DNA of 64,000 nt, from assembly GCA_022841915.1 (NCBI GenBank), contig JALHQN010000002.1, positions 338,724-402,723 on the forward strand, written 5' to 3'. The notes beneath the pieces were generated by a model. That model had not been told where the DNA came from. It did no database searches and saw only the letters and a list, made by a program, of their open reading frames with translations. Shown here piece after piece: positions 1 through 64,000 of the stretch. This stretch comes from Burkholderiales bacterium (GTDB lineage Bacteria > Pseudomonadota > Gammaproteobacteria > Burkholderiales > WYBJ01). A program made the translations under genes and the position numbers. How positions within the stretch are numbered: position 1 is the stretch's first letter; every line of letters starts with the position of its first letter.

Positions 1-717
1 CATCGGTTCCTGAAGGGCTCGCTCGCCGCTACGGTCGAGCAGGTGAGGCAGGCCGGGGGCGAGGCGATCGCTGTGGCTGCGAACGTTTCCGACGAAGACG
101 ACTGTCGCAAGCTCGTCCAGGCTGCGCAGGAGGCCTACGGGCAAATCGACATTCTGGTGAACGATGCCGCGCTGACCTACTACGACAAGATCGTCGACTT
201 CGACATCAAGCGCTGGGTGACGGCGTTCGCCGTGAATGTTCACGGGCCCTTCATGCTTTCGAAAATGGTTCTGCCGGGCATGATGGCGCGCCGGTGTGGC
301 GCGATCGTGAACATCTCCTCGGGTGCTGCCATCGGGCCAGGGCGCACGCCGTTCAATCCGGCTGTGCGTATCGGTGGCACCATGTACGGCGCGACCAAGG
401 CCGCCTTGGAGCGCTTCACCCAGGGCCTGGCGCATGAAGTCGACGGCTGCAACATCGCGGTCACGGCGGTGTCGCCGTCGCAGATTGTTCCGACCCCGGG
501 GACGGTCTACCACAAGCTCGTCAAGGGCGCCGACGATCCGCACGGCGAACCGACGAGCTACATGGCGCGTGCGGCGCTCCTGCTCGCCTCCGAACCGGCC
601 GAAAAGGTCAACGGCCGGGTGACATACAGTCAGCAGATCTTGAGCGAATACGGCCTGATCGAGCATCCGACCGGCCGCGGCGTGACAACCAAGGGCACCG
701 GCTATTCTGAGATATGA
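1..717 (+). CDS. short-chain dehydrogenase/reductase (SDR), 5'-truncated by window edge
   Basis: Frame 1 is open from base 1, so the track Met at 43 is internal. NISSGAA...YGATKAALERF gives the SDR catalytic Ser and YxxxK. Confidence 0.85.
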   Translation, partial: HRFLKGSLAATVEQVRQAGGEAIAVAANVSDEDDCRKLVQAAQEAYGQIDILVNDAALTYYDKIVDFDIKRWVTAFAVNVHGPFMLSKMVLPGMMARRCGAIVNISSGAAIGPGRTPFNPAVRIGGTMYGATKAALERFTQGLAHEVDGCNIAVTAVSPSQIVPTPGTVYHKLVKGADDPHGEPTSYMARAALLLASEPAEKVNGRVTYSQQILSEYGLIEHPTGRGVTTKGTGYSEI

Positions 718-777
718 CCGCCGGCAGCGGTCCCGCGGGAAGGTATGCTCGCAGAAACGAGATCGAGGAGACGTGAC

Positions 778-1644
778 ATGACACTCAAGCTGCGCAAGCT
801 TTCTTATCCGCTCGGTGCGGAGGTCTGCGAGATCGATGTGGCTCGCCCGATCAGCGAATCGGCTTTCGGGGAAATCTACCGCGCGTTTCTCGACCACGGC
901 ATCCTCCTGTTCCGCAATCAGAACATCAGTCGCGAGCAGCACATCGAATTCAGTCGCCGATTCGGCGAACTGGATCGGCACGATTCTCTGCCGCGCGACA
1001 GGCACCCCGATTATCCGGAACTGCTGCGGGTCACCAATCGGCAGAATTCCGACGGCTCGCCCTCGGACTCGCGCTACACCGGCCGCAGTTGGCATTCCGA
1101 CATGTCGTTCACGACGCAACCGTCGCTAGGCTCGCTGCTGCGAGCCTGGGCGGTGCCCGAGGTGGGCGGGGACACGCTGTTCGCCAACATGTACCTCGCG
1201 TACGAGACGTTGTCGCCCGGCATGCAGAAGTTGATCGAGCCGCTGTACGGCATCCAGCTTGCGGGCACACGAAAGATCAACGATCCCAAGAGCGGCGTCC
1301 CGCGGCTGGAGGAGCAAAAGCGCATCAATCCGCCGGTCGCACAGCCCGTGGTGCGCGTGCATCCCGAGACGGGCCGCAAGGCCTTGTACATCGGCGACAA
1401 GGTCAAGCGCTTCGATGGCATGACCGAAGAGGAGAGCGCGCCTCTGATCCAGTACCTGGTGCGGCATGCCACCCGGCCCGAATTCGTCTACCGCCATCAA
1501 TGGCGTGCCAACGACATCCTGCTCTGGGACAACCGCTGCACCATGCATCAAGCCCTGGGCGACTTCGACGAGACGCAGCTGCGCGAACTGGAGCGCACGA
1601 CGGTTTTGGGAACGCCGTCGGGTTACGTGGTGGCAGCCGCCTGA
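778..1644 (+). CDS. TauD/TfdA-family Fe(II)/2-oxoglutarate dioxygenase
   Basis: ORF 745..1644. Start moved to ATG 778, with GAGGAG (765-770) 7 nt upstream. WHSDMSF (HxD iron ligands) and the C-terminal WDNRCTMH motif are typical of the family. Confidence 0.85.
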   Translation: MTLKLRKLSYPLGAEVCEIDVARPISESAFGEIYRAFLDHGILLFRNQNISREQHIEFSRRFGELDRHDSLPRDRHPDYPELLRVTNRQNSDGSPSDSRYTGRSWHSDMSFTTQPSLGSLLRAWAVPEVGGDTLFANMYLAYETLSPGMQKLIEPLYGIQLAGTRKINDPKSGVPRLEEQKRINPPVAQPVVRVHPETGRKALYIGDKVKRFDGMTEEESAPLIQYLVRHATRPEFVYRHQWRANDILLWDNRCTMHQALGDFDETQLRELERTTVLGTPSGYVVAAA

Positions 1645-1811
1645 GCGAGTATCTGCCCTCACGCGAGCTGAGACACCGGGCGCGAACCCGTCGACGGGAC
1701 TCCCATGCCGATTAAAGTCGTCGGCATCGCCGCCGAAAGTGAGCTATGCGTCGCAGTGCCAGGTGCGCGTACGACTCTGGCGGCGTCTCTTGCCATTTCT
1801 CGGATTTGTCC

Positions 1812-2702
1812 ATGCTCGCTGAAGCAGCAACTCAACCGGTCGCCCCGACCGAAACCCGCTTGTCGTCGCCGACTGCCGACCAACTGATCAAGGAAATCGG
1901 CATCCCGCCGTGTCCGACGGTCTTGGTCGAGTTCATGGCCGAGTCGGGCAAGGACGACCCGGATTTTCGCCGGCTGAGTCATCTGGTGAACAAGGACGTG
2001 GCACTCGCGGCCGCAGTCTTGAAGACGATCAATTCCCCGTTCTATGGGCTTGGGCGCAAGGCACGCACGGTACAGGACGCCTTGGCGCTGCTGGGGCTGC
2101 GCGAGACCAGCCGCCTCATTGCGGGCTTCCTGTTGCGGCAAGCGTTCGCCTCGTCGGCATCGCCGGCGATGTACGACTACTGGGATGCCTCATCGCGCAT
2201 CGCCATGATCGCCGCCTACCTTGCCCGCGAACTGGAGATCTCGAAACTCGACGAAGCCCATACCTTCGCGCTCTTTCGTGATTGCGGTGTCCCGGTGCTG
2301 CTCACCCGCTATCCGGAGTACGAGGCTTTGCTGGTCTCCACGCGGCTCGAAAACGAGCGCCGGCGAACGGACGCGGAGCGATCCGCCTATGGCTACGATC
2401 ACGCCCTGGTCGGCGCCACGTTGGCACAGAGCTGGCACCTGCCGAGCGAGATGTGGCATGCGATTCGTGTGCACAATGCCTACGACGAGCCCGGCTTCCT
2501 CGCCGACGAGCGCACGCGACGGTTCAGCAGCCTGATCGCCGTCGGCCTGCTCGCCGAGCAACTGCATCGCATACATCGTGGAACCTACGACCCGCCGCTT
2601 TGGACCGCCGAAGAGGCGTTCATCGCCTCCGTGCTCGGACCCATGGAGGGCAAGCTCGAGCCGCTCGTGAACGACATCGCGCTCATCATGGAGCAGGCGT
2701 AA
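1812..2702 (+). CDS. HDOD domain-containing signalling protein
   Basis: ORF 1746..2702. Likely start is ATG 1812 (residue 23 of the track ORF). PPCPTVLVEFMAE...NKDVALAAAVLKTINSPFYGL...VQDALALLG resembles the HDOD consensus. Confidence 0.7.
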   Translation: MLAEAATQPVAPTETRLSSPTADQLIKEIGIPPCPTVLVEFMAESGKDDPDFRRLSHLVNKDVALAAAVLKTINSPFYGLGRKARTVQDALALLGLRETSRLIAGFLLRQAFASSASPAMYDYWDASSRIAMIAAYLARELEISKLDEAHTFALFRDCGVPVLLTRYPEYEALLVSTRLENERRRTDAERSAYGYDHALVGATLAQSWHLPSEMWHAIRVHNAYDEPGFLADERTRRFSSLIAVGLLAEQLHRIHRGTYDPPLWTAEEAFIASVLGPMEGKLEPLVNDIALIMEQA

Positions 2703-2761
2703 GTCGGCCCGCCCGGGGCGATCCACCGGAGGCGGTGCTGGCCGGGCGCTATAATCGGTCG

Positions 2762-5659
2762 ATGAAATCCGAGACGCTTCCCGAACGCGCGGTCGATGCC
2801 GACGCGTTGGCGGCACGTCTGCGCGCGGCGCTGACGTGCAAGGTTCAGTTCGACATCGGTGCGCGTGCGCTTTACGCCGCGGACTCCTCCAATTATCGCC
2901 AAGTACCCATCGGGGTCGTGCTCCCCGAGACGATCGACGACATCGTCACGGCGGTAGCCATCTGCCGCGAGTTCGACGCGCCCATACTCATGCGGGGCGC
3001 CGGTACCAGTCTGTGCGGCCAGACCTGCAATGTTGCCGTGGTGCTGGATGTCTCGCGCCACCTCGATCGCATCGTTTCCATCGACCCGCAGGCGCGCACG
3101 GCCATCGTCGAGCCCGGCGTCATCTGCGACACGTTGCGCGATGCTGCGGAGAAGCACGGACTGACCTTCGGTCCCGATCCTGCGACGCATAGTCGTTGCA
3201 CGCTGGGCGGGATGGTGGGCAACAACTCCTGCGGCGCCCATTCGGTCATGGCGGGCAAGACGGTGGAGAACATCGAGGCGCTCGAGATCCTGACCTACGA
3301 CGGCGAGCGGATGTGGGTCGGCCCGACCTCCGACGAGGAACTGCAGGCCATCCTGGCAACGGGTGATCGCCGCGCACAGATCTACGGGGAGCTGAGCAAG
3401 CTGCGCGATCGCCATGGCGAGCGGGTGCGCCGCGAGTTTCCGCAGATACGGCGTCGGGTGTCGGGCTACAACCTCGACGAGCTGCTGCCGGAACACGGCT
3501 TCAACGTCGCGCGGGCGCTTGTCGGCACCGAGGGCACCTGCGCGATCCTGCTGCACATCAAGGTGCGCCTGGTGACCAGTCCGCCGGTGCGTGTGCTGGT
3601 CGTGCTCGGCTATGACGACATGTATACCGCGGGCGACCGCACCCCTTATGTCCTGGAACACGCGCCGGTCGCGCTCGAAGGTCTCGATCGCATGATCATC
3701 GAGGATCTGGGAAAAAAGCGTCTGCTGACCGACGACATCGCGTTGCTGCCCGAAGGCAATGGCTGGCTGATGGTCGAGCTGGGCGCCGACGATGCGCAGC
3801 AGGCCGAAGCCCGAGCCCGACGCCTGATGGATGCGGAACTGGCTGCGGGCTTCGCGCGAGGCGCGCGTTTCTACCCTGGCGCGGAGCAGAAGCGGGTCTG
3901 GGCCATACGCGAAGTGGGCGCGGGCGCGAGCAATGCGGTTCCCGGTGTGCGTGAAGAGACGTATGCCGGATGGGAAGACGCCGCGGTCGACCCGGCCCGG
4001 GTGGGCGACTATCTGCGCGAGTTCCGTCGGCTGCTCGATCGCTATGGCTATCGCTCGTCGTTGTACGGACACTTCGGCGACGGCTGCATCCACGGGCGCA
4101 TCAGTTTCGACTTTCGGACCCGGGAAGGTCTCGATGCGATGCGAAGCTTCATGGAGGAGGCCGCCGATCTCGTCGTCAAGTACGGTGGCTCGATATCCGG
4201 CGAGCATGGCGACGGCCAGGCTCGCGCAGAGTTCCTGCCCCGCATGTACGGCCCGGAGATCATGCGTGCATTCCGTGAGTTCAAGGCGATCTGGGATCCG
4301 CGCAACCGCATGAATCCGGGCAAGGTCGTCGATGCGTACAAGGTCGACGAAAATCTGCGCATCGATCCGTCCTATCGCCCGCTCGAACCGAAGACCCATT
4401 TTTCCTTCGCGGCCGACTTCGGCAGTTTCGCGCATGCAGCCGAGCGCTGCATGGGGGTAGCGAAATGCCGCAACACGCAAAGCGGTGTGATGTGCCCGAG
4501 CTACCGGGTCACGCGCGACGAAAAGCACTCCACCCGGGGCCGCATTCGTCTTTTCGGCGAGCTCTTTCGCGGCGAAACGCTCAAGGACTTGTGGTCGAAC
4601 GAAGAAGTGAAAGACGCGCTCGACCTGTGCTTGGCGTGCAAGAGCTGCAAGAGCGAGTGCCCGGTGCAGGTCGACATGGCGACGTACAAGGCGGAATTCC
4701 TCTCGCACTACTACGAGAACCATGCCCGGCCCCCGCAGGCGCGCAGCATGGGGATGATCCATCGCTGGGCGCGGCTTGCATCGACGGCGCCGGGCATTGT
4801 CAACTTCGTCAATCGCATGCCCGGCCTGAGTCATCTCAGCAAGCGTTGGGCCGGCGTGGCGCCCGAGCGCAGCATCCCCCGCTTCGCCAACAAGACCTTC
4901 ACGAGCTGGTTCAATGCGCGACCCGCAGCCAAGGCAACCGCCAAGCGCGTCCTCCTGTGGCCGGATACCTTCAACAACTATTTCCATCCCGAGTCGCTCA
5001 TCGCCGCAACCCACGTGCTGGAGGCGGCGGGTTACACCGTTTCGTTGCCGCAGCGGGGCTTGTGCTGCGGGCGTCCGCTCTATGACTTCGGCATGCTTGA
5101 TGTCGCCAAGAGACAGCTGCTCGAGATCTTCGGTGCGCTTCGGTCCGATATCGACACGGGTACACCCATCGTGGGCCTGGAGCCCGCGTGCGTGTCGGTG
5201 TTCAAGGACGAAGCGCCGAATCTGTTTCCGGACGACGAGCGCGCGACGAGATTGGCCGGACAGATGACCTACTTCAGCGATTTCCTCAAGGCCGAGGAAG
5301 CGCTGCAGGGCAAAGGATCCGGTCTGCAAGCGCTGGTGCATGGGCATTGCCACCACAAGGCGCTGTTGGGCATGGGCGCCGAGATGGCTTTGCTCAAGCG
5401 GGTAGGCATCGATGCCAAGCCGATCGATTCGGGTTGTTGCGGCATGGCGGGATCGTTCGGATTTCGTCCCGACACCTATGAATTGTCGGTGAAGGCAGCG
5501 GAGCTGCAGCTGCTTCCCGCAGTGCGCGCCGCCGGGGAAGCACAGCTCGTCATCGCGTCCGGGTACAGCTGCCGGGAGCAGATCGATCAGCTGTCGCCGC
5601 GCAAGGCGATCCACGTTGCCGAGGCAGTCGCAAAGGCGCTGCGCTTGCCGATCGCGTAA
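2762..5659 (+). CDS. FAD-binding and (Fe-S)-binding oxidoreductase (GlcD/GlpC-type fusion, YdiJ-like)
   Basis: ORF 2282..5659, but the first 160 codons overlap the HDOD gene, so ATG 2762 is used. RGAGTSLCGQ (FAD-linked oxidase), CLACKSCKSECP (4Fe-4S) and two CCG motifs (GLCCGRP, SGCCGMAGSFG) are present. Confidence 0.85.
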   Translation: MKSETLPERAVDADALAARLRAALTCKVQFDIGARALYAADSSNYRQVPIGVVLPETIDDIVTAVAICREFDAPILMRGAGTSLCGQTCNVAVVLDVSRHLDRIVSIDPQARTAIVEPGVICDTLRDAAEKHGLTFGPDPATHSRCTLGGMVGNNSCGAHSVMAGKTVENIEALEILTYDGERMWVGPTSDEELQAILATGDRRAQIYGELSKLRDRHGERVRREFPQIRRRVSGYNLDELLPEHGFNVARALVGTEGTCAILLHIKVRLVTSPPVRVLVVLGYDDMYTAGDRTPYVLEHAPVALEGLDRMIIEDLGKKRLLTDDIALLPEGNGWLMVELGADDAQQAEARARRLMDAELAAGFARGARFYPGAEQKRVWAIREVGAGASNAVPGVREETYAGWEDAAVDPARVGDYLREFRRLLDRYGYRSSLYGHFGDGCIHGRISFDFRTREGLDAMRSFMEEAADLVVKYGGSISGEHGDGQARAEFLPRMYGPEIMRAFREFKAIWDPRNRMNPGKVVDAYKVDENLRIDPSYRPLEPKTHFSFAADFGSFAHAAERCMGVAKCRNTQSGVMCPSYRVTRDEKHSTRGRIRLFGELFRGETLKDLWSNEEVKDALDLCLACKSCKSECPVQVDMATYKAEFLSHYYENHARPPQARSMGMIHRWARLASTAPGIVNFVNRMPGLSHLSKRWAGVAPERSIPRFANKTFTSWFNARPAAKATAKRVLLWPDTFNNYFHPESLIAATHVLEAAGYTVSLPQRGLCCGRPLYDFGMLDVAKRQLLEIFGALRSDIDTGTPIVGLEPACVSVFKDEAPNLFPDDERATRLAGQMTYFSDFLKAEEALQGKGSGLQALVHGHCHHKALLGMGAEMALLKRVGIDAKPIDSGCCGMAGSFGFRPDTYELSVKAAELQLLPAVRAAGEAQLVIASGYSCREQIDQLSPRKAIHVAEAVAKALRLPIA

Positions 5660-6432
5660 TGCCGGGATTGGATGCCCTGTCGCCGCTGGCGTTGCTCTAC
5701 GTCGGCATCGCAGTCGCTTGCGCCGGCCTCGTTCACGGCACCCTGGGGCTGGGTTTTCCTCTGATCGCCACGCCGCTCATCTCGCTGGTGACCGGAATCA
5801 AGACGGCGATCGTGCTCATCGTGCCGCCGACGCTGGCGGTCGTCATCATGGCCATTGTCGTCGGCGGCACGTTCGCCCAGACCCTCCGGGACTGGTGGCG
5901 TATGCCGCTGTGGATGTTCGCAGGGGCCTTGGTCGGAACCCAGATCTTCATCCTGATCGATCCGGCGCCGCTTACCTTGATGCTCGCGGCGGTGATCCTC
6001 GTCTATCTCGGCCTCGATTGGATCGGGCGGGGCCATTGGGGCCTTCTGGGCCGACACCGGCACAAGTCCGGCGTGGCGTTCGGGTTTCTCGGCGGCGTCT
6101 TCGAAGGATCGGTGAATATCGCAGCACCGCCGCTGCTGATCTATTTTCTTTCCGTGGGCCTCGCGCCGACCGCGCTCGTGAAGGCGTTGAATCTGTGCTT
6201 TCTCACGGGCAAGAGCACGCAGTTCGCCACCCTGCTGGCGACCCTCGACGTGCCGCTGACCGTGTGGGTTTCCACGGTTCCGCTGTGCATGATCGGAATC
6301 GCCACATCGCTGGCCGGCACCCGCATCCGCAACCGCGTGGATGCGGCGACCTATAGGCGCTGGCTCAAGCAGGCGCTGCTCGGCATGGCCGCCCTGCTCA
6401 TCGCACAGTTCGTGATGCTGGCGAGGACTTGA
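5659..6432 (+). CDS. TauE/SafE-family anion exporter (membrane protein)
   Basis: 257 aa, multi-helix and hydrophobic. The N-terminus ...GLVHGTLGLGFPLIATPLISL is typical of the family. Its ATG overlaps the upstream TAA (TAATG at 5657-5661). Confidence 0.75.
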   Translation: MPGLDALSPLALLYVGIAVACAGLVHGTLGLGFPLIATPLISLVTGIKTAIVLIVPPTLAVVIMAIVVGGTFAQTLRDWWRMPLWMFAGALVGTQIFILIDPAPLTLMLAAVILVYLGLDWIGRGHWGLLGRHRHKSGVAFGFLGGVFEGSVNIAAPPLLIYFLSVGLAPTALVKALNLCFLTGKSTQFATLLATLDVPLTVWVSTVPLCMIGIATSLAGTRIRNRVDAATYRRWLKQALLGMAALLIAQFVMLART

Positions 6433-6451
6433 GCCGGCGACCTGCCCGTCA

Positions 6452-7420
6452 TCAGCCCAGGGTGATCCCCGCCTCGCGCACGATCTTCTGAATACGCGGG
6501 ATCTCCTTGCGGATGAGCGCGTCGTACTCGGCCGGCCCCATCGGGCTGGCCGTGATGCCTTGCCGGAACAGGCTCTCCTTGACCTCGGTCGTGTTCAAGG
6601 CGCGAACGATTTCGGTGCCTAGCCTGTCGACGATCTCCTTCGGCGTCTGGGAACGGACGTAGACGCCGAGTTTCGCCGTGAGTTCGAAATCGGGATAGCC
6701 GGATTCGGCCAGCGTGGGGACGTCCTTGACCAGATCCGAGCGTCCGGTGGACGTGACCGCAATGGCGCGCAGTCGCTTGCCGTTGAGGTAGGGGATGACC
6801 GTGGCAATGGTGGAAATGAGGATGGTATTGTGGCCGCCGAGCACGGCCAGCGCAGCCGGGCCGCCCCCGTTGTAGGGCACTGCGGTGACGTCGATCTTGG
6901 CTGCCTGCTTGAGCAACTCGCCGGATACGTGCTGCGCGCTGCCCGCGCCATTGTGGGCGTACGTCAGTTGCCCGGGTTTCGTGCGCGCCAAGCTGACGAG
7001 GTCCCCGACCGTGTGGACGGGCAAAGACGGATGCACGCTGATGATGTAGGGATCGGCCCCGATGCGCGCGACGCCGACGAAATCCTTTTGGGCGTCGAAC
7101 GGCAGCTTGGTGCGCATGACGGCATTGGCGATGAAAGTGAAGCCGGCGATCAGCAGCGTATGGCCGTCGGCGGGCGCGCGCGCGACGAGTTCAGTGCCGA
7201 TCATGGTGCTTGCGCCCGGTCGATTCTCGACCACCACGCTTTGCCCCAAGGCTTTCGACAATGGCGTCTGCAGCGCTCGTGCGGCGACATCCACGGAGCC
7301 TGCGGGCGTGAACGGCACGACGATGCGTATCGGCTTGGACGGGTACTGCTGGGCCTGGACGCTGGTCGCCAGCAGCGTGGGGACGAGCAGGCTCAGCAGT
7401 CGTACGGTTTTCGGGGTCAT
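6452..7420 (-). CDS. Bug-family (TctC-like) tripartite tricarboxylate transporter substrate-binding protein, orphan
   Basis: ORF 6452..7528. Start moved to ATG 7420 (residue 37), which gives the signal peptide MTPKTVRLLSLLVPTLLATSVQA/QQ. The mature part resembles the Bug family (YPSKPIRIVVPFTPAGSVD...). No tctA/tctB gene is adjacent. Confidence 0.85.
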   Translation of the reverse strand: MTPKTVRLLSLLVPTLLATSVQAQQYPSKPIRIVVPFTPAGSVDVAARALQTPLSKALGQSVVVENRPGASTMIGTELVARAPADGHTLLIAGFTFIANAVMRTKLPFDAQKDFVGVARIGADPYIISVHPSLPVHTVGDLVSLARTKPGQLTYAHNGAGSAQHVSGELLKQAAKIDVTAVPYNGGGPAALAVLGGHNTILISTIATVIPYLNGKRLRAIAVTSTGRSDLVKDVPTLAESGYPDFELTAKLGVYVRSQTPKEIVDRLGTEIVRALNTTEVKESLFRQGITASPMGPAEYDALIRKEIPRIQKIVREAGITLG

Positions 7421-7657
7421 TCGCTGTCTTCCTCGGGATGCGCGCGAGAGCGGCCGTTTGCATGACGAGCCGTTCACTGTGCGGGAACGAGAGAGTGCCT
7501 GAGCGCAGCCTGGTTCGTCCACTGCCATGGCAGGTGTCGACTCGCGACGGCCGGCGCGGGCATGCAGGGCGGATACCTTCGCGCGGCCCGCGCGCCGGGC
7601 CGGTCCGCGAAGTTGGTATCATGGGACGCACCTGCCCGCCTCGTTCACGGAGCCCTC

Positions 7658-8296
7658 ATGACCCAGCCGCTCGGCCTTTTGATCGCCTCGTTCGACATCA
7701 GCGCTTGTCCCGAAGACGAATTCAACGATTGGTATGACACCGAGCACATCCCCGACCGCCAGAAGGTGCCCGGTTTTCTCAACTTCGAGCGCTGGATCGG
7801 CGCGGACGATCCGAAAGTCGTGCTGGCGATCTACGATCTACAGTCCGCCGCCGTGCTGCAAAGCCCGGAATACCTGGCCATCGGCTTTCACAATCCGTCA
7901 CCCTGGACGCGGCGCCTGATGCCCAAGACGAAGCGTGTGTTGCGGTTCGTCGGCGAACAGATTACGCCGGGCAACGTACTGGCGCCCAAAGGCGCGGGAG
8001 GGCTGCTCTTCATGGGCTTCAATATCGAGCCCGGCATGGAGGAGGAGTACGCGCGATGGATGGACGAAGAGCACCTGCCGCGCCTGGCGAAGGTGCCGGG
8101 CGTGCTGAGCGCGCGCCGCTTCGTGGCTGTCGATAGCACCCACAAGTACATCGCCGTCTACCATCTCACCGGCCCCGAAGTGAGTAGCTCGGAGGCGTGG
8201 CGCGAGGCGATCGAGACGCCCTGGACGCACGCCATCCGCCCCCGGACGCGTGACCGGCTGCGGATCAGCTGTCGTGCCTATCGCAGGCAGGCATAG
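7658..8296 (+). CDS. hypothetical protein with two tandem ferredoxin-like (dimeric alpha+beta barrel) repeats
   Basis: ORF 7562..8296. Start is ATG 7658, with GGAG 5 nt upstream. An internal repeat is visible: EDEFNDWYDTEHIPDRQKVPGFLNFERWI versus EEEYARWMDEEHLPRLAKVPGVLSARRFV. Confidence 0.6.
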   Translation: MTQPLGLLIASFDISACPEDEFNDWYDTEHIPDRQKVPGFLNFERWIGADDPKVVLAIYDLQSAAVLQSPEYLAIGFHNPSPWTRRLMPKTKRVLRFVGEQITPGNVLAPKGAGGLLFMGFNIEPGMEEEYARWMDEEHLPRLAKVPGVLSARRFVAVDSTHKYIAVYHLTGPEVSSSEAWREAIETPWTHAIRPRTRDRLRISCRAYRRQA

Positions 8297-8350
8297 CACG
8301 CGGGGGTGGGCCGCGCTGGGCGCATCCAGCCGAGCGCGGCGATCAGGTGC

Positions 8351-8656
8351 CTACTTCAGCATCTTCTGCAGTTCGCCCGACTGATACATCTCGGTCACGA
8401 TGTCCGAGCCGCCGACGAACTCTCCGTTGACGTAGAGCTGAGGGATGGTCGGCCAGCTGGCGTAGTCCTTGATGCCTTGGCGGATCTCGGGTTCCTGCAG
8501 CACGTCGACACTGAAGAACTCCTCCACGCCGCACGCACGCAGAACTTGCACCGCGCGTGCGGAGAATCCGCACTGGGGAAAGTCGGGCGAGCCCTTCATG
8601 TAGAGGACGACTTTGTTGCCGGTGACTTGCTGCTTGATGGTCTCTTGCACACTCAT
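8351..8656 (-). CDS. grxD: Grx4-type monothiol glutaredoxin
   Basis: ORF 8351..8722. Start is ATG 8656 (residue 23). CGFS active site (PQCGFS), WPTIPQLYVNGEFVGG, about 101 aa. Confidence 0.95.
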   Translation of the reverse strand: MSVQETIKQQVTGNKVVLYMKGSPDFPQCGFSARAVQVLRACGVEEFFSVDVLQEPEIRQGIKDYASWPTIPQLYVNGEFVGGSDIVTEMYQSGELQKMLK

Positions 8657-8756
8657 GGGCGTCTCCAATACTTGAGCACTTTGGTCGGATTTGAGTCTAC
8701 CCAGCCTGCCCGGAAGGGTCAAGTCTCGGCGCGGGGTTTCCTGGCCCGCCCCCGAT

Positions 8757-9587
8757 TCACGGCGCCTTGCGCCCGCCGCTTACCCGGGGCACGCCGGCCA
8801 GATCGGGTGCAACGAAGCGATCCTCGAACCCGACGCGAGCCAACAGCGCACCGACCGTGCCGGCCTGGTCGTAGCCATGCTCGAGCAACAGCCAGCCGCC
8901 CGGGCGCAGGTGTTCCGGCGCGTGCGCGATGATGCGTTCGAGATCGTCGAGCCCGTCTAAGCCTGCGGCCAGTGCCTGTCGCGGTTCGAACCGCAAATCG
9001 CCCTCAGCCAGGTGAGGATCATCTTCGGCGACGTACGGCGGGTTTCCCACGATCAAATCGAAGGTCATGCCGGCCAGCGGCAGGAACCAGGCTCCATGGC
9101 GGAAGGTGACGTTGGCGACGCCCAATGCGGCTCGGTTCTCGGTGGCAACCGCCAGTGCCTCGGAACTCGCGTCGACTGCATAAATCGACGACTCCACGGC
9201 CTCTAGCGCGAGAGTGAGCGCTATACAACCGCTCCCTGTACCCAGATCGAGGACGCGCGGGGAGGGGAGCGAGCGCATGCGCTCCAGGGCCAGGTCCACC
9301 AACAGTTCCGTGTCCGGGCGAGGGATGAGCACGGAGGGCGTGACGCGAAAATCGCGACCGTAGAACTCTCGCCGGCCGAGGATGTAGGCGATGGGTTCAC
9401 CCGCCATCCGGCGGCGGGTCAGCGCCAGAAAGCGTGCTTGCTCCGCCTCGCTCAGGCGGCGGTCGGAATGCGCGATCAGTTGCGCATGCGTGAGGCCGAG
9501 GGCTTCCTGCAGCAGCACCCGGGCATCGACCGGATCGAGATCGGCACAGCGCAAGGCTGCGGCGATGGTGTCAGGCGGTCGGGACAT
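8757..9587 (-). CDS. prmC: peptide chain release factor N5-glutamine methyltransferase
   Basis: IVGNPPYV (NPPY) and LDLGTGSG SAM motif. It lies immediately downstream of prfA. Confidence 0.95.
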   Translation of the reverse strand: MSRPPDTIAAALRCADLDPVDARVLLQEALGLTHAQLIAHSDRRLSEAEQARFLALTRRRMAGEPIAYILGRREFYGRDFRVTPSVLIPRPDTELLVDLALERMRSLPSPRVLDLGTGSGCIALTLALEAVESSIYAVDASSEALAVATENRAALGVANVTFRHGAWFLPLAGMTFDLIVGNPPYVAEDDPHLAEGDLRFEPRQALAAGLDGLDDLERIIAHAPEHLRPGGWLLLEHGYDQAGTVGALLARVGFEDRFVAPDLAGVPRVSGGRKAP

Positions 9588-9632
9588 CGCTCGCAGGCGA
9601 GAAGGCGCAGGGGTCGCGCCCGGAGCGGGGCG

Positions 9633-10715
9633 TCAAATCGATTCGCCGAGCTGCGCCAGCAACTCGGCCTGGTGTTCTGCCGCCAGCGCCTTGACGACGT
9701 CGTCCAGATCCCCGTCCATGATGGCGGCGATCTTGTACAGCGTGAGATTGATCCGATGATCGGTGACCCGGCCCTGAGGGAAGTTGTAGGTCCGGATGCG
9801 CTCGGACCGATCCCCGCTGCCGACCAGCAGCTTGCGCTCCGCGGCCACTTTCGCCTGCTGCTCGTTGACCTGCTCGGCCTTGATGCGCGCGGCGAGGATG
9901 GCAAGCGCCTGCGCCTTGTTCTTGTGCTGCGAGCGGTCGTTCTGACACTCGACCACGATGCCCGTCGGCAGATGCGTGACGCGCACCGCGGAATCGGTCT
10001 TGTTGATGTGCTGGCCGCCCGCGCCCGAGGCTCGGAAGGTGTCGATGCGCAGATCCGCGGGATTGAGCACGACATCGCTCACCTCGTCGACCTCCGGCAT
10101 CACGGCGACCGTACAGGCCGAGGTGTGGATGCGTCCCTGTGTCTCCGTGACCGGGACGCGCTGCACGCGATGGCCGCCGGACTCGAACTTCAGGCGCGAG
10201 TACGCGCCTTGACCGCTGATGCGCGCGATGATCTCCCGAAAGCCGCCGAGGTCGCTGTTGCTCGACGACATGACTTCCACTCGCCATCCCTGACGTTCGG
10301 CGTAGCGCGAGTACATGCGAAACAGATCGGCCGCGAACAGGGCCGACTCGTCGCCGCCGGTGCCGGCCCGAACCTCGAGGAAGACGTTGCGTTCGTCGTT
10401 GGGATCCTTGGGCAGCAGACTGCGTTGAAGCTCGACTTCGAGGCTCTGCATGCGCTCGCGGGCTGCGCGGATCTCGTCCTCGGCGAAGTCCCGCATGCTC
10501 GGGTCGCGCGCCATGTCCTGCGCGGTCTCTACGTCCTGGCCGCTTTGCAGATACGAGCGGTACAGCGCGACGACGGGCTGGATGTCGGCATGCTCGCGCG
10601 TGAGCTTGCGATAGTTGTCGAGGTTCTGCGTGACGTCCTCGGAGCCGAGCAAGGCGTTCAACTCGTCGAGTCGCGCGGTCAGCTGGTCGAGCTTTTGGGC
10701 GATACTGGGTTTCAT
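9633..10715 (-). CDS. prfA: peptide chain release factor 1
   Basis: GGQ motif ([11 protein letters not shown]) and the RF1-type PxT tripeptide ([14 protein letters not shown]). The start overlaps the hemA stop by 4 nt. Confidence 0.97.
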
Positions 10716-11962
10716 TCGCGATGAATCTGGTAGAGGCGCGACAGGGTGCGCATGAGTTCCTCCCGCTCGTCGGCGGATGCCGTGTTGAGCGCGTTGGTCG
10801 GGCCGTGCATCAGCTTGTTGGTGAGCGCTTCGCTCATACGTTCGAGCACCTTGCGCGCATCGTCGCCCTTTTCCAGGGCCTTGAGCGCGCGTTCGAGTTC
10901 ATGCCGGCGGCTGCGCTCGGCCTGGTCGCGCAACGCTCGAATGGCCGGCACGGCATCGCGCGTGCTCATCCAGTGCATGAAGTCGCGCACTTCGGTGTCG
11001 ATGATCGCTTCGGCCTGCATCACCGCGCTGGACCGGGCCGCGAGGCCTTCGGACGCGATGCGGCCCAGATCGTCGACGGTGTAGAGAAAGGCATCGTCGA
11101 GTTCACCCACTTCGGGCTCGATGTCGCGCGGCACGGCCAAGTCGATCAGCAACATCGGGCGATGCTTGCGGGCCTTCAATGCGCTTTCGACCGTGCCCTT
11201 GCCGATGATGGGTAGCGGGCTCGCCGTGCTGGAGACCACGACATCGTACCTCGCCAGAGCGGTGGCCACATCGTTCAACGCGATCGCATGCCCCGCGTGG
11301 CGCGCGGCGAGTTCTTCGGCCCGAGCCTGAGTGCGGTTGGCGAAGGTCATCCGCTCGGGGTGGCGCGCGGCGAAGTGCGTGGCGCACAAATCGATCATTT
11401 CGCCGGCGCCCACGAACAGCAGGCGACATTCGCTCACACTGGGATAGATTTCCTCGGCGAGCCGTACGGCGATCGACGCCATGGAGACCGCATTGGCGCC
11501 GATCTCAGTATGCGTGCGCACCTCTTTGGCGACCGAGAACGTGCGCTGGAACAGCCGATTGAGCAGCAACCCGAGGGTGCCGGCCTCTTCGGCCGAGCGC
11601 ACGGCCTGCTTCATCTGCCCGAGGATCTGGGCCTCGCCGATCATCATCGAATCCAACCCGCTGGCCACCCGGAACGCATGCTGGACGGCACGTTCCTGCG
11701 GCAGGCGATAGATGTAGGGTTCGAGGCCGTCGGGCGGGAGATCGTGGTAGTCGGCGAGCCAATGCACGGCGGCGGCCGGCTCGTCGGTGTTGCAGTAGAT
11801 CTCGGTGCGGTTGCAGGTCGAGAGAATGGCCGCTTCTTTCACGGGCCGCTGCTCGACCAGATTACGCAAGGCCTGCGACAGGCGCTCGGTTTGAAAAACC
11901 ACCTGCTCGCGCACGGTCAGAGGCGCGGTCTGGTGGTTGATGCCAAAGGCGAACAAACGCAT
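10712..11962 (-). CDS. hemA: glutamyl-tRNA reductase
   Basis: ORF 10712..11980 begins with TTG. ATG 11962 gives [15 protein letters not shown]..., the usual HemA N-terminus. STCNRTE holds the active-site Cys and there is a central NAD-binding domain. Confidence 0.93.
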
Positions 11963-12009
11963 GGGGAGCGCGTGACTCAAAGCGGGCGCGGACAGCGGAA
12001 GGGTCCTGA

Positions 12010-12015
12010 ATTATA
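12010..12015 (-). promoter_or_regulatory. candidate -10 hexamer (TATAAT on minus strand) upstream of hemA
   Basis: Forward attata at 12010-12015 is TATAAT on the minus strand, 48 nt upstream of ATG 11962. No clear -35 is present. Confidence 0.3.
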
Positions 12016-12094
12016 GGCGATGTCCGCCCAGCGGCGCGCATGGTACCGCCAGGCATGCCGCATTCTCGTGGGGAGATCGTCCGTCAGGCGCCGC

Positions 12095-13111
12095 TCAACT
12101 GTGCTTCGCCACCGACCGGGCAGCAATCGCCACCGCGCCGCGCAGACCGACTTCGGGCGTCAGGACGACGTGCACCGGAAAGCTGCGCATCAATTCGGCG
12201 AACTTGCCCTTGGCGAGAAATCCCCGCAAGAAGGCGCCATCGCTGAACATGTGCGCGATGCGCGGCGCAATGCCGCCTGCGACGTAGATGCCGCCGTGCG
12301 CCATCAGCGTAAGGGCCAGATTGCCCGCGACAGCGCCGTAGATCTCGAGGAACAGATTGACCGCCGACATGGCGCGCGGGTCGCTGCCCTCGACCGCTCG
12401 GGAGGTGATCTCGGCGGCGGCCAACCCCGTTTCCTGAGCCCGTCCGCCCGAGGTCCGTACCCGTAGCGTGTCGGCCTCGCTCAGGAACTGATAGATGCGC
12501 TCGAGCCCCCTGCCCGACAGCAGCGCCCCGCACCAGACGCGCTCCAGCCGATGGGAGAGGTAGGTCCACAAGCGGCTCTGGACTTCGTTCACTGGCGCGA
12601 AGTCCGCGTTGCCCCCCTCGGAGGGCACGACTTTGTACCCGTTGCCCGTCCAGACCATCATGACCATGCCCAAACCGGTGCCGGCGCCGAGCACGCCCCG
12701 CACGCCGTGTTCGTCCGGGCGTCCCGGCTGCAGGCACTTCAGCTCGTTTTCGGGGAGGCCCGGTATGCCGTGGCCGACAGCGGCGAAATCGTTGACGAAG
12801 CGCACGTGCGAGATCCCGACGCTGGCCGCGAGCGCGTCACTGTCGACTTCCCAGGGCAGGTTGGTGAGGCGCACGCGCTTGCCCACGATGGGACCGGCGA
12901 GCGCGAAACACGCCGAAGCAATGGACTGGGGCCGATCGTTTCCCAGAGTTTTCAGGAAGGCTTGGGTGACCGCCTCGACACCGTCGAAGTCGGCATTCAT
13001 GAAGCCACCCGCTCGCAGCCTGCGATAGCGGCCGGCCTCGACCACGCCCAACTCCAGCAGTGTTTTCGTGCCGCCGACGTCGGCGGCGAGTGTGTGGCGC
13101 GGGGTGGTCAT
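12095..13111 (-). CDS. glk: glucokinase
   Basis: ADVGGTKT phosphate-1 motif, NDFAAVG, GAGTGLG, SEGGNADFAP and GGIYVAGGIAPR are typical of bacterial Glk. Confidence 0.85.
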   Translation of the reverse strand: MTTPRHTLAADVGGTKTLLELGVVEAGRYRRLRAGGFMNADFDGVEAVTQAFLKTLGNDRPQSIASACFALAGPIVGKRVRLTNLPWEVDSDALAASVGISHVRFVNDFAAVGHGIPGLPENELKCLQPGRPDEHGVRGVLGAGTGLGMVMMVWTGNGYKVVPSEGGNADFAPVNEVQSRLWTYLSHRLERVWCGALLSGRGLERIYQFLSEADTLRVRTSGGRAQETGLAAAEITSRAVEGSDPRAMSAVNLFLEIYGAVAGNLALTLMAHGGIYVAGGIAPRIAHMFSDGAFLRGFLAKGKFAELMRSFPVHVVLTPEVGLRGAVAIAARSVAKHS

Positions 13112-13114
13112 CGG

Positions 13115-13897
13115 TCACTTGCCTTTGAACTGGGGTTTACGCTTCTCGACGAATGCCCGGCGGCCTTCGATACGATCCTCGGTGCCGTGCAGCAGGCCGA
13201 ACGCGTAGCGTTCGGCCTCCAGAGCGGCCGATAGCGGCATGTCCATGCCGCGGTTCACCAGGCGTTTGACCGCACGCACGGCCAGCGGTGCACCCGCGGC
13301 GATGCGTTTGGCGATGGCACGCGCTTCATCGAGCAGCTTGTCTTGTGGCACGACCCGGCTCACCAACCCGATGCGCAGCGCCTCTCGGGCATCGATGGCG
13401 TCGCCCGTGAGCATCATCAGCATCGCATCCGATTGGCCGATGAGCCGCGGCAGGCGCTGAGTTGCGCCTGCGCCCGGGAGCGTGCCGATCTTGACCTCGG
13501 AGAGCGCGAAGCGCGCGTTCTCGGCGCAGATGCGGATATCGCAAGCCAGCGCGAGCTGCATGCCGCCCGCGATCGCGTGGCCGTTGACCGCTGCAATGAT
13601 CGGCGTATCGCAACGTTCGAGCCCAGCGTGCAAGTCGCGCGCCATGGGCGTGCCGAACATCTGCTGGGCGAAGGAGGCTTCCCCGCCTATGGTGGTTTTC
13701 AGATCGCCGCCCGAGCAGAAAGCCTTGTCGCCCGCGCCGGTGACGATGAGCACGCGGATCTGCGGGTCCACGCGAACCTGCTCCCAGATCCCGTGCAGCT
13801 CGGCGCGCATCGACGGCGTGACTGCGTTCATGGCCTGCGGCCGGTCGATCGTGACCGTGGCGATCTGGTCCTGCACGCTGAACGATATGCCGGGCAT
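13115..13897 (-). CDS. enoyl-CoA hydratase/isomerase (crotonase) family protein
   Basis: 260 aa. FCSGGDLK oxyanion-hole region and AAVNGHAIAGG. Confidence 0.88.
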   Translation of the reverse strand: MPGISFSVQDQIATVTIDRPQAMNAVTPSMRAELHGIWEQVRVDPQIRVLIVTGAGDKAFCSGGDLKTTIGGEASFAQQMFGTPMARDLHAGLERCDTPIIAAVNGHAIAGGMQLALACDIRICAENARFALSEVKIGTLPGAGATQRLPRLIGQSDAMLMMLTGDAIDAREALRIGLVSRVVPQDKLLDEARAIAKRIAAGAPLAVRAVKRLVNRGMDMPLSAALEAERYAFGLLHGTEDRIEGRRAFVEKRKPQFKGK

Positions 13898-13907
13898 TCG
13901 ACGGATC

Positions 13908-14744
13908 CTATACCGTGGGATCGCACCGCAGCGAGAACGGCCGATCGTGCTGCAGCGCAGGCAGCATGCCGCGCACCTTGGCCGCCTGTTGCAGATCTAT
14001 ATCGGCGACGAGCACGCCGGGTTGATCCTCCAGTTCGGCGACGATCTTGCCCCAGGGGTCGATGATGAGCGAATGACCGTAGGTGGATCGGCCGTTGGCA
14101 TGATCGCCGCACATGGCCGGGGCGATCACCCAAGCTGCGTTCTCGATCGCACGCGCCCGCAGCAGCGCATGCCAATGTGCCGGGCCGGTTTCACGCTGAA
14201 ACGACGACGGCACGGCCAGCATCACGGCGCCCGCTTGGGCCAACGCGCGATACAGTTGGGGAAAGCGCAGGTCGTAGCACACGCTCATGCCCAGCGGGCC
14301 CCACGGCGTGGCGGCGACGACGGCCTCGTCGCCCGGCTGGTAGCCGCTCGATTCGCGAATCACCTTGCCGTTGGGCAAGGTGCAATCGAACATGTGGATC
14401 TTGTCGTAGCGCGCGACGATGTCGCCGTTGCTGGATACGAGATAGGAGCGGTTCGCCATGCGATCGTCCGAGGCGCGTACGGTGAGCGATCCGAGCAGCA
14501 GCCAGGCCCGGGTCTCGCGCGCCAGGGCGCTGAACGCAGGCAGCGCCGGATGCTGCGCCTCGTCGGGCGAGCCTTCGCGCATGACCCGACCGCTGCCGTC
14601 GAGCAACACGCAATACTCCGGCAGTGCGATCAATTGCGCGCCTTGGGACGCAGCGTTGCGGACTGCCTGCGTGGCGGCTTCCAGATTACGGGCGAGATCG
14701 CTGCCGGCATTGAGCTGGATGCAGCCCACCTTCAGATGTGTCAT
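13908..14744 (-). CDS. carbon-nitrogen hydrolase (nitrilase superfamily) protein
   Basis: ORF 13908..15038. Start is ATG 14744 (residue 99). The E-K-C triad contexts ALPEY, YDKIHMFD and SVCYDLRFP are present. Confidence 0.85.
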   Translation of the reverse strand: MTHLKVGCIQLNAGSDLARNLEAATQAVRNAASQGAQLIALPEYCVLLDGSGRVMREGSPDEAQHPALPAFSALARETRAWLLLGSLTVRASDDRMANRSYLVSSNGDIVARYDKIHMFDCTLPNGKVIRESSGYQPGDEAVVAATPWGPLGMSVCYDLRFPQLYRALAQAGAVMLAVPSSFQRETGPAHWHALLRARAIENAAWVIAPAMCGDHANGRSTYGHSLIIDPWGKIVAELEDQPGVLVADIDLQQAAKVRGMLPALQHDRPFSLRCDPTV

Positions 14745-14808
14745 TGCAGAGCCTTTCGTCGAGCCTGCGGTCGAATCGGCGATTCGCCTTCGATCGACCG
14801 CAAGCCAA

Positions 14809-15816
14809 TCAGTCGTCGCCCGCCCGATACTCGTTCGCCAGGGGCTCGTTGCGCAGCAGGTGCCCGATGTTCTCGATGAAGTAGCGCGTGCCGCGGCCGT
14901 CGTTACCCTGGGCCGAGGAGGCGTTGTGCGGCGACATGACCACGTTGGGCATTTCCCACAGCGGCGAGTCGAGCGGCAACGGCTCGCGGGCATAGACATC
15001 CAGGTAGGCGCCGGCCAAGGCGCCATTGCGCAGCGCATGGATCAATGCGGTTTCGTCGACCACTTCGCCGCGCGCGACGTTGATGAACGACGCGGTGGGC
15101 TTGAGCAACGCGAGCGCCTTGGCATCGATCATGCCACGCGTGGCTGCGGTGAGCGGGCACGTCATCACCAGGAAGTCGGCCAAGGGGAGTACGCTCGTCA
15201 GTTCGCGCGGCGTGACTAGACGATCGACGGGTTCGCCGGGCCGGAGCCCGCTGCGGCGCACGCCGATGACTCGCAACCCGAGCATCTGTGCGAAACGGGC
15301 GAAGCGCGAGCCCACGGCGCCGAGCCCGACCACGACGACCGTCTGTCCGGCCAAGTCGGGCGGCACACCGGCGTCTCGGTGCGGCAACCACTGCTTCGCC
15401 TGCTGGCCGCGTATCCATACATGAGCACGCCGCCCCATGAGCAGCAGTCCCATGAGCGCGATCTGCGCCACCGGATCGGCATTCGACCCGGTGGACGTGC
15501 TCATGCGCACGCCACGTTGGAGCAGGCCGTCCAGCCACGGTGTCGGATTCATGCCCGAGCTGATGAAGTGCACCCAGCGCAGGTTCGGCGTGGCAGCCAT
15601 CGCATGATCGAAGGCGTGCACGTGCGCCGTGAATCTGAGATCGCGCGTGAAGAATGCGGCGTGCACCCGCTCGAGGTCCGTCGCGCTCAGGCGCTCGCTC
15701 GGATCGTCGGGGAGATGGATGAAATCCGGCTCCAGACCTTGCGCCTGCACGGCAGCGCCGATGTCGCGGCCGAACTGGGCCACGAGCCCCTTCGAGAGCA
15801 GCATCCCGAACTTCAT
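14809..15816 (-). CDS. D-isomer-specific 2-hydroxyacid dehydrogenase family protein
   Basis: This is the C-terminal 335 aa of the 742-aa track ORF. Start is ATG 15816 (MKFGMLLSKG...). VVVVGLGAVGSRFA Rossmann motif, INVARGEVVDE and the SPHNAS catalytic His region. Confidence 0.85.
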   Translation of the reverse strand: MKFGMLLSKGLVAQFGRDIGAAVQAQGLEPDFIHLPDDPSERLSATDLERVHAAFFTRDLRFTAHVHAFDHAMAATPNLRWVHFISSGMNPTPWLDGLLQRGVRMSTSTGSNADPVAQIALMGLLLMGRRAHVWIRGQQAKQWLPHRDAGVPPDLAGQTVVVVGLGAVGSRFARFAQMLGLRVIGVRRSGLRPGEPVDRLVTPRELTSVLPLADFLVMTCPLTAATRGMIDAKALALLKPTASFINVARGEVVDETALIHALRNGALAGAYLDVYAREPLPLDSPLWEMPNVVMSPHNASSAQGNDGRGTRYFIENIGHLLRNEPLANEYRAGDD

Positions 15817-15842
15817 TGCCTGTGCTCCGTCGACCACGACCG

Positions 15843-16748
15843 TCAATCGCCGACCTTGAGGTTGTCCTTCGCATAGAGCTGATCGATCTTGCGCTCGTAG
15901 GCATGATAGTCGAGGTGCCGGTAGAGCTCGTCGCGCGTCTGCATGAGCGGCAGCACGCTCTTGGCCGAACCTTCGGCGCGGATCGACTCGAACACCTTGA
16001 GCGCGGCGGCGCTTTGCGCGCGGAACGCCGAGAGCGGATACAAGGCCATCGCGATGTTCACGCTGCGCAATTCCTCCACGGTGAAGCAAGGCGTCTTGGA
16101 GAACTCGGTGATGTTGGCCAGCAGAGGATAGCCCTCGCCGAGCGCTGCGGCGAACTTGGCATACTGGGGCAGCTGCGTGACCGCCTCGGGGAAGACGCCG
16201 TCGGCGCCGGCCTCCTTGCAGGCGATGGCGCGCTCGATGGCCGAATCGATGCCCTCCACGGCCAGCGCGTCGGTGCGGGCAAGGATGAAGAACTCCGGGT
16301 CGGTGCGGGCGTCGACGGCCGCCTTGATGCGATCCACCATTTCCGCTTTCGACACGACCGCCTTGCCCGGCCGATGGCCACAGCGCTTGATCGCCACCTG
16401 ATCTTCCATGTGCAGCGCGCCGGCGCCTTGCTTGATCAGCGACTTCACGGTGCGCGCGATGTTGAAGACGCCGCCGAAGCCGGTATCGATGTCCACCATC
16501 AAGGGCAGCGTCGTGGCGTTGGTGATGCGGTCGACATCGGTGAGGATGTCGTTCAGCGTCGTGATCGCCAGGTCCGGCAGGCCGAAAGAGGCATTCGCCA
16601 CACCGCCCCCGGAGAGATAGATCGCGCGGAAACCCGAGGCTTGCGCGAGCAGGGCGGTGAACGCGTTCACCGTGCCTACGATCTGCAGCGGGGTCTCGGC
16701 TTTCAGGGCGGCACGAAAACGTGCGCCGGCGGATTCGGCACAGGTCAT
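15843..16748 (-). CDS. isocitrate lyase/PEP mutase family protein (methylisocitrate-lyase/PrpB-like)
   Basis: ORF 15843..16907. Start is ATG 16748 (residue 54), with GAGGAG upstream. [28 protein letters not shown] and ILARTDA are family signatures. Confidence 0.85.
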
Positions 16749-16960
16749 GAGGGACTCCTCGACGAAGGGTGACTGGGGATGCGATTCGGCGGCCCGATGC
16801 AGCCGCGAAGAGGCGCTCGATGATACACCCCGGCCCAAAGGGTCGAAAACCACAGCAGCGGCCGGGCGGGCGTTCAGGTTTCCAGCTCGGCGGCACTGCG
16901 GTAGCATCCGGGCAACGCCGGCCTTCCCGGCAACCTACGCTGCCATCCCTGGAGAGAGCC

Positions 16961-18346
16961 ATGAACGACGTCGCACCGCCGGCCGCCGCCACCGAGCACA
17001 ACGATGCCACCCGCCGACTTGCCCGGCACGTGGCCACGACCGGCTATGCCGATCTGAGCGAGCGCGCCGTGCACGCATTCAAGCGTGCCCTGATGGACTA
17101 CCTGGCCACATCGATCACCGGCTCGCAGGAGCCGGTGTCCAAGCAGATGCTCGATTACCTCGCCAGTGTGGACGAGTCGCGCACTGCCGCCGTGATCGGC
17201 AGCACGCAGCGCCTGTCCGTGCTCAATGCTGCGCTGCTCAACGGAACGAGCACTCACGCGCTCGATTTCGACGACGGTCATACCAACGCGTCGGCCCATC
17301 CGGCCGGCCCGAATTTTCCGGCCGTGTTCGCCGTGGCCGAGCAGAAGGCGATGGATGCCAAGAGCGTGATCCTCGCGACGGTCATGGGTTACGACGTCAT
17401 GCTGCGCGTCTCCTCGGCCATCCATCCGACCTCCGCCCTGCGCGGCTGGCACAACACGCCCATCACCGGGGTGCTCGGGGCGGCGGCCGGCGTGTCGCGA
17501 CTCATCGGCAACGACGAGGAGCAGACGCTCTATGCCATCGGGCTGGCGGGCAGTTTCGCCGGCGGCCTGTTCGAGTTTCTCGGCGAAGGTGCGGACATCA
17601 AGCGCATACATCCGGGCAAGGCCGCGCGCGACGGCGTGCTTTGCGCCGAGCTGGGCAAGCGCGGGATCACCGGGCCGATGCATGTGCTCGAAGGCAAGCA
17701 CGGCTTCTTCAAGGCTTTCGTCGAGAACAAGGTCAACTGGGAGCGGTTGATGCTCGATCTGGGCAGCCGCTACGAGATCGAGGACGCCTACTTCAAGCCC
17801 TACCCATGCTGCCGGCATCTGCACCCCATCATGGACGGCATCGTCACGCTCAAGCGCAAGCATCAGATCAATCCTTCGCAGGTCGAGCGGATCGAGGCCG
17901 GCAGCTATGCGGTCGGCGCGCGGCACAATCACACCAGCTGGGAGGCCTTGCTCGATGCCCAGATGAGCATGCCTTGCGCGGCCGCGCTAGCGCTCGTCGA
18001 AGACAATGTGACGTCGCCCTCGTTCAAGCCCGGGCGCATCGACCGTCCGGAGGTGCAGGACATGATCAAGAAGGTGTCGGTTTACACCGATGCGGAAACC
18101 GACCGGGTGTATCCGCAGCGTCGTGGCGGTGTCGTGACCCTGGTGATGAAAGATGGTGCCCGCCTGACCGAACGCGTGCTCGACCCCAAGGGCGAGGGCG
18201 AGAACCTCATGTCCGACGCCGATCTGGAAACCAAGTTCCTCTCGAACTGCGAAGCCATCATCGGCAAAGACAAGTGCCAGCGCCTGGTGGACGCCGTGTG
18301 GAGCTTCGATCGGCTCGACAACCTGGCGCTCTTCTACCGCTGGTAG
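16961..18346 (+). CDS. MmgE/PrpD family protein
   Basis: ORF 16769..18346. Start is ATG 16961 (residue 65), with GGAGAG upstream. ALDFDDGH and YFKPYPCCRHLHP motifs. Confidence 0.85.
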   Translation: MNDVAPPAAATEHNDATRRLARHVATTGYADLSERAVHAFKRALMDYLATSITGSQEPVSKQMLDYLASVDESRTAAVIGSTQRLSVLNAALLNGTSTHALDFDDGHTNASAHPAGPNFPAVFAVAEQKAMDAKSVILATVMGYDVMLRVSSAIHPTSALRGWHNTPITGVLGAAAGVSRLIGNDEEQTLYAIGLAGSFAGGLFEFLGEGADIKRIHPGKAARDGVLCAELGKRGITGPMHVLEGKHGFFKAFVENKVNWERLMLDLGSRYEIEDAYFKPYPCCRHLHPIMDGIVTLKRKHQINPSQVERIEAGSYAVGARHNHTSWEALLDAQMSMPCAAALALVEDNVTSPSFKPGRIDRPEVQDMIKKVSVYTDAETDRVYPQRRGGVVTLVMKDGARLTERVLDPKGEGENLMSDADLETKFLSNCEAIIGKDKCQRLVDAVWSFDRLDNLALFYRW

Positions 18347-18469
18347 ATCGTGCCCGCAGGGGATATTTCCCTGCGGGAGAGTCTCAGTGTCTTGCAGTGA
18401 ACGGCGTTGCCGGGGACGGTCGACTTGTTCCGTTCCCGGGTCTCATCAACCTCCATCCAAAGATCCGGC

Positions 18470-19729
18470 ATGGCCAAGATTCCCTCGCGCAACTTCGCAA
18501 CCGGCGCGCGTTGTCCGCTCGACGGCGTGCGCATCCTCGATTTGTCCCGCGTCATTGCGGGCAACATGGTGAGCCTGGCGCTGGCGGATTTCGGCGCCGA
18601 AGTCATCAAGGTCGAGCCTCCGGAGGGCGACGCCTTGCGCGACTGGATGGTGGCGGGCGTGGCCGCCAACTGGAAGGTCTACGCGCGCAACAAGAAGAGC
18701 GTCGGACTCAATCTGCGCAAGCCCGAGGGGCGCGAGATTCTGCTGCGCCTGGTCGAGACGGCCCAGGTCTTCATCGAAAATTTCCGTCCCGGCACCCTGG
18801 AGAAGATGGGGCTCGGCCCCGATGTCCTGCTGGCGCGCAATCCCAAGCTGGTGGTGATGCGCGTGTCCGGCTGGGGGCAGGACGGCCCCTTTCGCCACAA
18901 GCCCGGCTTCGGCACGCTGATCGAGGGCATGTCGGGCTTTGCCGCGATGAACGGTTTCCCCGATCGAGAGCCGGTGCTTCCGCCCACGCAGATGGCCGAC
19001 ATGTACGCGGGCTACATCGGCTCCATGGCGGTGATGGTGGCCTTGCGTGAAGTCGAGGTGAACGGCGGCAGCGGTCAGGTGATCGATCTGCCCTTGTTCG
19101 ATCCCCTGTTCGCAGCACTCGGGCCGCAGGCCGCCTCGTATCAGCTCAGCGGCAAGGTGCGGCCGCGCTCGGGCAGCCGCTCCACCACCGCAGCGCCCCG
19201 CAATGCCTATCGGACGCGGGACGACAAGTGGGTTTCGATGTCGGCGTCCACGCAGAAGATGACCGAGCGCCTGCTTGCCGCCATCGGACGGCCGGAGCTG
19301 ATCGACGACCCGCGCTACCGGACCAATGCGGACCGCCTGCGCAACGGCGACGAACTCGACGACATCATCGCGCAGTTCATACGCAAGATGGATCTGGCCG
19401 CTGCGCTCGAATTCTTCGACCAAGCCGAAGTTACGGTGGGACCGATCTACGACATCTCGCAGCTCATGCAAGATGAATATATCGCCGAGCGCGAGATACT
19501 GGCCAACTATCCCGACGAGCAGATGGGCGAGATCGCCATGCACTGCGTCGTGCCGAGGCTGCAAGGCACGCCCGGCGCGATCCGCAAGCCTGCGCCGACG
19601 CTGATCGGCGAAGACAACGCCCAGGTGCTCGCCGGCCTGGGTATCGATGACGCCCGGATCGAGGCCTTGATGGCGGCCGATGCCGTTTACCGCGGCCCTC
19701 AGCGCAAGCGCTCCGGCGGCGACGACTAG
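18470..19729 (+). CDS. family III CoA-transferase (CaiB/BaiF family)
   Basis: ORF 18407..19729. Start is ATG 18470 (residue 22). LDGVRILDLSRVIAGN...LADFGAEVIKVEPPEGD is the typical N-terminus. Confidence 0.9.
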   Translation: MAKIPSRNFATGARCPLDGVRILDLSRVIAGNMVSLALADFGAEVIKVEPPEGDALRDWMVAGVAANWKVYARNKKSVGLNLRKPEGREILLRLVETAQVFIENFRPGTLEKMGLGPDVLLARNPKLVVMRVSGWGQDGPFRHKPGFGTLIEGMSGFAAMNGFPDREPVLPPTQMADMYAGYIGSMAVMVALREVEVNGGSGQVIDLPLFDPLFAALGPQAASYQLSGKVRPRSGSRSTTAAPRNAYRTRDDKWVSMSASTQKMTERLLAAIGRPELIDDPRYRTNADRLRNGDELDDIIAQFIRKMDLAAALEFFDQAEVTVGPIYDISQLMQDEYIAEREILANYPDEQMGEIAMHCVVPRLQGTPGAIRKPAPTLIGEDNAQVLAGLGIDDARIEALMAADAVYRGPQRKRSGGDD

Positions 19730-19805
19730 GCCCGCTCGCTGGGCATCCCCAGGGGCGGCGCCGCGAGGGCCCGCCTGCCTCGACTTTTCACGGAGACCAA
19801 AGCGC

Positions 19806-20717
19806 ATGAAACCGAATCTGCCCGTCTGGCGCACCCTGCTCTATGTGCCGGTCAATGTCGAGAAGTTCGTGGACAAGGCGCATGTTCGCGGCGCCGACGT
19901 GATCCAGCTCGATCTGGAAGATGCGGTGCCGCATGCGGAGAAGGCTCATGCGCGCACGCTGGTGCAGAAGAATGCCGCCCGGGTACGGCGCGGCGGGGCC
20001 GACGTGCTGGTGCGCATCAATCGCCCCATCGCCATGGCGGTGCGGGATATCGAAGAGTCGGTTTGCCCCGAGGTGGATGCGTTCGCCATCACCAAGTGCG
20101 ACAGCGCCTCCCACATTCGACTGCTGGACGAACTGGTGAGCGAACTGGAGCAAAAGCGCGGCATGCCGATCGGGCACACCAAGTTCAATGCGATGGTGGA
20201 AACGCCGGATGCGTTCTTTCGCATCTACGAGATTGTCCGTGCGAGCGATCGCATCGTTGCGGCGAACATCGGCGGCGAGGATCTGGCGCTGAGCTGCAAT
20301 TTTCAGCCGACCGGGGAAGCGCTGCTCTATCCCAAGCAGCACATGGTGATCGCAGCCGCCTCGGCGGGGGTGATGCCGCTGGGCTTCATCGACAGCGTGG
20401 CCGGATTCGGGGATTGGGATGCGTTCCGCGCGATGGTGCGCCGTTCACGCGACTTCGGATTCATGGGCGCGAGCTGCATCCATCCCGGACAAGTCACGAT
20501 CGTGAACGAGGAATACACGCCGAGCGACGAGGAAGTCGCCTATGCGCGCAAGCTGATCGCCGCCGATGAGGAGGCCAAGCAGCAGGGCCGCGGCTCCTTC
20601 GCGGTCGATGGCAAGATGGTCGACATTCCGATCATCGAGCGCGCGCAGCGGCTGCTGGCCCGCTACGAGGCGATCAAGGCGCGCGAGGCGCGGACGATGG
20701 CGGCGGCGAAAGGTTGA
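19806..20717 (+). CDS. HpcH/HpaI aldolase / citrate-lyase beta (CitE-like) acyl-CoA lyase family protein
   Basis: ORF 19680..20717. Start is ATG 19806 (residue 43). LYVPVN...DVIQLDLEDAV and GGEDLA motifs. Confidence 0.85.
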   Translation: MKPNLPVWRTLLYVPVNVEKFVDKAHVRGADVIQLDLEDAVPHAEKAHARTLVQKNAARVRRGGADVLVRINRPIAMAVRDIEESVCPEVDAFAITKCDSASHIRLLDELVSELEQKRGMPIGHTKFNAMVETPDAFFRIYEIVRASDRIVAANIGGEDLALSCNFQPTGEALLYPKQHMVIAAASAGVMPLGFIDSVAGFGDWDAFRAMVRRSRDFGFMGASCIHPGQVTIVNEEYTPSDEEVAYARKLIAADEEAKQQGRGSFAVDGKMVDIPIIERAQRLLARYEAIKAREARTMAAAKG

Positions 20718-20794
20718 TGCGGCTCGCCGGTCTCGCCGGCAGCCCGAAGTGAAGTCGATCGCGTGCGATGCGAGGTTCGCGCGAGATCCGCGCC

Positions 20795-21811
20795 CTAGCG
20801 CCGCTGCTTGAGAAACTCCGTGTTCACGCAGTTGACCAGAGCGCCGTCGCGCAGATAGAAGTAGGCGGTCTGCGCAGCCTTGGTCCGCTGGTCGACATAG
20901 GCGTCCGGGCTGAAGAAGGCCGAATGCGGGTTGATCAGTACCCGCCCCTTCAACCACGGCTCGTTCGCCAACCAGGCGGCGATCATAGGGTCCTCGGCCT
21001 GCCCGGGTTCCTTCGGCAGCACGTCGAGTCCGACCGCCAGCAGCCGCCCCGAGCGCAGGCCTTCGAGCAAGGCTGCGGTATCGCATACCGGTCCGCGCGA
21101 GGTGTTGATCAGGTAGGCGCCCGGCTTGATCATCGCCACGGTGTCGGCATTGATCATCTTTCGGGTCTGATCGTTGAGGGGCGTGTGCATGTCGATGACA
21201 TCGGCCTGGGCGAGCAGCTCCTGCAGTGTGCGTGCGCGCGTGAAACCCAGTGCCAGCTCCGTGCCGCCCGGCAGCAACGGATCGTAGAAGACGACGTTCA
21301 TGCCGAAGGCGCGGGCGCGCAGCGCGGCGGCGGTGCCGATGCGGCCCAGGCCGATGACGCCGAAAGTGGCGCCCCGCAGCCTGCGTGCGGTGACATTGCG
21401 CTCGTGCGTCCAGTTGCCTGCCAGATTTTCTCGGAGCGCTGAATCCATCGCCGCCGTTCCGCGCGCGAAGGCAAGCATCATGGCGATGGCGCTGTCCGCC
21501 ACTTCGGTGGTGCCGTAGTCGGGGATATTGCACGCGGGAATGCCCGCCCGGCCCAGCGCGGGAAGATCCAGCACGTCGAAGCCGACGCCATTGCGCACGA
21601 CGATGCGGCAGCGCTCCAGGTGCGGGATCACGTCGGCGTTGATCGGCATGCGCGACACCACGAGCGCGTCGCAGGTCTTCCACAGATTCAGGTCGATCGC
21701 GTCGAATGCGTTCTGACGGGCGTGGATCAGCGTGACATCGCTGCCGACCGCCGCGGTTTCGATATCGAGCTGCTCGGGCTTCGCGTCCGGATACAGAATG
21801 GTGAATGGCAT
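20795..21811 (-). CDS. NAD-dependent 2-hydroxyacid dehydrogenase family protein (CtBP-like)
   Basis: 338 aa. GVIGLGRIGTAAALRA Rossmann motif and NTSRGPVCD. ATG 21811 with GGGAGA upstream. Confidence 0.8.
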   Translation of the reverse strand: MPFTILYPDAKPEQLDIETAAVGSDVTLIHARQNAFDAIDLNLWKTCDALVVSRMPINADVIPHLERCRIVVRNGVGFDVLDLPALGRAGIPACNIPDYGTTEVADSAIAMMLAFARGTAAMDSALRENLAGNWTHERNVTARRLRGATFGVIGLGRIGTAAALRARAFGMNVVFYDPLLPGGTELALGFTRARTLQELLAQADVIDMHTPLNDQTRKMINADTVAMIKPGAYLINTSRGPVCDTAALLEGLRSGRLLAVGLDVLPKEPGQAEDPMIAAWLANEPWLKGRVLINPHSAFFSPDAYVDQRTKAAQTAYFYLRDGALVNCVNTEFLKQRR

Positions 21812-22006
21812 GTGGGGTCTCCCGATGGCGGGCCTGCCGGTGGTCGGCGGCGTCCGGCGAGACTAAGACAGCACGCCGCCGGCTGTCTAGAGACGTTTGA
21901 GCGGCGCGCTGGTGAGGCTGCCCGCAGCCGTCGATGACGGACCTTACTTCGGACCGGCCGGTCCGCGCATAATTGCCGATCTCGATCGGTAACCGTAGGA
22001 AAAGAC

Positions 22007-22873
22007 ATGGCCTTGCGCTGGGTGTGCCTGCTTGCATGCGTGTTTGCTATGCCGTCGTTCGTGCATTCCGCCGACGTGGCCGAGGAAGTTTCGTTCTCGA
22101 GCGCGGACGGGACCACGACGCTGCGCGGATTTCTTTTCTCGCCGAGCACGCCAGGGCCATGGCCCGCCGTGGTGATGATGCATGGGCGCGCCGGCCCGTT
22201 CTCAACGGCGGCCAAGGGTGTTTACGACGCGTCGACCCTGTCGCTGCGGCACAAGCAGTGGGGGCGCTTCTGGGCCGAGCGGGGCTATCTCGCGTTGCAC
22301 GTGGACAGTTTCGGGTCGCGCGGCTATCCCGGCGGGTTTCCCATACGCAGCTACTCGCAGCGTCCGCCCGAGGTGAACGAGCAAAAGGTGCGGCCCTTGG
22401 ATGCCTACGGCGCGCTTGCGTATTTGCGCGGGCGCGGCGATGTCTTGAAGGACCGGATCGGTTTGCAGGGCTGGTCCAACGGCGCCATGGCCGCGTTGGC
22501 GACCCTGGATCGCGCCGCGCCGGGCATCTCGTCGCCCGATCCCGAGCGCGGCTTTCGCGCGGCACTCATCTTCTATCCAGGCTGCCGAGTTCAACTCGCC
22601 AAGGATGACTACCGGCCTTACGCGCCCGCCATCATGTTCATCGCGTCGAACGACGAGGAAGTGGCCCCTTTGCCGTGCAGCCAGTTGGCCGATCAGGTCA
22701 AGGCGCGCGGCGTGAAGGATTTCGAGATGGTTTGGTACGACGGGGCGACACACTCGTTCGACGATCCTGGAAAGCGGCGTCAGTCCGTGCCGGGCAACCG
22801 GGAGGCCCGCAGCGATTCGATGGTCCGCGCCGAGCAATTCTTCGAGACGCGCCTCAAATCCCCGGTGCCCTGA
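22007..22873 (+). CDS. dienelactone hydrolase family protein, secreted
   Basis: Signal peptide MALRWVCLLACVFAMPSFVHS/AD. VVMMHGRAGP and a GWSNGA nucleophile-elbow-like motif. AGGAAAAG ribosome-binding site. Confidence 0.7.
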   Translation: MALRWVCLLACVFAMPSFVHSADVAEEVSFSSADGTTTLRGFLFSPSTPGPWPAVVMMHGRAGPFSTAAKGVYDASTLSLRHKQWGRFWAERGYLALHVDSFGSRGYPGGFPIRSYSQRPPEVNEQKVRPLDAYGALAYLRGRGDVLKDRIGLQGWSNGAMAALATLDRAAPGISSPDPERGFRAALIFYPGCRVQLAKDDYRPYAPAIMFIASNDEEVAPLPCSQLADQVKARGVKDFEMVWYDGATHSFDDPGKRRQSVPGNREARSDSMVRAEQFFETRLKSPVP

Positions 22874-22918
22874 TTCCGGTGTCGGCAATTCGTGCGGCGA
22901 TCGCCATGCGATGCGGCT

Positions 22919-23710
22919 TCAGTCCGGCGCGGCAATTCGTGCGTAGAGATCCGTCCCGTTCAGCCAGTGCTCGTGGTGGCTTTCGTCGCGCACGTTCCAC
23001 GGGTCTGCCGAGAACGCGATATCGGAGGTCTGCGTCAACAGCCAACGGTAGAACCTCGCGACGGTCGCCGGGGCGATGAGCTGGCCCGCATCGCGCAATC
23101 GCCGGTAGTCTTCGGCATCCGGGTACAGCCCCGGATCGGCGGCGATCTGAGCGGCGATCATCGGCGTATCGACAGGGCTCGGCACCGCCGAGCCGACGGC
23201 GATGCCGCGCGGCGCAAGCTCGATCTTCAGGCACTGCTGCAGCATGTGACTCGCTGCTTGGGAGACGCAGTACGCCGTGGCGGACTGCCTGGGGCGCGTC
23301 GCCGAGTTCGAGCCGACGAAGAGCACTCGCGATCCTGGCTGCAGCCAGGGCAGCAGATCGAGCGTGAGGAACAGGCGCGCGTCGACATTGGTATCGAGTA
23401 TGCGCCGCCAAGTGGCGACGGTTATGCTCCCAAGCGGCTCGATGGCATGCATGCCCGCGGCGTGAACGAGGAAGCGCACCCTGTCCGCGGAGCGCAGTGC
23501 GCTGCAGATCCGACTGCGCCCGCTGGTCGTCGAAACATCTGCGGCAACCGGCTCGATCGTGCCCCCCGACATCGATGCAGTCGCAAGCAGCGGATCCAAC
23601 CGCCGACCGATGGCGATCACGCGCAAGGGCAGTTCAGCCAACGACCGGGCGACGGCTCGACCTAGGCCGGAGCCTGCGCCGGTAACGATCGCGATGTCGC
23701 AACGGCTCAT
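22919..23710 (-). CDS. atypical SDR-family oxidoreductase (YxxxQ instead of YxxxK)
   Basis: This is the C-terminal 263 aa of the 411-aa track ORF. ATG 23710 overlaps the LysR stop (ATGA). TGAGSGLG cofactor motif. The catalytic region reads SATAYCVSQAAS (Y147...Q151, codon CAA verified on the minus strand). Confidence 0.75.
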   Translation of the reverse strand: MSRCDIAIVTGAGSGLGRAVARSLAELPLRVIAIGRRLDPLLATASMSGGTIEPVAADVSTTSGRSRICSALRSADRVRFLVHAAGMHAIEPLGSITVATWRRILDTNVDARLFLTLDLLPWLQPGSRVLFVGSNSATRPRQSATAYCVSQAASHMLQQCLKIELAPRGIAVGSAVPSPVDTPMIAAQIAADPGLYPDAEDYRRLRDAGQLIAPATVARFYRWLLTQTSDIAFSADPWNVRDESHHEHWLNGTDLYARIAAPD

Positions 23711-24612
23711 GTTCGCGGCCGCTCCGCGTGCCCGTTCGAACCCCCGAACGGCGCCGTATCCATCGCCAGCCGGATGAACGCATCGACGAGCGAACGATTG
23801 CGGCGAGCAGCGAGGCAGACGACGTAGGCTTCGATGACGATCGTCGCATCCGTGACCTTGAGCAGGCGGATGTTCTCGTGGGGGGCGAACTCCGTTTCGC
23901 CGATCGCGCCGAGCCCGATGCCGCGGGCCACGGCCTCGCGCACGGCTTCGCGGACGTTGATCTCCATGATGGGGCGTATGCGTACGCCCGCCTCGACGAG
24001 CGCCGATTCGAATGCGCGCCGAGTGGCCGAACCGGCGTCGCGCAGGATGAAGCCTTCGCCTTCCAGATCGGCAAGTCGCAGGGATCTGCGCTTGGCCAGG
24101 CGATGGGTATGCGGCACCATGATTCGGACCGGATGTCGATCGTAGAGCATGCAAAAATACCGTGAGTCCGTCACGGCATCGGCAACCACGCCGACATCGA
24201 AGTCGAACCCGGTCAGTCCGGCCATGATGGCATCGCGCGGTGCCACGCTCACCGAGAGTTCGACGCGCGGATAGCGATTGCGAAAAGCCTGGGTCAGCGC
24301 CATGACGTCATGCGGACCGACGGCGCCGAGGCGCAGCCGGCCGCCGTCGTTGCGCCCGATGCCGCGCAGATAGCTGATCGCCTCGGCCTCGTGGCCGTAG
24401 AGACCTTGGGTGATCGTGAAGAGCGATCGGCCCACGTCGGTCAGTTCGACCGTTCGCCCGCGCCGATAAAAGAGTTCGACCTTGAAATAGTCTTCGAGCG
24501 TCTTGATGTGCGCCGAAATCGTCGGCTGACCGACGTTGAGAGCCTTCGCCGCGTGCGTGAAGCTGCTTTGCGAGGCAACCATGTGGAAGGCCTTGAGCCA
24601 CTTTTCGTACAT
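23707..24612 (-). CDS. LysR-family transcriptional regulator (PhnR-like by position)
   Basis: N-terminal wHTH FTHAAKALNVGQPTISAHIKTLEDYF. About 300 aa, divergent from the phnA-like gene. Confidence 0.92.
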   Translation of the reverse strand: MYEKWLKAFHMVASQSSFTHAAKALNVGQPTISAHIKTLEDYFKVELFYRRGRTVELTDVGRSLFTITQGLYGHEAEAISYLRGIGRNDGGRLRLGAVGPHDVMALTQAFRNRYPRVELSVSVAPRDAIMAGLTGFDFDVGVVADAVTDSRYFCMLYDRHPVRIMVPHTHRLAKRRSLRLADLEGEGFILRDAGSATRRAFESALVEAGVRIRPIMEINVREAVREAVARGIGLGAIGETEFAPHENIRLLKVTDATIVIEAYVVCLAARRNRSLVDAFIRLAMDTAPFGGSNGHAERPRT

Positions 24613-24641
24613 CGATCAAATCAATGGAAGATGAAGAATTT

Positions 24642-24654
24642 TCGATTTTATCGA
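24642..24654. promoter_or_regulatory. candidate LysR-type T-N11-A box (TCGAT-N3-ATCGA)
   Basis: tcgattttatcga has 5-bp perfect inverted arms with T-N11-A spacing. It lies 30 bp upstream of the LysR start in the divergent intergenic region. Confidence 0.4.
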
Positions 24655-24670
24655 TGATAGGTGCGGTGCT

Positions 24671-24861
24671 AGTGTCCTGAGTCGGTGATTCGTTGACATT
24701 TTGCCGAACGGTATCGCTACTGCCTCAGCGACAAAAGTGTCGAAATCGTCGTCAGACGCGAAGGAAACCGCAGCCAGGTTGGACACCTGGCGAGGATTTC
24801 CGACAAAGTATGGCGCCGATTCTCGGCGCTTTTGGTCAGCGAATTTCTGACTCAGGACACT
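24671..24861. repeat. pair of perfect 13-bp inverted repeats (agtgtcctgagtc / gactcaggacact) 165 bp apart
   Basis: Read directly: 24671-24683 and 24849-24861 are exact reverse complements. Both lie in the LysR/phnA intergenic region. Confidence 0.9.
24812..24833 (+). terminator. intrinsic-terminator-like hairpin in the phnA leader
   Basis: GCGCCGA-ttc-TCGGCGC (7-bp GC-rich stem at 24813-19/24823-29) followed by TTTT (24830-33). It sits 75 nt upstream of the phnA start. The T-run is present only on the + strand. Confidence 0.35.
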
Positions 24862-24907
24862 GTGGTTGGGCAATTGTGGGCAAGCTACAAAACGAGGAGA
24901 CCACCGC

Positions 24908-26173
24908 GTGGCGACGAGCGACAAGCCGAAGGTCCGGGTGAACGGTACGGAGTATGGTTGGCCCCGCAAGCCGGTGGTGGTCGTGTGTATCGACGGCGGG
25001 GATCCGGCGTATTTCGATCACGGCCTCGCTCACGGTTACATCCCGAACGTCGCCCGCTTCATGAAGCAGGGCTTCAGCGCGGTCGCCGACGGCACCGTGC
25101 CGAGCGTCACGTGCACCAACAACATGTCGATCATCACGGGAGCGCCCGCTTCCGTGCACGGCATTTCGGGCAACTTCTACCTCGATCCTGCCACCGGCGA
25201 AGCGGTGGTGATGACCGGTCCGGAGCTGCTGCGCGGGGAAACCATCTTCGCCCAGTTCGCCCGCGCCGGTGCCCGAATTGCTGCGATCACCGCGAAGGAC
25301 AAACTGCGCCGCCAACTCGGCAAGGGGCTCGACGTCTCGCGCGGGAACATCTGTTTTTCGTCCGAGCACGTCGAGCGGTGCACGCGGGCCGAGCACGGCA
25401 TCGAGAATGCGCTCGAATTCGTCGGCATGCCCAAGCCCGACATGTATTCCATGGCGTTGTCGCTGTTCGTGCTCGAGGCGGGTGTGCGCATTCTCGAACG
25501 CGATCGGCCCGACATCCTGTATCTGTCATTGACCGACTGGGTGCAGCACAAGTATGCCCCGGGTGAGCCGGAGGCGATCGAGTTCTATCGCAAGATCGAC
25601 GACTGCTTCGGGCGGCTCGCCGATCTCGATGCCATCGTGGCGCTCACCGCCGATCACGGGATGAACGACAAGTCCAAACCGGACGGAACCCCCAATGTCG
25701 TCTGGCTGCAAGACATCCTGGACGCCGAGTTCGGCCAGGGCGACACCAAGGTGATATGTCCGATTACGGATCACTTCATCGCGCATCACGGTGCCCTGGG
25801 GGGATTCGTGCGTGTGTACTGCCGCGGCGGACGCGCGACGCCCGAAGCGATCATGCGGCTGATCGAACCCGTGCCCGGTCTGGCGGAGATCTACGACCGC
25901 CACACGGTCTGCAAGAAGTTCGACCTGCCGCTCGATCGCGAAGGCGATGTCGCCGTGATCTCGGCGCGCGACGTATGCGTCGGCGGTTCGGAGAAGGAGC
26001 ATGATCTGTCCGGTCTCGGGGGCCATCGGTTGCGCACCCATGGCGGCGTCACGGAAGCGCGCGTACCGTTCGTCGTGAGCGAGCCGGTGTCGGATGCCCA
26101 CAGGCTGAAAGCGACGAACGGGCCGCTCAACAGCTATCAGCTCTTCGACTACGCGATCAACGGGACGCGGTAG
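24908..26173 (+). CDS. phnA: phosphonoacetate hydrolase (alkaline-phosphatase superfamily)
   Basis: ORF 24866..26173 begins with TTG. GTG 24908, preceded by GAGGAG, is preferred. Blocks match recalled PhnA: VVVCIDGG, VPSVTCTNNMSIITGAPASVHGISGNF, TAKDKLR, YLSLTDWVQHKYAPGEPEA, LTADHGMN, HHGALG, HDLSGL, THGGVTEARVP. Confidence 0.85.
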   Translation: MATSDKPKVRVNGTEYGWPRKPVVVVCIDGGDPAYFDHGLAHGYIPNVARFMKQGFSAVADGTVPSVTCTNNMSIITGAPASVHGISGNFYLDPATGEAVVMTGPELLRGETIFAQFARAGARIAAITAKDKLRRQLGKGLDVSRGNICFSSEHVERCTRAEHGIENALEFVGMPKPDMYSMALSLFVLEAGVRILERDRPDILYLSLTDWVQHKYAPGEPEAIEFYRKIDDCFGRLADLDAIVALTADHGMNDKSKPDGTPNVVWLQDILDAEFGQGDTKVICPITDHFIAHHGALGGFVRVYCRGGRATPEAIMRLIEPVPGLAEIYDRHTVCKKFDLPLDREGDVAVISARDVCVGGSEKEHDLSGLGGHRLRTHGGVTEARVPFVVSEPVSDAHRLKATNGPLNSYQLFDYAINGTR

Positions 26174-26210
26174 CGCACTGCGTGACCCGACACGCCTTCA
26201 GGGAGGAGCG

Positions 26211-27305
26211 ATGAGCAGAACCGGCAAGGCGGTCGTCTACGATGCGCCCAATCAGCCCTTCGTCGTCAGGGAATATCCGCTCCGACCGACGCGAAAGGGC
26301 GAAGTGCTCGTGCGCATCAGCATGTCGACGATCTGTCGCTCCGACATCCATTCCTATCAGGGCCATCGGCCCAATCCCTGCCCGGGTGTTCTGGGGCACG
26401 AGATCATCGGCATCATCGAAGAGCTCGGGGACGGCGTAGAGCGCGACATGCGGGGCGACACGCTTGCGGTCGGTGATCGCATCACGTGGAGTGAGTATTT
26501 CATCCCGGGTGCCAACTACTACAGCGACGTGCTCGACATTCCGCAGAAGTCGCCGGGCGTGGACAAATACGGTCACATGGCCGTCGATACCGACCCGCAC
26601 TTCCACGGCGGCTTTGCCGAATACTGCTACATCCTGCCGCAGTCGTGGATACTCAAGCTGCCCGACGTGTTGAGCGACGAGGAAGCGACGCCGGTCAACT
26701 GCGGCGTCGCCACCATGATCGCGGTCACCGAAGCCGCAGCGATCGGCATGGGAGACACCGTCGTCGTGCAGGGACTCGGCCTGTTGGGTCTCTACGGTTG
26801 TGCGATAGCGCGCGCGCGCGGGGCGCGCCTCGTCATCGGGCTCGACACCGTGGCTTCACGCCGGGAATTGGGCAGGCGCTTCGGTGCAGACATCACGCTC
26901 GACCCCTCTGCGATGGATGAGGTCGAACTGGTCAAGCGGGTGCGCGAAGCTTGCCGGCCCGATGGCGCAGACGCCGTGATCGAGGTCTGCGGGTATCCCG
27001 AAGTCATTCCGGCAGGCCTGCAGTTCTTGCGCATCGGCGGGTGCTATACGCTCGGTGGGGTGGTCAACCCGAACTCGATCGTGCGCTTCGACGCCAACGT
27101 GCTCTTGCGCAAGCTCATCACCCTGCGGGGTGTGCACAACTACCACCCGCGTCATCTCATTCAGGCCCTCGACTTCGTCGTTGCCAATCGGGAGCGATTT
27201 CCGTTTCGCGATCTCGTCGACGGCAAGTACGGGCTGAACGAGGTCGGCCAGGCGATGCACGATGCGGCTGAACGCAAAGTGTTGCGAGCGGCAATCGTGC
27301 CCTGA
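26211..27305 (+). CDS. zinc-dependent MDR alcohol dehydrogenase (phosphonate-cluster-associated type)
   Basis: GGGAGGAG ribosome-binding site. Catalytic Zn ligands are Cys42 (ICRSD) and His63-Glu64 (GHE). VVVQGLGLLG Rossmann motif. No 4-Cys structural-zinc loop is visible. Confidence 0.8.
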   Translation: MSRTGKAVVYDAPNQPFVVREYPLRPTRKGEVLVRISMSTICRSDIHSYQGHRPNPCPGVLGHEIIGIIEELGDGVERDMRGDTLAVGDRITWSEYFIPGANYYSDVLDIPQKSPGVDKYGHMAVDTDPHFHGGFAEYCYILPQSWILKLPDVLSDEEATPVNCGVATMIAVTEAAAIGMGDTVVVQGLGLLGLYGCAIARARGARLVIGLDTVASRRELGRRFGADITLDPSAMDEVELVKRVREACRPDGADAVIEVCGYPEVIPAGLQFLRIGGCYTLGGVVNPNSIVRFDANVLLRKLITLRGVHNYHPRHLIQALDFVVANRERFPFRDLVDGKYGLNEVGQAMHDAAERKVLRAAIVP

Positions 27306-27307
27306 GG

Positions 27308-28804
27308 ATGACGATCGCGGAGCAGCCAATGAGCGCGAAAGAACGAAGTATCGTGTCCGAGCCCGACATCGGCTACTCGCCGCGCGGCCTTTACATCGGC
27401 GGGCGTTGGGAGGCGGCAGCCGACGGGCGCACGTTCGCAAGCATCAATCCGTCGACCGGCCGCAAACTCGGTGACGTGCCGTATGCGGCCGCCGCGGATG
27501 TCGATCGTGCGGTGCAGGCTGCAAAAATGGCGTTTCGCGACTGGAGTCGCGTTGGCGTCAAGGAGCGTGCGCGATGTCTGGAACTGCTGGCGAAGCGCAT
27601 TCGCGAAAACCGCAATGAACTCGGCCTGATGGATGCGCTCGACGCCGGCAATGCCGTCGTCGGGATGCGCGCCGACATGGACTGGACGGCCGACAGCCTC
27701 GAGTACTTCGCCGGACTCATCACCGAGATCAAGGGCGAAACGAGTTCGCAAGGGCCGCGACATCTCAACCTCACGCTGCGCCAGCCCTATGGCGTGGTCG
27801 GCAAGATCAATCCGTTCAATCATCCGTTCCGCTTTTGCGCGGAGAAAGCGGCTGCGCCGCTCGCGGCAGGCAATTGTCTGGTGATCAAGGGCTCGGAGCA
27901 GGCGCCCTTGTCGAGCCTGAAGCTCGGGGAACTCTGCGATGGTGTTTTTCCGCCCGGCGTGGTGAATATCGTCACCGGGGATGCCGTGGCGGGCGAAGCG
28001 ATCGTGCGGCACCCGGACGTGCCGCGCATCGGGCTCGTCGGTTCGGTGGATGCGGGCCGACGCGTCGCCATGGCTGCTGCCGAGCAGCTCAAGCGCGTGA
28101 GCCTCGAACTGGGCGGCAAGAATCCGATCGTCATCTTTCCGGATGCCGATCCGAAGAAGGCCGCCGCTGCGGCCCTCAAGGGCATGAACATGAACCGGCA
28201 GGGCCAGTCGTGCAGCTCGACCAGCCGGGTGTTCGTGCATGCTTCCCTGCACAAGGCCGTGCTCGACGAGATCGTCCGACTCGCCCGTGCGTTGCCGGTC
28301 GGTTTCCCCTGGATCGAAAGCAACGAGCTCGGACCGATCGTGTCCGAAAAGCAGTTCCAGCGTGTGATGGGCTACATCGAAGCGGGCAAGCAGGAGGGCG
28401 CCGAACTCGTTACCGGAGGCGCAAGGCCTACGGCGCCGGCGCTTGCAGGCGGCTACTTCATCCAGCCGACGGTGTTCGACGGCGTCCGCGACGCCATGCG
28501 CATCGCGCGCGAGGAAATCTTCGGGCCTGTCGTGGCCGTCATGACGTGGACGGACGTCGACGACGTGTTCTCGCGCGCCAATGCCCTTTCGTACGGTCTG
28601 ACCGCGGCCATCGTGACCAACGATCTGGCGCAGGCGATGGAGGCAGCGCACCGACTCGACGCAGGCTACGTCTGGATCAACGGCAATGGTCGTTACCTCG
28701 GTGCGCCCTATGGTGGTTGGAAGTCGAGCGGTCTCGGTGTCGAAGAGACCTTCGATGAGCTTCTGAGCTACACCCAAATCAAGAACGTTCACATGCGCTG
28801 GTAA
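27308..28804 (+). CDS. NAD(P)-dependent aldehyde dehydrogenase (phosphonoacetaldehyde dehydrogenase PhnY-like by context)
   Basis: ELGGKNP (catalytic Glu) and QGQSCSSTSRVFV (catalytic Cys). It starts 2 nt after the ADH stop. The alternative start at 27329 (MSAKER...) is not excluded. Confidence 0.8.
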   Translation: MTIAEQPMSAKERSIVSEPDIGYSPRGLYIGGRWEAAADGRTFASINPSTGRKLGDVPYAAAADVDRAVQAAKMAFRDWSRVGVKERARCLELLAKRIRENRNELGLMDALDAGNAVVGMRADMDWTADSLEYFAGLITEIKGETSSQGPRHLNLTLRQPYGVVGKINPFNHPFRFCAEKAAAPLAAGNCLVIKGSEQAPLSSLKLGELCDGVFPPGVVNIVTGDAVAGEAIVRHPDVPRIGLVGSVDAGRRVAMAAAEQLKRVSLELGGKNPIVIFPDADPKKAAAAALKGMNMNRQGQSCSSTSRVFVHASLHKAVLDEIVRLARALPVGFPWIESNELGPIVSEKQFQRVMGYIEAGKQEGAELVTGGARPTAPALAGGYFIQPTVFDGVRDAMRIAREEIFGPVVAVMTWTDVDDVFSRANALSYGLTAAIVTNDLAQAMEAAHRLDAGYVWINGNGRYLGAPYGGWKSSGLGVEETFDELLSYTQIKNVHMRW

Positions 28805-28908
28805 CTTCGGCGCCGAGCAGGACGTCATCGGCTTGTAATACCCCTGTCCTACTATCGCGCGAATCTGAAGGGTTCTTCAGTGCGCTACAAGACCAGGAGA
28901 CAAGCAGC

Positions 28909-30486
28909 ATGAACATTCGAGCATGGCGTTCCCGCATCCTGCCTACCACGATCGCCACCTTGGCTTTGCTGGGGGGGCTGTTTCAGTCTGCTGCGGCAAG
29001 CGCGCAGGTGCGCGAGCTTAGAGTCGGTGTCGCTTCGCACGTGCGCGGCCTCGATGTGCAGGAAGAAACCGGCAACAACGCCGCCCAGATGCTCCATCAG
29101 ATCTTCGATACGCTGATCGAGCGCGACAACTTCGCTGCCCCCCTGAAGTTCGGGCCCGGACTCGCCACGAGTTGGCGTATGGTTTCGCCGACCACGATGG
29201 AGCTGACGCTGCGCGACGGCGTCGTGATGCACGACGGCACCACGCTGGACGCCGAGGACGTCAAGTTCTCGCTCGAACGCGTGATCGATCGCAAGGATCC
29301 GCGCTATCGCAGTGCCCACGGCCGGTTCTTCTACAACCTCAAGGGGGTCGATGTGGTCGATCGGCTTACCGTGCGAATCCATACGCACCGGCCGGATCCT
29401 CTGCTCGAGACACTCCTGTCGGCACGCAATGCCGGCATCACGTCGAAGGAGTATGTGCAGAAAATCGGTGCCGACAAGGCGGCGCTGTTGCCGGTCGGCT
29501 CGGGGCCGTACAAGGTCGACAGCCTGCGCCCGAACGAGGTGCTCGTGCTGAGCCGCCACGACAAGTTCTGGGGTCCGCGCCCGCCGTTCGAGCGAATCAC
29601 CTACACGCGCATTCCCGAAGTCGCTGCGCGCGTAACGGCGCTCGTCAATCGCGAGGTCGACTTCATCGTGAACGTGCCGCCCGACCAGGAAGGCGCGGTC
29701 AAACGGGTGAAGGGCTTCAAGCTGGTTGGTGCGCCCTTGCCGGTGTTTCACATCTGGGTGCTCAACATGAGTCATCCCGTCATGGCGAACCCGGAGTTTC
29801 GCAAGGCGCTCAATCTTGCCGTCGATCGCGAAGCGCTGGTGAAGGGCTTGTGGAACGGCAGAGGCCTCGCGCCCAAGGCGCATCAGTTCAAGGAGTACGG
29901 CGAGCCGCTCTTCATGCCGGATCTCAACCACTACCGCTACGATCCGAAGGCAGCGCAGGCGCTGTTGAAGAAGGTCGGCTACAAGAACGAACAGGTCACC
30001 ATCACCTTCTTTCCCGAGTACTACCTTTACGGCAACTACGCTGCCGTCGCCGTCGCCGACATGTGGAAGAAGCTCGGCATCAATGTGAAGATCCAGCAGA
30101 GCGAGCCTGCGTTCAGCAACGCCGACCATACCAAAGTCATGATCCAGCCTTGGTCGAATCCGCTCTACTATCCGGATCCGATGGGGGTCTTCGACACGCA
30201 CTGGTCAGCCGAGAGCTGGGTCACCAAGAAGGGATTGTGGAAGCCCGATCTGCCGGAATGGGCGAGCACCTATGACAAGGCCCGCTTCTCGACAGATTCG
30301 AACGAGCGTCGTGCCGCCTATCGCAAGCTGCTGGAAATGGGCCAGGAGCTGAGCGGTTGGATCGTGCTCTACCAGCCGTACGAATCGTTCGCCATGAACG
30401 AGAACATCGAGTGGCGCATTCCGACAGCCCAACGGCCGTACGAGCTTACGTTCCGCGCCGGTCAGATAAGCTTCAAAGCGAAGTAG
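28909..30486 (+). CDS. ABC transporter substrate-binding protein, family 5 (peptide/opine/nickel type)
   Basis: Sec signal MNIRAWRSRILPTTIATLALLGGLFQSAAASA/QV. 525 aa with DppA/OppA-like architecture. CAGGAGA ribosome-binding site. Confidence 0.85.
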   Translation: MNIRAWRSRILPTTIATLALLGGLFQSAAASAQVRELRVGVASHVRGLDVQEETGNNAAQMLHQIFDTLIERDNFAAPLKFGPGLATSWRMVSPTTMELTLRDGVVMHDGTTLDAEDVKFSLERVIDRKDPRYRSAHGRFFYNLKGVDVVDRLTVRIHTHRPDPLLETLLSARNAGITSKEYVQKIGADKAALLPVGSGPYKVDSLRPNEVLVLSRHDKFWGPRPPFERITYTRIPEVAARVTALVNREVDFIVNVPPDQEGAVKRVKGFKLVGAPLPVFHIWVLNMSHPVMANPEFRKALNLAVDREALVKGLWNGRGLAPKAHQFKEYGEPLFMPDLNHYRYDPKAAQALLKKVGYKNEQVTITFFPEYYLYGNYAAVAVADMWKKLGINVKIQQSEPAFSNADHTKVMIQPWSNPLYYPDPMGVFDTHWSAESWVTKKGLWKPDLPEWASTYDKARFSTDSNERRAAYRKLLEMGQELSGWIVLYQPYESFAMNENIEWRIPTAQRPYELTFRAGQISFKAK

Positions 30487-30519
30487 CTGCGGCGAACCGA
30501 GGAGGCGGTCCCGTCATCC

Positions 30520-31440
30520 ATGCTGCACTTCCTGCTCTGGCGACTCGGCCGCGCGGCGCTCACGATCGCCCTCGTTCTGGTAATCTGCTTTGTCGCCGTG
30601 CGCGGGACGGGCTCGCCCGTCGACATCCTGTACCCCGAGGATGGGACGCCCGAGCAGCGTGCCGAACTCGAAAAGCAATGGGGGCTCGATCGGAGCCTGC
30701 CGGAGCAGTTCGCGGTCTACGTCGCCAACCTCGCCCGAGGCGAGTTCGGTGTGAGCATCATCGAGCGGCGACCCGTGATCGACGTCTATGCAGAGAAGCT
30801 CGCGCCCACCCTGCAGCTCGCCGGTTGCGCCCTCGTGATCGGCATCGCGGTCGGCATCCCGCTCGGCGTATTGGCCGCACTGCGCCGAGGTCGCGCCACC
30901 GCTCGGCTTGCCATGGCACTGGCATTCACCGGCTACGCCGTGCCCCATTTCATCATCGCCATCGTGCTCATTCTCGTATTCGGCTATCACCTCAACTGGC
31001 TCCCGAGCACCGGGGCAGCGACGCCCGCGCACTACATCCTGCCCGCGATAACGTTGGCGTTGCCTCTCATCGCAGCGATCGCTCGCTACATGCGCAGCAC
31101 CATGCTCGATGTCATGAGTCAGGACTATGTCCGCACTGCGAGGGCGAAAGGGGTGCGTGAACCAAGAATCGTCGCTCTGCATGTGATCCGCAATGCACTG
31201 TTGCCCCTGATCACGGTCCTCGGGCTGGAAGTCGCGGGACTGATCAATGGGTCACTGATCGTCGAAACGGTGTTCTCTTGGCCGGGACTGGGCAAGGTGT
31301 TGACCGGTTCGGTCTCCCGGCGGGATTTCCCGGTGCTGCAGTTCGGCGTGATCGCATACTCGGCGGTCGTCGTGTTCATCAATCTTCTGGTGGACGTCCT
31401 CTATTCCGTGGCCGACCCGCGCGTGCGCGTCGAGGCATGA
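30520..31440 (+). CDS. ABC transporter permease (DppB/OppB-like)
   Basis: 306 aa with six hydrophobic segments. The EAA-type loop DYVRTARAKG is present. Confidence 0.88.
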   Translation: MLHFLLWRLGRAALTIALVLVICFVAVRGTGSPVDILYPEDGTPEQRAELEKQWGLDRSLPEQFAVYVANLARGEFGVSIIERRPVIDVYAEKLAPTLQLAGCALVIGIAVGIPLGVLAALRRGRATARLAMALAFTGYAVPHFIIAIVLILVFGYHLNWLPSTGAATPAHYILPAITLALPLIAAIARYMRSTMLDVMSQDYVRTARAKGVREPRIVALHVIRNALLPLITVLGLEVAGLINGSLIVETVFSWPGLGKVLTGSVSRRDFPVLQFGVIAYSAVVVFINLLVDVLYSVADPRVRVEA

Positions 31441-31450
31441 GGCACCATCC

Positions 31451-32368
31451 ATGACGACAGCTGCGGACCCCACGGTTTCCCGGATTCCGGCTCCCGCGCC
31501 CGCCGCACCGGAGTTCGCGCTGCGCCGTCGGCTGGCCTTTCGGCGCATGCCGATCAGCATCAAGATCTGTTCCCTGCTCGCACTGGCTTTCGTATTCACC
31601 GCCCTCTTTGCGCCGTGGCTGACGCCTCACGACCCGGACGCAACGCAGATCCTGGCCAAGCTCAAGCCGCCGGCCTGGATGGAAGGCGGCGAGGCGGCCC
31701 ATCTGTTCGGCACGGATCAGCTCGGCCGTGATCTGCTCTCGCGTTGCATCTACGGCGTGCGCGTAAGCGTGGGCCTCGCCCTGTTCGGTCTCATCGTGGG
31801 TTGCCTGATCGGAACGACCCTCGGTGTCGTGAGCGGGCTCCTCGGTGGTCATGTCGATCGCGCCATCATGATGCTGGTCGACGTATTCATCAGTGTGCCG
31901 AACCTGCTCATCGTGCTGGTCGGCATCGCCGCGTTCGGAACCGACATCGTCGTGCTCGTGGTGCTTATCGGCCTGGCGCGCTGGGAATCCTATGCGCGCA
32001 TCGTGCGCGGGCAGGTATTGCAGGTGCGCGAAATGCCCTTCATCGAAGCGAGCCGTGCGCTCGGGGGATCGCACGCGTGGATCGCGATGCGCCATGTGTT
32101 GCCGAACATCGCAGGCCCGTTGATCGTGTTGCTGACGCTCAACTTTCCATCGATCCTGCTGCTGGAGTCGTCGTTGTCCTTTCTCGGCATCGGGGTGCAG
32201 CCGCCGACGGCCTCGCTCGGCAGCATGGTCGGCGACGGACGGGATCATCTGATATTCGCTTGGTGGGTGGCCGTTGCGCCGGCCCTCGTGATCGTCGCCA
32301 TCACGTTCATCGTGCAGATGCTTGGCGACTGGTTGCGCGACGTACTGGACGTGCGCGTCGATGATTGA
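31451..32368 (+). CDS. ABC transporter permease (DppC/OppC-like)
   Basis: 305 aa. The FIEASRALG loop and GTDQLGRDLLSR N-terminal motif are typical of DppC. Confidence 0.88.
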   Translation: MTTAADPTVSRIPAPAPAAPEFALRRRLAFRRMPISIKICSLLALAFVFTALFAPWLTPHDPDATQILAKLKPPAWMEGGEAAHLFGTDQLGRDLLSRCIYGVRVSVGLALFGLIVGCLIGTTLGVVSGLLGGHVDRAIMMLVDVFISVPNLLIVLVGIAAFGTDIVVLVVLIGLARWESYARIVRGQVLQVREMPFIEASRALGGSHAWIAMRHVLPNIAGPLIVLLTLNFPSILLLESSLSFLGIGVQPPTASLGSMVGDGRDHLIFAWWVAVAPALVIVAITFIVQMLGDWLRDVLDVRVDD

Positions 32369-33422
32369 GACATCCGAAGAGCATCGTGGGCATGCGCCCT
32401 CTCGGGTGCTGGAAGTTTGCGACCTGCGCGTACATCTTGCGCACGAGGAGCGCGAGCTGGAGGCGGTTGCGGGGGTCAGCTTTCACGTCGATGCGGGCGA
32501 GACCCTGGCGCTGGTCGGCGAGTCGGGCGCCGGCAAGTCCGTGACGGCGCTGTCGATCATGCGGCTCGTGCGGGCGGGCGGCCATACCGCAGCGGTGCGT
32601 ACCAGCGGACACCTCCGCTTTCGGAATGAGGCTGGCGAAACCGCCGATCTGCTGACATTGGACGATGAAGCCATGCGCGCCGTGCGCGGCCGCTCCATCG
32701 CCATGATCTTCCAGGAGCCGATGACTTCCCTCAATCCGGTGTTGCGGGTCGGCGACCAGATCGCCGAAGGCATTGTCGCTCACGATCGGATCGGCTGGCG
32801 CGCTGCGTCGGTGCGGGCCCTGGAGATGCTCGAGCTGGTGGGTATTCCCGATCCGCGCGCTCGGCAGCGAGCTTTTCCGCACGAGCTCTCCGGAGGGATG
32901 CGCCAACGAGTGATGATCGCCATCGCGCTTGCGTGTCGTCCCCGACTGCTCATCGCCGACGAACCCACCACCGCGCTCGATGTCACGATTCAGGGCCAGG
33001 TGCTGGACCTGATACGCAGACTCCAGTCGGAACTGCGCATGGCGGTGCTTTTCATCACCCACGATCTGGGTGTCGTTGCCCAGATGGCCGATCGAGTCGC
33101 GGTGATGTATGCCGGTCGCATCGTCGAGGAAGCTCCGGTCGAGGCGTTCTTCGAGAGCCCGGCGCATCCCTATTCGGCCGGGCTGCTGCGCTCCATGCCC
33201 AATCCGGATCCGCGGCGGCCGGCACAGGCGCTGCAGCCGATTCGGGGCACGGTCCCGAGTCTGGATCAGGTGCCGCCCGGTTGTGCTTTCCAGCCTCGGT
33301 GCGATCGCGCCGCGGGCGAGGATTGCACGCAAAGGCGCCCGGTGCTGGAGCCATTCGGCGAGCGACGTGCCGTGCGATGCTGGCGCCCTCACCCGGTGTT
33401 CACGACAGGAACCGGCAAGTGA
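32361..33422 (+). CDS. ABC transporter ATP-binding protein (DppD-like)
   Basis: ORF 32322..33422. ATG 32361 overlaps the permease stop by 8 nt. Walker A GESGAGKS, signature LSGGMRQR, and a C-terminal oligopeptide-type extension. Confidence 0.9.
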
Positions 33423-34414
33423 GTTCAGACCCGCTCATCCGTGCCGAGTCGCTGACTACGGCCTTTACGGTCGGCCGGTCGTTCATGAAGCGCGCGGTTC
33501 TGCGTGCGGTCGACGAGGTCAGCCTGGATATTCGCGCGAACGAAGTGCTCGCGTTGGTGGGCGAATCCGGGTCCGGGAAGACGACGTTCGGGCGCTCGCT
33601 CCTGCGTCTGGTCGAACCCACGGCGGGCGCCATCTGGTATGACGGTCGCGACATTACCCACTTGCCGGGCGACGAGATGCGTGCGCTTCGTCGGCAGATG
33701 CAGATCGTGTTCCAGGATCCGTTCGCCTCCCTGGATCCGCGCATGAGCGTCGGCGAAATCGTCGGCGAGGGTCTGCGCATCCACGGCATGGGCGCAGCAT
33801 CGGTACGGGCGCAGCGCGTGGCGAACGTGCTCGAGCAGGTGGGGCTGGGTGCAGACCACGCGCGCCGCTATCCGCACGCCCTCTCGGGCGGTCAGCGGCA
33901 GCGCGTCGGCATCGCCCGGGCCCTCGCGGTGGAGCCCCGCTTCATCGTCGCCGACGAGCCCGTGTCCTCGCTCGATGTTTCCATTCAGGCGCAGATTGTC
34001 CAACTCCTCGTCGAGTTGCGCCGGCGCCTCGGGCTGACGATGCTCTTCATCACGCACAACCTGGGTGTGGTTCGTATCCTCAGCGACCGGGTGGCCGTGA
34101 TGTACCTGGGTCGGCTGGTGGAGATTGCGCCCACTGCCACGCTCTTCGAACGACCGGCGCATCCCTACACGCGCAGCTTGCTTGCGAGCATACCGTTGCC
34201 CGATCCCAAGGCGCGGCGACCGCTTGCCGCGCTCCGCGGAGAACTGCCGAGCGGGCTCAACCCGCCGAGCGGCTGTGTGTTCCGTACCCGGTGTCCGCAC
34301 GCGATCGAAGCGTGCGCGAGCGCCCGCCCTGAACTGCGAGCACTCGGGCCCGGACATCAGGCGGCATGCTCACGACCTGAGATCACCGCGCTTCCCTTCC
34401 AAGGCTTTGCATAG
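33419..34414 (+). CDS. ABC transporter ATP-binding protein (DppF-like)
   Basis: In the frame of track ORF 32933..34414. GTG 33419 (residue 163) overlaps the DppD-like stop (GTGA). Walker A GESGSGKTT and signature LSGGQRQR. Confidence 0.88.
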   Translation: MSSDPLIRAESLTTAFTVGRSFMKRAVLRAVDEVSLDIRANEVLALVGESGSGKTTFGRSLLRLVEPTAGAIWYDGRDITHLPGDEMRALRRQMQIVFQDPFASLDPRMSVGEIVGEGLRIHGMGAASVRAQRVANVLEQVGLGADHARRYPHALSGGQRQRVGIARALAVEPRFIVADEPVSSLDVSIQAQIVQLLVELRRRLGLTMLFITHNLGVVRILSDRVAVMYLGRLVEIAPTATLFERPAHPYTRSLLASIPLPDPKARRPLAALRGELPSGLNPPSGCVFRTRCPHAIEACASARPELRALGPGHQAACSRPEITALPFQGFA

Positions 34415-34427
34415 GAACGAACGAATC

Positions 34428-35960
34428 ATGGCAAGACCGGAAATGAACGTCCTGCTCATCGTCGTCGATCAATGGCGCGGCGACACCTTGGGTGCTTTGG
34501 GGCACCCCTGCGTACGAACGCCGAACATCGATCGGCTCGCCGCCGAAGGCGTGACCTTCACCCGGCACTACGCGCAAAGCTCGCCGTGCGGCCCGAGCCG
34601 GGCATCGATGCTCACGGGCCAGTACTTGATGAATCATCGGGTCATTACCAACGACACGCCGACCGCCGCGCATCGCAAGACGATGGCGCGGTTCATGCGC
34701 GAGGCCGGTTACGAACCCGCGCTCATCGGCTATACGACGACGGTACCCGATCCGCGCGTGGCGCATTCGAACGATCCGCGCTTCACGACCAACACCATCG
34801 CCGAAGGCTGGAACATCGTTCGCGACTTCGAGGGCGAGCGCGAGCACTACATGGCCTACCTGTCCGGACTTGGCTACGACATCCCGAAGAAGTATGTCGA
34901 CATCTTCCAGCCCCCGCACGGAGCTGACGAATCGCTGAGGCTCGCCCCGTCTCCGATCAAGAAGGAGCACAGCGAGACGGCCTGGTCGATCGATGCCGCT
35001 CTCGATTACATCCGCATCCGCGCGGACGAACCGTGGTGTCTGCATCTGGGCACGTACCGGCCGCATCCGCCCTTCATGGCGCCGACGCCCTACGATGCGA
35101 TGTACGATCCGGCCGCGATGCCGGCTCCGCTGCGCGCACCGAACCTCGCGGCAGAGAAGCGCGTGCATCCGTTGACGCACCTGCTGCTGGAACACGTCAA
35201 AGCATCGAATGCCGTGCGGCATTGGTCCGGACTCGCCTCGGCGATCGATCTCGAAGGCATCGCAAAGATCAGGGCTGCCTACTATGCGTTGTGCACCGAG
35301 GTGGACGATCATCTCGGGCGCGTGTTCGAGTTGCTGCGCGCGACCGGCCAGGACGAACGCACGCTCGTCATCCTCACGTCCGATCACGGCGAGCAGCTCG
35401 GCGATCACTTCATGGTGTCGAAGCGGGGCTACTTTCCGCAGTCGTATCACATTCCGCTGATCGTGCGCGATCCGCGCGCGGCGGCGAACGGCACGCGTGG
35501 GCGCAAGTTCGCTCACTTTACCGAGAACGTCGATGTGCTGCCGACGATCCTCGACTGGCTGGGAGAGCCCTTGCCGCATCAGTTCGACGGCCATACGCTC
35601 ATGCCCTTGCTCAGAGGGGAAGTGCCCGGACGCTGGCGCAAAGCGGCACGGTACGAGTACGACTTTCGCGACATGGCGAGCCGCAAGGCTGCTGCCGCAC
35701 TCGGCATCGATCCCGACGCGACGTCGCTGGCCTGCGTGCTCGACGACGACTACGCCTACATCCATTTCGCCGAATTGCCGCCGCTGCTATTCGATTTGAA
35801 GGCCGATCCGCACTGGCTCAACAATGTGGCTGAAGAAGCGCGCTATCAACCGGTCGCCCTGAAGTACGCGCGTCAAATGCTCGATTGGCGGCTCGCTTAT
35901 GCCGACCGAACACTGACCGGGCTCGCGATCAGCAGCGACGGCCTCAGGGGGCATGCGTGA
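34428..35960 (+). CDS. sulfatase-fold hydrolase, phosphonate monoester hydrolase/phosphodiesterase (PMH)-like
   Basis: ORF 34125..35960. Start is ATG 34428 (residue 102), with no signal peptide. LLIVVDQWRGD (Asp-Gln metal site), SSPCGPSRAS (CxPxR formylglycine motif, Cys54), TSDHGE, and the tail FDLKADPHW...WRLAYADRTLT. Confidence 0.75.
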   Translation: MARPEMNVLLIVVDQWRGDTLGALGHPCVRTPNIDRLAAEGVTFTRHYAQSSPCGPSRASMLTGQYLMNHRVITNDTPTAAHRKTMARFMREAGYEPALIGYTTTVPDPRVAHSNDPRFTTNTIAEGWNIVRDFEGEREHYMAYLSGLGYDIPKKYVDIFQPPHGADESLRLAPSPIKKEHSETAWSIDAALDYIRIRADEPWCLHLGTYRPHPPFMAPTPYDAMYDPAAMPAPLRAPNLAAEKRVHPLTHLLLEHVKASNAVRHWSGLASAIDLEGIAKIRAAYYALCTEVDDHLGRVFELLRATGQDERTLVILTSDHGEQLGDHFMVSKRGYFPQSYHIPLIVRDPRAAANGTRGRKFAHFTENVDVLPTILDWLGEPLPHQFDGHTLMPLLRGEVPGRWRKAARYEYDFRDMASRKAAAALGIDPDATSLACVLDDDYAYIHFAELPPLLFDLKADPHWLNNVAEEARYQPVALKYARQMLDWRLAYADRTLTGLAISSDGLRGHA

Positions 35961-37591
35961 ACGCGCCGTCGTTGCACCCGGTTGCGCGCCGGCTCACGAG
36001 CGTCCTCGGCGGCATGGCCCTCGCGGTCGCCATGTTTTCTGTGCCGCAGGCAGAAGCGCAACTCCTCGCTTCGGGGGATGTCGGCCCCGACGGGGCGGTG
36101 GTTTGGGTGCGGCCCGAGCGCAGCGGTACTTATCAGCTTGAAGTCGCCCTGGATGCGGCGTTCTCCAAGGTGCAGCAGCGCGTGCCGATCGCTGTCGGCG
36201 ATTCGACCGGCTTGACCGGGCAGACCACGCTCAATGGCCTGATGGCCTCCACGCGCTATCACTATCGCTTGCGCGACGAGAAGGGGCCCTTGCCGGCCCG
36301 GGGTGTCTTCACGACAGCGCCGAGGGATGGCGTGCGGGCACCGCTCACGCTCCTCTTCGGCGCGGATCTCGGCGGGCAGGGTTACGGCCGCCTGCGGGCC
36401 GATGTCGGGTTGCCGGTGGACGGCTGGCCGATCTTCAAGCCCATGCTGGCCGAGAACGCGGACCTGTTTCTCGCGCTGGGTGACATGATCTACTCGGATC
36501 GACCGATCGGCACCAATGCGCCCGATCGGGAGTATCCCAAGGGCAACGACTACCAGATTCCGAAACCAGGGCCGGGGTTCGTTGCAGGGGTGGACGACTT
36601 CAGGCGCGATTGGCACTACCATCGCAGCGACCATCGTCTCGATGCCTTCTTGCGCGCTACGCCCATGATCGCGACGTGGGACGATCACGAGATCGTCAAC
36701 GACAGTGGCGGGCCGGAGCTGGTGAAGGGCCCCAACGCGCAGGAGCTGGCACGCGATGCCCGACTGAGCCAGGGCGATCCGTCGCGGCCGCGAGGGGAGT
36801 TCATGCCCTGGAGCACGACGAAGGATCCTCGCGGCCGCCGCAAGTCCGTGTTCTTCAATCCCGAATTGTTTCGGGCGGGACGGCAGGCGATGTTCGAGTA
36901 CAACCCCATTCGAGCCGAACCGGATCCCTCGGGGGCCTTCGAGCGTCGGCTCTACCGCAGCGTGCGCTGGGGCGCACATGCCGAAGTCATCATGCTCGAC
37001 ACGCGCTCGTACCGTGATCCCCGTTATCGAGTCGATAGCGATCAGTCGCCCAAGACCATGCTCGGCGAAGCGCAGAAGCGATGGCTGCTCGAGCGCCTGG
37101 AGAAATCGGACGCCACGTGGAAGATCGTGGTCAGCAGCGTGCCGCTGTCGGTCGAAGGCGGCAACGAGAAGGATCCGCAGGGGCACGGCTACCGCGATGC
37201 ATGGGCAAACGTGACCCCGGACAATCCCTACGGCTACGGGCGCGAACTGAAGCAGATCGTCTCGCACATCCTGACGAAAGGAATCCGCAACGTCGTCTTC
37301 CTCACCGGCGACAAGCACTACTCGAACGTCTTCGGCTACGACCCGGATGCCGATGGCGTCATCGACTTTCACGAGATCAACGTCGGCCCGTTGCGCGCCG
37401 GTCGCGGTTCGGGGAAGCTGCCGTTCGATACCAGTCTGAATCCAACCCGGCTGTACACCGATGCGGGCAGTGCGGCATTCGTCTATGGGTGGGTCCGCAT
37501 CGATCCGGCATCGGGCCGCTTCGAAGCGGAGCTGCGCGACGTGGACGGAGCGACGCGTTCGGGCTCTCGACTGGTGTTGAATCCGAGGTAG
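35957..37591 (+). CDS. phoD: PhoD-family alkaline phosphatase/phosphodiesterase, exported
   Basis: ORF 35885..37591. GTG 35957 overlaps the upstream stop (GTGA). The N-terminus VARRLTSVLGGMALAVAMFSVPQAEA/Q looks like a Tat/Sec signal. TWDDHEIVND (PhoD WDDHE motif) and FLTGDKHYS are present. The start is uncertain (alternative Met at GGMALAV). Confidence 0.8.
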   Translation: MNAPSLHPVARRLTSVLGGMALAVAMFSVPQAEAQLLASGDVGPDGAVVWVRPERSGTYQLEVALDAAFSKVQQRVPIAVGDSTGLTGQTTLNGLMASTRYHYRLRDEKGPLPARGVFTTAPRDGVRAPLTLLFGADLGGQGYGRLRADVGLPVDGWPIFKPMLAENADLFLALGDMIYSDRPIGTNAPDREYPKGNDYQIPKPGPGFVAGVDDFRRDWHYHRSDHRLDAFLRATPMIATWDDHEIVNDSGGPELVKGPNAQELARDARLSQGDPSRPRGEFMPWSTTKDPRGRRKSVFFNPELFRAGRQAMFEYNPIRAEPDPSGAFERRLYRSVRWGAHAEVIMLDTRSYRDPRYRVDSDQSPKTMLGEAQKRWLLERLEKSDATWKIVVSSVPLSVEGGNEKDPQGHGYRDAWANVTPDNPYGYGRELKQIVSHILTKGIRNVVFLTGDKHYSNVFGYDPDADGVIDFHEINVGPLRAGRGSGKLPFDTSLNPTRLYTDAGSAAFVYGWVRIDPASGRFEAELRDVDGATRSGSRLVLNPR

Positions 37592-37621
37592 TGAATCGGG
37601 AGACGGCGTGGAGCGTGCTGC

Positions 37622-38059
37622 TCAGGTGCGAGCGGGCGCGATACGTTCGAAGCGTTCGATCGCTGCGAGCAGGCCCGGCGGCACGGGTGCCGACTTGCGC
37701 GTTCGTGGGTCGGCGTGAACGTAGACGAGTTCGCCGTTGACCAGCGCTTCGTCGCCGCGCCAGATCTCGAGGACGAAAGTCAGTGAACTGCGCCCGATGC
37801 GCGTGCAGCGGATGTATAGGTCGATCTCGTCATCGTAGCGTGCAGGACTTGCATATTCGACCACCGACCTGACGGTGTAGAGTTCGCCACCGGTCTCGGC
37901 GGTGGCTTGCGGATACGGCAGTCCGATCTGGCGCCAGTACTCCGTCACGGCAATATCGAAGTAGGTGAGATAGTGGCCGTTGAAGACGATGCCCTGCATG
38001 TCGACCTCGGCCCAGCGGACCCGCAGTCGGTGCGTGGATGCGAATTCTTCACGTGCCAT
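37622..38059 (-). CDS. acyl-CoA thioesterase (YbgC/4HBT hotdog family)
   Basis: 145 aa. RVRWAEVDMQGIVFNGHYLTYFD is the typical 4HBT N-terminal motif. Confidence 0.8.
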   Translation of the reverse strand: MAREEFASTHRLRVRWAEVDMQGIVFNGHYLTYFDIAVTEYWRQIGLPYPQATAETGGELYTVRSVVEYASPARYDDEIDLYIRCTRIGRSSLTFVLEIWRGDEALVNGELVYVHADPRTRKSAPVPPGLLAAIERFERIAPART

Positions 38060-38142
38060 GCGTATCGTCTCCGCGTCTGACAGGTTACATTGCCGAGGCT
38101 AGTGCCCCGGCAGGGCAGATGCCCAATGGGCGTGAGCCGCGG

Positions 38143-38604
38143 TCAGTGACTCTTGCCTGCGGGCACCGTCACCGGCAGCGGCACGACCTCGATGCCTTCT
38201 TCGCGCAGTTCGCCGACTTCCTGGACTGTGGCCATGCCGCGGATCTTGCGCTCGGGTGATTCGCCGTAGTGGATCTTGCGCGCTTCCTCGGGGAAATCCT
38301 TGCCGACATCCTCGGTGTTCTTGACGACGTATTCCACCACTTTGGCGAGCATGGCGGAGCGCAAGTTTGCGTATTGGGCTTGTTCGGGGGTGAGGGCTTG
38401 GGGCTCGGCCTCGGTGGGCTTGGGGCCGCGGTCGCTCGCGCCGGTGTTCACGTAGCTGGCAGAGGGCACTTTGACGACATGGCTGTCCCCGCACAGAGGG
38501 CACGCGATGATTCCCCGTTCGCGCTGCTGATCGAAGTCGGCGCCCGAAGAGAACCATCCCTCGAAGCGGTGATCGTTGGCGCACAGCAGATCGAAAACTT
38601 TCAC
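38143..38604 (-). CDS. DUF1178 family zinc-ribbon protein
   Basis: ORF 38143..38679. GTG 38604 (residue 26), preceded by GGGAAGG, gives (M)KVFDLLCANDHRFEGWF...CPLCG, the usual DUF1178 N-terminus. Confidence 0.7.
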   Translation of the reverse strand: MKVFDLLCANDHRFEGWFSSGADFDQQRERGIIACPLCGDSHVVKVPSASYVNTGASDRGPKPTEAEPQALTPEQAQYANLRSAMLAKVVEYVVKNTEDVGKDFPEEARKIHYGESPERKIRGMATVQEVGELREEGIEVVPLPVTVPAGKSH

Positions 38605-38707
38605 GTGGAGAACCTTCCCTGAGGGCCCGATAGTAGCAGATGGCCATTGTCCCCAACCGGTAACGGCAGGGCAGGGCACTGGCTTGACCAGCTGCCGGGG
38701 ACCTGCG

Positions 38708-38716
38708 TGCTATACT
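38708..38716 (+). promoter_or_regulatory. extended -10 promoter element (TGcTATACT)
   Basis: tgctatact read at 38708-38716, about 45 nt upstream of the methyltransferase ORF. A TTGACC at 38684-89 sits at non-optimal 21-nt spacing. Confidence 0.35.
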
Positions 38717-38759
38717 GATTTTACAACCATTCTGGCCTCTGACTGCTTCTGCGTGGCGG

Positions 38760-39656
38760 TTGCGAGGCGCGTCTTCCAAGTTGCTTTCCTTCGTCCGTGA
38801 CATCGCGCGCGCATCGGGAGCGGTTTTCGCCGCGGTCTGGCTATTGATCCCGGTGGTGTCGCTTGCAGCAGAGAGTTATGCGCCCAAGGTCGGCCAGTCC
38901 GGCAAGGACGTCATCTGGGTGCCCACGCCGGAGCGTGCGGTGGAGCGCATGCTCGCCTTGGCGCATGTCGGCCCGGACGATGTCCTGATCGATCTGGGCT
39001 CCGGGGACGGCCGCATCGTGATCGCGGCGGCCAAGAGTCGTGGCGCCCGAGGCTATGGCGTGGATTTGAATCCGGATCTGGTGCAGCTTGCCGAGCAGCG
39101 CGCGCGCGAGGCGGGGGTGTCGGAGCGGGCGAAGTTCAGCGTCCGCGATATCTTCGAGGCCGATCTGCGTTCGGCAAGCGTCATCACGCTGTACCTGCTG
39201 CCCGAACTCAACATGCGCTTGCGCCCTGCGCTGCTTAAGCTCAGGCCGGGCACCCGGATCGTCGCCAACGCCTTCGACCTGGGTGAATGGGAAGCCGACG
39301 CGATCGATACCAGCACCGCGAGCATGCTGCGATTGTGGGTGGTGCCCGCGCCCGTGGCGGGACGCTGGTCGTGGTCGCTGCAGTCGAACGGCAAGTCGCA
39401 GCATTTCGAGCTCGACATGAATCAGCAATTCCAGCGCGTCAGCGGCGTGGTCGCCCTCGGGCAGCAGCGCTTGCGGCTGCGTAATCCCAAGCTGCAGGGC
39501 GATGCGATCAGCTTCGTGCTGCTCGAGCAGCAGCGCGTGAATCATGGCGTGCGCACCGATTACTTCGGCCGTGTGAAGGGCAACCGGATCGAGGGCGAGG
39601 TGACGAGCAGCGAAACCGGCAAGACGACGAAGTGGATCGCTGTTCGCCGCGGGTGA
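38760..39656 (+). CDS. class I SAM-dependent methyltransferase with N-terminal signal/anchor sequence
   Basis: LIDLGSGDGRIVIAAA (motif I). The hydrophobic N-terminus is AVFAAVWLLIPVVSLAA/ES. The only start options are TTG 38760 or TTG 38781, so the start is uncertain. Confidence 0.65.
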   Translation: MRGASSKLLSFVRDIARASGAVFAAVWLLIPVVSLAAESYAPKVGQSGKDVIWVPTPERAVERMLALAHVGPDDVLIDLGSGDGRIVIAAAKSRGARGYGVDLNPDLVQLAEQRAREAGVSERAKFSVRDIFEADLRSASVITLYLLPELNMRLRPALLKLRPGTRIVANAFDLGEWEADAIDTSTASMLRLWVVPAPVAGRWSWSLQSNGKSQHFELDMNQQFQRVSGVVALGQQRLRLRNPKLQGDAISFVLLEQQRVNHGVRTDYFGRVKGNRIEGEVTSSETGKTTKWIAVRRG

Positions 39657-39780
39657 ACGCCATGTCCTTCACCACGGGCGCGTTGCCGAATCATTCATCG
39701 TCTGACGTGGCGCACGTCGCGGCACAAGCCCAGGTGTCGTCGCCAGACGCAGTGAAGCATGCTCATGAACGGAGCCTGAA

Positions 39781-40989
39781 ATGAAAGCACCCCTGGAAGG
39801 AATCCGCGTCGTCGACATGACCTCGGTCGTCGTCGGTCCGCTTTGCACGCAGATGCTCGCCGACTACGGGGCGGACGTGATCAAGATCGAAGCGCCGCCG
39901 GGCGGCGACATCGCGCGCACGATCGCCGGGCGCGGCGTCACGCCGCTCATGTCGGGCAAGTTTCTGCACCTGAACCGCAACAAGCGCTCGCTCGCGCTGG
40001 ACCTGAAGAAGCCCGGAGGCAAGGAAGCCCTGCGCCGCCTGCTGCAGACATCGGACGTTCTGGTCTGGAACATACGGCCCCCGGCGATGGCTCGTTTGGG
40101 GCTCTCGTACGAGGATGTGAAAGCCATCAATCCGAAGATCGTCTACGTGGGAATGTTCGGTTTCGGCCAGGATGGGCGCTATCGAAACAAGCCGGCCTAC
40201 GATGCGATCATCCAGGGCTCGGCGGGCGTCGCCGGGCTCAATCACCGGGCCTATGGCGAGCCGCGCTATCTGCCGATCGTGATGGCGGATCGCACGGTGG
40301 GTTTGATTGCCACGCAGATGATCCTGCTCGCCTTGTATCACCGCAGCATCAGCGGCGAAGGTTCGGCGATCGAGATCCCGATGTTCGAGAACATGGCGAA
40401 GTTCGTGCTCGAAGAGCACATGTATCTGCAGACCTTCGATCCGCCGCTGGGCAAGATGGGCGACCCTCGTCTCATGGATCCGAACGCAACGCCGCTCAAG
40501 ACCAAGGATTCATGGATTTGCATCTCGGCCAACACCAACGATCAGGCGTTCGCGATCTTCGAGGCCATCGGCCGCCCCGAGCTGAAAGACGATCCTCGCT
40601 TCAGTACGGTCGCCGCTCGGTTCGAGAACGTGAAGGAATATTTCGCCATTCGCGCCGCCGGGCTGAAGGAGAAGACGACCGCCGAGTGGATGGAGATCCT
40701 CGATCGGCTCGATGTGCCTGCCATGCCGTACAACACGCTCGAAACCCTGATGGAAGACCCGCACCTCGCCGACGCGGGGTTCTTCCAGACGCTCGAACAT
40801 CCCACGGAGGGCAAGGTGCGCAACATGCGCCTGCCCAACAAGACGAGTTTCAGCGCCCGCAAAGAGATCAAGGGTGCGCCCAAGCTCGGGCAGCACAGCA
40901 TCGACGTGTTGCGGGATGCGGGTTTGAGCGAGGCCGACATCCAGGCACTGATCGATCAGGGAGGCGTCATCGATGGCCGCCTCGGCTGA
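39781..40989 (+). CDS. family III CoA-transferase (CaiB/BaiF family)
   Basis: LEGIRVVDMTSVVVGPLCTQMLADYGADVIKIEAPPGGD. GGAG ribosome-binding site. Confidence 0.9.
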   Translation: MKAPLEGIRVVDMTSVVVGPLCTQMLADYGADVIKIEAPPGGDIARTIAGRGVTPLMSGKFLHLNRNKRSLALDLKKPGGKEALRRLLQTSDVLVWNIRPPAMARLGLSYEDVKAINPKIVYVGMFGFGQDGRYRNKPAYDAIIQGSAGVAGLNHRAYGEPRYLPIVMADRTVGLIATQMILLALYHRSISGEGSAIEIPMFENMAKFVLEEHMYLQTFDPPLGKMGDPRLMDPNATPLKTKDSWICISANTNDQAFAIFEAIGRPELKDDPRFSTVAARFENVKEYFAIRAAGLKEKTTAEWMEILDRLDVPAMPYNTLETLMEDPHLADAGFFQTLEHPTEGKVRNMRLPNKTSFSARKEIKGAPKLGQHSIDVLRDAGLSEADIQALIDQGGVIDGRLG

Positions 40990-41044
40990 TCGCACACGAC
41001 CGAGACACGGCTTCCGATGACGCGCAGGCGGTGCCTCGATAGCC

Positions 41045-42580
41045 ATGCCTGAAGCTTCGAGCAAGACTGCGGCGCTGGCAAAGCGCGTCGGGTTGATTGC
41101 CGGGCCGGTGGCGGCCGTGTTGTGCTATCTGCTGTTGCCGGACACCTATATCGACACCGAGGGCCGAGAACTCGTCCTCGGCCACGCGGCCCGCGCGGCG
41201 CTTGCGATGATGTGCTGGATGGCGCTGTGGTGGATGACCGAGGCGGTCCCCATCGAGGCGACCGCGTTGCTGCCGGTGGTTGCGTTTCCCCTCCTCGGGG
41301 TGGCGACGCTGGGCAAGACGACTGCGGCCTACGGCTCAGACATCGTGTTTCTGTTCCTCGGCGGTTTCATCCTCGCCGCCGCCATTCAGCGCTGGGGGCT
41401 CGATCGGCGCATCGCTTTCCTTACCCTCAGGGTGGTGGGCACCCGGCCCGACCGTATCGTGGGCGGGCTCATGGTGGCAACGGCGTTCTTGAGCATGTGG
41501 GTATCGAACACCGCGACGGCGGCGATGATGGTCCCGATCGCGCAGTCGATCATTGCCTTGTATCGTGCCCCTCGCCAGGCAGGTGATGGCGGTCTGGACG
41601 ATGACCGCGCACAGCGCAACTTCGCGCTGGCGATGCTGCTCGCGATCGCCTATGCGGCATCCATCGGCGGTCTGGGCACGATCGTCGGTTCCCCACCGAA
41701 CGGCATCGCGGTACGCTTCATCGAGCAGACCTATGGCCGTGAGGTCTCCTTCGTGCAATGGCTCGTCATTGCGCTGCCGGTCGTGGTCGTGTTCCTGCCG
41801 CTCGCCTGGCTGTTGCTGACCCGAATATTGTTTCGCAGCGACTTGCGCGAAAGCGAGCACGGCCGCGATTGGGTCGTGCAGCAATGGCGGGCGCTCGGGC
41901 CGCTGAATCGTGGCGAGCGGATCACGCTCGTCGTCTTCGTGGGCACCGTGTTGTTTTGGATCACGCGTCCGTTGCTCAGCCAGTGGGCGATCGGCGGCCT
42001 CATGCCGCTTGCCGGGCTGAGCGATGCAGGCATTGCGGTCGCTGCCGCGCTTGTCTTGTTTCTCGTCCCGGTCGATCGCAAGGCCGGTTCGTTCGCCATG
42101 GACTGGCGCACCGCCCAGACCCTCCCCTGGGGGGTGTTGATTCTCTTCGGCGGCGGATTGGCTCTGGCGGGCGCGATCGAGGCCACCGGCGTTGCCGGAT
42201 TCATCGGCAGTCAGGCCCGCAGCCTGGGCGGCTGGCCTGTGTGGGCCGTGCTGCTCGCCGTGGTCGCCGCCACGGTGTTTCTGTCGGAAGTCACCTCGAA
42301 TACTGCGCAAGTCGCGACCATGATTCCGCTGCTTGCTGCGATGGCAGCGGGGCTCGGCGTCGATCCGCTGCTGTTGATCGTTTCGTGTACCCTCGCTGCA
42401 AGCTGTGCCTTCATGCTGCCGGTGGGGACGCCGCCGAATGCCATCGTGTTCGGTACCGGGCTGGTCACGATACCGCAGATGTGCAAGGCAGGCTTGTGGT
42501 TGAATCTTCTCGGCATTGCCATCATCACGGCGCTGAGCGTGCTGTTCTTGCCCGTAGTGCTTGGGCGCGTGATGAACTGA
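41045..42580 (+). CDS. DASS/SLC13-family anion (di/tricarboxylate or sulfate) symporter
   Basis: 511 aa polytopic protein. Two SNT hairpin motifs (WVSNTATAAMMVPI and EVTSNTAQVATMIPL). Confidence 0.85.
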   Translation: MPEASSKTAALAKRVGLIAGPVAAVLCYLLLPDTYIDTEGRELVLGHAARAALAMMCWMALWWMTEAVPIEATALLPVVAFPLLGVATLGKTTAAYGSDIVFLFLGGFILAAAIQRWGLDRRIAFLTLRVVGTRPDRIVGGLMVATAFLSMWVSNTATAAMMVPIAQSIIALYRAPRQAGDGGLDDDRAQRNFALAMLLAIAYAASIGGLGTIVGSPPNGIAVRFIEQTYGREVSFVQWLVIALPVVVVFLPLAWLLLTRILFRSDLRESEHGRDWVVQQWRALGPLNRGERITLVVFVGTVLFWITRPLLSQWAIGGLMPLAGLSDAGIAVAAALVLFLVPVDRKAGSFAMDWRTAQTLPWGVLILFGGGLALAGAIEATGVAGFIGSQARSLGGWPVWAVLLAVVAATVFLSEVTSNTAQVATMIPLLAAMAAGLGVDPLLLIVSCTLAASCAFMLPVGTPPNAIVFGTGLVTIPQMCKAGLWLNLLGIAIITALSVLFLPVVLGRVMN

Positions 42581-42583
42581 ACC

Positions 42584-43459
42584 GTGAATGCGAATTTTCC
42601 CGATGCAGCAACGAACCCAACAATCCGGACACTGATCATGCACAACCTCGATGCCTCGCTCCAACTCGATCCCATGAACCCGGCGCCGCATGGCGCGGCG
42701 GCGGCCTTCGTCTGCCGTGCAAGCGACCACTACCGCAACGCGATCGGCCCCTTCGGCGGCTGGATCGCGGCGCTGCTGCTCAAGGGCGTGATGTCGGCGC
42801 CGGAAGTGCGTGGCGCTCCGCTCGCCCTCGATGCCTTGTTCATGGGCAGCATGGAGGACGGTTGGCTCGAAGTGCGCGTGTATCCGGTGCGACAGAATCG
42901 GTCGGTCGGCTTTTGGCGCAGCGAGGTCTGGCAGGCCGGGCGAATCTGCGCCCACGCGCAGGTGACGTTGTCCATGGCGAGGAACAGTCTCGTCCTGCAG
43001 GACGCGCGGTTTCCCGAGGTGCCGTCTCCGGACAAGGTGAAGGTTTACGACAACCCCAGAACACCCGTACCCTGGGTCGGCCAATACGTCTTCAAGCCGG
43101 TGAGCGGCGTATTGTTCTCGCGCGCCGAGACCATGGATTCGACACTGTGGATTCGAGATGCAGCGCCGCGCCCGCTCGACGCGATCTCGCTTGCGGCGAT
43201 CTGCGATACACCGTTTCCCTCGCCGTGGATCCGCTTGTCCGGCCAAGTGCCGGTGTCGACGGTGACCTACTCGGTGTACTTTCGCGGTGATGCCGAGGAT
43301 TTCGCGCAGGCCGGTAGCGGTTTTTGCCTGGTGGATACGCGGGCGAGTCTTGCCCGGGCAGGCTACGTGGATCAGTTCAGTTCGGTGTGGAGCGAGTCCG
43401 GGCGCCTGCTTGCGCAGACCCAGCAGATGCTTTGGATGGCGGATACGCAGCCAGCATAG
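42584..43459 (+). CDS. thioesterase-superfamily protein (TesB-like double hotdog)
   Basis: FGGWIAALLLKGV resembles the acyl-CoA thioesterase II-like N-domain motif. Start is GTG 42584 (3 nt after the DASS stop) or ATG 42638. Confidence 0.6.
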   Translation: MNANFPDAATNPTIRTLIMHNLDASLQLDPMNPAPHGAAAAFVCRASDHYRNAIGPFGGWIAALLLKGVMSAPEVRGAPLALDALFMGSMEDGWLEVRVYPVRQNRSVGFWRSEVWQAGRICAHAQVTLSMARNSLVLQDARFPEVPSPDKVKVYDNPRTPVPWVGQYVFKPVSGVLFSRAETMDSTLWIRDAAPRPLDAISLAAICDTPFPSPWIRLSGQVPVSTVTYSVYFRGDAEDFAQAGSGFCLVDTRASLARAGYVDQFSSVWSESGRLLAQTQQMLWMADTQPA

Positions 43460-43490
43460 CCAACCGTGCCGCTAGCGTTCACACCATGGA

Positions 43491-44669
43491 TTACGCGCGC
43501 CGTGGCGTGGCCAAGAAAATCAATGCGCTCGCTGCGACGATTGCGCCGAGCACCGGGAACGCGACGCCATAGCCCCAAGTGGCTACAACGAAGCCGGTGA
43601 GGACAGGACCGATGGTTTGGCCGATGTCCATGATCGTTCGCAGCACCCCCACCGAAGCACCGAACTGACCCGCCTTGGCGAAGTCGGCGACCAGCGCCGA
43701 GGTCGAAGAGGTCACAGTGGCAAAACCGATTCCGAACAAGAGGCTCAATGTCGCTAGGCTCACGACGTCGCGCGCCAACGGCAGCGAGGCGACGCTGATT
43801 GCGACGAGCGCTAGGCCCGGCACGATCACGGCAGTGCGTCCGAACTTGTCGGACAGGGCGCCCATCAGCGGCTTGATCAACACGACGCTCACGAGCTGCA
43901 CGCCCAGAATGACGCCGATCTCCCAGGCCGATATGCCCAGACTGAGCGCATACAGGGCGAGAAACGCTTCCACCGCGCCGAACACCAGGTACTGCGCAGC
44001 CTCGACGATGCTGATCAGCATGATCGGACGGCTTGCGAGCACGGTGCGCAACGCCGCGAAGAAATGTGGGAATGATGCGGGCTTGCGATTGATCGAGGAC
44101 ACTTCCGCGGGAAGCATCAGGCCGATCAGCCAGGCCAGCACGCCGCTCGCCGCGCAAGCCAGGTAGACCGAGTGGAAGCTCGCCACCGAGATGAGAAATC
44201 CGCCCAGAAACGGGGCGACTGAACGGCCGACGATCGTGACCGACGAATAGGTCGAAAGCATGGCGGCGCGTCGTTCCGGGTAGCGCTCGGCGATCGCCGC
44301 GGTTGCCACGGTGCCGAAGATCGCGGTGGCAAAGCCGTGGTAGAAGCGCACGGCCATCAGTTGCCAGCTATTCGTCACCAGCAGATAGAGGAACGGGGCA
44401 GTGGCGAACACGATCAACGAGGCGAGAATCACTCGCCGCTTGCCGATGAAATCCGAGATCGCGCCGGCCGGAAAGCTGATCAAGATGCCGGGCAGGGTCG
44501 AGGCAATGACGATCCAGCCGATCTCCCGCGGCGTCGCGCCCAAAGCGCTGGCGAACAGCGGCAGCACGGGAGTCTTCGACATCGTCGAGCTCAGAATGGC
44601 GAGCCCACCCATCGTGGCGATCAGGATGAAGAACTGGCGCTGCGTGGACAAGGAGGACAACGGCTTCAC
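43491..44669 (-). CDS. MFS transporter
   Basis: 392 aa with about 12 hydrophobic segments. DFIGKRRV loop motif. GTG start preceded by AAGGGAG. Confidence 0.85.
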   Translation of the reverse strand: MKPLSSLSTQRQFFILIATMGGLAILSSTMSKTPVLPLFASALGATPREIGWIVIASTLPGILISFPAGAISDFIGKRRVILASLIVFATAPFLYLLVTNSWQLMAVRFYHGFATAIFGTVATAAIAERYPERRAAMLSTYSSVTIVGRSVAPFLGGFLISVASFHSVYLACAASGVLAWLIGLMLPAEVSSINRKPASFPHFFAALRTVLASRPIMLISIVEAAQYLVFGAVEAFLALYALSLGISAWEIGVILGVQLVSVVLIKPLMGALSDKFGRTAVIVPGLALVAISVASLPLARDVVSLATLSLLFGIGFATVTSSTSALVADFAKAGQFGASVGVLRTIMDIGQTIGPVLTGFVVATWGYGVAFPVLGAIVAASALIFLATPRRA

Positions 44670-44872
44670 GCTCCCTTAAGTGTTGTTCTGCGCTGTGAGG
44701 TCGACGCCCGCGTCAGCTCAGCGGCACTCGCATCGAATCCTCGCCGGCGAAGTCTATGGATTCACGTAGCAGTAAGGCTACGTCACCCGACCGTGACGAT
44801 GCCACTGTAATCGGACAAGCACAAAGGTTCACTGGTCCGCGATGTGCACGCAAGTCATCTCGACCAGCGTGT

Positions 44873-45715
44873 TCAGCCAATGAACGCGGCGAGCCGGTCG
44901 TTGAACGCAGCGGCGCGATCGTACTGCAACCAATGGGCTGCTTGTTCGATCATGCAGATCTGCGCGTGCGGCGCATGCTGCACGATCGCCTGCAGCTCGC
45001 CTGCGAGCCCGAATTGATGGTGGACATCTTCGCGCCCGATGAAAACCAGCGTCGGCTGCCGGACGCCTCGGAGGATGAGATCGGTGCGTATGCTCTGAGA
45101 CACGACGCGCGAGACGAAGCGCGTCTGGCGCAGGTTCGCGAGCATCATGTTCACGACCTCGTCGTCGATCAGGCCGCGATTGAAAAGCTGTATCTGCCGC
45201 AGGCTCTCGCTTGCGCCGAGGCGCAGTCCCTTGCGTACGCTCAATTCGGAGAGCGCCTTTGTCAAGCTGGTTGCGATCGGCGACGTCGGGCCGATGCCGG
45301 GGGCATTTACCAGCGCAAGATGGCTGATCCGGTCAGGCTCGTCGCGAGCCGCGGCGCTGGCGACGATGCAACCGAAGGAGAATCCGGCAATGGCGGCACG
45401 TTCGATACCCAGCGCATCCAGTACGGCGCTGATGATGCCCGCGTATTGCTCGATCGAGTAGGGCGGCTGGGGATTGAAGGAGGCGCCGAATCCGGGCAGG
45501 TCGAGCGCGATCACCCGCCGGGTTCGCGCCAACACGCCGATATTGGCGATCCAGTGCGTCCATGAGCCGTGGCCGCCGTGGATGAGGAGCAGAACTGCAC
45601 CGGCGCCTGCTTCCACGTAGTGCAGAGGCCCCTCGTTCAGTTCGATGCTGGCGTGCTGCAGCCCTGCGATTCGTGCTCCGGTATCGCGCTGGTAGCGCGC
45701 CTCAGAGCTCCGCAA
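44873..45715 (-). CDS. alpha/beta-fold hydrolase
   Basis: LLLIHGGHGS and GFSFGC (GxSxG nucleophile elbow). The TTG start overlaps the RidA stop by 14 nt and is uncertain. Confidence 0.75.
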   Translation of the reverse strand: MRSSEARYQRDTGARIAGLQHASIELNEGPLHYVEAGAGAVLLLIHGGHGSWTHWIANIGVLARTRRVIALDLPGFGASFNPQPPYSIEQYAGIISAVLDALGIERAAIAGFSFGCIVASAAARDEPDRISHLALVNAPGIGPTSPIATSLTKALSELSVRKGLRLGASESLRQIQLFNRGLIDDEVVNMMLANLRQTRFVSRVVSQSIRTDLILRGVRQPTLVFIGREDVHHQFGLAGELQAIVQHAPHAQICMIEQAAHWLQYDRAAAFNDRLAAFIG

Positions 45716-46112
45716 TCGTCTGCACCTCGATCAGATAGGCCTCGGCTGCGAGACGATCGATCACCAGCAGGGTGTTCGGCGGGTACTTTGCATCGCTGAA
45801 CCACTGTGCGAACACGCGTTGCCGGAAAGCTCGCCACTTCGGAATGTCCTCCGCGCGCGTGAGATAGGTCGTGAATTGAACGACATCGCTCCAGGTTGCT
45901 CCGGCGGATTTCAGCGCTGCCTCGATGTTGAGGAAAACCTGAGCCGCTTGCGCGTCGAAGTCGTTCTCGCCCACGACTTTGCCGCTCGCGTCGCTCGCCA
46001 CCATCCCGGCGATATAAAGTCGTTCGGCGGCGTTGCGCACGCGTGCGACGTGGGAGAAGTGGCCGGAAGGCTGTCCCAGTTCCGGCACGTTGTAGATGGA
46101 TATGTCCGCCAT
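45702..46112 (-). CDS. RidA/YjgF family protein
   Basis: ORF 45702..46181. Start is ATG 46112 (residue 24). About 136 aa. HFSHVARV...LYIAGMVA...DVVQFTTYL is the typical family pattern. Confidence 0.8.
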   Translation of the reverse strand: MADISIYNVPELGQPSGHFSHVARVRNAAERLYIAGMVASDASGKVVGENDFDAQAAQVFLNIEAALKSAGATWSDVVQFTTYLTRAEDIPKWRAFRQRVFAQWFSDAKYPPNTLLVIDRLAAEAYLIEVQTIAEL

Positions 46113-46123
46113 GACGGCTGGCC

Positions 46124-46732
46124 TCAGGCGCGCGGCGCGGTTTCTCGAACCGAGTCGCGCGTCGACACCGTCGCGAACCACGCCTTAAGACGCGGGTGCG
46201 TGGCACGCCACTCGATGTCAGGGAAGCGGAAGTCCAGATAGCCGAGGACGCACGCAGCGCCGATCTCGCCGATGCCGAAATTGCCACCGAAATTTGGTTC
46301 GGCCTTCTCCAGGGTGGCCAATCCGCCATTGATCTTGGCGCGCTGGCCGTCGACCCAATCCTGCCAACGCAGCGCTTGCGGGCGAATGGCCAGTTCGTAG
46401 CGGGTCAGCACGGCGGCATCGAGGATGCCGTCGCAAAGGGACTGCATGCACAGGGACTGCCAGCGTGCCATGCCGCTCTGCGGAAACAGACGATGGCCGG
46501 CCAGGGAATCGAGGTATTCGCAGATGACTCGCGAGTCGTAGAGCGCACGGCCGTCGTCGAGCAGCAGCGTCGGAATCTTGACGAGCGGGTTCGCACCCGC
46601 CAGGTCGGCATTAGGCGCAACCGGCGAGACCGCAGTCTCGATTTCCCGCACCTGATCGGCGAGGCCGGCTTCGCGGACGACGATCCGGACCTTGCGGGCG
46701 AACGGCGAGGCGGCATTGACATTGATCTGCAT
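46124..46732 (-). CDS. glutathione S-transferase family protein
   Basis: Thioredoxin-like N-domain with SPFARKVR and KIPTLLLDDGRALYDSRVICEYLD. GAGGAG ribosome-binding site. Confidence 0.85.
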   Translation of the reverse strand: MQINVNAASPFARKVRIVVREAGLADQVREIETAVSPVAPNADLAGANPLVKIPTLLLDDGRALYDSRVICEYLDSLAGHRLFPQSGMARWQSLCMQSLCDGILDAAVLTRYELAIRPQALRWQDWVDGQRAKINGGLATLEKAEPNFGGNFGIGEIGAACVLGYLDFRFPDIEWRATHPRLKAWFATVSTRDSVRETAPRA

Positions 46733-46887
46733 GGATCGGCTCCTCGGAGTGTGGACAGGCGTCGAGCCATCCTAACCGTATCGACGTGCTCGGGCAACGG
46801 CGCTGGCAGGCCACCGACGCGCCTCGCGAGAGGTCAGGAAGCGGACGATCCCATATACTTTGAGGCCCGATCAATATTCGCCTTGGC

Positions 46888-47682
46888 ATGGATAGCAAGA
46901 TCAAGCCCTGGCTGCCTTGGATCTTGCTCGCCGCAGCGACGCTGTCCTCGCTGGCGCGCGGCGAAGATGCGGGGCTGGCCCGTTTGTTCGCCCAGCACGG
47001 CATCGAAGGCACGTTGGTCGTGGCGTCCGTGCGAACCGGTCGGACCGTGATCCATGACGAGGTTCGTGCCGCTCAGAGATTCTCTCCCGCCTCCACCTTC
47101 AAGGTGTTCAATACGCTGATTGCGTTGGAGGAGGGTGCGCTGGTCGGTGGGCAGAGCGTATTGAAGTGGGATGGGCGCCAGCACGATTTTCCCGACTGGA
47201 ACCGCGATCAGACGTTGGAAAGCGCGTTCAAGGTCTCCTGCGTTTGGTGTTTCCAAGCCCTCGCGAGTCGGGTAGGGGCGCAAAAGTACGGCACCTATTT
47301 GCGGGACGCGGCCTACGGGGTGTTGCGCGAGCCGTTCGATGCAACCACGTTCTGGCTCGATGGTGCCTTGCAGGTCAGTGCCATCGAGCAAATCGAGTTT
47401 CTGAGGAAGCTGCACTCGCGCCAGTTGCCGTTCAGCGCGGGAACGTACGAGACGTTGCGAGCGCTCATGCTCGTGCAGAGCGGGCCCGACTTCGCCGTGC
47501 GAGCAAAGACCGGCTGGTCGGCGAGGACGAGGCCCGAAATCGGCTGGTACATCGGGTACGTGGAAGCGGCGGACGATGTCTGGTTGTTCGCGCTGAACAT
47601 CACGGTGCGAAACGCAGCCGATCTGCCGTTGCGGCAGAAACTGACGCTGCAAGCCTTGCGCGCGCAGGGCATCCTTCGCTGA
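46888..47682 (+). CDS. class D (OXA-type) beta-lactamase
   Basis: Signal peptide followed by S69-T-F-K72, S117-C-V119 (SxV), Y143-G-V145 (YGN position), FW156LDG..L.VS..EQ..FL, and K207-T-G-W210. Motif spacing mirrors OXA-10 numbering. Confidence 0.88.
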   Translation: MDSKIKPWLPWILLAAATLSSLARGEDAGLARLFAQHGIEGTLVVASVRTGRTVIHDEVRAAQRFSPASTFKVFNTLIALEEGALVGGQSVLKWDGRQHDFPDWNRDQTLESAFKVSCVWCFQALASRVGAQKYGTYLRDAAYGVLREPFDATTFWLDGALQVSAIEQIEFLRKLHSRQLPFSAGTYETLRALMLVQSGPDFAVRAKTGWSARTRPEIGWYIGYVEAADDVWLFALNITVRNAADLPLRQKLTLQALRAQGILR

Positions 47683-47704
47683 CAAGTCCGGAACTACAGT
47701 GGCC

Positions 47705-47740
47705 AAAAAAAAATGCCGGTTCGAATGAACCGGCATTTTC
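47705..47740. terminator. bidirectional Rho-independent terminator
   Basis: A-run, then aaaTGCCGGTTC-gaat-GAACCGGCAttt, then T-run. The stem is up to 13 bp with a GAAT tetraloop. It lies between the convergent bla (stop 47682) and DUF4340 gene (stop 47754). Confidence 0.85.
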
Positions 47741-47753
47741 GAGGGAGGCCTGA

Positions 47754-48893
47754 TTACTTCTTCGGCTCCGGCTGCTCGATGAAGCGCTCGCGCACTCGCA
47801 GCAATCCGCCCAGCGTCTTCGTTTCGACGATGTAGACCCACTGATTCATGGTCTTCTCTCGCGCCAGCTGCGCTTCGAGGCGCTTCATTCGCTCCTCGTG
47901 TTCCTTGTCGCGCTTGGCCTTGTCTTCCGGCGTCTCGTCCTTGCGGGGCACCCGCTCGGTCTTCTTGAACTCGCCGGTCACTGCCACCGTGAAGTACATG
48001 TGGGTGTCGTCGTTCGGCTTGGGCGCGATCCTGATTGCGTAATTCCAGCCGTCGAACGTGTCGATGTTGATGCGGGTCGCGCGCTCCAGCGCTTCCGGCT
48101 TCATCGGCGCCACGTCGACGAACGCAAGTTGGTAGAGCGCATTGGTCGTGGAGAGTGCGGCCGAGATATCGGTCTTCTGGCCGGGTTTGGCACCCTCGAG
48201 CACGAAATCGCCCATCTCGGAGTCGCGTGCCAGTGCGTAGCTTGCCTCGGGCACGCCGCTGTCGAGTTCGATGCGCTTGACGCTGTCGACCCGGATGAAC
48301 TCCTTCGAGATCCACTTCACGGGCTTGGGCTCGATGTTGTTCATCGGGTCGGAGACGACCAGCACCGTCTTGAGGTCGGATCCGACCAGCAGGTAGCGCC
48401 CGTCGGGCTGGCCCTTGTCGAACCCCTTCACTTGCAGCGGCGGTTTGCCCAGGTGCTTCTTGCCCAGGAACAGCGTGGCGAGCGGCTTGCCGTCCTTGCC
48501 GCGGAACTCGAGCAAGGTCGAGGCGCCTTCCTTGGCATCGGGCGCAGCTACATCGACGCGCGGGCGCTGCTCTTCGCTGATCGGCTCGCTCTGGACGACT
48601 TTCCATTCGCGTGCCTTGAAGGTCAGCTCGGACACCAGCGGCGGATCCGCCGGGTAGCCGCCCCGCTCCTTGATGCCCCACACCTTGCCGTCGTAGACGA
48701 GGTTCAATTCCTCGTCCTTGTGCTTGATGTGGATGTGCGCGATATCGCTGACCTGCAACTCGGGCAGCACTTTCTGGCCGAGGCGCGAATCCTGACGCTG
48801 CCAGGCCTCCGTATCGCGCTTGAACATGGTCACGCCGATGCCGCCGATGACCAGCACCAGTATCAGAAGGATCAGGAGATGCTTGCGGCTCAT
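47754..48893 (-). CDS. DUF4340 domain-containing protein
   Basis: N-terminal anchor MSRKHLLILLILVLVIGGIGV. It is the last gene of the Gld-like ABC operon and its ATG overlaps the GldG-like stop (ATGA). Confidence 0.75.
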   Translation of the reverse strand: MSRKHLLILLILVLVIGGIGVTMFKRDTEAWQRQDSRLGQKVLPELQVSDIAHIHIKHKDEELNLVYDGKVWGIKERGGYPADPPLVSELTFKAREWKVVQSEPISEEQRPRVDVAAPDAKEGASTLLEFRGKDGKPLATLFLGKKHLGKPPLQVKGFDKGQPDGRYLLVGSDLKTVLVVSDPMNNIEPKPVKWISKEFIRVDSVKRIELDSGVPEASYALARDSEMGDFVLEGAKPGQKTDISAALSTTNALYQLAFVDVAPMKPEALERATRINIDTFDGWNYAIRIAPKPNDDTHMYFTVAVTGEFKKTERVPRKDETPEDKAKRDKEHEERMKRLEAQLAREKTMNQWVYIVETKTLGGLLRVRERFIEQPEPKK

Positions 48894-50803
48894 GGCCTCA
48901 CCTGCCTCTTACGCGCCAGCGCGAGCCCTGCTCCGATGAGAATGACGAGCAGCGGAATCGCGCCGATGTTGACGACCTTGGTCCAGAACTGAAGAGACTC
49001 CGCATCCTGACGAAGGTTGCGGCGCAGCTCCTTCAGATCGCGCTTCGTTTCCGTCGAGCGCTTGCGGAAGTTGTCGACCTCCACCTGCTGCTCGGGCGAG
49101 AGCACGATGGGTCCCGTGTCCCGGGCCTCACCCCTGCGCTTCTGGATGTCTTCGAGCTTCTTCTGGGTTTCCATCAGATCGTCCTCGAGTTCCTTGATCT
49201 TGCCGAGGTACGCTTCCTGAGCCTTGGACTCCATTTCGCGCACGACGGTTAGCGGGCGCGTGAACGCGGCGCGGCTGCGCAGGTTGATCAGGTTCTTGTC
49301 GGATGCGAGCTGCTCCACCAGGCTTTGCGCCAGGTTGAGGTTGCCGTTGCGCGGCACGATGACGCGCTGACCGAAGACGTCCTGGATATCGACCGCGGCA
49401 TTGTCCGTGAGCATGTCGGCGTCGGCCACCAGAACGACGGTGCCTTCCTCCTTGCTTTCCTTCAAATGCGGCTCGGCCGCTTCGGGTTTCTTCGCTTCGC
49501 CGTCCTTGGCCTCGCCTTCCTTCTTCAGCTCGGCGTAGGGATCCTTCGGCTTGCCGTCCGGATAGGCGCTCTTGAACTTGCCGGTGAGGCGGATCGCAAG
49601 CGGCTGCTCGGTGTTGGTCGGCTCGAAGCCCTTGGTCGAGGGCTCCCCGGTCAACGTGGCGATGATGAGATCGACCGGCATGTTGTTGGGCGAGCTCTTG
49701 GCCAGGACGGTCATGTTGAGCCCTTCCGCCGGCTTGCCCTTGAAGTAGCCGCCGAAGGCGTAAAGCAGTGTGCCGACCTGGCTCGTGACCGGGTCATCGG
49801 CATTGAGGGCGCCGCCGGTGAGGTTGAGCAGGGTGGGCAGCAGGCGCGGACCTTCACCGCTGCCGTAGGTCAGGTCGGCGAGCACCTTGGACATGTCCAT
49901 CTCGAAGCCCCAGCTCTTCATCAAAGTGTGGAGCGAGGACTGTCCGGCTTGCGTGCCGCCGAGCGGGTTTTGCATGTCACGCTGCTGGTCGAAGTACATG
50001 AAGGGATCGACGAAGGCGATCACCTTGCCGCCGCGCATCATGAACTGATCGATGGCGTACTGCGTGATGTCGGTGATTTCACGCGGATGCACCACGAGAA
50101 GCACCTTGACGTCGGCATCGATCTTCTCCGCAGTCATGGCGACTTCCTTCAGTTCGAAGTCGCGCTTGAGTTCCGAGATCAGCACCCAGGGCTCGGTCAG
50201 GCCTTTTTGCTCCTGCATGGCCAGGGGAGAGAGGCCGCGGCCGAATACAGGCACCGCGCTCATGACGCCGATCACTGGCTTCTTGACTGTAGACACCCGG
50301 GCGACGGCGCGCGTGAGGTCGTATTCGAGCAGGCGCTCGCGCTCGGGCGTCAGCACGGGAATCGCGACCTTGTCGTCGAGTTGGCTGATGGCAAGACCGA
50401 GGTAGAACTTCTCGCCCGTATTGAGCATCTGCCCTTCGATGCCGTCCAGCGTGGCCGACTCTTCAGCGTCCGAGTCGGGCTGCGGGTTGTACTTCTCCAC
50501 GATGACCTTGCCGCCGGACACCGAGCGGAATTCGCCCAGCAGATCCTCCACGCGCTGAGCGAAGGTTCTCAGCGCCACCGGCGTCGCTTCGCCCTGCGTG
50601 TAGTAGAAGCGGATCTTCACCGGCGAATCGAGCTTGGTGAGGATGGCGCGCGTGCCTTCCGAGAGCGTGAACACCTTGCCTTCGGTGAGATCGATGCGCG
50701 CGCTCACGGGCGACATGATGTAGTTGACCGCGATCAGGATGAGCGCGAGCGCGACCACCCCGGCAGTCGAGTAGAGGAAGGTTTCCAGTCCCTTCTTTTG
50801 CAT
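48890..50803 (-). CDS. GldG-like ABC-transport auxiliary component
   Basis: 637 aa. N-terminal TM segment, a large periplasmic domain, and a C-terminal coiled-coil plus TM segment (…NIGAIPLLVILIGAGLALARKR). It occupies the GldG position after the ABC-2 permease. Confidence 0.75.
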   Translation of the reverse strand: MQKKGLETFLYSTAGVVALALILIAVNYIMSPVSARIDLTEGKVFTLSEGTRAILTKLDSPVKIRFYYTQGEATPVALRTFAQRVEDLLGEFRSVSGGKVIVEKYNPQPDSDAEESATLDGIEGQMLNTGEKFYLGLAISQLDDKVAIPVLTPERERLLEYDLTRAVARVSTVKKPVIGVMSAVPVFGRGLSPLAMQEQKGLTEPWVLISELKRDFELKEVAMTAEKIDADVKVLLVVHPREITDITQYAIDQFMMRGGKVIAFVDPFMYFDQQRDMQNPLGGTQAGQSSLHTLMKSWGFEMDMSKVLADLTYGSGEGPRLLPTLLNLTGGALNADDPVTSQVGTLLYAFGGYFKGKPAEGLNMTVLAKSSPNNMPVDLIIATLTGEPSTKGFEPTNTEQPLAIRLTGKFKSAYPDGKPKDPYAELKKEGEAKDGEAKKPEAAEPHLKESKEEGTVVLVADADMLTDNAAVDIQDVFGQRVIVPRNGNLNLAQSLVEQLASDKNLINLRSRAAFTRPLTVVREMESKAQEAYLGKIKELEDDLMETQKKLEDIQKRRGEARDTGPIVLSPEQQVEVDNFRKRSTETKRDLKELRRNLRQDAESLQFWTKVVNIGAIPLLVILIGAGLALARKRQVRP

Positions 50804-50816
50804 CGTCGGTTCCTCC

Positions 50817-51554
50817 TCAACCAGCGCGCAGGCCGCGGATGATGACGCCGGTGGTGAACAGGGCGAGGCCTATCACCGAAGCAAAGAACACGACGTCACG
50901 AACATCCACGATACCGCGCTGAAACGCATCGAAATGTGTCATCACCGAGAACGAGGCGACGACCTGAACGACCTGGGGGCTCGCCCACTGCGACAGAAGA
51001 TCGGTCACGGGGTTGTAGCCGCACAAAATCAGGAACAGCAGGATCAGTACCGACAGAATGAAGCTGATGACCTGGTTGCGCGTCATGGCCGACGTCATGC
51101 AGCTCACGGCGAGGTAGGCGCCTGCCAGCAGCACGCTGCCGACGTAGCCCGAGGCGATGACGCCGTTATCGGGATCGCCCAGCCAATTGACGGTGATGAT
51201 GACCGGGAAGGTCAGCGCCAGCGCCAACGCCAGGAACAGCCACGAGGCGACGAATTTGCCGACGATGGCTTGCCAGGTCGCGATGGGCAGAGTCAGCAGC
51301 AACTCCAGGGTGCCCAGACGGCGCTCTTCGGACCACAAGCGCATGCCCACGGCGGGAACCAGGAACAGATAGAGCCACGGATGCCAGGTGAAGAAGGACA
51401 CCAGCGAGGCTTCGCCGCGCTCGAAGAAATTCCCCACCGTGAAGGTGAAGAATCCGGTCAACAGCAGGAAGATCACGAGAAACACGTAGGCTACGGGCGA
51501 TACGAAGTAACCCGCGAGTTCACGCTTGACGATGGTTATGACACCGCCGCTCAT
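50817..51554 (-). CDS. ABC-2 type transporter permease (GldF-like)
   Basis: 245 aa with six hydrophobic segments. Its ATG overlaps the ATPase stop (ATGA). Confidence 0.8.
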   Translation of the reverse strand: MSGGVITIVKRELAGYFVSPVAYVFLVIFLLLTGFFTFTVGNFFERGEASLVSFFTWHPWLYLFLVPAVGMRLWSEERRLGTLELLLTLPIATWQAIVGKFVASWLFLALALALTFPVIITVNWLGDPDNGVIASGYVGSVLLAGAYLAVSCMTSAMTRNQVISFILSVLILLFLILCGYNPVTDLLSQWASPQVVQVVASFSVMTHFDAFQRGIVDVRDVVFFASVIGLALFTTGVIIRGLRAG

Positions 51555-52516
51555 TGACGAGCCTCCTTAATCGTGTCGGGCAAGGTGATCGAGCGGAACA
51601 CCTCGTCGAAATGGCCTTCTTCGGTGCGCAGGTCTTCCAGTTGCCAATGGCGCTGGCTGACCAGTTCCATCACCGCGCGCACCAGAGCGGGTTTTTGATC
51701 GGGGGAGTCGGGATGCGCGCGCACCACCGACTGTTGCGGCGTCTCGCTGAGCGTGTCGACACGGACAACGAGATCGATCGAGGACAGGGCTTCGCTCAGT
51801 TCGGCGGCGGTCACGCCTGAAACGACCACGGAAACCGCGCCGGCCAAATGAGAGCGTCGGCGCAATTCGTCCGGCGTGCCGTTGGCGACGATCCTGCCGC
51901 GGTCGATGATGATCACGCGCGAGCAGGCGGCGTCGACTTCTTCCAGGATATGCGTGGAGAAAATGACCGCCTTGTTGGTACCCATGCGCTTGATGAGATT
52001 GCGCACCTCGTGCTTCTGATTCGGATCCAGGCCATCGGTCGGCTCGTCCATGATCAGGATGTCGGGATCGTGGATGATCGACTGCGCGAGGCAGGTGCGA
52101 TGCCGATAGCCTTTCGACAAGGTGTCGATGGTCTGGTAGAGCACGTTCTCCAGCATGCACAACTCGACAGCCCGGTTCACGGCGCGTTTGCGGGCATCAC
52201 CGGTGATGCCACGCATCTCTGCGGTAAAGCGCAGAAAGCCCTGCACCGTCATGTCGGCATAGGACGGCGCATTCTCCGGCAGATAACCGATCAGACGCTT
52301 GGCCGGTATGGGGTTGGTGAGGATGTCATGACCACCGACGCTGATGCGTCCCGCCGTCGGTGGGATGAAGCCCGTCACCATGCGCATGGTGGTGGACTTG
52401 CCCGCGCCGTTCGGCCCAAGAAATCCCAGCACCTCTCCTCGCTCCACACTGAATGACACGTCATTGACGGCGATCTTGGGGCCGAAGTTCTTGATGAGGT
52501 TCTCGACCTTGATCAT
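51551..52516 (-). CDS. ABC transporter ATP-binding protein (GldA-like)
   Basis: Walker A GPNGAGKSTT, signature LSKGYRHR, Walker B ILIMDEP. AGAGGGGA ribosome-binding site. Confidence 0.9.
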   Translation of the reverse strand: MIKVENLIKNFGPKIAVNDVSFSVERGEVLGFLGPNGAGKSTTMRMVTGFIPPTAGRISVGGHDILTNPIPAKRLIGYLPENAPSYADMTVQGFLRFTAEMRGITGDARKRAVNRAVELCMLENVLYQTIDTLSKGYRHRTCLAQSIIHDPDILIMDEPTDGLDPNQKHEVRNLIKRMGTNKAVIFSTHILEEVDAACSRVIIIDRGRIVANGTPDELRRRSHLAGAVSVVVSGVTAAELSEALSSIDLVVRVDTLSETPQQSVVRAHPDSPDQKPALVRAVMELVSQRHWQLEDLRTEEGHFDEVFRSITLPDTIKEARQ

Positions 52517-52800
52517 TGTGTTCCCCTCTTTGTATTGACGACGCTAGCCCGTTCGTCGGTGTCGCGATCGTCGACCGTCGGCTTGCAATTCCGACCCTGC
52601 GCGCGCTCCTCCGCGCTCACGCGATGTCGATCTAGCTGCTTGAATAATCGCAAAAACTGCAGAAGGCGGCGAAGTCTACACGAATAAGCGAAGCATCGCC
52701 AAGATATGGCCTGCCGGTGTGAATACAAGGCCTGAACGGCCGAAATTCTTCACCTGTGCTCGCGCCCGCGGCGAGGCAGCGTCCCTGGTGGCTGCATGCC

Positions 52801-52806
52801 TATAAT
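52801..52806 (+). promoter_or_regulatory. candidate -10 hexamer (TATAAT) for the 3-hydroxyacyl-CoA dehydrogenase gene
   Basis: A perfect tataat lies 39 nt upstream of ATG 52845. No convincing -35 is present. Confidence 0.3.
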
Positions 52807-52844
52807 CGCCGCCTGCATCCCACACTAATCAGCGGAGAATCCAC

Positions 52845-53768
52845 ATGGCCAAACGCGGCGTCGCCATCATCGGCGGCGGCATCATGGGCGGCGACATTGC
52901 AACCAGTTTTGCAGCGGGGGGCTGGGATGCACACGTCATGAGTCCCTCGCCGAAGACCCGTGAGGCCTTGCCGGGGCGGGTGAGCAAGGGTTTGGAGCGC
53001 CTGGGCGCCGGGGCTGGGTGCGCCGCCGCGGTGCAAGCCCATGCCGCGCTGACGGACATCCCCTGGCAGGGCGTCGATCTGTGCATCGAGGCGGTGACCG
53101 AGGATCTCGCGCTCAAGCACAAGGTGTTCTCGGCGGTGGAGGCGTTGGCGCGCCCCGAGATTCCCCTGGCGACCAATACTTCGAGCTTTCCCGTCACGGA
53201 AGTGGGCAGACATCTGAAGACGCGATCCCGGCTTTGCGGCGCGCACTACTTCATGCCCGCGCACCTGGTGCCGCTGGTCGAGGTCGTCTGCGCCGAGTTC
53301 ACGGCGCCGAAAGTGGCCGAAGAAGTCGAGGCCATCATGACTTCGGTCGGCAAAGTGCCGGTCATGGTGAAGAAGGACATCCCGGGCTTTCTGGCCAACC
53401 GGATGCAGCACGCCCTGTTGCGGGAGGTGCTCTGGCTGCTGGAGAACGACATTGCGACCCCGGAGGGCATCGACGCGGCCGTTCGGTACGGCTTCGGCTT
53501 CCGCTTCATCGCCTGCGGCCCGCTGATGCAGAAGGAAATGTCGGGCTGGGATACCAACTTCTATGCGGGCAGCACCATCTACCCCAGTTTGTCGAACGCA
53601 TCTGCGCCGCCGAAGATGCTCAAGGACATGGTCGAGCGCGGCGCGATCGGCATGAAGACCAAGCAAGGCCTGTGGCCTTGGACGGACGACGCCATCGCGC
53701 GCGAAAAGTCGCGCTACGAACAGGCGCTGCAGGCCGGGTTCAAGATCCTGCAGGCCGAGAAGAAGTAG
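52845..53768 (+). CDS. 3-hydroxyacyl-CoA dehydrogenase family protein
   Basis: VAIIGGGIMGGDIA Rossmann motif, NTSS, and the C-terminal HCDH domain. GGAGA ribosome-binding site. Confidence 0.85.
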   Translation: MAKRGVAIIGGGIMGGDIATSFAAGGWDAHVMSPSPKTREALPGRVSKGLERLGAGAGCAAAVQAHAALTDIPWQGVDLCIEAVTEDLALKHKVFSAVEALARPEIPLATNTSSFPVTEVGRHLKTRSRLCGAHYFMPAHLVPLVEVVCAEFTAPKVAEEVEAIMTSVGKVPVMVKKDIPGFLANRMQHALLREVLWLLENDIATPEGIDAAVRYGFGFRFIACGPLMQKEMSGWDTNFYAGSTIYPSLSNASAPPKMLKDMVERGAIGMKTKQGLWPWTDDAIAREKSRYEQALQAGFKILQAEKK

Positions 53769-53809
53769 TTTCGAACGGGGACAGCCTGGCTTGGCTGTCC
53801 CCGACCGCG

Positions 53810-54241
53810 TCAGCCTCGCTGGCTGGCGTAGGTCCCGCGGCCGACCGCCAACAGGCGGCCCTGCTCGTCCATCACGTCGATGTCGATGACGGCCGACGTC
53901 TTGCCGGCGCGCCGGACACGGGCGATGCCCACCACCGAATCGCCGATCGCCGGACGCAGGTAGTCGATGCGCAGGTTCATGGTGGGCACACCGCCGCCCA
54001 CCTGCATGCCGATGGCGAAATCGCCGACCGTGTCGATGAACGAGGCGAGCGGGCCGCCGTGAAACTGCTTCGTTCCCAGGCGGCGCTCGAGTTCCGGCCT
54101 GAGCGGCATGCGCACTTCGAGTTCGCCCTTGTCGTGATCGAGCGCGATCACCTTGAGGCCGAGGAAGGAGATGAAGGGCGAAGCATCGAAGATGGCCTGT
54201 ACGCCCGCTACGTCGAGTTTCTGGGGAGTCGATTCGCTCAT
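53810..54241 (-). CDS. PaaI-family hotdog thioesterase
   Basis: This is the C-terminal 143 aa of the 371-aa track ORF. ATG 54241 lies 2 nt after the upstream stop. HGGPLASFIDTVGDFA motif. Confidence 0.8.
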   Translation of the reverse strand: MSESTPQKLDVAGVQAIFDASPFISFLGLKVIALDHDKGELEVRMPLRPELERRLGTKQFHGGPLASFIDTVGDFAIGMQVGGGVPTMNLRIDYLRPAIGDSVVGIARVRRAGKTSAVIDIDVMDEQGRLLAVGRGTYASQRG

Positions 54242-54243
54242 GG

Positions 54244-55257
54244 TCAGATCGCCTTCACCACGACTTTGCCGAACACCTCGCGCTCTTCCAGCAGGCGAAA
54301 GGCTTCGTTGACTTCTTCCAGCGGCAATTCGCGATCGATGGTCGGTGTCAGTCGCCCGTCCTTGATCATGTCGAGCAGCAGATGGAGGTCTTCGCGCATC
54401 CAGCCGTTGGAGCCGAGCACCTGCAATTCGAAGGTCCAGATGAAGCGCAGATCCTCGACCGGATCGTAGCCCGCGGTCGCACCGCAGGTCAGCAGCCGGC
54501 CTTGCCGGTGCAGCGCGCGCAAGGATTTCACCCACGTGTCGCCGCCGGTGAAGTTGACGACCACGTCGACGCCGCCTTCGAACTTGCGCCGATGCGGCTT
54601 GCCCCATTTCTCGTAGGCCCATTTCACGAAGTCCTGCTTCGTGTAATCGATCAGATGATCGGCGCCGAGTTCGGCCAGGCGCTTGAGCTTCGATTCGCTC
54701 GAGGCGCAGGCGATCACCTCGCAGCCGGCGAGTTTCGCCAGCTGCACGCAGCAGGTGCCCACGCCGCCCGATGCGCCGAGGATGAGCACGCGCTCGCCCT
54801 TGGCGATCTTGCCGATGGTATGCATCATGCGCACGGCCGTGCCGTAGGCGACCGGCAGGCAGGAGGCGGCTTCGTAGGAGACTTCGGCGGGCAGTTCGAC
54901 CAGATGATGCGCCGGCACCGCGCAAAACTGCGCCAAACCGCCGGGGCGCATCTCACCCAGCAGGCCGCCGAAGTTGACGCGATCCACCGGGTCGACCATC
55001 ACGCGTTGACCGACGCGCCAGCCCTCGACGCCTTCGCCCACTTCGACGATCTCGCCGGCGAAATCCAGCCCCATGATGCATGGCATCGGCACCTTGATTC
55101 CGGGCATGCCGCGGCGGGTGAAGATGTCGTGGTAGTTCAGTGTCGCCGCCTTCACGGCCAGGACCACCTCGCCGGCTGCCGGTTTGGGGTCGGGATAGTT
55201 GTTCTCGATCTGGATCGAACCCGGTCCGCCGTGTTCGCGTATAACCGCCGCTTTCAT
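54244..55257 (-). CDS. MDR-family zinc-binding dehydrogenase / quinone-oxidoreductase-like
   Basis: MKAAVIREHGGP...GLDFAGEIVEVG and ILGASGGVGTCCVQLAK. Its ATG overlaps the VOC gene stop (ATGA). Confidence 0.85.
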   Translation of the reverse strand: MKAAVIREHGGPGSIQIENNYPDPKPAAGEVVLAVKAATLNYHDIFTRRGMPGIKVPMPCIMGLDFAGEIVEVGEGVEGWRVGQRVMVDPVDRVNFGGLLGEMRPGGLAQFCAVPAHHLVELPAEVSYEAASCLPVAYGTAVRMMHTIGKIAKGERVLILGASGGVGTCCVQLAKLAGCEVIACASSESKLKRLAELGADHLIDYTKQDFVKWAYEKWGKPHRRKFEGGVDVVVNFTGGDTWVKSLRALHRQGRLLTCGATAGYDPVEDLRFIWTFELQVLGSNGWMREDLHLLLDMIKDGRLTPTIDRELPLEEVNEAFRLLEEREVFGKVVVKAI

Positions 55258-56129
55258 TTGTCGTTCTCCTCAAAAAAATGCAGGGTCGCACCGCAGCCCT
55301 CGGCCGGGTCCACCCAGATGCCATCGCGCTCGTCGATCGAGACGCCGCGTTGTAACAGCAATTGACGTGTTGCGGCCAGCGACTTCACCCGCACGCCGAA
55401 TCCCACTGCCGCGGGATGACCTTCCGCAGCGGGCGTGCCGCAGCGAGCTGCCCACTGCGCCGCATCGAAGACATGCACGCTGCCGCGCGTGAGCCCGACC
55501 AAGCCGTGCCCCGGCGTGAGGCGCTCGGGCCGTGTGCCAAGGATGCCGCCGAGCTTGGCACCGAGCGCGTCGACGTCCTCGCTGCAAAAGTAGACATGCT
55601 CCAGAGCCACCGCGCCGTTCGGATGGTCGAGCAGATGCGGCTGCCAGAGCACGTCGCGCGTCAGGTGCTCGATGTAGAGAAAGCGCGCTTCCGGATACGG
55701 GCCGCGATCCAGATAGATGTTGCGAAAGCGCGCGCGGCGCACGGCTTTGTCGTCGGGACCGTAGGCCGCATCGCGTTCCAGCGCACGGGGGGCTTCCACG
55801 GGAACACCGGCCTTGCTCAGTGCCTGGAAGGTCGCGTCGGCATCTTCGCAGCCTAGCGCAACGATATGAAGGCCTTCGTACCGCGCGACCATGTCCTTGA
55901 CCGAGCTGTAGCGGCTGGGGTCGGTGAGCCCGAGCACTTCGATGTAGCCCGTGCCGAGCATCGCGCAATGATTGCCCGAGCCCCAGGGCACGATCGGGGC
56001 GCCTGCGCTCGGTGAGCCCGAATGCATGCTGCGCGCGGTGAGGCGAAAGCCCAGGCGCTCGTAGGCCGTTCGGCCGCGCTCCAGATCCTTGACGCCGATA
56101 CCGACGTGGTCGAGCTTCAGATCAAGCAT
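55254..56129 (-). CDS. two-domain VOC (glyoxalase/dioxygenase-fold) family protein, paralog A
   Basis: LDHVGIGVKDLE...GYIEVLG is the N-terminal VOC module. It is clearly paralogous to the upstream gene. Its ATG overlaps the paralog B stop by 8 nt. Confidence 0.75.
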   Translation of the reverse strand: MLDLKLDHVGIGVKDLERGRTAYERLGFRLTARSMHSGSPSAGAPIVPWGSGNHCAMLGTGYIEVLGLTDPSRYSSVKDMVARYEGLHIVALGCEDADATFQALSKAGVPVEAPRALERDAAYGPDDKAVRRARFRNIYLDRGPYPEARFLYIEHLTRDVLWQPHLLDHPNGAVALEHVYFCSEDVDALGAKLGGILGTRPERLTPGHGLVGLTRGSVHVFDAAQWAARCGTPAAEGHPAAVGFGVRVKSLAATRQLLLQRGVSIDERDGIWVDPAEGCGATLHFFEENDK

Positions 56130-56946
56130 GTTGGACGAGCCTCATCACGAATCCGTTGGTCGCGCCCGGGGGCAGCCAGTGTTCGTCGCCGCTGCGCCGG
56201 ACGTCGATGCCGCGTTGCTCGAGCAGCGTGAGGGTTTGGGCGAGGTCGAGGAAGGAAATCGTGATCGCGGCAATGCAGGGGGCGGGGGGCTGCCAGCCGT
56301 AGCGACGCTGGAACTCGCCCGGGCTTTGCACTCGGGCGATTGCGTCGAGCGCTTCGACCCGCGCGACCACGTTTGCATCGTCGGTGACGATGAGCGCCTC
56401 TTCGAGCGCCTGCGCCCCGTTCTCGTGCTGCATCAGTTCGGGCTGCCAAAGCAGTTCCGGGGTTTGGTGCTCGATGACGATGTAGCGGCCCTCGGGACAG
56501 GCGCTGTCCCGCGAGAAGATGTTCCGAAAGCGCATCGTGCGCGCCTCGCCTCGGTAGGTTAGCGTGCGCTCACGCTCGACAGGTGGCGCCAGGAACGGTG
56601 CTTTGTGCCGAAGTCTCGCAAAGGCTGCATCGGCCTCGGTACAGCGCAGAGCCAGTAGGTGCAGACCTTCGAAGCGGTTCAAAAAGCTCCGCCAGGGGTT
56701 GTAGGCCGCGGCATCGACCGTGCCGATGAGTTCGAGGTAGCCGCGGCGCAGGATCGCGCAGCGATTGGCGGTTGCCCAAGGCTGCATCTGGGCCTCGCCT
56801 GGCACTGCGCCGCGTTGCCGGCTGAGCGGCGAGAGCGCGAACCCGAGCCGCTCCCAGCGGCTGGCGGCCGCGGCGAGATCGTGCGTGATGGCGCCGACGT
56901 GGTCGAGCGCGAGTTCAGCGGCCTGCGTCACCGGCCTCACTGCCAC
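56122..56946 (-). CDS. two-domain VOC (glyoxalase/dioxygenase-fold) family protein, paralog B
   Basis: LDHVGAITHDL...GYLELIG. Candidate GTG starts lie at 56946, 56940 and 56931, and all overlap the ligase 3' end. The start is uncertain. Confidence 0.7.
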   Translation of the reverse strand: MAVRPVTQAAELALDHVGAITHDLAAAASRWERLGFALSPLSRQRGAVPGEAQMQPWATANRCAILRRGYLELIGTVDAAAYNPWRSFLNRFEGLHLLALRCTEADAAFARLRHKAPFLAPPVERERTLTYRGEARTMRFRNIFSRDSACPEGRYIVIEHQTPELLWQPELMQHENGAQALEEALIVTDDANVVARVEALDAIARVQSPGEFQRRYGWQPPAPCIAAITISFLDLAQTLTLLEQRGIDVRRSGDEHWLPPGATNGFVMRLVQHA

Positions 56947-58429
56947 GCCATTGTTGCAAGGCGAGCGCTGCCAAGATCTTGCGATCCACCTTGTTCGTGC
57001 CCGCCAGCGGGAACTCGCCCATGAACGTGACTTGCCGGGGATGCTGATAGGCGGGCGCGTTGGAAAGCGCGTATTGCTTGACGTCGTCTTCGGTGAGTGC
57101 GGCGCCTGGCCGGGGAATCACGAAGGCGAAAGGCTTCGCGCCCTTGATCTCGTCGGGCACCGCGACGACGCAGGATTGCATGATGTCGGGGTGCGTTTCG
57201 AGCATGTGCTCGACCTCGCCGGGATAGATGTTCTCGCCGCCGCAGACGAACATGTCGTCGGCGCGACCGACGAAGAAGTACGCGCCCTGATCGTCGCGCC
57301 GGAAGACATCGCCCGAGATGTACCAGCCGTCGGTTGTCAGCACCTCTGCCGACTTCTGGGGAAGGTTCAGATAGCCCTTCATGTTCGCGGGGGTGCGTAT
57401 CCAGAGCACGCCCTCGTCGGCGTCGCAGCCGTCGGCGTCGACCAGGCGCACCTCGACACCAGGCATGGGCCAGCCCAGCGCGATGTCGGGCTTCTTCTTG
57501 CCCTCGGGCGACGGACCGAACATCACCGGCCCGGCTTCGGTGGTGCCGTAGGAGTTGAGGACCGTCGCCGCCGGGAACACCCGCCGAACGTCGTCGACCA
57601 GTTTCTGCGTAATCGGCGCCGAACCCATGCGCACGGTGCGCACGCTGGACAAATCGGTGCGGGCGAGCGTTTCCTTCTCGCGCACCGCCATGGCGATCAT
57701 CGTGGGCACGGACGTCACCCATGTCACGCCGTAACGACCGATCGCTTCGATGTAGTGGCGCGCGTCGAACTGCGGCATCAGAACCATGCTCGCCTGGGCT
57801 GCCAGCGCGAACTTCGCACTGCCGAGGGCGTTCATGTGGAACAAGGGCGCGGCAACGAGCAGCCGCTGATCCTTGAAGGGGCCGGGGGCGATGCGCGAGC
57901 GCACCGTCCACAGATGGCCTTCGTGATCGAGCGGCACGCCTTTGGGCCGGCCGGTCGAGCCCGAGGTGTAGAGAATCATCGCGATCGCGCCGGGATCGGG
58001 ATGGACGGTGTCGAACTCGGGCGGACCCAGGAAGCCTTGCCAGTCGGACTCGAACTCGACCGTGGGCATGCCGGCGGGCAGCAAGCTGCGGCGAGCCGCA
58101 TCGCAGAACACCAGGCGCACGTCTGCATCCTGCAGAACGAACTCGATGGTCGCACGCGGAAACTTGTGATTGATGGGCACGGCGACCAGCCCGGCCCGCA
58201 TGCTGCCGAAATACGCCGCCAGGAACTCGGCCCGGTTGGCCGCCAGGATGCCGATGCGCTGCCCGGGTGTGAGGCCCTTTCTCCTGAGCCCGTTGGCGAC
58301 GGAACGCGCAAGGCGATCCATGTCGCCGTGGCTGTAGTGCACCGGCCGCTCCCAATCGAGGCAATCGATCAGCGCGGTGGCGGCGGGGTCCTGCGTAGGG
58401 GCGACCAAGTCGCCGAGATTGAACAGCAT
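56915..58429 (-). CDS. AMP-dependent acyl-CoA synthetase/ligase
   Basis: ORF 56915..58627. Start is ATG 58429 (residue 67). LYTSGSTGRPKGV (AMP-binding motif I), YGTTE, and GDV...D..GY.F.GR.DD. Confidence 0.88.
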   Translation of the reverse strand: MLFNLGDLVAPTQDPAATALIDCLDWERPVHYSHGDMDRLARSVANGLRRKGLTPGQRIGILAANRAEFLAAYFGSMRAGLVAVPINHKFPRATIEFVLQDADVRLVFCDAARRSLLPAGMPTVEFESDWQGFLGPPEFDTVHPDPGAIAMILYTSGSTGRPKGVPLDHEGHLWTVRSRIAPGPFKDQRLLVAAPLFHMNALGSAKFALAAQASMVLMPQFDARHYIEAIGRYGVTWVTSVPTMIAMAVREKETLARTDLSSVRTVRMGSAPITQKLVDDVRRVFPAATVLNSYGTTEAGPVMFGPSPEGKKKPDIALGWPMPGVEVRLVDADGCDADEGVLWIRTPANMKGYLNLPQKSAEVLTTDGWYISGDVFRRDDQGAYFFVGRADDMFVCGGENIYPGEVEHMLETHPDIMQSCVVAVPDEIKGAKPFAFVIPRPGAALTEDDVKQYALSNAPAYQHPRQVTFMGEFPLAGTNKVDRKILAALALQQWRGSEAGDAGR

Positions 58430-58820
58430 AGTCGAACGTGGGTTGTCTGGGTCAGCCGGCGATCGCAGAGCCTCGTGCTGTCGGCGGTCGCGCTGGAGCG
58501 CAGGACCACCGGCCCTCGATGTGATCTGCCGGACGCAATGTCGGCGGCCAGTGTAACCGCTTGCGTTGTGCTTTGCCACGAAGGGGGATCGGCTGGACCT
58601 CACGGTGCGCGGGCGATGGCTGCGCACCCTGGCTGCGAGTTCTTCGATGGGCGTCGCGCATCGTTCCTATCGAGATCAGCCGATTTGGGTCGTTAAGGCT
58701 CGCAATGCGTCATCATGCTCGCCTGATCGCAGGCAGCGCTTCGCGATGCGGAGATGGCGATCGCAGTGACGTCCGAACGGCTCGCCCGATGAACGAGATT
58801 CTCTGGAGAGGAAAACAACG

Positions 58821-59405
58821 ATGGAATGGATCTTCCTGGCGGCTGTCGTGGCCGTGGCCGGTTACGGCATCGTCATCTACAACGGCCTGGTCGCCTTGCG
58901 CAATCGGGTCAAGAACGCTTTTTCGCAGATCGACGTGCAGTTGCAGCGTCGCTACGACCTGATTCCGAATCTGGTCGAGACCGCCAAGGGTTACCTGGCG
59001 CACGAGCGCGGAACGCTCGAAGCCGTGATCGCGGCACGCAACCAGGCGCAAGCCGCTGCGGGACGCGCGAGCGCTGGCGCAGCAGGCGCCATCGGGGAGT
59101 TGGCCGGGGCCGAGGCCGCGCTGGGCGGCTTGCTGACACGCTTCTTCGCCCTTGCGGAGGCCTATCCCGACCTGAAGGCCAATCAGAACATGGCGCAGTT
59201 GCAGGAGGAACTTGCCAGCACCGAGAACCGAGTCGCCTTCGCGCGCCAGGCGTACAACGACGCGGTCATGGGCTACAACACCAAGCGGGAGCAATTCCCC
59301 GATTCGGTCGTTGCCAATACCTTCAACTTCGCGGCTGCCGAACAGTGGCAATTGGAGAGCGCGCAAGCGCGCACCGCGCCGAAGGTGAGCTTCGGCCAGT
59401 CCTGA
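58821..59405 (+). CDS. LemA family protein
   Basis: N-terminal TM segment followed by YNGLVALRNRVKNAFSQIDVQLQRRYDLIPNLVETAKGY, the LemA consensus. GGAGAGG ribosome-binding site. Confidence 0.9.
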   Translation: MEWIFLAAVVAVAGYGIVIYNGLVALRNRVKNAFSQIDVQLQRRYDLIPNLVETAKGYLAHERGTLEAVIAARNQAQAAAGRASAGAAGAIGELAGAEAALGGLLTRFFALAEAYPDLKANQNMAQLQEELASTENRVAFARQAYNDAVMGYNTKREQFPDSVVANTFNFAAAEQWQLESAQARTAPKVSFGQS

Positions 59406-59420
59406 TCGAGATCGGGCACG

Positions 59421-62039
59421 ATGGACTTCTTCGCAGCGCAGGACCGCGCGCGACGCGCGAGCCGCTGGCTGTTGCTGTGGTTTTTCCTGGTGGTGGCGGC
59501 CACCATCATGCTGGTCTATCTGGTCATCGCGCCGCCACTGGCCGGCCAAGGCGCCAGCCTCTGGCGGCCGGGGTTGTTCTTTCTCGTTGCCTTCAGCGTC
59601 GGCGGCGTGATCCTCGGCGGTTCAGCCTGGAAGGTGGCTGAGCTCGCCGCTGGCGGGGGTGCGGCGGTCGCCCATTCGTTGGGGGGGCGGCTTGCGACGC
59701 GCACGAGCGCCGACCCCGCGGAGCGGCGCTTGCTCAATCTCGTCGACGAGATGGCCCTGGCCGCCGGAATTCCGGCTCCGCCGGTGTACGTGCTCGAGAA
59801 CGAAAGCGGCATCAATGCCTTCGCCGCCGGCGCCCGAGCGCAGGAAGCCGTCGTCGCCTTCACCCGAGGCGCACTGGAGAAACTCACGCGCGATGAGATG
59901 CAAGGCGTGGTCGCGCACGAGTTCAGCCACATCCTCAACGGCGACATGCGCCTCAATCTGCGGCTCATGGGCGTTCTGCACGGCCTTTTCATGCTCGCTA
60001 CCGCCGGGCGGCTCCTGCTCAGAAGCGGCGGCGGTCGGTCGTCGGGCAGGAACCGAGGCGGCCTGGTCGCGCTGGGTGTTGCGCTGATCGTCGCGGGCTA
60101 CGTCGGCGTGCTGGCCGGACGGTTGCTACGCGCCGCCGTCTCGCGTCAGCGGGAGTTCTTGGCCGATGCATCGGCTGTGCAGTTCACCCGCAATCCAGCG
60201 GCCGTGGCCGGCGCCTTGCGCAAGATCGCGGGAGAAGGCGCCGGGCTCGTCCATGCGCGCGCCGATGAGGTGAGCCACATGCTGTTCGATGCCGGGCGCA
60301 GCTTCGCGGGCTGGTTCGCCACGCATCCGCCGTTGCCCGAACGCATCCGTCGCATCGAAGGTGGCGTGGGGTTCGTCGCCGTGCCGCCGACCATCGCGCC
60401 GTTGCCCGGTCTTGCGGCGGTCGCGAATGAAACGCTCGCGACAGCCTTTGCTGTCACGCCACCGGTCGCGATCCCAGCCCCGCAGGCCTATGCGCAGCGT
60501 ATCGGGGCACTGGCCGCCGAACAGGTCGAGGCCGCGCGCGACCTGATCGAAACCTTGCCGGACAATCTGCGTCGTGCCGTGTCCACGCCGTCCGGCGCGT
60601 GTGCGGTCGTTCTCGCGCTGCTGCTCTCGCGAAATGCCGAACAGCGGGCCGATCAGCTTGCCGCTGTGGCGCGTCGCTACGACGAGGTATTCGCACGGCA
60701 GGTCGCCGCAGCCATCGCAGACGACCTGGCGCCGAGCTTGCGCCTGCCGCTGATCGAACTCGCGCTCGGCGCGCTGCGCGAAATGCAGGCCCACGCGCGC
60801 GATGACTTCCTCGCCGCCGGCGATGCGATGGCGCGCGCGGATGGGCGCGTGAGCCTCGGCGAGTACGTCCTGCTGCGCCTGCTGCGAGACGCGCTGGTGC
60901 CGCGAATACCGTCTCCCATGCGACTCATCCCCGGCGAACTGGCCGCGCATGGCGCGCTGGTGCTGTCGCTCGTTGCCCATGCGGGGCACCGTGATTCGGA
61001 CGCAGCCGCCGCGGCTTTCGGACCAGGCGCGAGCCGTGCGCCTACCGACGGCTTGACGCTGCTGCCGCGCGCCGAGATGCGCACCGAGGCGCTCGACCGG
61101 GCATTGGACAACCTGTCATGCGCCGCCCCCGGTTACCGCCGCCGCCTGGTCGAAGCGCTCGCTGCCGTCGCCTGGCACGATGACCGCCTCGGTTCTGCCG
61201 AGGCTGAACTGCTCGCGGCCGTCTGCAGTGCGCTCGATTGTCCCGTGCCCCTGCCGCCGGTGCCCGATGTCCGCGCAAGAACCGGCGCAGCTGCGAGTGC
61301 AGACGGCTCGCCTGCGGCGGCAGTCGGTCTCACGGCGTCGCCGCGAACGCCGGAGGTCGCGCTGGCGAGCGCAGATCGGCTGCCGGTCCAGGCGCTGGTG
61401 GCTGCCAACCTGATTCCCGTGATCGGCGTGTTCTTCTTCGACTGGGATGCCCTGACCTTGTTGTTGACCTACTGGCTGGAGAACCTCGTGGTCGGCGCCT
61501 TCACCTATGCGCGCATGGCGCGCGTCGGCGGTTGGACCACCCTGTTCTCGCCCGGCCTGTTCTTCCTGTTCCACTATGGCTTCTTCTGCGCCGGCCACGG
61601 CATGGTGCTCATGGGCATCGGCGCGATGACCGGCTTGTCGGTCGACCTCGCTGCCTACGTCGGCGACGTGGAATGGCCCGGGCCATTCGTCATTTTTCAG
61701 GAACTCACCGGTATCCTGCTGTGGATCGCGAACGAGCGCCCGGAGATGCTGCTGGCGCTGGTCGGATTTTTCGCCAGCCACGGCGTGTCCACTCTCGTCC
61801 ATAACTTCATCGGCGACGAGGACCGAGGACGCGAGGTCAAGCAGATCATGTTCGATCCCTACCGGCGCATCCTCGTCCTGCATGTCGCGATGATCGCCGG
61901 CATGTTCGTCGTGATCCTGTCCGGCGGGGCCAGCATCGTGCCTGTGCTGCTGCTCATGGTGGCGGGCAAGATCGCCTTGGACCTGCATCTGCACCGCCGG
62001 GCGCATCGGTCGCGATTGTTGCAGACCGCGGGTGCGTGA
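59421..62039 (+). CDS. M48-family zinc metallopeptidase fused to TerB-like repeats and a C-terminal polytopic (DUF6498-like) membrane domain
   Basis: H166-E-F-S-H170 (HExxH) and REFLADASA (third ligand region), with flanking TM helices. Middle segments such as ARADGRVSLGEYVLL and WHDDRLGSAEAELLAAV are TerB-like. The last 219 aa (from nt 61380) are multi-TM (NLIPVIGVFFFDWDALTLLLTYWLENLVVG...). Confidence 0.8.
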   Translation: MDFFAAQDRARRASRWLLLWFFLVVAATIMLVYLVIAPPLAGQGASLWRPGLFFLVAFSVGGVILGGSAWKVAELAAGGGAAVAHSLGGRLATRTSADPAERRLLNLVDEMALAAGIPAPPVYVLENESGINAFAAGARAQEAVVAFTRGALEKLTRDEMQGVVAHEFSHILNGDMRLNLRLMGVLHGLFMLATAGRLLLRSGGGRSSGRNRGGLVALGVALIVAGYVGVLAGRLLRAAVSRQREFLADASAVQFTRNPAAVAGALRKIAGEGAGLVHARADEVSHMLFDAGRSFAGWFATHPPLPERIRRIEGGVGFVAVPPTIAPLPGLAAVANETLATAFAVTPPVAIPAPQAYAQRIGALAAEQVEAARDLIETLPDNLRRAVSTPSGACAVVLALLLSRNAEQRADQLAAVARRYDEVFARQVAAAIADDLAPSLRLPLIELALGALREMQAHARDDFLAAGDAMARADGRVSLGEYVLLRLLRDALVPRIPSPMRLIPGELAAHGALVLSLVAHAGHRDSDAAAAAFGPGASRAPTDGLTLLPRAEMRTEALDRALDNLSCAAPGYRRRLVEALAAVAWHDDRLGSAEAELLAAVCSALDCPVPLPPVPDVRARTGAAASADGSPAAAVGLTASPRTPEVALASADRLPVQALVAANLIPVIGVFFFDWDALTLLLTYWLENLVVGAFTYARMARVGGWTTLFSPGLFFLFHYGFFCAGHGMVLMGIGAMTGLSVDLAAYVGDVEWPGPFVIFQELTGILLWIANERPEMLLALVGFFASHGVSTLVHNFIGDEDRGREVKQIMFDPYRRILVLHVAMIAGMFVVILSGGASIVPVLLLMVAGKIALDLHLHRRAHRSRLLQTAGA

Positions 62040-62082
62040 GATCCTGGCTGCGTAGTCGGTGCATCGAACAAGGCTGGGGGTG

Positions 62083-62111
62083 GAGCGAGTCGATGCGGTC
62101 GCTCGGGTTTT
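62083..62111 (+). terminator. weak terminator-like hairpin after the M48 gene
   Basis: GAGCGA-N10-TCGCTC (6-bp stem) followed by gggTTTT, about 45 nt after the stop at 62039. Confidence 0.25.
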
Positions 62112-62287
62112 GCCCCCGGGTGGTTCGTCGAGCATGCTCGATCGACAGCTGGAGGCGCCGCCTCTGCGCGACCTGCCAAGGCAGGGAAATGTACGCGAGG
62201 TCGCGTCTCGCCCAGCCATCGCCAGGGCTTGCTATCATCACCCCACTGTAGTCATGCGCTGGCCCGTGCCAGCGATCGGAGGAGCTC

Positions 62288-63436
62288 ATGCAAGCGATAG
62301 ACACGGCAAGCGCGCGCGCCGACGACCGGCGGATGCTGGCTGAGAGCGTGGCTGATTTTGCGCGCCGAGCCACCGACGTGGCACGAGTGCGCAAGTGGCG
62401 CGGCACCGAACCCGGATTCGATCGCGGCTTGTGGCGCGAGATGGCCGGGATGGGATGGACGGGGCTGCTCGTTCCCGAGCGATGCGGTGGCATGGCGCTC
62501 GGCTTCGCCGAGATGGCGGAGGTGAGCCGCGGTTTGGCCAAGACGCTCACGCCCGAACCGCTGTTGACCTGCGCCGTGCTGGCGGCGCGCACGCTGGTGC
62601 ATTGTCAGAACGACGCCCTCGGCGCCGAGCTTCTCGCCGGCATCGCGAAGGGCGAGACGATCGCGGCAGTGGCCTGGCAGGAGCGAGCGGGCGATCTGGG
62701 CCGCCACGGGTCGGCCACCCGGGTCGAAATCGCCGGGGGTCAGCTTACGCTGAGCGGCTCGAAGCGTTTCGTGATGGGCGCGGCCGATGCCGACGGGTAC
62801 ATCGTTTCGGCATCCGGCGGAACAGGTGGGGCGCTCGTCTGGGTGCCTGCGCAGGCGGCCGGGCTCAGCCTCGTGCTCGAACCCTTGGCCGACGGCCGCT
62901 TTACCGGGCAACTCACGTTCGATGGCGTGCGGCTGCCCGAGCAAAACCTATTGGCGCCGGGGGAAGTCGCGCAGTCGGCTCTGGATCGCGCGGTCGACGA
63001 AGCGACCGCCATGGCAAGCGCGGAGCTGCTCGGCGTGATGAGCCAGGCGCTCGAAATGACCTTGGACTACCTGCGCACCCGCGTGCAGTTCAATCGCGCC
63101 ATCGGCGGGTTTCAGGCGCTGCAGCACAGGGCGGTCGATCTGTACATCCAGGAGCAGCTCTCTTCGGTGGTCTTGAACGACGCGATCGCCGCGCTCGACG
63201 AGCGCCCGACCGAACCGGCCACGTCGGCCGCCGTCAGTCGGGCGAAGGCGCGTTGTTCCGATGCGGCCTCGCTCATTACCCGTCAGGCGATCCAGATGCA
63301 CGGGGCGATCGGTTTTACCGAGGACAGCGATGTCGGCTTGTATGTGAAGCGCGCGCTGATCTTGTCCGCCTGGCTGGGCAACAGCGCGTATCACCGCCGT
63401 CGTTTCTTGCGGCTGGCCCCCGCCGATGCCGAATAA
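62288..63436 (+). CDS. acyl-CoA dehydrogenase family protein (possible non-catalytic partner subunit)
   Basis: 382 aa with an ACAD fold (FQALQHRAVD..., QMHGAIGFTEDSDVGLYVKRA). GGAGGAG ribosome-binding site. The position I align to the MCAD YEGT catalytic Glu reads WLGN. Confidence 0.8.
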   Translation: MQAIDTASARADDRRMLAESVADFARRATDVARVRKWRGTEPGFDRGLWREMAGMGWTGLLVPERCGGMALGFAEMAEVSRGLAKTLTPEPLLTCAVLAARTLVHCQNDALGAELLAGIAKGETIAAVAWQERAGDLGRHGSATRVEIAGGQLTLSGSKRFVMGAADADGYIVSASGGTGGALVWVPAQAAGLSLVLEPLADGRFTGQLTFDGVRLPEQNLLAPGEVAQSALDRAVDEATAMASAELLGVMSQALEMTLDYLRTRVQFNRAIGGFQALQHRAVDLYIQEQLSSVVLNDAIAALDERPTEPATSAAVSRAKARCSDAASLITRQAIQMHGAIGFTEDSDVGLYVKRALILSAWLGNSAYHRRRFLRLAPADAE

Positions 63437-63446
63437 GGAGCACGTC

Positions 63447-64000
63447 ATGACCGACTGGAATGCGATGTCCGACGAGGCGTTCCGCAAGGAAGTGCGAACG
63501 TTCTTCGAAGCCAACTATCCCGCTGAACTGCGCTTCCTGCCGCGGCGGCTGCGCTGGGACGAATGCAAGCCCTGGTATCAAGCACTCTACCGGCAGGGCT
63601 GGATCGCGCCGGCGTGGCCCCGAGAACAAGGCGGGATGGGATTGTCGCCGGCCAAGCAGATCATCATGCTGGAGGAGACCGAACGCTGCGGCATCGGTCG
63701 CATGCCCGATCAGGGCATCACGCAAGTGGGCCCGACCATCATGCGCTACGGCACCGAGGCGCAGAAGGCGAAGTATCTGCGGCCGATCCTGACCGGGGAG
63801 AACATCTGGTGTCAGGGCTATTCGGAGCCCAACGCCGGATCGGATCTCGCCAGTCTGCAGACCACTGCGGTGCGCGAGGGCGACGAGTGGGTGATCAACG
63901 GCTCCAAGATCTGGACCTCCATGTCGATGGATGCTTCGCACATGTATGTGCTCGTGCGAACCGACCGCAACGCCGCCAAGAAGCAGGAGGGGATCAGCTT
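63447..64000 (+). CDS. acyl-CoA dehydrogenase, 3'-truncated by window edge
   Basis: Not in the ORF track because there is no stop in the window. ATG 63447 has AAGGAG 6 nt upstream. The translation MTDWNAMSDEAFRKEVRTFFE...WCQGYSEPNAGSDLASL...INGSKIWTS is a typical ACAD N-terminal/middle domain. Confidence 0.85.
   Translation, partial: MTDWNAMSDEAFRKEVRTFFEANYPAELRFLPRRLRWDECKPWYQALYRQGWIAPAWPREQGGMGLSPAKQIIMLEETERCGIGRMPDQGITQVGPTIMRYGTEAQKAKYLRPILTGENIWCQGYSEPNAGSDLASLQTTAVREGDEWVINGSKIWTSMSMDASHMYVLVRTDRNAAKKQEGIS

Follow-up and report, generated by a model that had tools for sequence, protein, structure and literature searches.

A LysR-associated operon of a freshwater Burkholderiales bacterium that may import and mineralize esterified 2-hydroxyethylphosphonate

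In a 64-kb window, the whole stretch of DNA analyzed here, from a freshwater Burkholderiales bacterium, a single operon appears to join the 2-hydroxyethylphosphonate (HEP) route to an importer and two esterases. The reading that we favor, held with about even confidence, is that this LysR-controlled composite operon imports esterified HEP, R-O-P(O)(O-)-CH2CH2OH, and mineralizes it. In the scheme that we infer at all of its steps, a secreted PhoD-like esterase would act in the periplasm, where it probably trims larger phosph(on)oester material. An AccA-like solute-binding protein (SBP) would then use a conserved Asn/Tyr-Tyr/Ser phosphoryl-binding set to capture a small phosphonate monoester or phosphodiester for import by the ABC transporter, and a cytoplasmic formylglycine enzyme resembling phosphonate monoester hydrolases (PMH) would cut the P-O ester to give HEP. 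A PbfG-type Zn-dependent alcohol dehydrogenase (ADH) would oxidize HEP to phosphonoacetaldehyde, a betaine-aldehyde dehydrogenase (BADH)-like aldehyde dehydrogenase (ALDH) standing in for PhnY would convert this to phosphonoacetate, and PhnA would hydrolyze the C-P bond to yield acetate and phosphate.

Layout of the operon and its regulator

All 11 gene positions given by an earlier sequence-only reading, covering the LysR gene and the ten-gene operon, were confirmed (Table 1). Ten closely spaced genes lie on the same strand, with the LysR gene divergent. Direct reading also bore out the claimed gaps of -8 to 104 nt, the junctions from phnA to the PhoD-like gene being 37, 2, 104, 33, 10, -8, -4, 13, and -4 nt. 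Genes overlap by 8 nt at 32361/32368 and through GTGA at 33419 and at 35957. Upstream of phnA and of the ADH, SBP, and first permease genes lie AGGAG-type ribosome sites. For the ALDH, ATG 27329, which has GGAG 7 nt upstream and agrees with an independent gene call, is a likelier start than 27308. Terminator-like hairpins between 23000 and 39000 were not above chance (8 found versus 9.8 expected), and the 104-nt ALDH-SBP gap held no such hairpin with a T-run. A convergent thioesterase gene bounds the 3′ end of the operon. Cotranscription is suggested by gene spacing. The arrangement itself goes beyond chance, since the gene-neighborhood comparison proposed in the earlier reading found the same gene set in other genomes at 55 to 85% protein identity.

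Table 1. Positions of the operon genes, flanking genes, and operator elements in the window
Feature	Position	Strand	Remark
SDR	22922-23710	-	Absent from the earlier reading
LysR regulator	23707-24612	-	
Conserved operator block	24611..24663	.	Common to LysR-phnA intergenic regions of L010, L015, L030, L059, L064, and L067
Imperfect dyad in block	24611-24625		
T-N11-A dyad in block	24642-24654		
phnA	24908-26173	+	First gene of the operon (24908-37591)
Zn-ADH	26211-27305	+	
ALDH	27308-28804	+	Likelier start 27329
Family-5 SBP	28909-30486	+	
ABC permease 1	30520-31440	+	
ABC permease 2	31451-32368	+	
ABC ATPase 1	32361-33422	+	
ABC ATPase 2	33419-34414	+	
Sulfatase-fold PMH-like	34428-35960	+	
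PhoD-like	35957-37591	+	
Thioesterase	37622-38059	-	Convergent

The ten-gene operon and its LysR gene were thus rightly delimited, but the unit is larger, since a short-chain dehydrogenase (SDR) gene coupled to the LysR gene had been overlooked. Its start codon is joined to the LysR stop by an ATGA overlap. The product (Pfam adh_short, 107 bits) carries YxxxQ in place of the catalytic YxxxK motif, with Y147 and Q151 invariant among orthologues. These orthologues (50 to 58% identity) adjoin the regulator only in L032, L044, L046, and L047, all four of which have an AccA-like importer. The SDR is an atypical short-chain dehydrogenase, translationally coupled to LysR and conserved in this locus type.

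The regulator contains Pfam HTH_1 and LysR_substrate domains, and its best NCBIfam match is TIGR03339 (phn_lysR), whose cut-off of 341 it misses at 270 bits, with the next family at 145. Orthologues (48 to 63% identity) are divergent from phnA in the six loci that share the operator block. This block, a putative LysR binding site, contains the imperfect dyad ATCGATCAAATCAAT, the T-N11-A dyad TCGATTTTATCGA, and GATGATAGG. By analogy with PhnR and phosphonoacetate, the regulator's ligand is probably a pathway intermediate. The locus shares a PhnA orthologue and a divergent LysR-type regulator with phnR-phnA of Pseudomonas fluorescens 23F and phnWAY of Sinorhizobium meliloti, and control by substrate induction, not by Pho alone, is plausible here as well. 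Unlike those systems, the window has no PhnW, its LysR falls under the TIGR03339 cut-off, its aldehyde dehydrogenase belongs to another ALDH lineage, and an ADH, an AccA-like importer, PMH, PhoD, and SDR are added.

The candidate HEP route

Among the proposed steps, C-P cleavage has the strongest homology support. The phnA product is a predicted phosphonoacetate hydrolase that, in the profile check suggested beforehand, passed the TIGR02335 equivalog cut-off (535 > 407.6 bits); it scored 409 bits against S. meliloti PhnA (3szy) and 357 bits against the P. fluorescens 23F enzyme. The Thr nucleophile, identified via the T68A entry 3t02, is aligned, and the metal motifs D..DG, TDxxxH, ADHG, and HGG are all kept.

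The sequence-only reading had taken the architecture to be uncharacterized. This does not hold for the 5′ half, in which PhnA, a Zn-ADH, and an aldehyde dehydrogenase without PhnW match a known route, HEP catabolism by a pf00107 ADH (PbfG) together with PhnY-PhnA or PhnX in clusters without phnW (Piazza et al., Protein Sci, Sept 2026, PMC13576164). According to the same work, ADH-bearing clusters without phnW are common and were argued to be dedicated to HEP, HEP dehydrogenase activity was measured for the phnX-pbfG cluster type, and PbfG occurs in Actinomycetota, Planctomycetota, Bacteroidota, Gemmatimonadota, and Verrucomicrobiota, while Pseudomonadota have PhpC instead (PMC13576164). As in the PbfG clusters, an ADH of the same superfamily and with the same best HMM (TIGR03366), adjoining phnA, would convert HEP to phosphonoacetaldehyde ahead of known hydrolytic enzymes. 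The window differs in its ADH clade and in an aldehyde dehydrogenase that is not PhnY, and linkage to an importer, PMH, or PhoD is unmentioned in the text of PMC13576164. The operon core thus appears, from sequence comparison, to be a variant of the published route with another ADH clade and with PhnY replaced.

The ADH is placed in the PbfG/TIGR03366 lineage, as a proposed HEP dehydrogenase, by profile match and by the published residue description. TIGR03366, the model named in advance, was indeed the best NCBIfam match, although at 285 bits the ADH stayed under the 328 cut-off (next family, 109). A TIGR03366-passing planctomycete ADH, whose gene overlaps, and is translationally coupled to, that of a true PhnX (TIGR01422, 318 > 220), shares 38% identity with it (E 7e-79). 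Such a relative beside PhnX represents the cluster type with measured HEP dehydrogenase activity, which supports the ADH as a HEP oxidizer. Residues C42, S44, R53, H63, H122, and C164 are kept, with the spacing published for PbfG both in the catalytic Cys/His/Cys and in the Ser/Arg/His set suggested to hold HEP. The latter set, proposed to bind the HEP phosphonate, is invariant throughout the ADH's clade, which is large and alpha/beta-proteobacterial (at least 63% identity inside, 33 to 42% to the TIGR03366-passing rest). The lobe loop has no Cys, which places the ADH in a subclade without the structural-zinc cysteines (no Cys4 loop). Both the sub-cut-off score and the missing structural zinc site described for PbfG call for caution over the ADH's role.

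We compared 80 related species-level loci anchored on the ADH, with further searches anchored on PMH. PhnA and the ADH were adjacent in 73 of the 80, and in 32 of 32 loci with full flanks. A PhnCDE-type importer was part of the cluster in 56/80. Orthologues of the ALDH (63 to 83% identity) come after PhnA-ADH in 28 loci, and across the survey this type and canonical PhnY are mutually exclusive (27 versus 28 loci, both in 1); canonical PhnY reaches 836 to 863 bits in L021, L055, and L062. Four loci combine the window-type ALDH with PhnW (L017, L027, L059, and L064), which fits phosphonoacetaldehyde as its substrate. The expectation that the ALDH belongs to the phosphonoacetaldehyde dehydrogenase family failed: it scored 230 bits against TIGR03250 (PhnY; cut-off, 636), so that membership is ruled out, and 436 to 438 bits against BADH models, under their cut-offs, which makes it generic and BADH-like. 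PhnY was not among its best 60 PDB matches. The family assignment itself carries no signal of a phosphonate substrate. Strong comparative evidence nevertheless favors the ALDH as a nonorthologous PhnY substitute and proposed phosphonoacetaldehyde dehydrogenase, and evidence of the same kind supports the ADH step.

It is very improbable that the true substrate of the ADH, the ALDH, or both is neither HEP nor phosphonoacetaldehyde but, for example, another hydroxy-phosphonate or the alcohol released by PMH, with phosphonoacetate arriving as a PMH-cleaved ester. The divergence of the ADH clade and its lost structural zinc, the likeness of the ALDH to BADH, and the extra SDR in the locus would suit such a scheme. 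However, the ADH tracks PhnA and not PMH, which was seen in 5 of the 73 PhnA-adjacent loci (five more importer-bearing loci end before the PMH position), the proposed HEP-binding residues are invariant, and clusters that are otherwise identical carry either the ALDH or true PhnY.

The claimed absence of PhnW and C-P lyase was upheld in the 64-kb window: tblastn gave no match for PhnW, canonical PhnY, or PhnD, and E. coli PhnG/H/I/J/M/N/P/D queries yielded ABC ATPase cross-matches only. As for the stated lack of PhnX and oxidative PhnY*/PhnZ, a motif scan of the window found no PhnX-like DxDGT motif, and that scan, together with a reading of flank translations, found neither PhnX nor PhnZ. The only TauD-like open reading frame (718-1644) is 23 kb off and best matches taurine dioxygenase. 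Ordinary 2-aminoethylphosphonate (AEP) catabolism, with PhnW encoded elsewhere and the ADH ancillary (HEP salvage or phosphonoacetaldehyde balance), is given little credence. PhnW does lie beside PhnA-ADH in 26/80 related loci, four of them with the window-type ALDH, and our view of the genome is 64 kb. Against this stand the absence of PhnW and of an AEP transporter from those 64 kb, the occurrence of the window-type ALDH without PhnW in 24 of 28 loci, and the published case for phnW-less clusters as HEP dedicated.

The importer and the two esterases

The SBP (Pfam SBP_bac_5) has AccA as its best solved relative (228 bits; next non-AccA, 125). AccA is the receptor of agrocinopines, which are sugar phosphodiesters, and contacts the phosphate through Asn54, Tyr375, Tyr376, and Ser419 (PMC4526662). 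All four contacts are kept in the SBP, as N56, Y371, Y372, and S416. The pyranose-anchoring Asn284 (V279 here), Glu434, and Trp423 are replaced, which argues against an agrocinopine-type sugar as R. These alignments make the SBP a candidate receptor, with a phosphonate monoester or phosphodiester as its proposed ligand. Its permeases (Pfam BPD_transp_1) best match Opp/Nik/Gsi-type NCBIfam models, all under cut-off, and the ATPases carry Pfam ABC_tran and oligo_HPY.

The PMH-like protein scored 464 bits against R. leguminosarum PMH (RlPMH; 2vqr) and 463 bits against B. caryophylli PMH (BcPMH; 2w8s), with about 45% identity by tblastn. In vitro, these two enzymes work best on phosphonate monoesters and phosphodiesters (PMC5649143). 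The CGPSR motif of the window protein falls at the formylglycine position in the alignment, and the protein has no signal peptide. It is predicted to be a cytoplasmic formylglycine-type phosphonate monoester hydrolase/phosphodiesterase, PehA-like. It shares full-length similarity, the CxPxR motif, and a cytoplasmic location with RlPMH (pRL90232) and BcPMH/PehA, and the pRL9 enzyme likewise adjoins a homologous AccA-like ABC importer. In contrast to them, it falls under the PehA equivalog cut-off (NF045661, its best NCBIfam match; 628 versus 900) and lies within an operon for C-P hydrolysis, whereas the genes of the characterized enzymes have no phosphonate-catabolic neighbors within 9 kb.

The PhoD-like protein, joined to PMH by the GTGA overlap, is a predicted secreted phosphoesterase translationally coupled to PMH. 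Like PhoD-type secreted alkaline phosphatases/phosphodiesterases, it has PhoD_N and PhoD domains (Pfam, 49 and 197 bits) and an N-terminal export signal, but its relationship to B. subtilis PhoD is very remote (2yeq, 80 bits; NCBIfam PhoD, 94 versus 1000). The signal peptide ends in AEA ahead of QLLASGD, and the mature N terminus is conserved in orthologues from L010, L017, L037, L057, and L095; conservation of the twin-arginine does not extend across the orthologues, and export may therefore be Sec dependent. Signal peptides on PhoD and on the SBP (ending in AxA before Q), with none on PMH, fit the proposed compartments. Release of HEP itself by a periplasmic PhoD would require another importer, and the operon contains none.

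In Agrobacterium, the acc operon serves agrocinopines with the AccA-E importer, the AccF phosphodiesterase, and the AccG phosphatase. The window resembles it in pairing a family-5 SBP, proposed to recognize a phosphodiester, and a same-family ABC importer with a cytoplasmic esterase that would act on the imported diester before a later enzyme frees phosphate. It differs in that its esterase is a sulfatase-fold formylglycine enzyme rather than AccF-type, its route would end in C-P hydrolysis instead of a phosphatase, and the pyranose anchors are replaced. The resemblance is one of working principle, not family membership. Overall, homology to enzymes characterized in vitro and recurring gene linkage argue for the proposed PhoD, importer, and PMH steps.

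Recurrence of the importer-PMH unit

The AccA-like importer module is present in 10/80 ADH-anchored loci. It lies directly 3′ of the ALDH in the window and in L044, a place held by a PhnCDE-type importer in other loci of this type, such as L017, L027, L030, and L048. Wherever a locus reaches far enough, the importer is followed by PMH, and in some cases also by a secreted PhoD-like protein. The whole ten-gene set was found again in L037 and L057, and L010 has the same genes in another order (divergent LysR, then PhnA, ADH, ALDH, PhoD, PMH, SBP). PMH-anchored searches recovered PhnY-importer-PMH-PhoD (L095), a PhnZ-type HD oxygenase with a phn_lysR-like regulator, true PhnD, importer, and PMH (L092), and, in one genome, HD-ALDH-PMH-SDR beside PhnG and PhnCDE. 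The unit thus recurs beside PhnA-, PhnY-, PhnZ-, and C-P-lyase-type genes, and also alone.

Occurrence without nearby phosphonate genes (L091, L093, L097, R. leguminosarum pRL9, and P. cervicalis) means that the unit may be a general phosphodiester scavenger. A tentative and rather unlikely reading is accordingly that one transcript carries two phosphorus-scavenging modules unrelated to each other: PhnA-ADH-ALDH for free HEP or phosphonoacetate, with the transporter elsewhere, and importer/PMH/PhoD for phosphate diesters (sugar/glycerol phosphodiesters, nucleic-acid/teichoic-acid fragments), with phosphatases finishing. In its favor, the unit stands alone in L091, has a HAD phosphatase after it in L093 and a metallophosphatase before it in L097, and lies amid sugar-utilization genes on pRL9 and on the plasmid of P. 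cervicalis. The PhoD family consists of general phosphatases/diesterases, and the natural AccA ligands are phosphate diesters. Characterized PMHs accept phosphodiesters in addition to phosphonate monoesters (PMC5649143). This reading would, however, leave the C-P route without an importer, against the PhnCDE-type importer of most sister loci, and recurrence with four C-P cleavage systems and in another order makes chance juxtaposition hard to credit. The phosphonate-type LysR, with no obvious Pho box by eye, also points to substrate-specific induction.

The import and mineralization of esterified HEP remains our preferred reading. The sequence-only reading had already proposed uptake, de-esterification, alcohol and aldehyde oxidation, and C-P hydrolysis, with HEP esters as the likely substrate class. 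Both proposals are favored comparatively, by the ADH family, the PhnA-ADH adjacency, the phosphodiester-receptor-like SBP, and the recurring PMH module; the coupling of importer and esterases to the C-P route still has to be presumed, because the importer-PMH unit also exists alone (L091, pRL9). HEP esters are a documented natural pool, and PhoD and PMH have been postulated, without genetic evidence, to release phosphonates from such esters (PMC5649143; PMC13576164), PhoD by helping to free them from polysaccharide esters (Sosa et al. 2017, PMC5649143). In the literature searched, we found no description of the importer-esterase 3′ half and no report of a natural substrate for the characterized PMHs. 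The operon hints at a natural job for PMH and, if our reading is true, points to a way in which bacteria regain phosphorus from ester-bound phosphonates.

Organization and regulation of the operon

An ORF map with translations placed all eleven genes named in the sequence-only reading, i.e., a ten-gene operon and a divergent LysR gene, at the coordinates it gave, and the gene overlaps that it claimed are real. From phnA to the PhoD-like gene, the intergenic gaps read from the sequence are 37, 2, 104, 33, 10, -8, -4, 13, and -4 nt. Shine-Dalgarno-like AGGAG motifs lie upstream of phnA, the alcohol dehydrogenase (ADH) gene, the gene for the solute-binding protein (SBP), and the first permease gene. 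The aldehyde dehydrogenase (ALDH) gene has two candidate starts. The first lies 2 nt past the ADH stop codon, and the second, preceded by GGAG 7 nt upstream, has the better ribosome site and agrees with an independent gene call on an identical contig, which gives a 491-residue protein from the later start. The later ATG is thus probably the true one. Terminator-like hairpins are not enriched in the region (8 found versus 9.8 in shuffled sequence), and the 104-nt gap between the ALDH and SBP genes carries no hairpin followed by a T-run. A sigma-70 scan of positions 23000-39000 returned zero promoter-like sites, and an Rfam search of the whole window zero RNA families. At its 3′ end, the operon is bounded by a convergent thioesterase gene.

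Features of the window and their coordinates
Feature	Position	Strand	Remark
TauD-family ORF	718-1644	+	Sole PhnY*-like fold candidate in the window
CoA-transferase/lyase row	16751-20717	+	MmgE/PrpD-like, family III CoA-transferase, and CitE/RipC-like lyase in a row; itaconate-degradation-like set
SDR gene	22922-23710	-	Directly downstream of LysR; ATGA overlap with the LysR stop
LysR gene	23707-24612	-	Divergent from the operon
T-N11-A dyad	24642-24654		TCGATTTTATCGA
phnA leader	24664-24907		
Leader hairpin	24812-24836		8-bp GC stem, then UUUUGG
Ten-gene operon	24908-37591	+	phnA, ADH, ALDH, SBP, two permeases, two ATPases, PMH, PhoD-like
ALDH, earlier ATG	27308	+	
ALDH, later ATG	27329	+	
ALDH-SBP gap	28805-28908		
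SBP gene	28909-30486	+	AccA-like
Gene overlap	32361/32368	+	8 nt
Start/stop junctions	33419 and 35957	+	GTGA
PMH gene	34428-35960	+	
CoA-transferase gene	39781-40989	+	Second family III member, downstream of the operon
Beta-lactamase-like ORF	46864-47682	+	S-T-F-K motif (ASTFKVFNTLIALEEG) and signal-like N terminus; class D (OXA-type) look (by eye)
Four-gene ABC set	47754-52543	-	ABC ATPase, ABC-2 permease, GldG-like, DUF4340-like; unrelated to the operon (by eye)

The window had also been said to lack PhnW, PhnX, C-P lyase, and related genes. Searching it by tblastn with a betaproteobacterial PhnW, a PhnD, and 2-aminoethylphosphonate (AEP) transporter proteins gave no match apart from one to the ALDH, E. 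coli PhnG/H/I/J/M/N/P and PhnD gave none, and a motif scan found no PhnX-type DxDGT motif. The flanks, read partly by eye, code for CoA-transferases, acyl-CoA enzymes, glutamyl-tRNA reductase, and transporters, among others. Given these null searches and this gene content, the absence holds for the 64 kb. The TauD-family ORF was considered as a PhnY*-type oxygenase and rejected, since its best assignment is taurine dioxygenase (207 bits; model cut-off, 313) and it lies 23 kb away with no HD partner.

The best family of the LysR protein is TIGR03339, phn_lysR (270 bits, below the cut-off of 341; next family, 145), and its gene is divergent from a phosphonate catabolic operon. At the start of the LysR-phnA spacer lies a block, ATCGATCAAATCAAT ... 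TTTTCGATTTTATCGATGATAGG, with the T-N11-A dyad inside it; six further LysR-type loci of alpha- and betaproteobacteria share this block. Compared with orthologous LysR-type loci, whose spacers measure about 100 to 150 nt, the phnA leader has about 180 additional nucleotides. Its hairpin is not significant against shuffled sequences (z = -1.5), nor is it a repeated element. The operon may be induced by its substrate, in analogy to the control exerted by PhnR in P. fluorescens 23F (PMC10574752). The short-chain dehydrogenase/reductase (SDR) gene next to LysR has orthologues (50 to 58% identity) that adjoin the regulator, there a GntR protein, in four related loci (L032, L044, L046, and L047). All four bear an AccA-like importer, and the SDR gene was found beside the regulator only in such loci. 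In all five orthologues, the catalytic YxxxK reads YxxxQ, the usual Lys being an invariant Gln. The SDR probably belongs to the system.

The PhnA-ADH-ALDH trio

Degradation of 2-hydroxyethylphosphonate (HEP) was recently described as an oxidation to phosphonoacetaldehyde followed by PhnX or PhnY-PhnA, the first step being carried out by a PhpC-type (pf00465) enzyme or by a new pf00107 Zn-dependent ADH, PbfG (Piazza et al., Protein Sci, 15 Sept 2026, PMC13576164). In that study, HEP clusters were often devoid of phnW; PbfG clusters were found in Actinomycetota, Planctomycetota, Bacteroidota, Gemmatimonadota, and Verrucomicrobiota, PhpC was reported for Pseudomonadota, and the assayed PbfG, with a kcat/KM of 8.9e4 M-1 s-1, came from Cellulosimicrobium protaetiae (PMC13576164).

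The assignment of PhnA in the sequence-only reading was borne out by the model that it had put forward, TIGR02335, which the protein passes with 535 bits (equivalog cut-off, 407.55). It matches the S. meliloti PhnA structure (3szy) with 409 bits, its Thr nucleophile in PSVTCTNN aligns with 3szy and with the T68A entry 3t02, and the metal motifs DG, TDxxxH, ADHG, and HGG, corresponding to alkaline-phosphatase-type ligands, are kept. This equivalog-level match predicts a phosphonoacetate hydrolase releasing acetate and Pi.

For the ADH, the phosphonate-associated model TIGR03366 ("phosphonate catabolism associated alcohol dehydrogenase") is by far the best family (285 bits; runner-up, 109), yet its cut-off of 328 is not reached. 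Scores against this model are 268 to 289 for the whole proteobacterial clade, 283 to 306 for Cys-less clades, and 341 to 401 for Cys4-type relatives. More than 2000 close homologues were retrieved, nearly all from alpha- and betaproteobacterial metagenome bins. A genome scan gave 158 relatives, the best 80 of which are all metagenome-assembled genomes (MAGs), mostly of freshwater or soil Burkholderiales, with the closest (96%) from Lake Mendota. When 1.8 billion representatives were searched, the clade stood out as compact, with a minimum of 63% identity, after which identity falls to 33 to 42%. Residues C42, S44, R53, H63, H122, and C164 are invariant in the clade and kept by most of the distant relatives; most of the 33-to-42% relatives retain C42/S44/R53/H63/E64/H122/C164 along with a PQKC..KYGH motif. 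In PbfG, Cys45, His66, and Cys166 are the proposed catalytic Zn ligands, Ser47, Arg56, His124, and Asn298 the proposed HEP contacts, and four cysteines (Cys4) hold a structural zinc (PMC13576164). The residue spacing of the window ADH equals that of PbfG, as compared through the published numbering rather than by sequence alignment, and N296 agrees with the numbering of Asn298 in a column that is mostly Glu in relatives. The catalytic positions are thus alike in the two proteins; they differ in the Cys4 site of PbfG. The lobe loop of the window ADH (residues 90-121) contains 0 Cys, where most relatives have four and no member of the window clade has any.

As a bridge between the window ADH and PbfG (WP_154797266), we used a planctomycete PhnX-ADH pair. 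In Planctomycetes bacterium K2D, an ADH gene whose product passes TIGR03366 (394 bits) and shares 38% full-length identity with the window ADH overlaps that of a true PhnX (318 versus 220 bits). The two genes form a phnX-pbfG pair like those published. When 150 distant representatives were screened for the exact residue numbering of PbfG, the sole match was a Cys-less protein. We concluded from these comparisons that the window ADH is most plausibly a diverged PbfG-lineage enzyme whose structural zinc site has been lost, and we propose it as a putative NAD+-dependent HEP dehydrogenase.

The phosphonoacetaldehyde dehydrogenase model suggested for the ALDH (TIGR03250, PhnY) failed, ranking 25th among ALDH families with 230 bits (cut-off, 636); the protein is therefore not a member of the PhnY family. 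Its best families are betaine-aldehyde dehydrogenase models (436 to 438 bits, under their cut-offs), and the nearest solved structures are likewise betaine-aldehyde dehydrogenases, with PhnY outside the top 60. The ALDH gene follows PhnA-ADH directly. A neighborhood survey anchored on the ADH covered 80 species-level loci, in which PhnA adjoins the ADH in 73 (and in 32/32 with full flanks) and PhnW occurs in only 26. This ADH thus resembles the published PbfG in grouping with phosphonoacetaldehyde-degrading genes, often with no phnW. Three layouts were found. In the first, a regulator is followed by PhnA-ADH-ALDH with the window-type ALDH; in the second, GntR is followed by PhnA-ADH-PhnCDE and a distant ALDH, with an AEP transporter and PhnW divergent; in the third, the distant ALDH and GntR are divergent from PhnCDE-PhnA-ADH-PhnW. 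The distant ALDH of these sister loci is a canonical PhnY (836 to 863 bits). Window-type ALDH and PhnY exclude each other across the 80 loci (27 versus 28, both in only one), and the window type stands alongside PhnW in four. A non-orthologous replacement that shares phosphonoacetaldehyde as its substrate would be expected to show just such mutual exclusion with some PhnW co-occurrence. Gene position thus supports a PhnY-like function for the window ALDH, as distinct from PhnY membership. In one locus labeled as a Streptomycetaceae MAG (L046) and in those labeled as Spirochaetia MAGs (L065-L073), PhnA-ADH-ALDH are 55 to 82% identical to the betaproteobacterial genes; mis-binning or horizontal transfer may lie behind these taxon labels.

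The importer, phosphonate monoester hydrolase, and PhoD-like protein

The binding protein passes Pfam SBP_bac_5, and its nearest solved relative is AccA (228 bits; next non-AccA protein, 125). AccA is the receptor for agrocinopine, a sugar phosphodiester whose phosphate is held by Asn54, Tyr375, Tyr376, and Ser419 (PMC4526662). In an alignment, these correspond to N56, Y371, Y372, and S416 of the window SBP, and the same phosphate contacts are kept in SBPs encoded beside PehA in Rhizobium and Pseudoroseomonas. The pyranose anchors Asn284, Glu434, Trp423, and Thr430 of AccA are replaced by V279, H431, Y420, and V427, substitutions that rule out the window SBP as a receptor for agrocinopine. The best family of the formylglycine phosphonate monoester hydrolase (PMH) is NF045661, PehA (628 bits, below the equivalog cut-off of 900; runner-up, 235). 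Over residues 5-506, it matches the solved PMHs of R. leguminosarum (2vqr) and B. caryophylli (2w8s) with 464 and 463 bits, and its CGPSR (CxPxR motif) falls on the formylglycine site. The product of the last gene matches Pfam PhoD (197 bits; gathering threshold, 27) and PhoD_N (49 bits; gathering threshold, 30), does not reach the NCBIfam PhoD equivalog (94 versus 1000), and scores just 80 bits against the B. subtilis PhoD structure. Its N terminus is hydrophobic, with an AxA|QLLASGD cleavage context kept in six orthologues; the RR pair varies among them. For both the PhoD-like protein and the SBP, a signal peptide with a conserved AxA|Q context is predicted, and for PMH none.

Of the 80 ADH-anchored loci, 10 contain the AccA-like importer, and PMH follows it in all six that reach far enough, the window counted. 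PhoD orthologues were found in the window and in L010, L017, L037, and L057. The entire ten-gene set, plus a PhnCDE importer, recurs in L037 and L057, while the alphaproteobacterial L010 has the same genes in a different order (divergent LysR, then PhnA, ADH, ALDH, PhoD, PMH, and SBP).

A metagenome scan with PMH gave 5 loci, mostly near-identical. On pRL9 of R. johnstonii 3841 (L089, 8995-16207), the structurally characterized RlPMH (pRL90232) opens a string that continues with an AccA-like SBP, a pair of ATPases, and a pair of permeases. Upstream of this string are genes for sugar ABC transport and sugar-phosphate isomerization, and no discussion of this gene context was found in the searchable literature. 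Both pRL9 and a P. cervicalis plasmid have PehA directly followed by a homologous SBP (28 to 32% identity, same N/YY/WSN) and ABC genes. PMH-anchored loci elsewhere vary in their partners. One (L091) has the importer and PMH with no other partners, another (L097) reads metallophosphatase-PMH-importer, and a third (L095) joins a PhnY C terminus (92% identical to the PhnY of L021, an ADH-anchored locus) to importer, PMH, and PhoD. In L092 (18-12862), a PhnZ-type HD oxygenase (TIGR03276, 194 bits), a phn_lysR-like regulator, PhnCDE with a true PhnD (311 versus 261 bits), the importer, PMH, and a lysophospholipase-L2-like hydrolase occur together, a string suggesting that phosphonolipid head-group esters may form a further class of substrates. 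In the NCBI genome GCA_041443025.1, an HD-domain protein-ALDH-PMH-SDR string, with the SDR directly after PMH, lies beside PhnCDDEE and PhnG (C-P lyase). In L096, PMH has no adjoining ABC importer, and an SBP_bac_5 gene and an SDR gene lie 3.5 to 6 kb off on the other strand. Locus L093 reads importer-PMH-HAD phosphatase. Its HAD protein was rejected as PhnX, being phosphoglycolate-phosphatase-like, and its GMC oxidoreductase and ALDH were rejected as a third HEP route, the latter being a methylmalonate-semialdehyde dehydrogenase and both genes lying past a divergent regulator.

The importer-PMH pair thus often, though not always, adjoins phosphonate-cleaving genes, which are of four kinds, and its varied contexts mark it as a mobile unit. 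The main rival to a phosphonate-specific role is that the 3′ half of the operon is a general phosphodiester scavenger carried on the transcript of the HEP route, an explanation that stays viable because the module also occurs on its own. We hold tentatively, with slightly less than even confidence, that the importer-PMH(-PhoD) unit serves natural phosphonate monoesters as a dedicated front end and supplies whatever C-P cleavage system its host possesses.

A proposed route for esterified HEP

The best-supported reading of the operon is a composite one, predicted to join uptake of HEP esters, de-esterification, HEP oxidation, and C-P hydrolysis. The PhoD-like esterase would act in the periplasm, where the AccA-like SBP would capture a phosphonate monoester for import by the ABC proteins. 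PMH would then free HEP in the cytoplasm for oxidation by the PbfG-type ADH and a PhnY-like oxidation by the ALDH, and PhnA would act last to give acetate and phosphate. This model fits the chemistry of natural HEP esters, the speculation that HEP is mostly polymer-bound, for which no releasing enzyme was named (PMC13576164), and the postulate, made with no evidence, that PhoD and PMH release polysaccharide-bound phosphonates (Sosa et al. 2017, PMC5649143).

The core route, PhnA, PMH and PhoD as enzymes, and AccA-type receptors are already known. The sequence-only reading had presented the architecture as uncharacterized; its 5′ trio is an instance of a pathway now characterized (PMC13576164), so the central novelty claim is gone for that half. 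It stands for the other half insofar as the searchable literature yielded no description of an AccA-like importer, PMH, and PhoD linked to a C-P hydrolysis route. The same searches gave none of the proteobacterial zinc-site-less ADH clade, the non-PhnY ALDH, or the coupled SDR. Literature on the native substrate of PMH, PehA in phosphonate clusters, and TIGR03366/HpnZ yielded nothing pertinent apart from PMC13576164 and PMC5649143, and no report of a natural PMH substrate was found there.

PMHs have long been used as models of catalytic promiscuity. If the front-end reading is true, they and the AccA-like binding-protein family would gain a physiological function, and the window would by itself encode the whole path from esterified HEP to acetate and phosphate. 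The unit would feed PhnA in the window and PhnY-PhnA, PhnZ-type oxygenases, or C-P lyase elsewhere. The comparisons also carry the HEP route into a large, abundant freshwater and soil proteobacterial clade, in which the role of PbfG is probably taken by a zinc-site-less ADH variant and that of PhnY by a second, non-PhnY lineage of phosphonoacetaldehyde dehydrogenases. In natural waters, polysaccharide esters of HEP and methylphosphonate make up a large organic phosphorus pool, and the question touched here is how a phosphonate is detached from its carrier ahead of C-P cleavage. By tying a phosphodiester-type importer and two esterases to a HEP-specific C-P hydrolysis route, this operon and its relatives may represent the missing genetic link, one that makes phosphonate release directly testable and offers a hypothesis for the natural function of PMH.

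Follow-up and report, generated by a model that had tools for sequence, protein, structure and literature searches.

A divergent PbfG-family alcohol dehydrogenase encoded next to phnA, predicted to oxidize 2-hydroxyethylphosphonate in a largely uncultured proteobacterial clade

The zinc-dependent alcohol dehydrogenase (ADH) encoded at positions 26211-27305 of a 64-kb stretch of Burkholderiales DNA (64,000 nucleotides, hereafter the window) is, judged by its residue signature, by profile comparison, by its place in a tree and by its gene neighbourhood, a divergent member of the PbfG family. It is very probably a catabolic dehydrogenase of 2-hydroxyethylphosphonate (HEP), which we take to be oxidized to phosphonoacetaldehyde. 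The original prediction had assigned this same reaction to the gene, and it is now supported by PbfG biochemistry, the residue signature, the tree and the linkage to phnA. Its remark that no biochemical assignment was known has been outdated since September 2026, when the activity of PbfG was published (Piazza et al., Protein Sci 2026, PMC13576164). The HEP dehydrogenase function of the family is therefore already in the literature and the functional prediction for the ADH itself repeats that result (PMC13576164), the window ADH being a divergent new member.

The ADH gene lies in a tight 11-gene array, in which phnA, the ADH gene and an aldehyde dehydrogenase (ALDH) gene are followed by an Opp-type ABC importer, a predicted phosphonate monoester hydrolase (PMH) and a PhoD-like gene. 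The features are:

23707..24612, minus strand: LysR-family regulator, divergent from phnA (Pfam HTH_1 and LysR_substrate)
24908..26173, plus strand: phnA, phosphonoacetate hydrolase, C-P cleavage to acetate and phosphate (TIGR02335)
26211..27305, plus strand: MDR zinc ADH, divergent PbfG/TIGR03366-family member, predicted NAD+-dependent HEP dehydrogenase (profiles, residue signature and tree)
27329..28804, plus strand: ALDH, BADH-like, predicted functional analogue of PhnY (Pfam Aldedh, E 8.6e-147)
28909..30486, plus strand: periplasmic substrate-binding protein (SBP) of an ABC importer, family 5, peptide/opine/nickel type (SBP_bac_5, E 4e-72)
30520-31440 and 31451-32368, plus strand: two ABC permeases (Opp/Nik/Gsi-type NCBIfam matches, all under cut-off)
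about 32361-33422 and 33419-34414, plus strand: two ABC ATPases (OppD/OppF/DppF-type NCBIfam matches)
34428..35960, plus strand: predicted PMH of the PMH/PehA family, alkaline-phosphatase superfamily (PehA profile and solved PMHs)
35957..37591, plus strand: PhoD-like phosphodiesterase/phosphatase (Pfam PhoD, E 7e-58, and PhoD_N)

The ADH open reading frame (plus strand) starts with ATG, carries a GGAGG Shine-Dalgarno sequence 6 nt 5' of the start and encodes 364 aa. Pfam matches to ADH_N (PF08240, E 1.2e-16) and ADH_zinc_N (PF00107, E 1.6e-22) correspond to an MDR fold with GroES-like and Rossmann parts. Cys42, His63-Glu64 and the GLGLLG motif, on which the enzyme had been called an MDR zinc ADH, are all present, the last at residues 188-193; Cys164 is the third ligand of the catalytic zinc, and Asp212, with which beta-2 ends, suggests NAD+ as the preferred cofactor. 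The gene is real and not a chance ORF, because its homologues are numerous: a word-index search gave 2001 at E<=1e-20 among 8000 candidates scored, the best at 100-73% identity, and 464 cluster representatives matched at E<=1e-30 in a full scan of representatives. The closest related genome locus, at 96% identity, belongs to a Burkholderiales metagenome-assembled genome.

PbfG, the pf00107 alcohol dehydrogenase of Cellulosimicrobium protaetiae (WP_154797266), is a HEP dehydrogenase whose gene is recurrently clustered with phnY-phnA or phnX (PMC13576164). Addition of PhnX pulls its reaction to phosphate release, and PbfG clusters are given for five phyla in the text of the paper, where Proteobacteria are not named (PMC13576164). 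Its catalytic and HEP-binding residues are Cys45, Ser47, Arg56, His66, His124, Cys166 and Asn298, with Cys45, His66 and Cys166 holding the catalytic zinc (PMC13576164); counted from the first Cys, the offsets are +2, +11, +21, +79, +121 and +253. The family alignment shows invariant C, S, R, H, H (of KYGH) and C at +2, +11, +21, +79/80 and +121/122, together with the N of an HNY motif, which almost every member has between +250 and +273 (+251/+252/+254 in the short forms, +268 in the window ADH). Mapped onto PbfG by spacing from the published numbering, not by direct alignment, the window ADH carries the signature C42, S44, R53, H63, E64, H122, C164 and N310. Its zinc-ligand spacing is +21 and +122 (+21 and +121 in PbfG), the His of KYGH (H122) stands at +80 (+79 in PbfG), and N310, the Asn of HNY, is on spacing alone the probable equivalent of PbfG Asn298. 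The signature is shared by 88 of the 122 aligned sequences (121 representatives plus the window ADH), and its Ser, Arg and His are invariant within the window clade.

Profile comparison led to the same family. TIGR03366 is the best NCBIfam model for the window ADH by a wide margin (285.1 bits; Tdh next, 109), and the score lies below the curated cut-off of 328.1 bits. This model, 'HpnZ_proposed' (putative phosphonate catabolism associated alcohol dehydrogenase), supplies the JGI name on several close homologues and is the TIGRFAMs family that the original prediction had correctly named, with the window ADH at 285 against a cut-off of 328. The clade representative P0121 is also under the cut-off of 328 (288 bits), and core members, including NCBI-labelled Planctomycetaceae, Pirellulaceae and Gemmata, score 374-413 bits. 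Because it scores below 328 bits, the NCBI pipeline names the window clade merely 'zinc-binding dehydrogenase'. Aligned by hhalign, the window clade and the core TIGR03366 members matched over the full length with 100% probability and 38% identity, the window ADH having a 13-residue insertion at about 233-245 relative to the core. In a rough NJ tree, a single clade holds all signature sequences, the window ADH and two or three non-signature sequences.

PbfG itself belongs to the family modelled by TIGR03366. The within-family identity has a mean of 39.3% and a minimum of 29.3%, and the corresponding figures published for PbfG are 40.7% and 27.9% (PMC13576164); the window ADH is 30.5-42.0% identical (mean 35.3%) to members with the four structural-zinc cysteines. 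Named matches in homologue searches from TIGR03366-family members were Planctomycetota (including Gemmata and Fimbriiglobus) and one Hydrogenedentes. Protein searches with the short/high-GC family alignment and with the top TIGR03366 scorer P0164 gave no Cellulosimicrobium entry among the matches, and of 494 proteins screened none fits the PbfG residue numbering combined with the 4 Trp and 2 Tyr that its published extinction coefficient implies. A substrate shift in the window clade is possible, since the clade is under the TIGR03366 cut-off and only ~35% identical to the core.

Alike as the two enzymes are in pf00107 MDR architecture, in Cys/His/Cys zinc ligands, in Ser/Arg/His and probably Asn at the reported HEP-binding positions (by spacing), in predicted NAD+ preference and in a degradative cluster with phnA and an aldehyde dehydrogenase, often with no phnW, the window ADH differs from PbfG in its ~30-42% identity to family members, its proteobacterial and mostly uncultured clade, and the loss of the four structural-zinc cysteines. 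The structural-zinc site of PbfG is described as fully conserved relative to Tdh (PMC13576164), whereas the window ADH has 0 of the 4 cysteines, residues 97-114 reading FIPGANYYSDVLDIPQKS. At this Cys-less region, 77 family representatives have C-x2-C-x2-C-x(6-8)-C, and 11 signature sequences, including the window ADH and P0121, are without the cysteines. The closest solved structures, TM0436 of Thermotoga maritima (1VJ0, 151 bits) and the L-threonine 3-dehydrogenases (2D8A and 2DFV, 94 bits), have the MDR fold and the catalytic zinc site in common with the window ADH, but both keep the structural-zinc cysteines. Moreover, 1VJ0 has Asp, Ile and Trp-Val where the PbfG family has Arg53, His122 and His-Asn (309-310), and the Cys-to-His spacing is 25 residues in Tdh compared with 21 in the window ADH. 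The PhpC-type (pf00465) HEP dehydrogenase/phosphonoacetaldehyde reductase catalyzes the same reaction with the same pathway logic, leading to PhnX or PhnY-PhnA, from an unrelated fold of the iron-type ADH family, and is about 300-fold less efficient oxidatively (PMC13576164).

The neighbouring genes point to catabolism. PhnA matches TIGR02335 with 534.9 bits (cut-off 407.55) over profile positions 2-406 of 408, which identifies it by profile as a true phosphonoacetate hydrolase; its GTG start at 24908 is preceded by GAGGAG, and its product of 421 aa is the one that gene callers report. Its stop ends at 26173, so the distance of 37 nt to the ADH gene that had been given is exact. The 2-nt gap that had been given between the ADH and ALDH genes holds for the longest ALDH ORF (ADH stop 27305, start 27308), but the ATG at 27329, with GGAG 6 nt upstream, is the more likely start, and gene callers on identical contigs give the 491-aa product that begins there. 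The true gap is probably 23 nt, and the two genes are operonic under either start.

The ALDH had been expected to be PhnY-like, which it is by position and by two kept anion-binding residues, but not by orthology: it scores 230 bits against TIGR03250 (cut-off 635.65) and 436-438 bits against BADH models, compared with 853 bits against TIGR03250 for a true PhnY from the related locus L021. Aligned to the 4I3T sequence, its catalytic Cys295, Glu260 and Asn164 correspond to Cys291, Glu254 and Asn158 of PhnY. The phosphonate-binding residues of PhnY, which we take to be Arg108, His159, Arg290 and Arg447, reportedly come from Agarwal et al. in 2014, and the positions were confirmed as Arg/His in the 4I3T sequence. 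The equivalents of His159 and Arg447, His165 (in PFNHP) and Arg455, are present in each of the 23 ALDH orthologues; Arg108 and Arg290 are replaced by Trp119 and Ser294 in the window ALDH, a change in two of these four residues. Its database annotation is betaine-aldehyde dehydrogenase. By analogy, we infer that HEP is retained as substrate in the clade without structural zinc and that phosphonoacetaldehyde is a substrate of the BADH-like ALDH. Compared with phnWAY of Sinorhizobium meliloti (the AEP route), the window has the same last enzyme, PhnA, and the same middle-step chemistry, but the entry is alcohol dehydrogenation, not amine transamination, and the ALDH lineage is BADH-like, not TIGR03250.

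The LysR gene is a probable substrate-responsive activator of the operon. Its top NCBIfam match is TIGR03339, 'aminoethylphosphonate catabolism associated LysR', at 270 bits with the cut-off of 341 not reached, and orthologues of 49-63% identity occupy the same divergent position in about 10 loci among the best 80 of 379. A promoter scan of 22800-38800 gave no promoter-like sites, and terminator-like sites no more frequent than in shuffled sequence.

Conservation of this context was assessed in the best 80 of 379 related loci in the genome collection, all 80 from metagenome-assembled genomes, many of which carry isolate names that refer to lakes, soils or sediments. Locus ORFs were called with a GC3 frame filter against long antisense ORFs in high-GC DNA, and the PhnA, ALDH, PMH and PhoD counts were taken from tblastn; the single-linkage families merged some ABC components and grouped PhnY with PhnE. 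phnA is directly upstream of the ADH gene in 73 of the 80 loci, an adjacency spanning Beta-, Alpha- and Gammaproteobacteria, Methylomirabilota and Gemmatimonadota; the window clade itself comprises almost only uncultured Proteobacteria. ALDH orthologues (about 64-83% identity) directly follow the ADH gene in about 27 of the best 80 loci; with canonical PhnY included, 48 have an ALDH, many loci being truncated. Many other loci show the order phnR-phnA-ADH-phnDCEE followed by canonical phnY (TIGR03250, 853 bits), and related loci also carry phosphonate regulators (TIGR03338, TIGR03339-like), PhnCDE transporters and PhnY.

In the original prediction, the ADH took the place of transamination. This fits the window, where tblastn over the 64 kb found no phnW, but it does not extend to the whole clade: 14 of the best 80 loci carry phnW at most about 9-10 kb from the ADH gene (in about nine, directly behind it), the other 66 having no phnW near the ADH gene. 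The window also has no AEP transporter. A gene of the PEP-mutase superfamily at 15843-16907 was considered as a sign of phosphonate biosynthesis or as PalA and was rejected, because it encodes PrpB, a methylisocitrate lyase whose 479 bits exceed the cut-off. The window contains no gene for PEP mutase or for phosphonopyruvate decarboxylase, and nothing therefore points to biosynthesis.

In the proposed mechanism, the HEP hydroxyl would sit on the catalytic zinc, whose ligands are Cys42, His63 and Cys164, and Ser44, Arg53, His122 and Asn310 would hold the phosphonate group. Hydride would then pass to NAD+, bound through the GLGLLG motif and Asp212, yielding phosphonoacetaldehyde. The ALDH, encoded 23 nt downstream, would pull the HEP-favouring equilibrium by irreversible oxidation of phosphonoacetaldehyde to phosphonoacetate, which PhnA, encoded 37 nt upstream, would cleave to acetate and phosphate. 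No transaminase would be needed, and the yield to the cell would be phosphorus, a C2 unit and 2 NADH. More tentatively, HEP might be supplied by the co-transcribed Opp-type importer, bringing in a HEP ester that PMH would cleave in the cytoplasm.

Other readings of the ADH were weighed against HEP oxidation. The enzyme could oxidize a different hydroxyalkylphosphonate (hydroxymethyl-, 2-hydroxypropyl- or 2,3-dihydroxypropyl-) or an alcohol freed by PMH from an imported ester; in the latter case ADH and ALDH would dispose of the leaving group and PhnA would handle phosphonoacetate from another route. We regard this as unlikely. In its favour, the clade is divergent, being under the TIGR03366 cut-off and ~35% identical to the core, the ALDH is BADH-like without two of the PhnY arginines, and a PMH and an Opp-type transporter are in the same array. 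However, the reported HEP phosphonate-binding residues all appear to be conserved (mapped by spacing), and phnA accompanies the ADH gene in 73 of the best 80 of 379 loci, most of them without PMH. PhnA needs phosphonoacetate, of which ADH followed by ALDH is the only evident source in the cluster, and many loci have canonical PhnY, whose sole known substrate is phosphonoacetaldehyde. PbfG is moreover highly specific for HEP and rejected ethanol, 1-propanol, threonine, glycolate and AEP (PMC13576164).

That the ADH works in reverse, as a phosphonoacetaldehyde reductase in HEP biosynthesis or in buffering or detoxifying the reactive aldehyde, is highly improbable, since its gene is flanked by two genes for catabolic enzymes that use up the aldehyde and what is made from it. 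Neither PEP mutase nor phosphonopyruvate decarboxylase is encoded in the window, where the sole PEP-mutase-superfamily gene is that of the methylisocitrate lyase (479 bits), and phnW, which could supply the aldehyde from AEP, is absent as well. This direction would nevertheless suit the equilibrium, which favours HEP, and the kinetics of PbfG, with a kcat/KM of 290,000 M-1 s-1 reductively and 88,500 M-1 s-1 for HEP oxidation; two PbfG homologues also occur in biosynthetic clusters of Actinoplanes (PMC13576164). The least probable account is that ADH and ALDH form an ordinary alcohol or amino-alcohol module, converting a choline-like alcohol via a betaine-aldehyde-like aldehyde to the acid, and merely lie beside phnA. 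It agrees with the public annotations ('zinc-binding dehydrogenase', 'alcohol dehydrogenase', 'betaine-aldehyde dehydrogenase'), but the phnA-ADH adjacency in 73 of the best 80 of 379 loci, across several phyla, and the co-occurrence of phosphonate regulators, PhnCDE transporters and PhnY with the ADH make it very unlikely, and the family signature fits the phosphonate-binding residues of PbfG.

The favoured reading, HEP dehydrogenation, concerns a compound that is reported to be a major phosphonate both of dissolved organic matter in the sea and of phosphonoglycans (cited in PMC13576164). Its only documented catabolic fate before 2026 was C-P lyase. The present assignment would extend the PbfG route to a large, mostly uncultured proteobacterial clade with 379 loci in the genome collection, and suggests that the route can use an aldehyde dehydrogenase other than PhnY. 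Since NCBI labels the window clade just 'zinc-binding dehydrogenase', surveys based on TIGR03366 would undercount HEP catabolism.

The linkage to PMH and the Opp-type importer offers a lead on the use of esterified HEP and on the native role of PMH. The SBP reaches no NCBIfam equivalog at its cut-off; its orthologues occur in nine of the best 80 of 379 loci at 73-85% identity and in one more at 54%. The GTG start of the second ATPase (33419) overlaps the stop codon of the first. PMH scores 627 bits against NF045661 PehA (equivalog cut-off 900 bits) and 464 bits, over the full length, against both 2VQR of R. leguminosarum and 2W8S, the PehA of B. caryophylli, with which it also shares the formylglycine motif C-G-P-S-R (C-x-P-x-R). 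Its N-terminus, MARPEMNVLLIVVDQ, shows no signal peptide by eye, and the enzyme is apparently cytoplasmic. Wherever a related locus reaches far enough, PMH comes after the SBP5 transporter (best 80 of 379).

To our knowledge, the native substrates of characterized PMHs are not known, and PMH/PehA enzymes have so far served only as promiscuous model hydrolases. Among papers naming both enzymes, judged by titles and abstracts, no report ties PMH to a phnA/HEP operon. The real substrate of the pathway may be a hydroxyethylphosphonate ester, because the Opp-type importer, PMH and the PhoD-like gene are linked in the same array. As a tentative and rather doubtful extension, the whole 11-gene array could be a pathway for esterified HEP, such as sugar esters from phosphonoglycans or dissolved organic matter. 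The HEP monoester would enter through the importer, cytoplasmic PMH would free HEP from it, and the PbfG-type ADH without the zinc lobe, the BADH-like ALDH and PhnA would mineralize the HEP. If true, this would give PMH/PehA enzymes a physiological substrate class. The PhoD-like protein has a signal-like N-terminal sequence containing RR, and the GTG start of its gene (35957) overlaps the PMH stop TGA (35958-35960). The position of PhoD orthologues varies among related loci: they lie after PMH in L036 and L062, before PMH in L009, and upstream on the opposite strand in L016.

The alcohol dehydrogenase (ADH) encoded between phnA and an aldehyde dehydrogenase (ALDH) gene is, on sequence grounds, probably a 2-hydroxyethylphosphonate (HEP) dehydrogenase. 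Its gene is as follows.

26211-27305, + strand: ADH of 364 aa, with an ATG start, GGAGG 6 nt upstream and the Pfam domains ADH_N and ADH_zinc_N

The original prediction of a zinc-dependent ADH with Cys42, His63-Glu64 and GLGLLG at this place was correct in every coordinate and residue, and the open reading frame is real; GLGLLG spans residues 188-193, Cys164 is the third zinc ligand, and Asp212 suggests a preference for NAD+. Its placement after phnA was likewise confirmed, phnA ending at 26173, exactly 37 nt 5' of the ADH start, and the phnA product scores 535 bits on TIGR02335 against a cut-off of 408, indicating a true phosphonoacetate hydrolase. The 2-nt gap described between the ADH stop and the ALDH start applies to the longest ALDH reading frame, but not to the start at 27329, which is preceded by a proper ribosome-binding site and yields the 491-aa product that gene callers give on identical contigs.

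Oxidation of HEP to phosphonoacetaldehyde had been proposed for this enzyme with the remark that no biochemical assignment was known, which is now superseded: Piazza et al. (Protein Sci, 15 September 2026; PMC13576164) characterised PbfG, a pf00107 zinc dehydrogenase whose gene recurs in clusters containing phnX or phnY-phnA and often lacking phnW and pbfD. PbfG of Cellulosimicrobium protaetiae converts HEP to phosphonoacetaldehyde with a kcat of 9.9 s-1, a KM of 0.10 mM and a kcat/KM of 88,500 M-1 s-1, prefers NAD+, and does not accept ethanol, 1-propanol, glycolate, threonine or AEP as a substrate; addition of PhnX pulls the reaction towards phosphate release (PMC13576164). In its AlphaFold3 model, the catalytic zinc would be bound by Cys45, His66 and Cys166, and HEP by Ser47, Arg56, His124 and Asn298 (PMC13576164). 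The proposed reaction is thus supported at the family level by PbfG, by a shared residue signature and by the phnA context; as the family activity is already published, the function itself is not novel.

The TIGRFAMs name given in the original prediction, 'putative phosphonate catabolism associated alcohol dehydrogenase', belongs to TIGR03366, which is indeed the top curated model for the window protein (285 bits, below the 328-bit cut-off), followed by Tdh with 109 bits. When 121 full-length representatives were aligned together with the window protein, a seven-residue signature of C42, S44, R53, H63, H122 (KYGH), C164 and N310 (HNY) was found in 88 of the 122 sequences, and a rough NJ tree placed all signature sequences, including the window protein, in one clade together with two or three non-signature sequences. 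Counted from the first Cys, the PbfG model residues lie at +2, +11, +21, +79, +121 and +253, and those of the signature at +2, +11, +21, +79/80 and +121/122, a match made by spacing; the signature Asn, whose probable PbfG counterpart is likewise matched by spacing, is found at +251, +252 or +254 in short members but at +268 in the window protein. Cys and His are 25 residues apart in Tdh versus 21 in PbfG and the signature family, and 1VJ0, the closest solved structure, lacks the signature Arg, His and Asn. The identities measured here within the family (mean 39.3%, minimum 29.3%) agree with the published PbfG values of 40.7% and 27.9% (PMC13576164). On TIGR03366, core members reach 374-413 bits, some being labelled by NCBI as Planctomycetaceae, Pirellulaceae, Fuerstiella or Gemmata, and in a Pirellulaceae genome the gene order DUF5690, ADH, FAD oxidase, HAD hydrolase fits the pbfD/phnX type of PbfG cluster (PMC13576164). 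We conclude that TIGR03366 and PbfG represent one family, with the window protein as a peripheral member.

How peripheral it is emerged when 1.84 billion cluster representatives were scanned: a compact clade around the window protein formed one 50% cluster (representative P0121, 63% identical to it) and the next relatives reached at most 42%. Identity to the members with four structural-zinc cysteines is 30.5-42.0% (mean 35.3%), and profile-profile comparison of the clade with core members gave 100% probability, with 38% identity from end to end. Where the relatives carry C-x2-C-x2-C-x(6-8)-C, residues 97-114 of the window protein (26499-26552) read FIPGANYYSDVLDIPQKS; all four cysteines are replaced in the clade but the length of the lobe is kept, and a 13-residue insertion at about 233-245 further separates it from core members. 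The cysteines are also gone in at least nine other family representatives. Since P0134, the nearest relative outside the clade (53% identity over residues 4-240), retains all four, their loss in the clade looks recent. Scores in the clade stay under the NCBIfam cut-off, and the NCBI-sourced names shown for members are 'zinc-binding dehydrogenase' or 'hypothetical protein'; what is new here is a divergent proteobacterial PbfG clade without structural zinc that current annotation models miss. P0141, another representative without these cysteines (306 bits on TIGR03366), lies in a cluster (L087, 1-11825) with SusD, glycan-related genes (GH16 and Laminin_G_3) and an MFS transporter, and with no phnA or phnX visible there, a context that hints at polysaccharide breakdown linked to HEP use.

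Related loci in the genome collection numbered 379, and the best 80 of these are all from metagenome-assembled genomes, with no cultured isolate among them. They are mainly from Burkholderiales and other Betaproteobacteria (Rubrivivax, Aquabacterium, Ideonella), the remainder being Alpha- and Gammaproteobacteria, Methylomirabilota and Gemmatimonadota; the text of the PbfG paper places its clusters in Actinomycetota, Planctomycetota, Bacteroidota, Gemmatimonadota and Verrucomicrobiota, without mention of Proteobacteria (PMC13576164).

Among these best 80, phnA lies directly 5' of the ADH gene in 73. About 27 share the window's order of phnA, ADH and a betaine-aldehyde-dehydrogenase-like ALDH (about 64-83% identical to the window ALDH); a second type reads phnR (GntR type, TIGR03338), phnA, ADH, phnD, phnC, phnE, phnE and canonical phnY (853 bits on TIGR03250), often accompanied by a divergent AEP transporter. 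The regulator also varies, being LysR in the window and about ten loci and PhnR (TIGR03338) in about 34. The idea that the ADH replaces transamination of AEP holds in the 64-kb window, where tblastn found neither phnW nor an AEP transporter; in this catabolic cluster no source of phosphonoacetaldehyde other than the ADH is visible. It does not hold across the clade: phnW (NF010006, 593 bits) occurs within about 9-10 kb of the ADH gene in 14 of the 80 loci, directly 3' of it in about nine, so the dehydrogenase sometimes adds to the AEP route.

The window ALDH (27329-28804, + strand), described originally as PhnY-like, is not a PhnY orthologue, scoring 230 bits on TIGR03250 against a cut-off of 636 with betaine-aldehyde dehydrogenase as its top match, which is also the JGI annotation of its cluster members; the description survives in its locus position and in two residues. 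Alignment to the Sinorhizobium meliloti PhnY sequence from PDB 4I3T showed that the catalytic Cys295, Glu260 and Asn164 are kept. The phosphonate-binding residues of PhnY, reportedly described by Agarwal et al. in 2014, are Arg108, His159, Arg290 and Arg447, and these positions are indeed Arg or His in the 4I3T sequence. His165 (in an unusual PFNHP motif) and Arg455 of the window ALDH, present in 23 of 23 orthologues, are equivalent to His159 and Arg447, but Arg108 is replaced by Trp and Arg290 by Ser. Because the enzyme holds PhnY's place in sister loci, we infer a non-orthologous phosphonoacetaldehyde dehydrogenase replacing PhnY, which would be a new and different partner for phnA-ADH.

Eleven same-strand genes run from phnA (24908) to a PhoD-like gene (end 37591), with a largest gap of 104 nt and three start/stop overlaps. 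Those after the ALDH gene encode the following.

within 28909-37591, + strand: Opp/Dpp/Nik-type ABC importer, comprising a family-5 substrate-binding protein (SBP5), two permeases and two ATPases
34428-35960, within the same stretch after the importer, + strand: phosphonate monoester hydrolase (PMH), 464 bits to the solved 2VQR and 2W8S, with a CGPSR formylglycine motif
ending at 37591, + strand: PhoD-like enzyme with a signal-like N-terminus

An SBP5-type transporter accompanies phnA-ADH in 10 of the best 80 of 379 loci, and these ten include all six loci with an ALDH at least 82% identical to that of the window. Six loci are long enough to show what accompanies the transporter (L005, L009, L036, L050, L060 and L062), and PMH is there in every one of them. 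The conserved link of phnA-ADH to PMH and an Opp-type importer is new; the literature searched yielded no report that connects PMH with phnA or HEP. PMH has no obvious signal peptide and was read as cytoplasmic. Polysaccharide HEP esters are the natural form of HEP in literature cited by PMC13576164. The array suggests an operon in which the importer would take up a HEP ester for cytoplasmic cleavage by PMH; if so, the native role of PMH may be to free HEP from esters.

Several other genes near the array were observed. A short-chain dehydrogenase gene (22919-23680, - strand) adjoins the LysR gene, with a dienelactone-hydrolase-family protein encoded alongside (22007-22873, + strand), and it may belong to the phosphonate system because it is conserved 5' of phnA in L031, L044, L048 and L050 (51-58% identity). 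A D-2-hydroxyacid dehydrogenase (pfam02826, also the Pfam family of the HAEP racemase PbfF) is encoded just 5' of phnR-phnA-ADH in 14 betaproteobacterial loci (e.g. L034, 6785-7807), with no pbfA seen beside it, and a 37%-identical paralogue is encoded in the window at 20795-21811 (- strand), some 3 kb upstream of the regulator gene. Phosphonate biosynthesis, raised by a PEP_mutase Pfam match, was rejected, the only PEP-mutase-superfamily gene in the window being a methylisocitrate lyase gene. The cluster at 14809-20717, encoding PrpB (above cut-off), an MmgE/PrpD-family dehydratase, a family III CoA-transferase and an HpcH/citrate-lyase-beta-like lyase, resembles a pathway for methylcitrate or for a C5-dicarboxylate (itaconate-like).

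Follow-up and report, generated by a model that had tools for sequence, protein, structure and literature searches.

A phosphonate monoester hydrolase relative in an operon-like block with an AccA-like importer and predicted 2-hydroxyethylphosphonate-degrading enzymes

The window analysed here is a 64,000-nucleotide stretch of contig JALHQN010000002.1 from a Burkholderiales bacterium. It carries a tightly packed block of 11 same-strand genes, separated by gaps of at most 104 nt or overlapping, which encodes PhnA, a PbfG-like putative dehydrogenase for 2-hydroxyethylphosphonate (HEP), an aldehyde dehydrogenase (ALDH), a five-gene ABC importer, a relative of the phosphonate monoester hydrolases (PMH/PehA) and an exported PhoD (Table 1). 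The PMH gene is the tenth of the eleven; a plausible ribosome-binding site, AGGAA, lies 12 nt 5' of its ATG, and the GTG start of phoD overlaps its stop codon (GTGA). These surroundings agree with a preliminary description of the locus, which had put the PMH gene between an importer and PhoD and in one operon with phnA: an ABC importer of the Opp/Dpp type precedes the PMH gene, phoD follows it, and phnA opens the same-strand block. The packing is operon-like, and we infer that the eleven genes are co-transcribed; a promoter and terminator scan returned terminator-like sites at chance level, with no excess, and no promoter-like sites.

Table 1. Coordinates (in the window) of the genes and the intergenic element discussed in the text.
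Feature	Position	Strand	Basis and remarks
LysR-type regulator, divergent	23707..24612	-	Pfam HTH_1 + LysR_substrate
Palindrome TCGATTTTATCGA (T-N11-A form), lysR-phnA intergenic	24642..24654	.	Pattern scan
PhnA, phosphonoacetate hydrolase	24866..26173	+	NCBIfam TIGR02335, 534.9 bits vs cut-off 407.55
PbfG-like Zn alcohol dehydrogenase (ADH)	26211..27305	+	TIGR03366, 285 bits (cut-off 328); residues matched by spacing
Aldehyde dehydrogenase (ALDH)	27308..28804	+	Pfam Aldedh
AccA-like periplasmic substrate-binding protein, family 5	28909..30486	+	Pfam SBP_bac_5; PDB match AccA
ABC permease 1	30520..31440	+	Pfam BPD_transp_1
ABC permease 2	31451..32368	+	Pfam BPD_transp_1 + OppC_N
ABC ATPase 1	32361..33422	+	Pfam ABC_tran + oligo_HPY; likely start ATG 32361 overlaps permease end
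ABC ATPase 2	33377..34414	+	Pfam ABC_tran + oligo_HPY; start uncertain, ATG 33377 is one candidate
T-type PMH/PehA-family hydrolase, cytoplasmic, Cys54 formylglycine motif	34428..35960	+	Family profiles, PDB comparison, residues, tree
PhoD-family phosphodiesterase/phosphatase, exported	35957..37591	+	Pfam PhoD + PhoD_N

Upstream of the block lies the divergent LysR gene, an orthologue of which (63% identity) adjoins phnA in the related locus L057; a LysR gene also adjoins phnA in locus L083. The palindrome between lysR and phnA is the sole match to its pattern in the window (0.17 expected) and is a possible LysR box; the pattern also occurs between these two genes in L083. PhnA itself likely begins at GTG 24908, after GAGGAG, and the N-terminus of PhoD reads VNAPSLHPVARRLTSVLGGMALAVAMFSVPQAEA|Q, a predicted signal peptide. 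Elsewhere in the window, a PEP-mutase match (15843-16907, minus strand) was rejected as a phosphonate biosynthesis gene; it has the KRCGH motif of isocitrate/methylisocitrate lyases and PrpD adjoins it.

Translation of the PMH gene gives a 510-aa product containing every motif that the preliminary description had listed: VVDQWR (residues 12-17), C54-G-P-S-R58, SDHGE (318-322), FDLKADPHW (455-463) and WRLAYADRTLT (487-497). The protein has the Sulfatase/AP fold over its full length, matching Pfam PF00884 at 1.3e-51 (residues 7-379) as well as SGSH_C. Because the Sulfatase domain begins already at residue 7, a signal peptide is ruled out, confirming the earlier picture of a leaderless cytoplasmic protein.

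On sequence criteria, this product is a genuine PMH relative, of T-PMH type. Its identity with RlPMH and BcPMH is about 45%; residues 5-506 align with residues 32-538 of RlPMH, and the C-terminal tail aligns with those of both enzymes, PMH tetramers being held together by a C-terminal hairpin. Among PDB structures, RlPMH (464 bits) and BcPMH (463 bits) ranked ahead of dimeric arylsulfatases (217) and choline sulfatase (about 105). NCBIfam models gave the same order: the PehA model scored 627.8 bits, the arylsulfatase model 234.7 and the choline sulfatase model 177.6; the protein falls under both sulfatase cut-offs (481 and 433, respectively) and also under the 900-bit cut-off of the PehA equivalog NF045661. 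In our tree it belongs to a betaproteobacterial clade that is sister to canonical PehA and has nine clade-specific substitutions, three of them (T79, V106, P337) near catalytic residues. Given the sub-cut-off score and the sister clade, we place the protein within the family, although under the NCBI criterion it does not count as a PehA equivalog.

All 12 catalytic positions compared are the same as in RlPMH (D14, Q15, C54, P56, R58, N75, Y102, T104, H213, D319, H320 and K332). The metal ligands correspond to D14, D319 and H320, with Q15 at the Asp-B position, as in PMHs, where the ligands are Asp, Asp and His (the His replacing the Asn of classical sulfatases) and Asp-B is Gln (PMC5488252, PMC12421950). 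The preliminary description had read the Asp-Gln pair as a mark of PMHs; the glutamine is indeed present, but the pair is not PMH-specific, being common to the 'new' dimeric arylsulfatases (PMC5488252). Under the published rule, PMHs are instead told apart from arylsulfatases by a Tyr that occupies the Lys-A position and a Thr, or else an Asp, that occupies the His-A position (PMC5488252). Judged by the alignment, the discriminating residues here are Tyr102 and Thr104 rather than Asp-Gln: they align with Y105 and T107 of RlPMH, and the Lys and His of arylsulfatases are absent from the Lys-A and His-A positions.

A mislabelled arylsulfatase or choline sulfatase would also display the Sulfatase fold and the CxPxR motif, and two further sulfatase-type genes lie downstream of PhoD in the related locus L086. 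Against such a reading stand the Tyr/Thr signature, the far lower scores of sulfatase models and structures, and the tree, in which the protein groups with PMHs, apart from arylsulfatases and choline sulfatases. We regard a sulfatase identity as highly improbable and, on these comparisons, as already largely refuted. The assignment to PMH/PehA, for which phylogenetic placement had been proposed as a check, is thus upheld by sequence, catalytic-residue signature and tree position.

The Cys, Pro and Arg of the C54-G-P-S-R58 motif are invariant across family alignments, and Cys54 would be expected to mature to formylglycine. As had been reported for the window, it contains no FGE or radical-SAM maturase (anSME) that we could detect. 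A Pfam search that covered nearly all plausible genes, apart from a few short stretches such as 53768-54244, found neither; matches to FGE or radical-SAM motifs were all off-frame; and an FGE probe returned nothing at E<=1 when run against every six-frame ORF of 80 aa or more in the whole window. The probe was a 152-aa human FGE fragment, an exact match to PDB 1Y1E, which detects bacterial FGEs at 1e-56 to 1e-64; at the same threshold it found nothing in 86 related PMH loci (1.37 Mb). The missing FGE is therefore uninformative, because none of the 86 related loci carries one nearby, making its absence normal for the family, and because E. coli is known to mature PMHs with an endogenous enzyme that has yet to be named (PMC5870055).

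Three genes at the start of the block point to HEP catabolism. PhnA exceeds its equivalog cut-off, and the ADH is predicted to convert HEP to phosphonoacetaldehyde. The ADH lies under the TIGR03366 cut-off, with the next family at 109 bits, and its C42, S44, R53, H63, H122, C164 and N296 match, by spacing, C45, S47, R56, H66, H124, C166 and N298 of PbfG, the characterised HEP dehydrogenase in which these seven residues are predicted to bind Zn and HEP (PMC13576164). The four-Cys structural zinc site of PbfG is absent from the ADH. The ALDH is nearest to betaine-aldehyde dehydrogenases and is not a PhnY-family member (230 bits against TIGR03250, cut-off 636). It is kept alongside PhnA and the ADH in L001 (82%), L057 (71%) and L083, and from this conserved clustering it may play the PhnY role, oxidising phosphonoacetaldehyde to phosphonoacetate. 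With an ADH, an ALDH and PhnA but no PhnW, the operon fits the published pattern of HEP-dedicated clusters (PMC13576164).

The importer's binding protein, which has a predicted signal peptide ending AAASA|Q, finds its best PDB match in AccA (228 bits; next family 125). AccA recognises pyranose-2-phosphate and binds sugar phosphodiesters that are imported for cytoplasmic cleavage (PMC4526662). Its phosphate clamps N54, Y375, Y376 and S419 are kept as N56, Y371, Y372 and S416, whereas its pyranose anchors N284, E434 and W178 are replaced by V279, H431 and R173, with W423Y a further change among the pyranose-contacting residues. By these residues the binding protein is an AccA relative with a probably different ligand, the non-phosphorus part of which is unpredictable because the pyranose-anchoring residues are lost.

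Among related loci, all of which are MAGs or metagenome contigs, four gene arrangements in beta- and alphaproteobacterial MAGs tie the PMH, importer and PhoD to phosphonate genes. L083 and L001 contain the same cluster as the operon described here, with a PhnDCEE phosphonate transporter inserted between PMH and PhoD in L001 (VGIF01). L086 (JAEUPC01) has the order ADH-PhnDCEE-ABC-PMH-PhoD, and the alphaproteobacterial L057 (VGDO01) has LysR-PhnA-ADH-ALDH-TRAP-PhoD-PMH-ABC. The scan for related genes gave at least some 550 genomic matches; no GTDB representative came nearer to the present genome than 73%, and the nearest protein in the collection searched stood no higher than 93%. PhoD follows PMH in L002, L003, L012, L083 and L086. 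Most PMH genes (clade II, including that of RlPMH) have an AccA-like importer and no phosphonate genes, and L084 of clade I likewise lacks the latter; the binding protein adjoining RlPMH is also nearest to AccA. When the ORFs flanking 84 PMH genes were clustered all against all, only ABC importer genes recurred. The other large clusters of this census were discarded, since most of their members were shadow ORFs, either antisense or off-frame, such as high-GC DNA produces, and lacked Pfam matches.

The link between the PMH gene and phosphonate catabolism that the preliminary description had drawn is real and recurs in other genomes in four arrangements, so that its suggestion of natural phosphonate esters as substrate is a reasonable one. 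Sharing an operon with an AccA-related importer and putative HEP-degrading enzymes suggests, more specifically, that the PMH acts on imported phosphonate esters. In nature, HEP is believed to exist chiefly as esters, in polysaccharides (PMC13576164, PMC5649143) and dissolved organic matter. On balance we lean towards a self-contained operon that puts esterified HEP to use and in which the PMH cleaves the ester; the identity of the substrate, co-transcription, the maturation of Cys54 and the roles of the ALDH and PhoD are the conjectural parts of this reading. In the proposed mechanism, the AccA-like binding protein and ABC transporter would bring into the cell a small monoester of a phosphonate, R'-O-P(O)(O-)-CH2CH2OH, which might be a fragment of phosphonoglycan or dissolved organic matter. 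Phosphorus would then be attacked by fGly54 in its hydrated aldehyde form, seated on one metal ion by Asp14, Asp319 and His320, with release of the alcohol and free HEP. The PbfG-like dehydrogenase would next convert HEP to phosphonoacetaldehyde, the ALDH would oxidise this to phosphonoacetate, and PhnA would cut the C-P bond to yield acetate and phosphate. The probable task of the exported PhoD is to trim larger phosphoesters or phosphonoesters in the periplasm, and the divergent LysR regulator may govern the gene block.

The PMHs characterised to date act on phosphodiesters and phosphonate monoesters with roughly equal efficiency, and RlPMH and BcPMH are efficient phosphodiesterases. PMH specificity covers both ester classes (PMC5649143), so family membership alone does not single out phosphonates. 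The enzyme could then be a general phosphodiesterase, with ABC-PMH-PhoD scavenging phosphate from imported phosphodiesters, for example agrocinopine-like sugar phosphodiesters, and merely co-located with phosphonate genes in a phosphorus-acquisition island. The known AccA ligands are phosphodiesters, and the AccA-like importer and PMH are paired family-wide, usually with no adjoining phosphonate genes. Diester cleavage would, however, leave a phosphomonoester, and the operon encodes a C-P hydrolase and no cytoplasmic phosphomonoesterase, PhoD having a signal peptide. Phosphonate genes also lie on both sides of PMH in L001, the linkage is kept in four arrangements, and the binding-protein signature NFR-x-F/Q-YYSY-x-H follows the phosphonate/PhoD context rather than the PMH clade. 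Weighing these points, we find phosphodiester scavenging rather unlikely, though deserving attention.

The PMH-importer and PhnA-ADH-ALDH modules might also be independent neighbours with no shared function. The 104-nt gap between the ALDH and binding-protein genes could hold an internal promoter, and L084 shows the PMH-importer module standing alone. The linkage nevertheless reappears in both beta- and alphaproteobacteria with the genes reordered, and phnA is rare enough that the two modules are unlikely to have met by chance time and again; we judge independence of the two modules improbable.

PMHs have been a textbook case of catalytic promiscuity since 2008, and to our knowledge the natural substrate and cellular role of the PMH/PehA family have never been identified; our search of the PMH-focused literature found no paper assigning a natural substrate. 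The HEP pathway described in 2026 begins at free HEP and leaves release from esters unexplained (PMC13576164). The locus and its rearranged relatives join these two gaps. We tentatively suggest, as a possibility short of an even expectation, that the operon is a complete pathway for naturally esterified HEP, comprising an AccA-like importer, a T-PMH, a PbfG-like dehydrogenase, an ALDH and PhnA, with PhoD outside the cell. If true, this would, we believe, give the PMH/PehA family its first physiological substrate, and an AccA-like importer with a PMH would represent a widespread bacterial device for phospho(no)diester uptake followed by cytoplasmic cleavage. The family-wide pairing of PMH and AccA-like importer is a lead to the ligands that PMHs meet, and the binding protein, PMH, ADH, ALDH and PhnA form a concrete, clonable set for in vitro reconstitution.

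The closest characterised enzymes are RlPMH (pRL90232, PDB 2VQR) and BcPMH/PehA (PDB 2W8S), T-type PMHs of the alkaline phosphatase superfamily that align with our protein over its full length. Like them, it is cytoplasmic, with an aligned C-terminal tail and an adjoining AccA-like ABC importer; unlike theirs, its gene lies within a phosphonate-catabolic operon with PhoD, and the importer gene order differs. The context of SpPMH on a Ruegeria megaplasmid proved uninformative here, this being a D-type PMH with neither importer nor phosphonate genes. The Agrobacterium acc operon (AccA-AccBCDE importer, AccF phosphodiesterase, AccG phosphatase; PMC4526662) shares the logic of a family-5 binding protein for a phosphoryl ester, ABC uptake and cytoplasmic ester cleavage. 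In our operon, by contrast, the hydrolase is a formylglycine PMH and the downstream chemistry is C-P cleavage, and we saw no AccF or AccG counterpart among its genes.

HEP clusters of the pbfG-phnY-phnA type (Piazza et al. 2026, PMC13576164) resemble the operon in combining a Zn-ADH with the PbfG signature, an ALDH and PhnA, without PhnW. They were reported from Actinomycetota, Planctomycetota, Bacteroidota, Gemmatimonadota and Verrucomicrobiota, whereas the present host is a proteobacterium, its ALDH falls outside the PhnY type, its ADH has no structural zinc site, and the cluster additionally carries a presumed ester importer, PMH and PhoD; the main text of that study makes no mention of esterases, sulfatases or PhoD. 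The idea that PMH and PhoD free phosphonates from esters is partly anticipated by earlier papers. In marine Alphaproteobacteria, pmh genes lie beside phnW-phnX and phnW-phnY-phnA clusters (PMC13608971), likewise placing PMH near hydrolytic phosphonate pathways, and PEH/PhoD has been proposed to cleave phosphonate esters of marine DOM (PMC5649143). Those papers describe the association or speculate on it, and concern AEP pathways or unlinked genes, whereas the present locus combines a putatively HEP-specific pathway with an AccA-like importer in a linkage that is kept across rearranged loci.

On its catalytic residues we assign the phosphonate monoester hydrolase (PMH; PehA family) of the window to the T-type PMHs, the subgroup containing the most proficient members (PMC5488252). 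The assignment rests on a catalytic set (D14, Q15, C54, P56, R58, N75, Y102, T104, H213, D319, H320 and K332) whose pattern is that of the characterised T-type enzyme RlPMH and recurs in 97 of 100 aligned family members. The group is defined by formylglycine formed from CxPxR, with Gln at Asp-B and His at Asn-A; the latter two are common to PMHs and 'new' arylsulfatases, and the discriminators are Tyr at Lys-A and Thr or Asp at His-A (PMC5488252). Translation confirmed the coordinates and motifs in the preliminary description as well as its statement that a signal peptide is absent, which follows from the first beta-strand starting directly after the start codon (Pfam Sulfatase domain from residue 7 onward, 1.3e-51). 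Its PMH/PehA assignment likewise held in model and structure scores, at the 12 catalytic positions and in the tree. In NCBIfam, the PehA model NF045661 aligned at full length with 627.8 bits, below its cut-off of 900, against 234.7 for the arylsulfatase and 177.6 for the choline sulfatase model. Solved structures scored 464 bits for RlPMH (2VQR), 463 for BcPMH (2W8S), 405 and 329 for the PMHs 4UPH and 4UPK, 217 for the dimeric arylsulfatases SpAS1 and SpAS2, and about 100-120 for choline sulfatases.

Placed phylogenetically by neighbour joining, the window PMH falls in clade I, mostly betaproteobacterial, metagenome-derived sequences that are 53-93% identical. Its sister group is clade II, the canonical PehA clade with RlPMH and BcPMH, and this placement explains the score under the NCBI equivalog cut-off. 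The window PMH shares ~45% identity with RlPMH and BcPMH, and 37.5% with the D-type SpPMH. At nine positions the two clades are fixed for different residues; three of these, T79/L, V106/T and P337/D (clade I/canonical PehA), lie within 2-5 residues of catalytic residues and are candidate specificity determinants.

A Pfam scan of nearly every plausible window gene found no domain of the formylglycine-generating enzyme (FGE-sulfatase) or radical-SAM type, and a validated FGE probe had no match at E<=1 in the window and 86 related loci (1.43 Mb total), bearing out the earlier remark that the window holds no FGE or radical-SAM maturase gene. Absence of a nearby FGE is the family norm and thus uninformative. 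PMHs expressed in E. coli are incompletely matured, by an unidentified host enzyme (PMC5870055).

The operon genes are separated by gaps of at most 104 nt or overlap. The PMH ATG, preceded by AGGAA, lies 13 nt past the stop codon of the upstream ATPase gene, and the GTG start of the PhoD-family gene overlaps the PMH stop codon. PhnA exceeds the cut-off of its NCBIfam model (TIGR02335, 534.9 bits), the PhoD-family enzyme has a signal peptide (ARRL...AEA), and the family-5 binding protein also carries one. A LysR regulator gene diverges from the operon, and terminator-like sites in the operon region show no excess over chance level. Between lysR and phnA lies the T-N11-A palindrome TCGATTTTATCGA, the sole window copy (0.17 expected); the related locus L083 carries it at the equivalent intergenic site, and it is absent in the related loci L001 and L057. 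In the phnA leader, a GC-rich hairpin (GCGCCGATTCTCGGCGC) with TTTT directly after it may be an attenuator or of no significance.

Features of the window and of related PMH loci (ADH, Zn alcohol dehydrogenase; ALDH, aldehyde dehydrogenase; ABC, ABC-type importer)
Feature	Location	Strand	Details
Operon	24866-37591	+	PhnA, ADH, ALDH, family-5 binding protein, two permeases, two ATPases, PMH, PhoD
ADH	26211-27305	+	
PMH	34428-35960	+	510 residues
PMH motif VVDQWR	residues 12-17		
PMH motif C54GPSR	residues 54-58		
PMH motif SDHGE	residues 318-322		
PMH motif FDLKADPHW	residues 455-463		
PMH motif WRLAYADRTLT	residues 487-497		
Palindrome	24642-24654; L083 400-412		
Hairpin	24813-24833	coding	
TauD/TfdA-family dioxygenase	718-1644		
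FAD-oxidase/4Fe-4S fusion	2282-5659		
TauE/SafE homologue	5482-6432		
PEP_mutase/ICL gene	15843-16907	-	
PrpD homologue	16751-18346		
384-aa ORF	47754-48908	-	
Arrangement (a)	window, L083 (PMH 85% identical)		LysR | PhnA-ADH-ALDH-ABC-PMH-PhoD
Arrangement (b)	L001 (PMH 73%)		order of (a) with PhnD-PhnC-PhnE-PhnE phosphonate transporter between PMH and PhoD
Arrangement (c)	L086, Rubrivivax MAG (PMH 59%)		ADH-PhnDCEE-ABC-PMH-PhoD
Arrangement (d)	L057, alphaproteobacterial MAG (PMH 47%)		LysR | PhnA-ADH-ALDH-TRAP transporter-PhoD-PMH-ABC

A scan of GTDB species representatives yielded at least 80 PMH loci, and metagenomic homologue look-ups supplied further ones. Where phosphonate genes stand beside PMH, they do so in four distinct arrangements (Table). 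Membership is retained despite shuffled gene order, which argues for functional coupling of PMH and the phosphonate genes. Three further loci (L002, L003 and L012) retain ABC-PMH-PhoD or PMH-PhoD on contigs that stop short of the upstream genes, and L084 has ABC-PMH alone. Gene calling split the phnA region (476-1741) of L083, the closest long relative, into three short ORFs; frameshifts, misassembly or loss of function as a pseudogene could explain this. The region 3' of PhoD in L086 (13256-19112) encodes a 457-aa protein without a Pfam family, a 766-aa sulfatase-domain protein, an alkylsulfatase (Lactamase_B and Alkyl_sulf) and then a TRAP transporter.

The best model for the PbfG-like ADH of the window is TIGR03366 ('phosphonate catabolism associated alcohol dehydrogenase'), which gives 285 bits, under its cut-off of 328; the next family reaches 109. 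PbfG, an enzyme of this type, oxidises 2-hydroxyethylphosphonate (HEP) to phosphonoacetaldehyde, and HEP-dedicated clusters are marked by pbfG and phnY-phnA without phnW (PMC13576164, September 2026). The predicted catalytic zinc and HEP binders of PbfG (C45, S47, R56, H66, H124, C166 and N298; PMC13576164) match C42, S44, R53, H63, H122, C164 and N296 of the ADH by spacing, at constant offsets. The ALDH falls outside the PhnY family (TIGR03250 score 230, cut-off 636), and its closest relatives are betaine-aldehyde dehydrogenases; from its conserved gene position, we infer that it fills a PhnY-like role.

PMH/PehA genes, including the RlPMH archetype, usually adjoin a five-gene family-5 ABC importer. 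In an ORF clustering census of 84 loci, importer genes lay within 8 kb of PMH at 36-49, and no other genuine gene family recurred within that distance. The top PDB match of the window binding protein is AccA (228 bits; next family 125). On pRL9 of Rhizobium johnstonii 3841 (8995-16207 of that locus), the RlPMH gene is followed by a binding protein, again closest to AccA (273 bits; next family 109), as well as two ATPases and two permeases. We found no mention of this pairing in the literature. AccA of Agrobacterium binds agrocinopines and agrocin 84 via a pyranose-2-phosphate diester motif, and the imported diester is cut in the cytoplasm by AccF (PMC4526662). Taking N54, Y375, Y376 and S419 as the phosphate-holding reference residues of AccA, we found the latter three invariant in all 21 alignable PMH-linked binding proteins and the N54 equivalent kept in those of clade I. 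The pyranose contacts are swapped alike (W178R, N284 to V/I/L/M, W423Y, E434H) in the window, L001, L012, L083, L084, L086 and L057, a signature that tracks clade I and phosphonate-linked loci, not PMH clade, and is present in L084 though phosphonate genes and PhoD are absent there. From the kept phosphate residues we predict a ligand that bears a phosphoryl or phosphonyl ester.

We propose a scheme in which a phosphonate monoester, most simply an HEP ester, would be imported and the hydrate of formylglycine 54 would attack phosphorus at the Asp14/Asp319/His320 metal site, such attack being the established PMH mechanism (PMC5488252). HEP would then be oxidised in two steps and PhnA cleavage would give acetate and phosphate, with PhoD acting periplasmically. 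In the main rival reading, PMH would serve as a phosphodiesterase for imported diesters; this agrees with the importer pairing seen family-wide but accounts neither for the absent cytoplasmic phosphatase nor for the repeated linkage, in rearranged order, to genes for C-P cleavage and phosphonate transport.

Elsewhere in the window, one gene matches Pfam PEP_mutase and ICL; given its KRCGH lyase motif and adjoining PrpD homologue, its product is most likely a methylisocitrate-lyase-type enzyme rather than a phosphonate-forming PEP mutase. Near the window start, TauD/TfdA-family dioxygenase and TauE/SafE sulfite-exporter genes hint at sulfonate metabolism, with a large FAD-oxidase/4Fe-4S fusion protein encoded between them. 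The 384-aa ORF has a strong coding signal (GC3 0.87) without a Pfam family and lies directly 3' of ABC_transp_aux/DUF7088 and ABC-2 transporter genes, with which it is probably co-transcribed.

For PEH- and PhoD-like enzymes, cleavage of methylphosphonate and HEP esters in marine DOM was proposed (PMC5649143, 2017), and pmh genes were noted beside phnW-phnX and phnW-phnY-phnA clusters (PMC13608971, 2026). New here are a distinct PMH clade, the integration of PMH into an HEP-type operon and the AccA-like nature of PMH-linked importers; with the window operon, the long-standing question of which substrate PMHs use in nature becomes directly testable. The main text of PMC13576164 on HEP clusters mentions no esterases, PhoD or ABC importers and lists no Proteobacteria among PbfG hosts. 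Characterised PbfG and threonine dehydrogenases have a four-Cys structural zinc site, which the window ADH lacks, and whereas PbfG clusters have not been reported from Proteobacteria, the window operon and the loci L001, L057 and L086 are proteobacterial.
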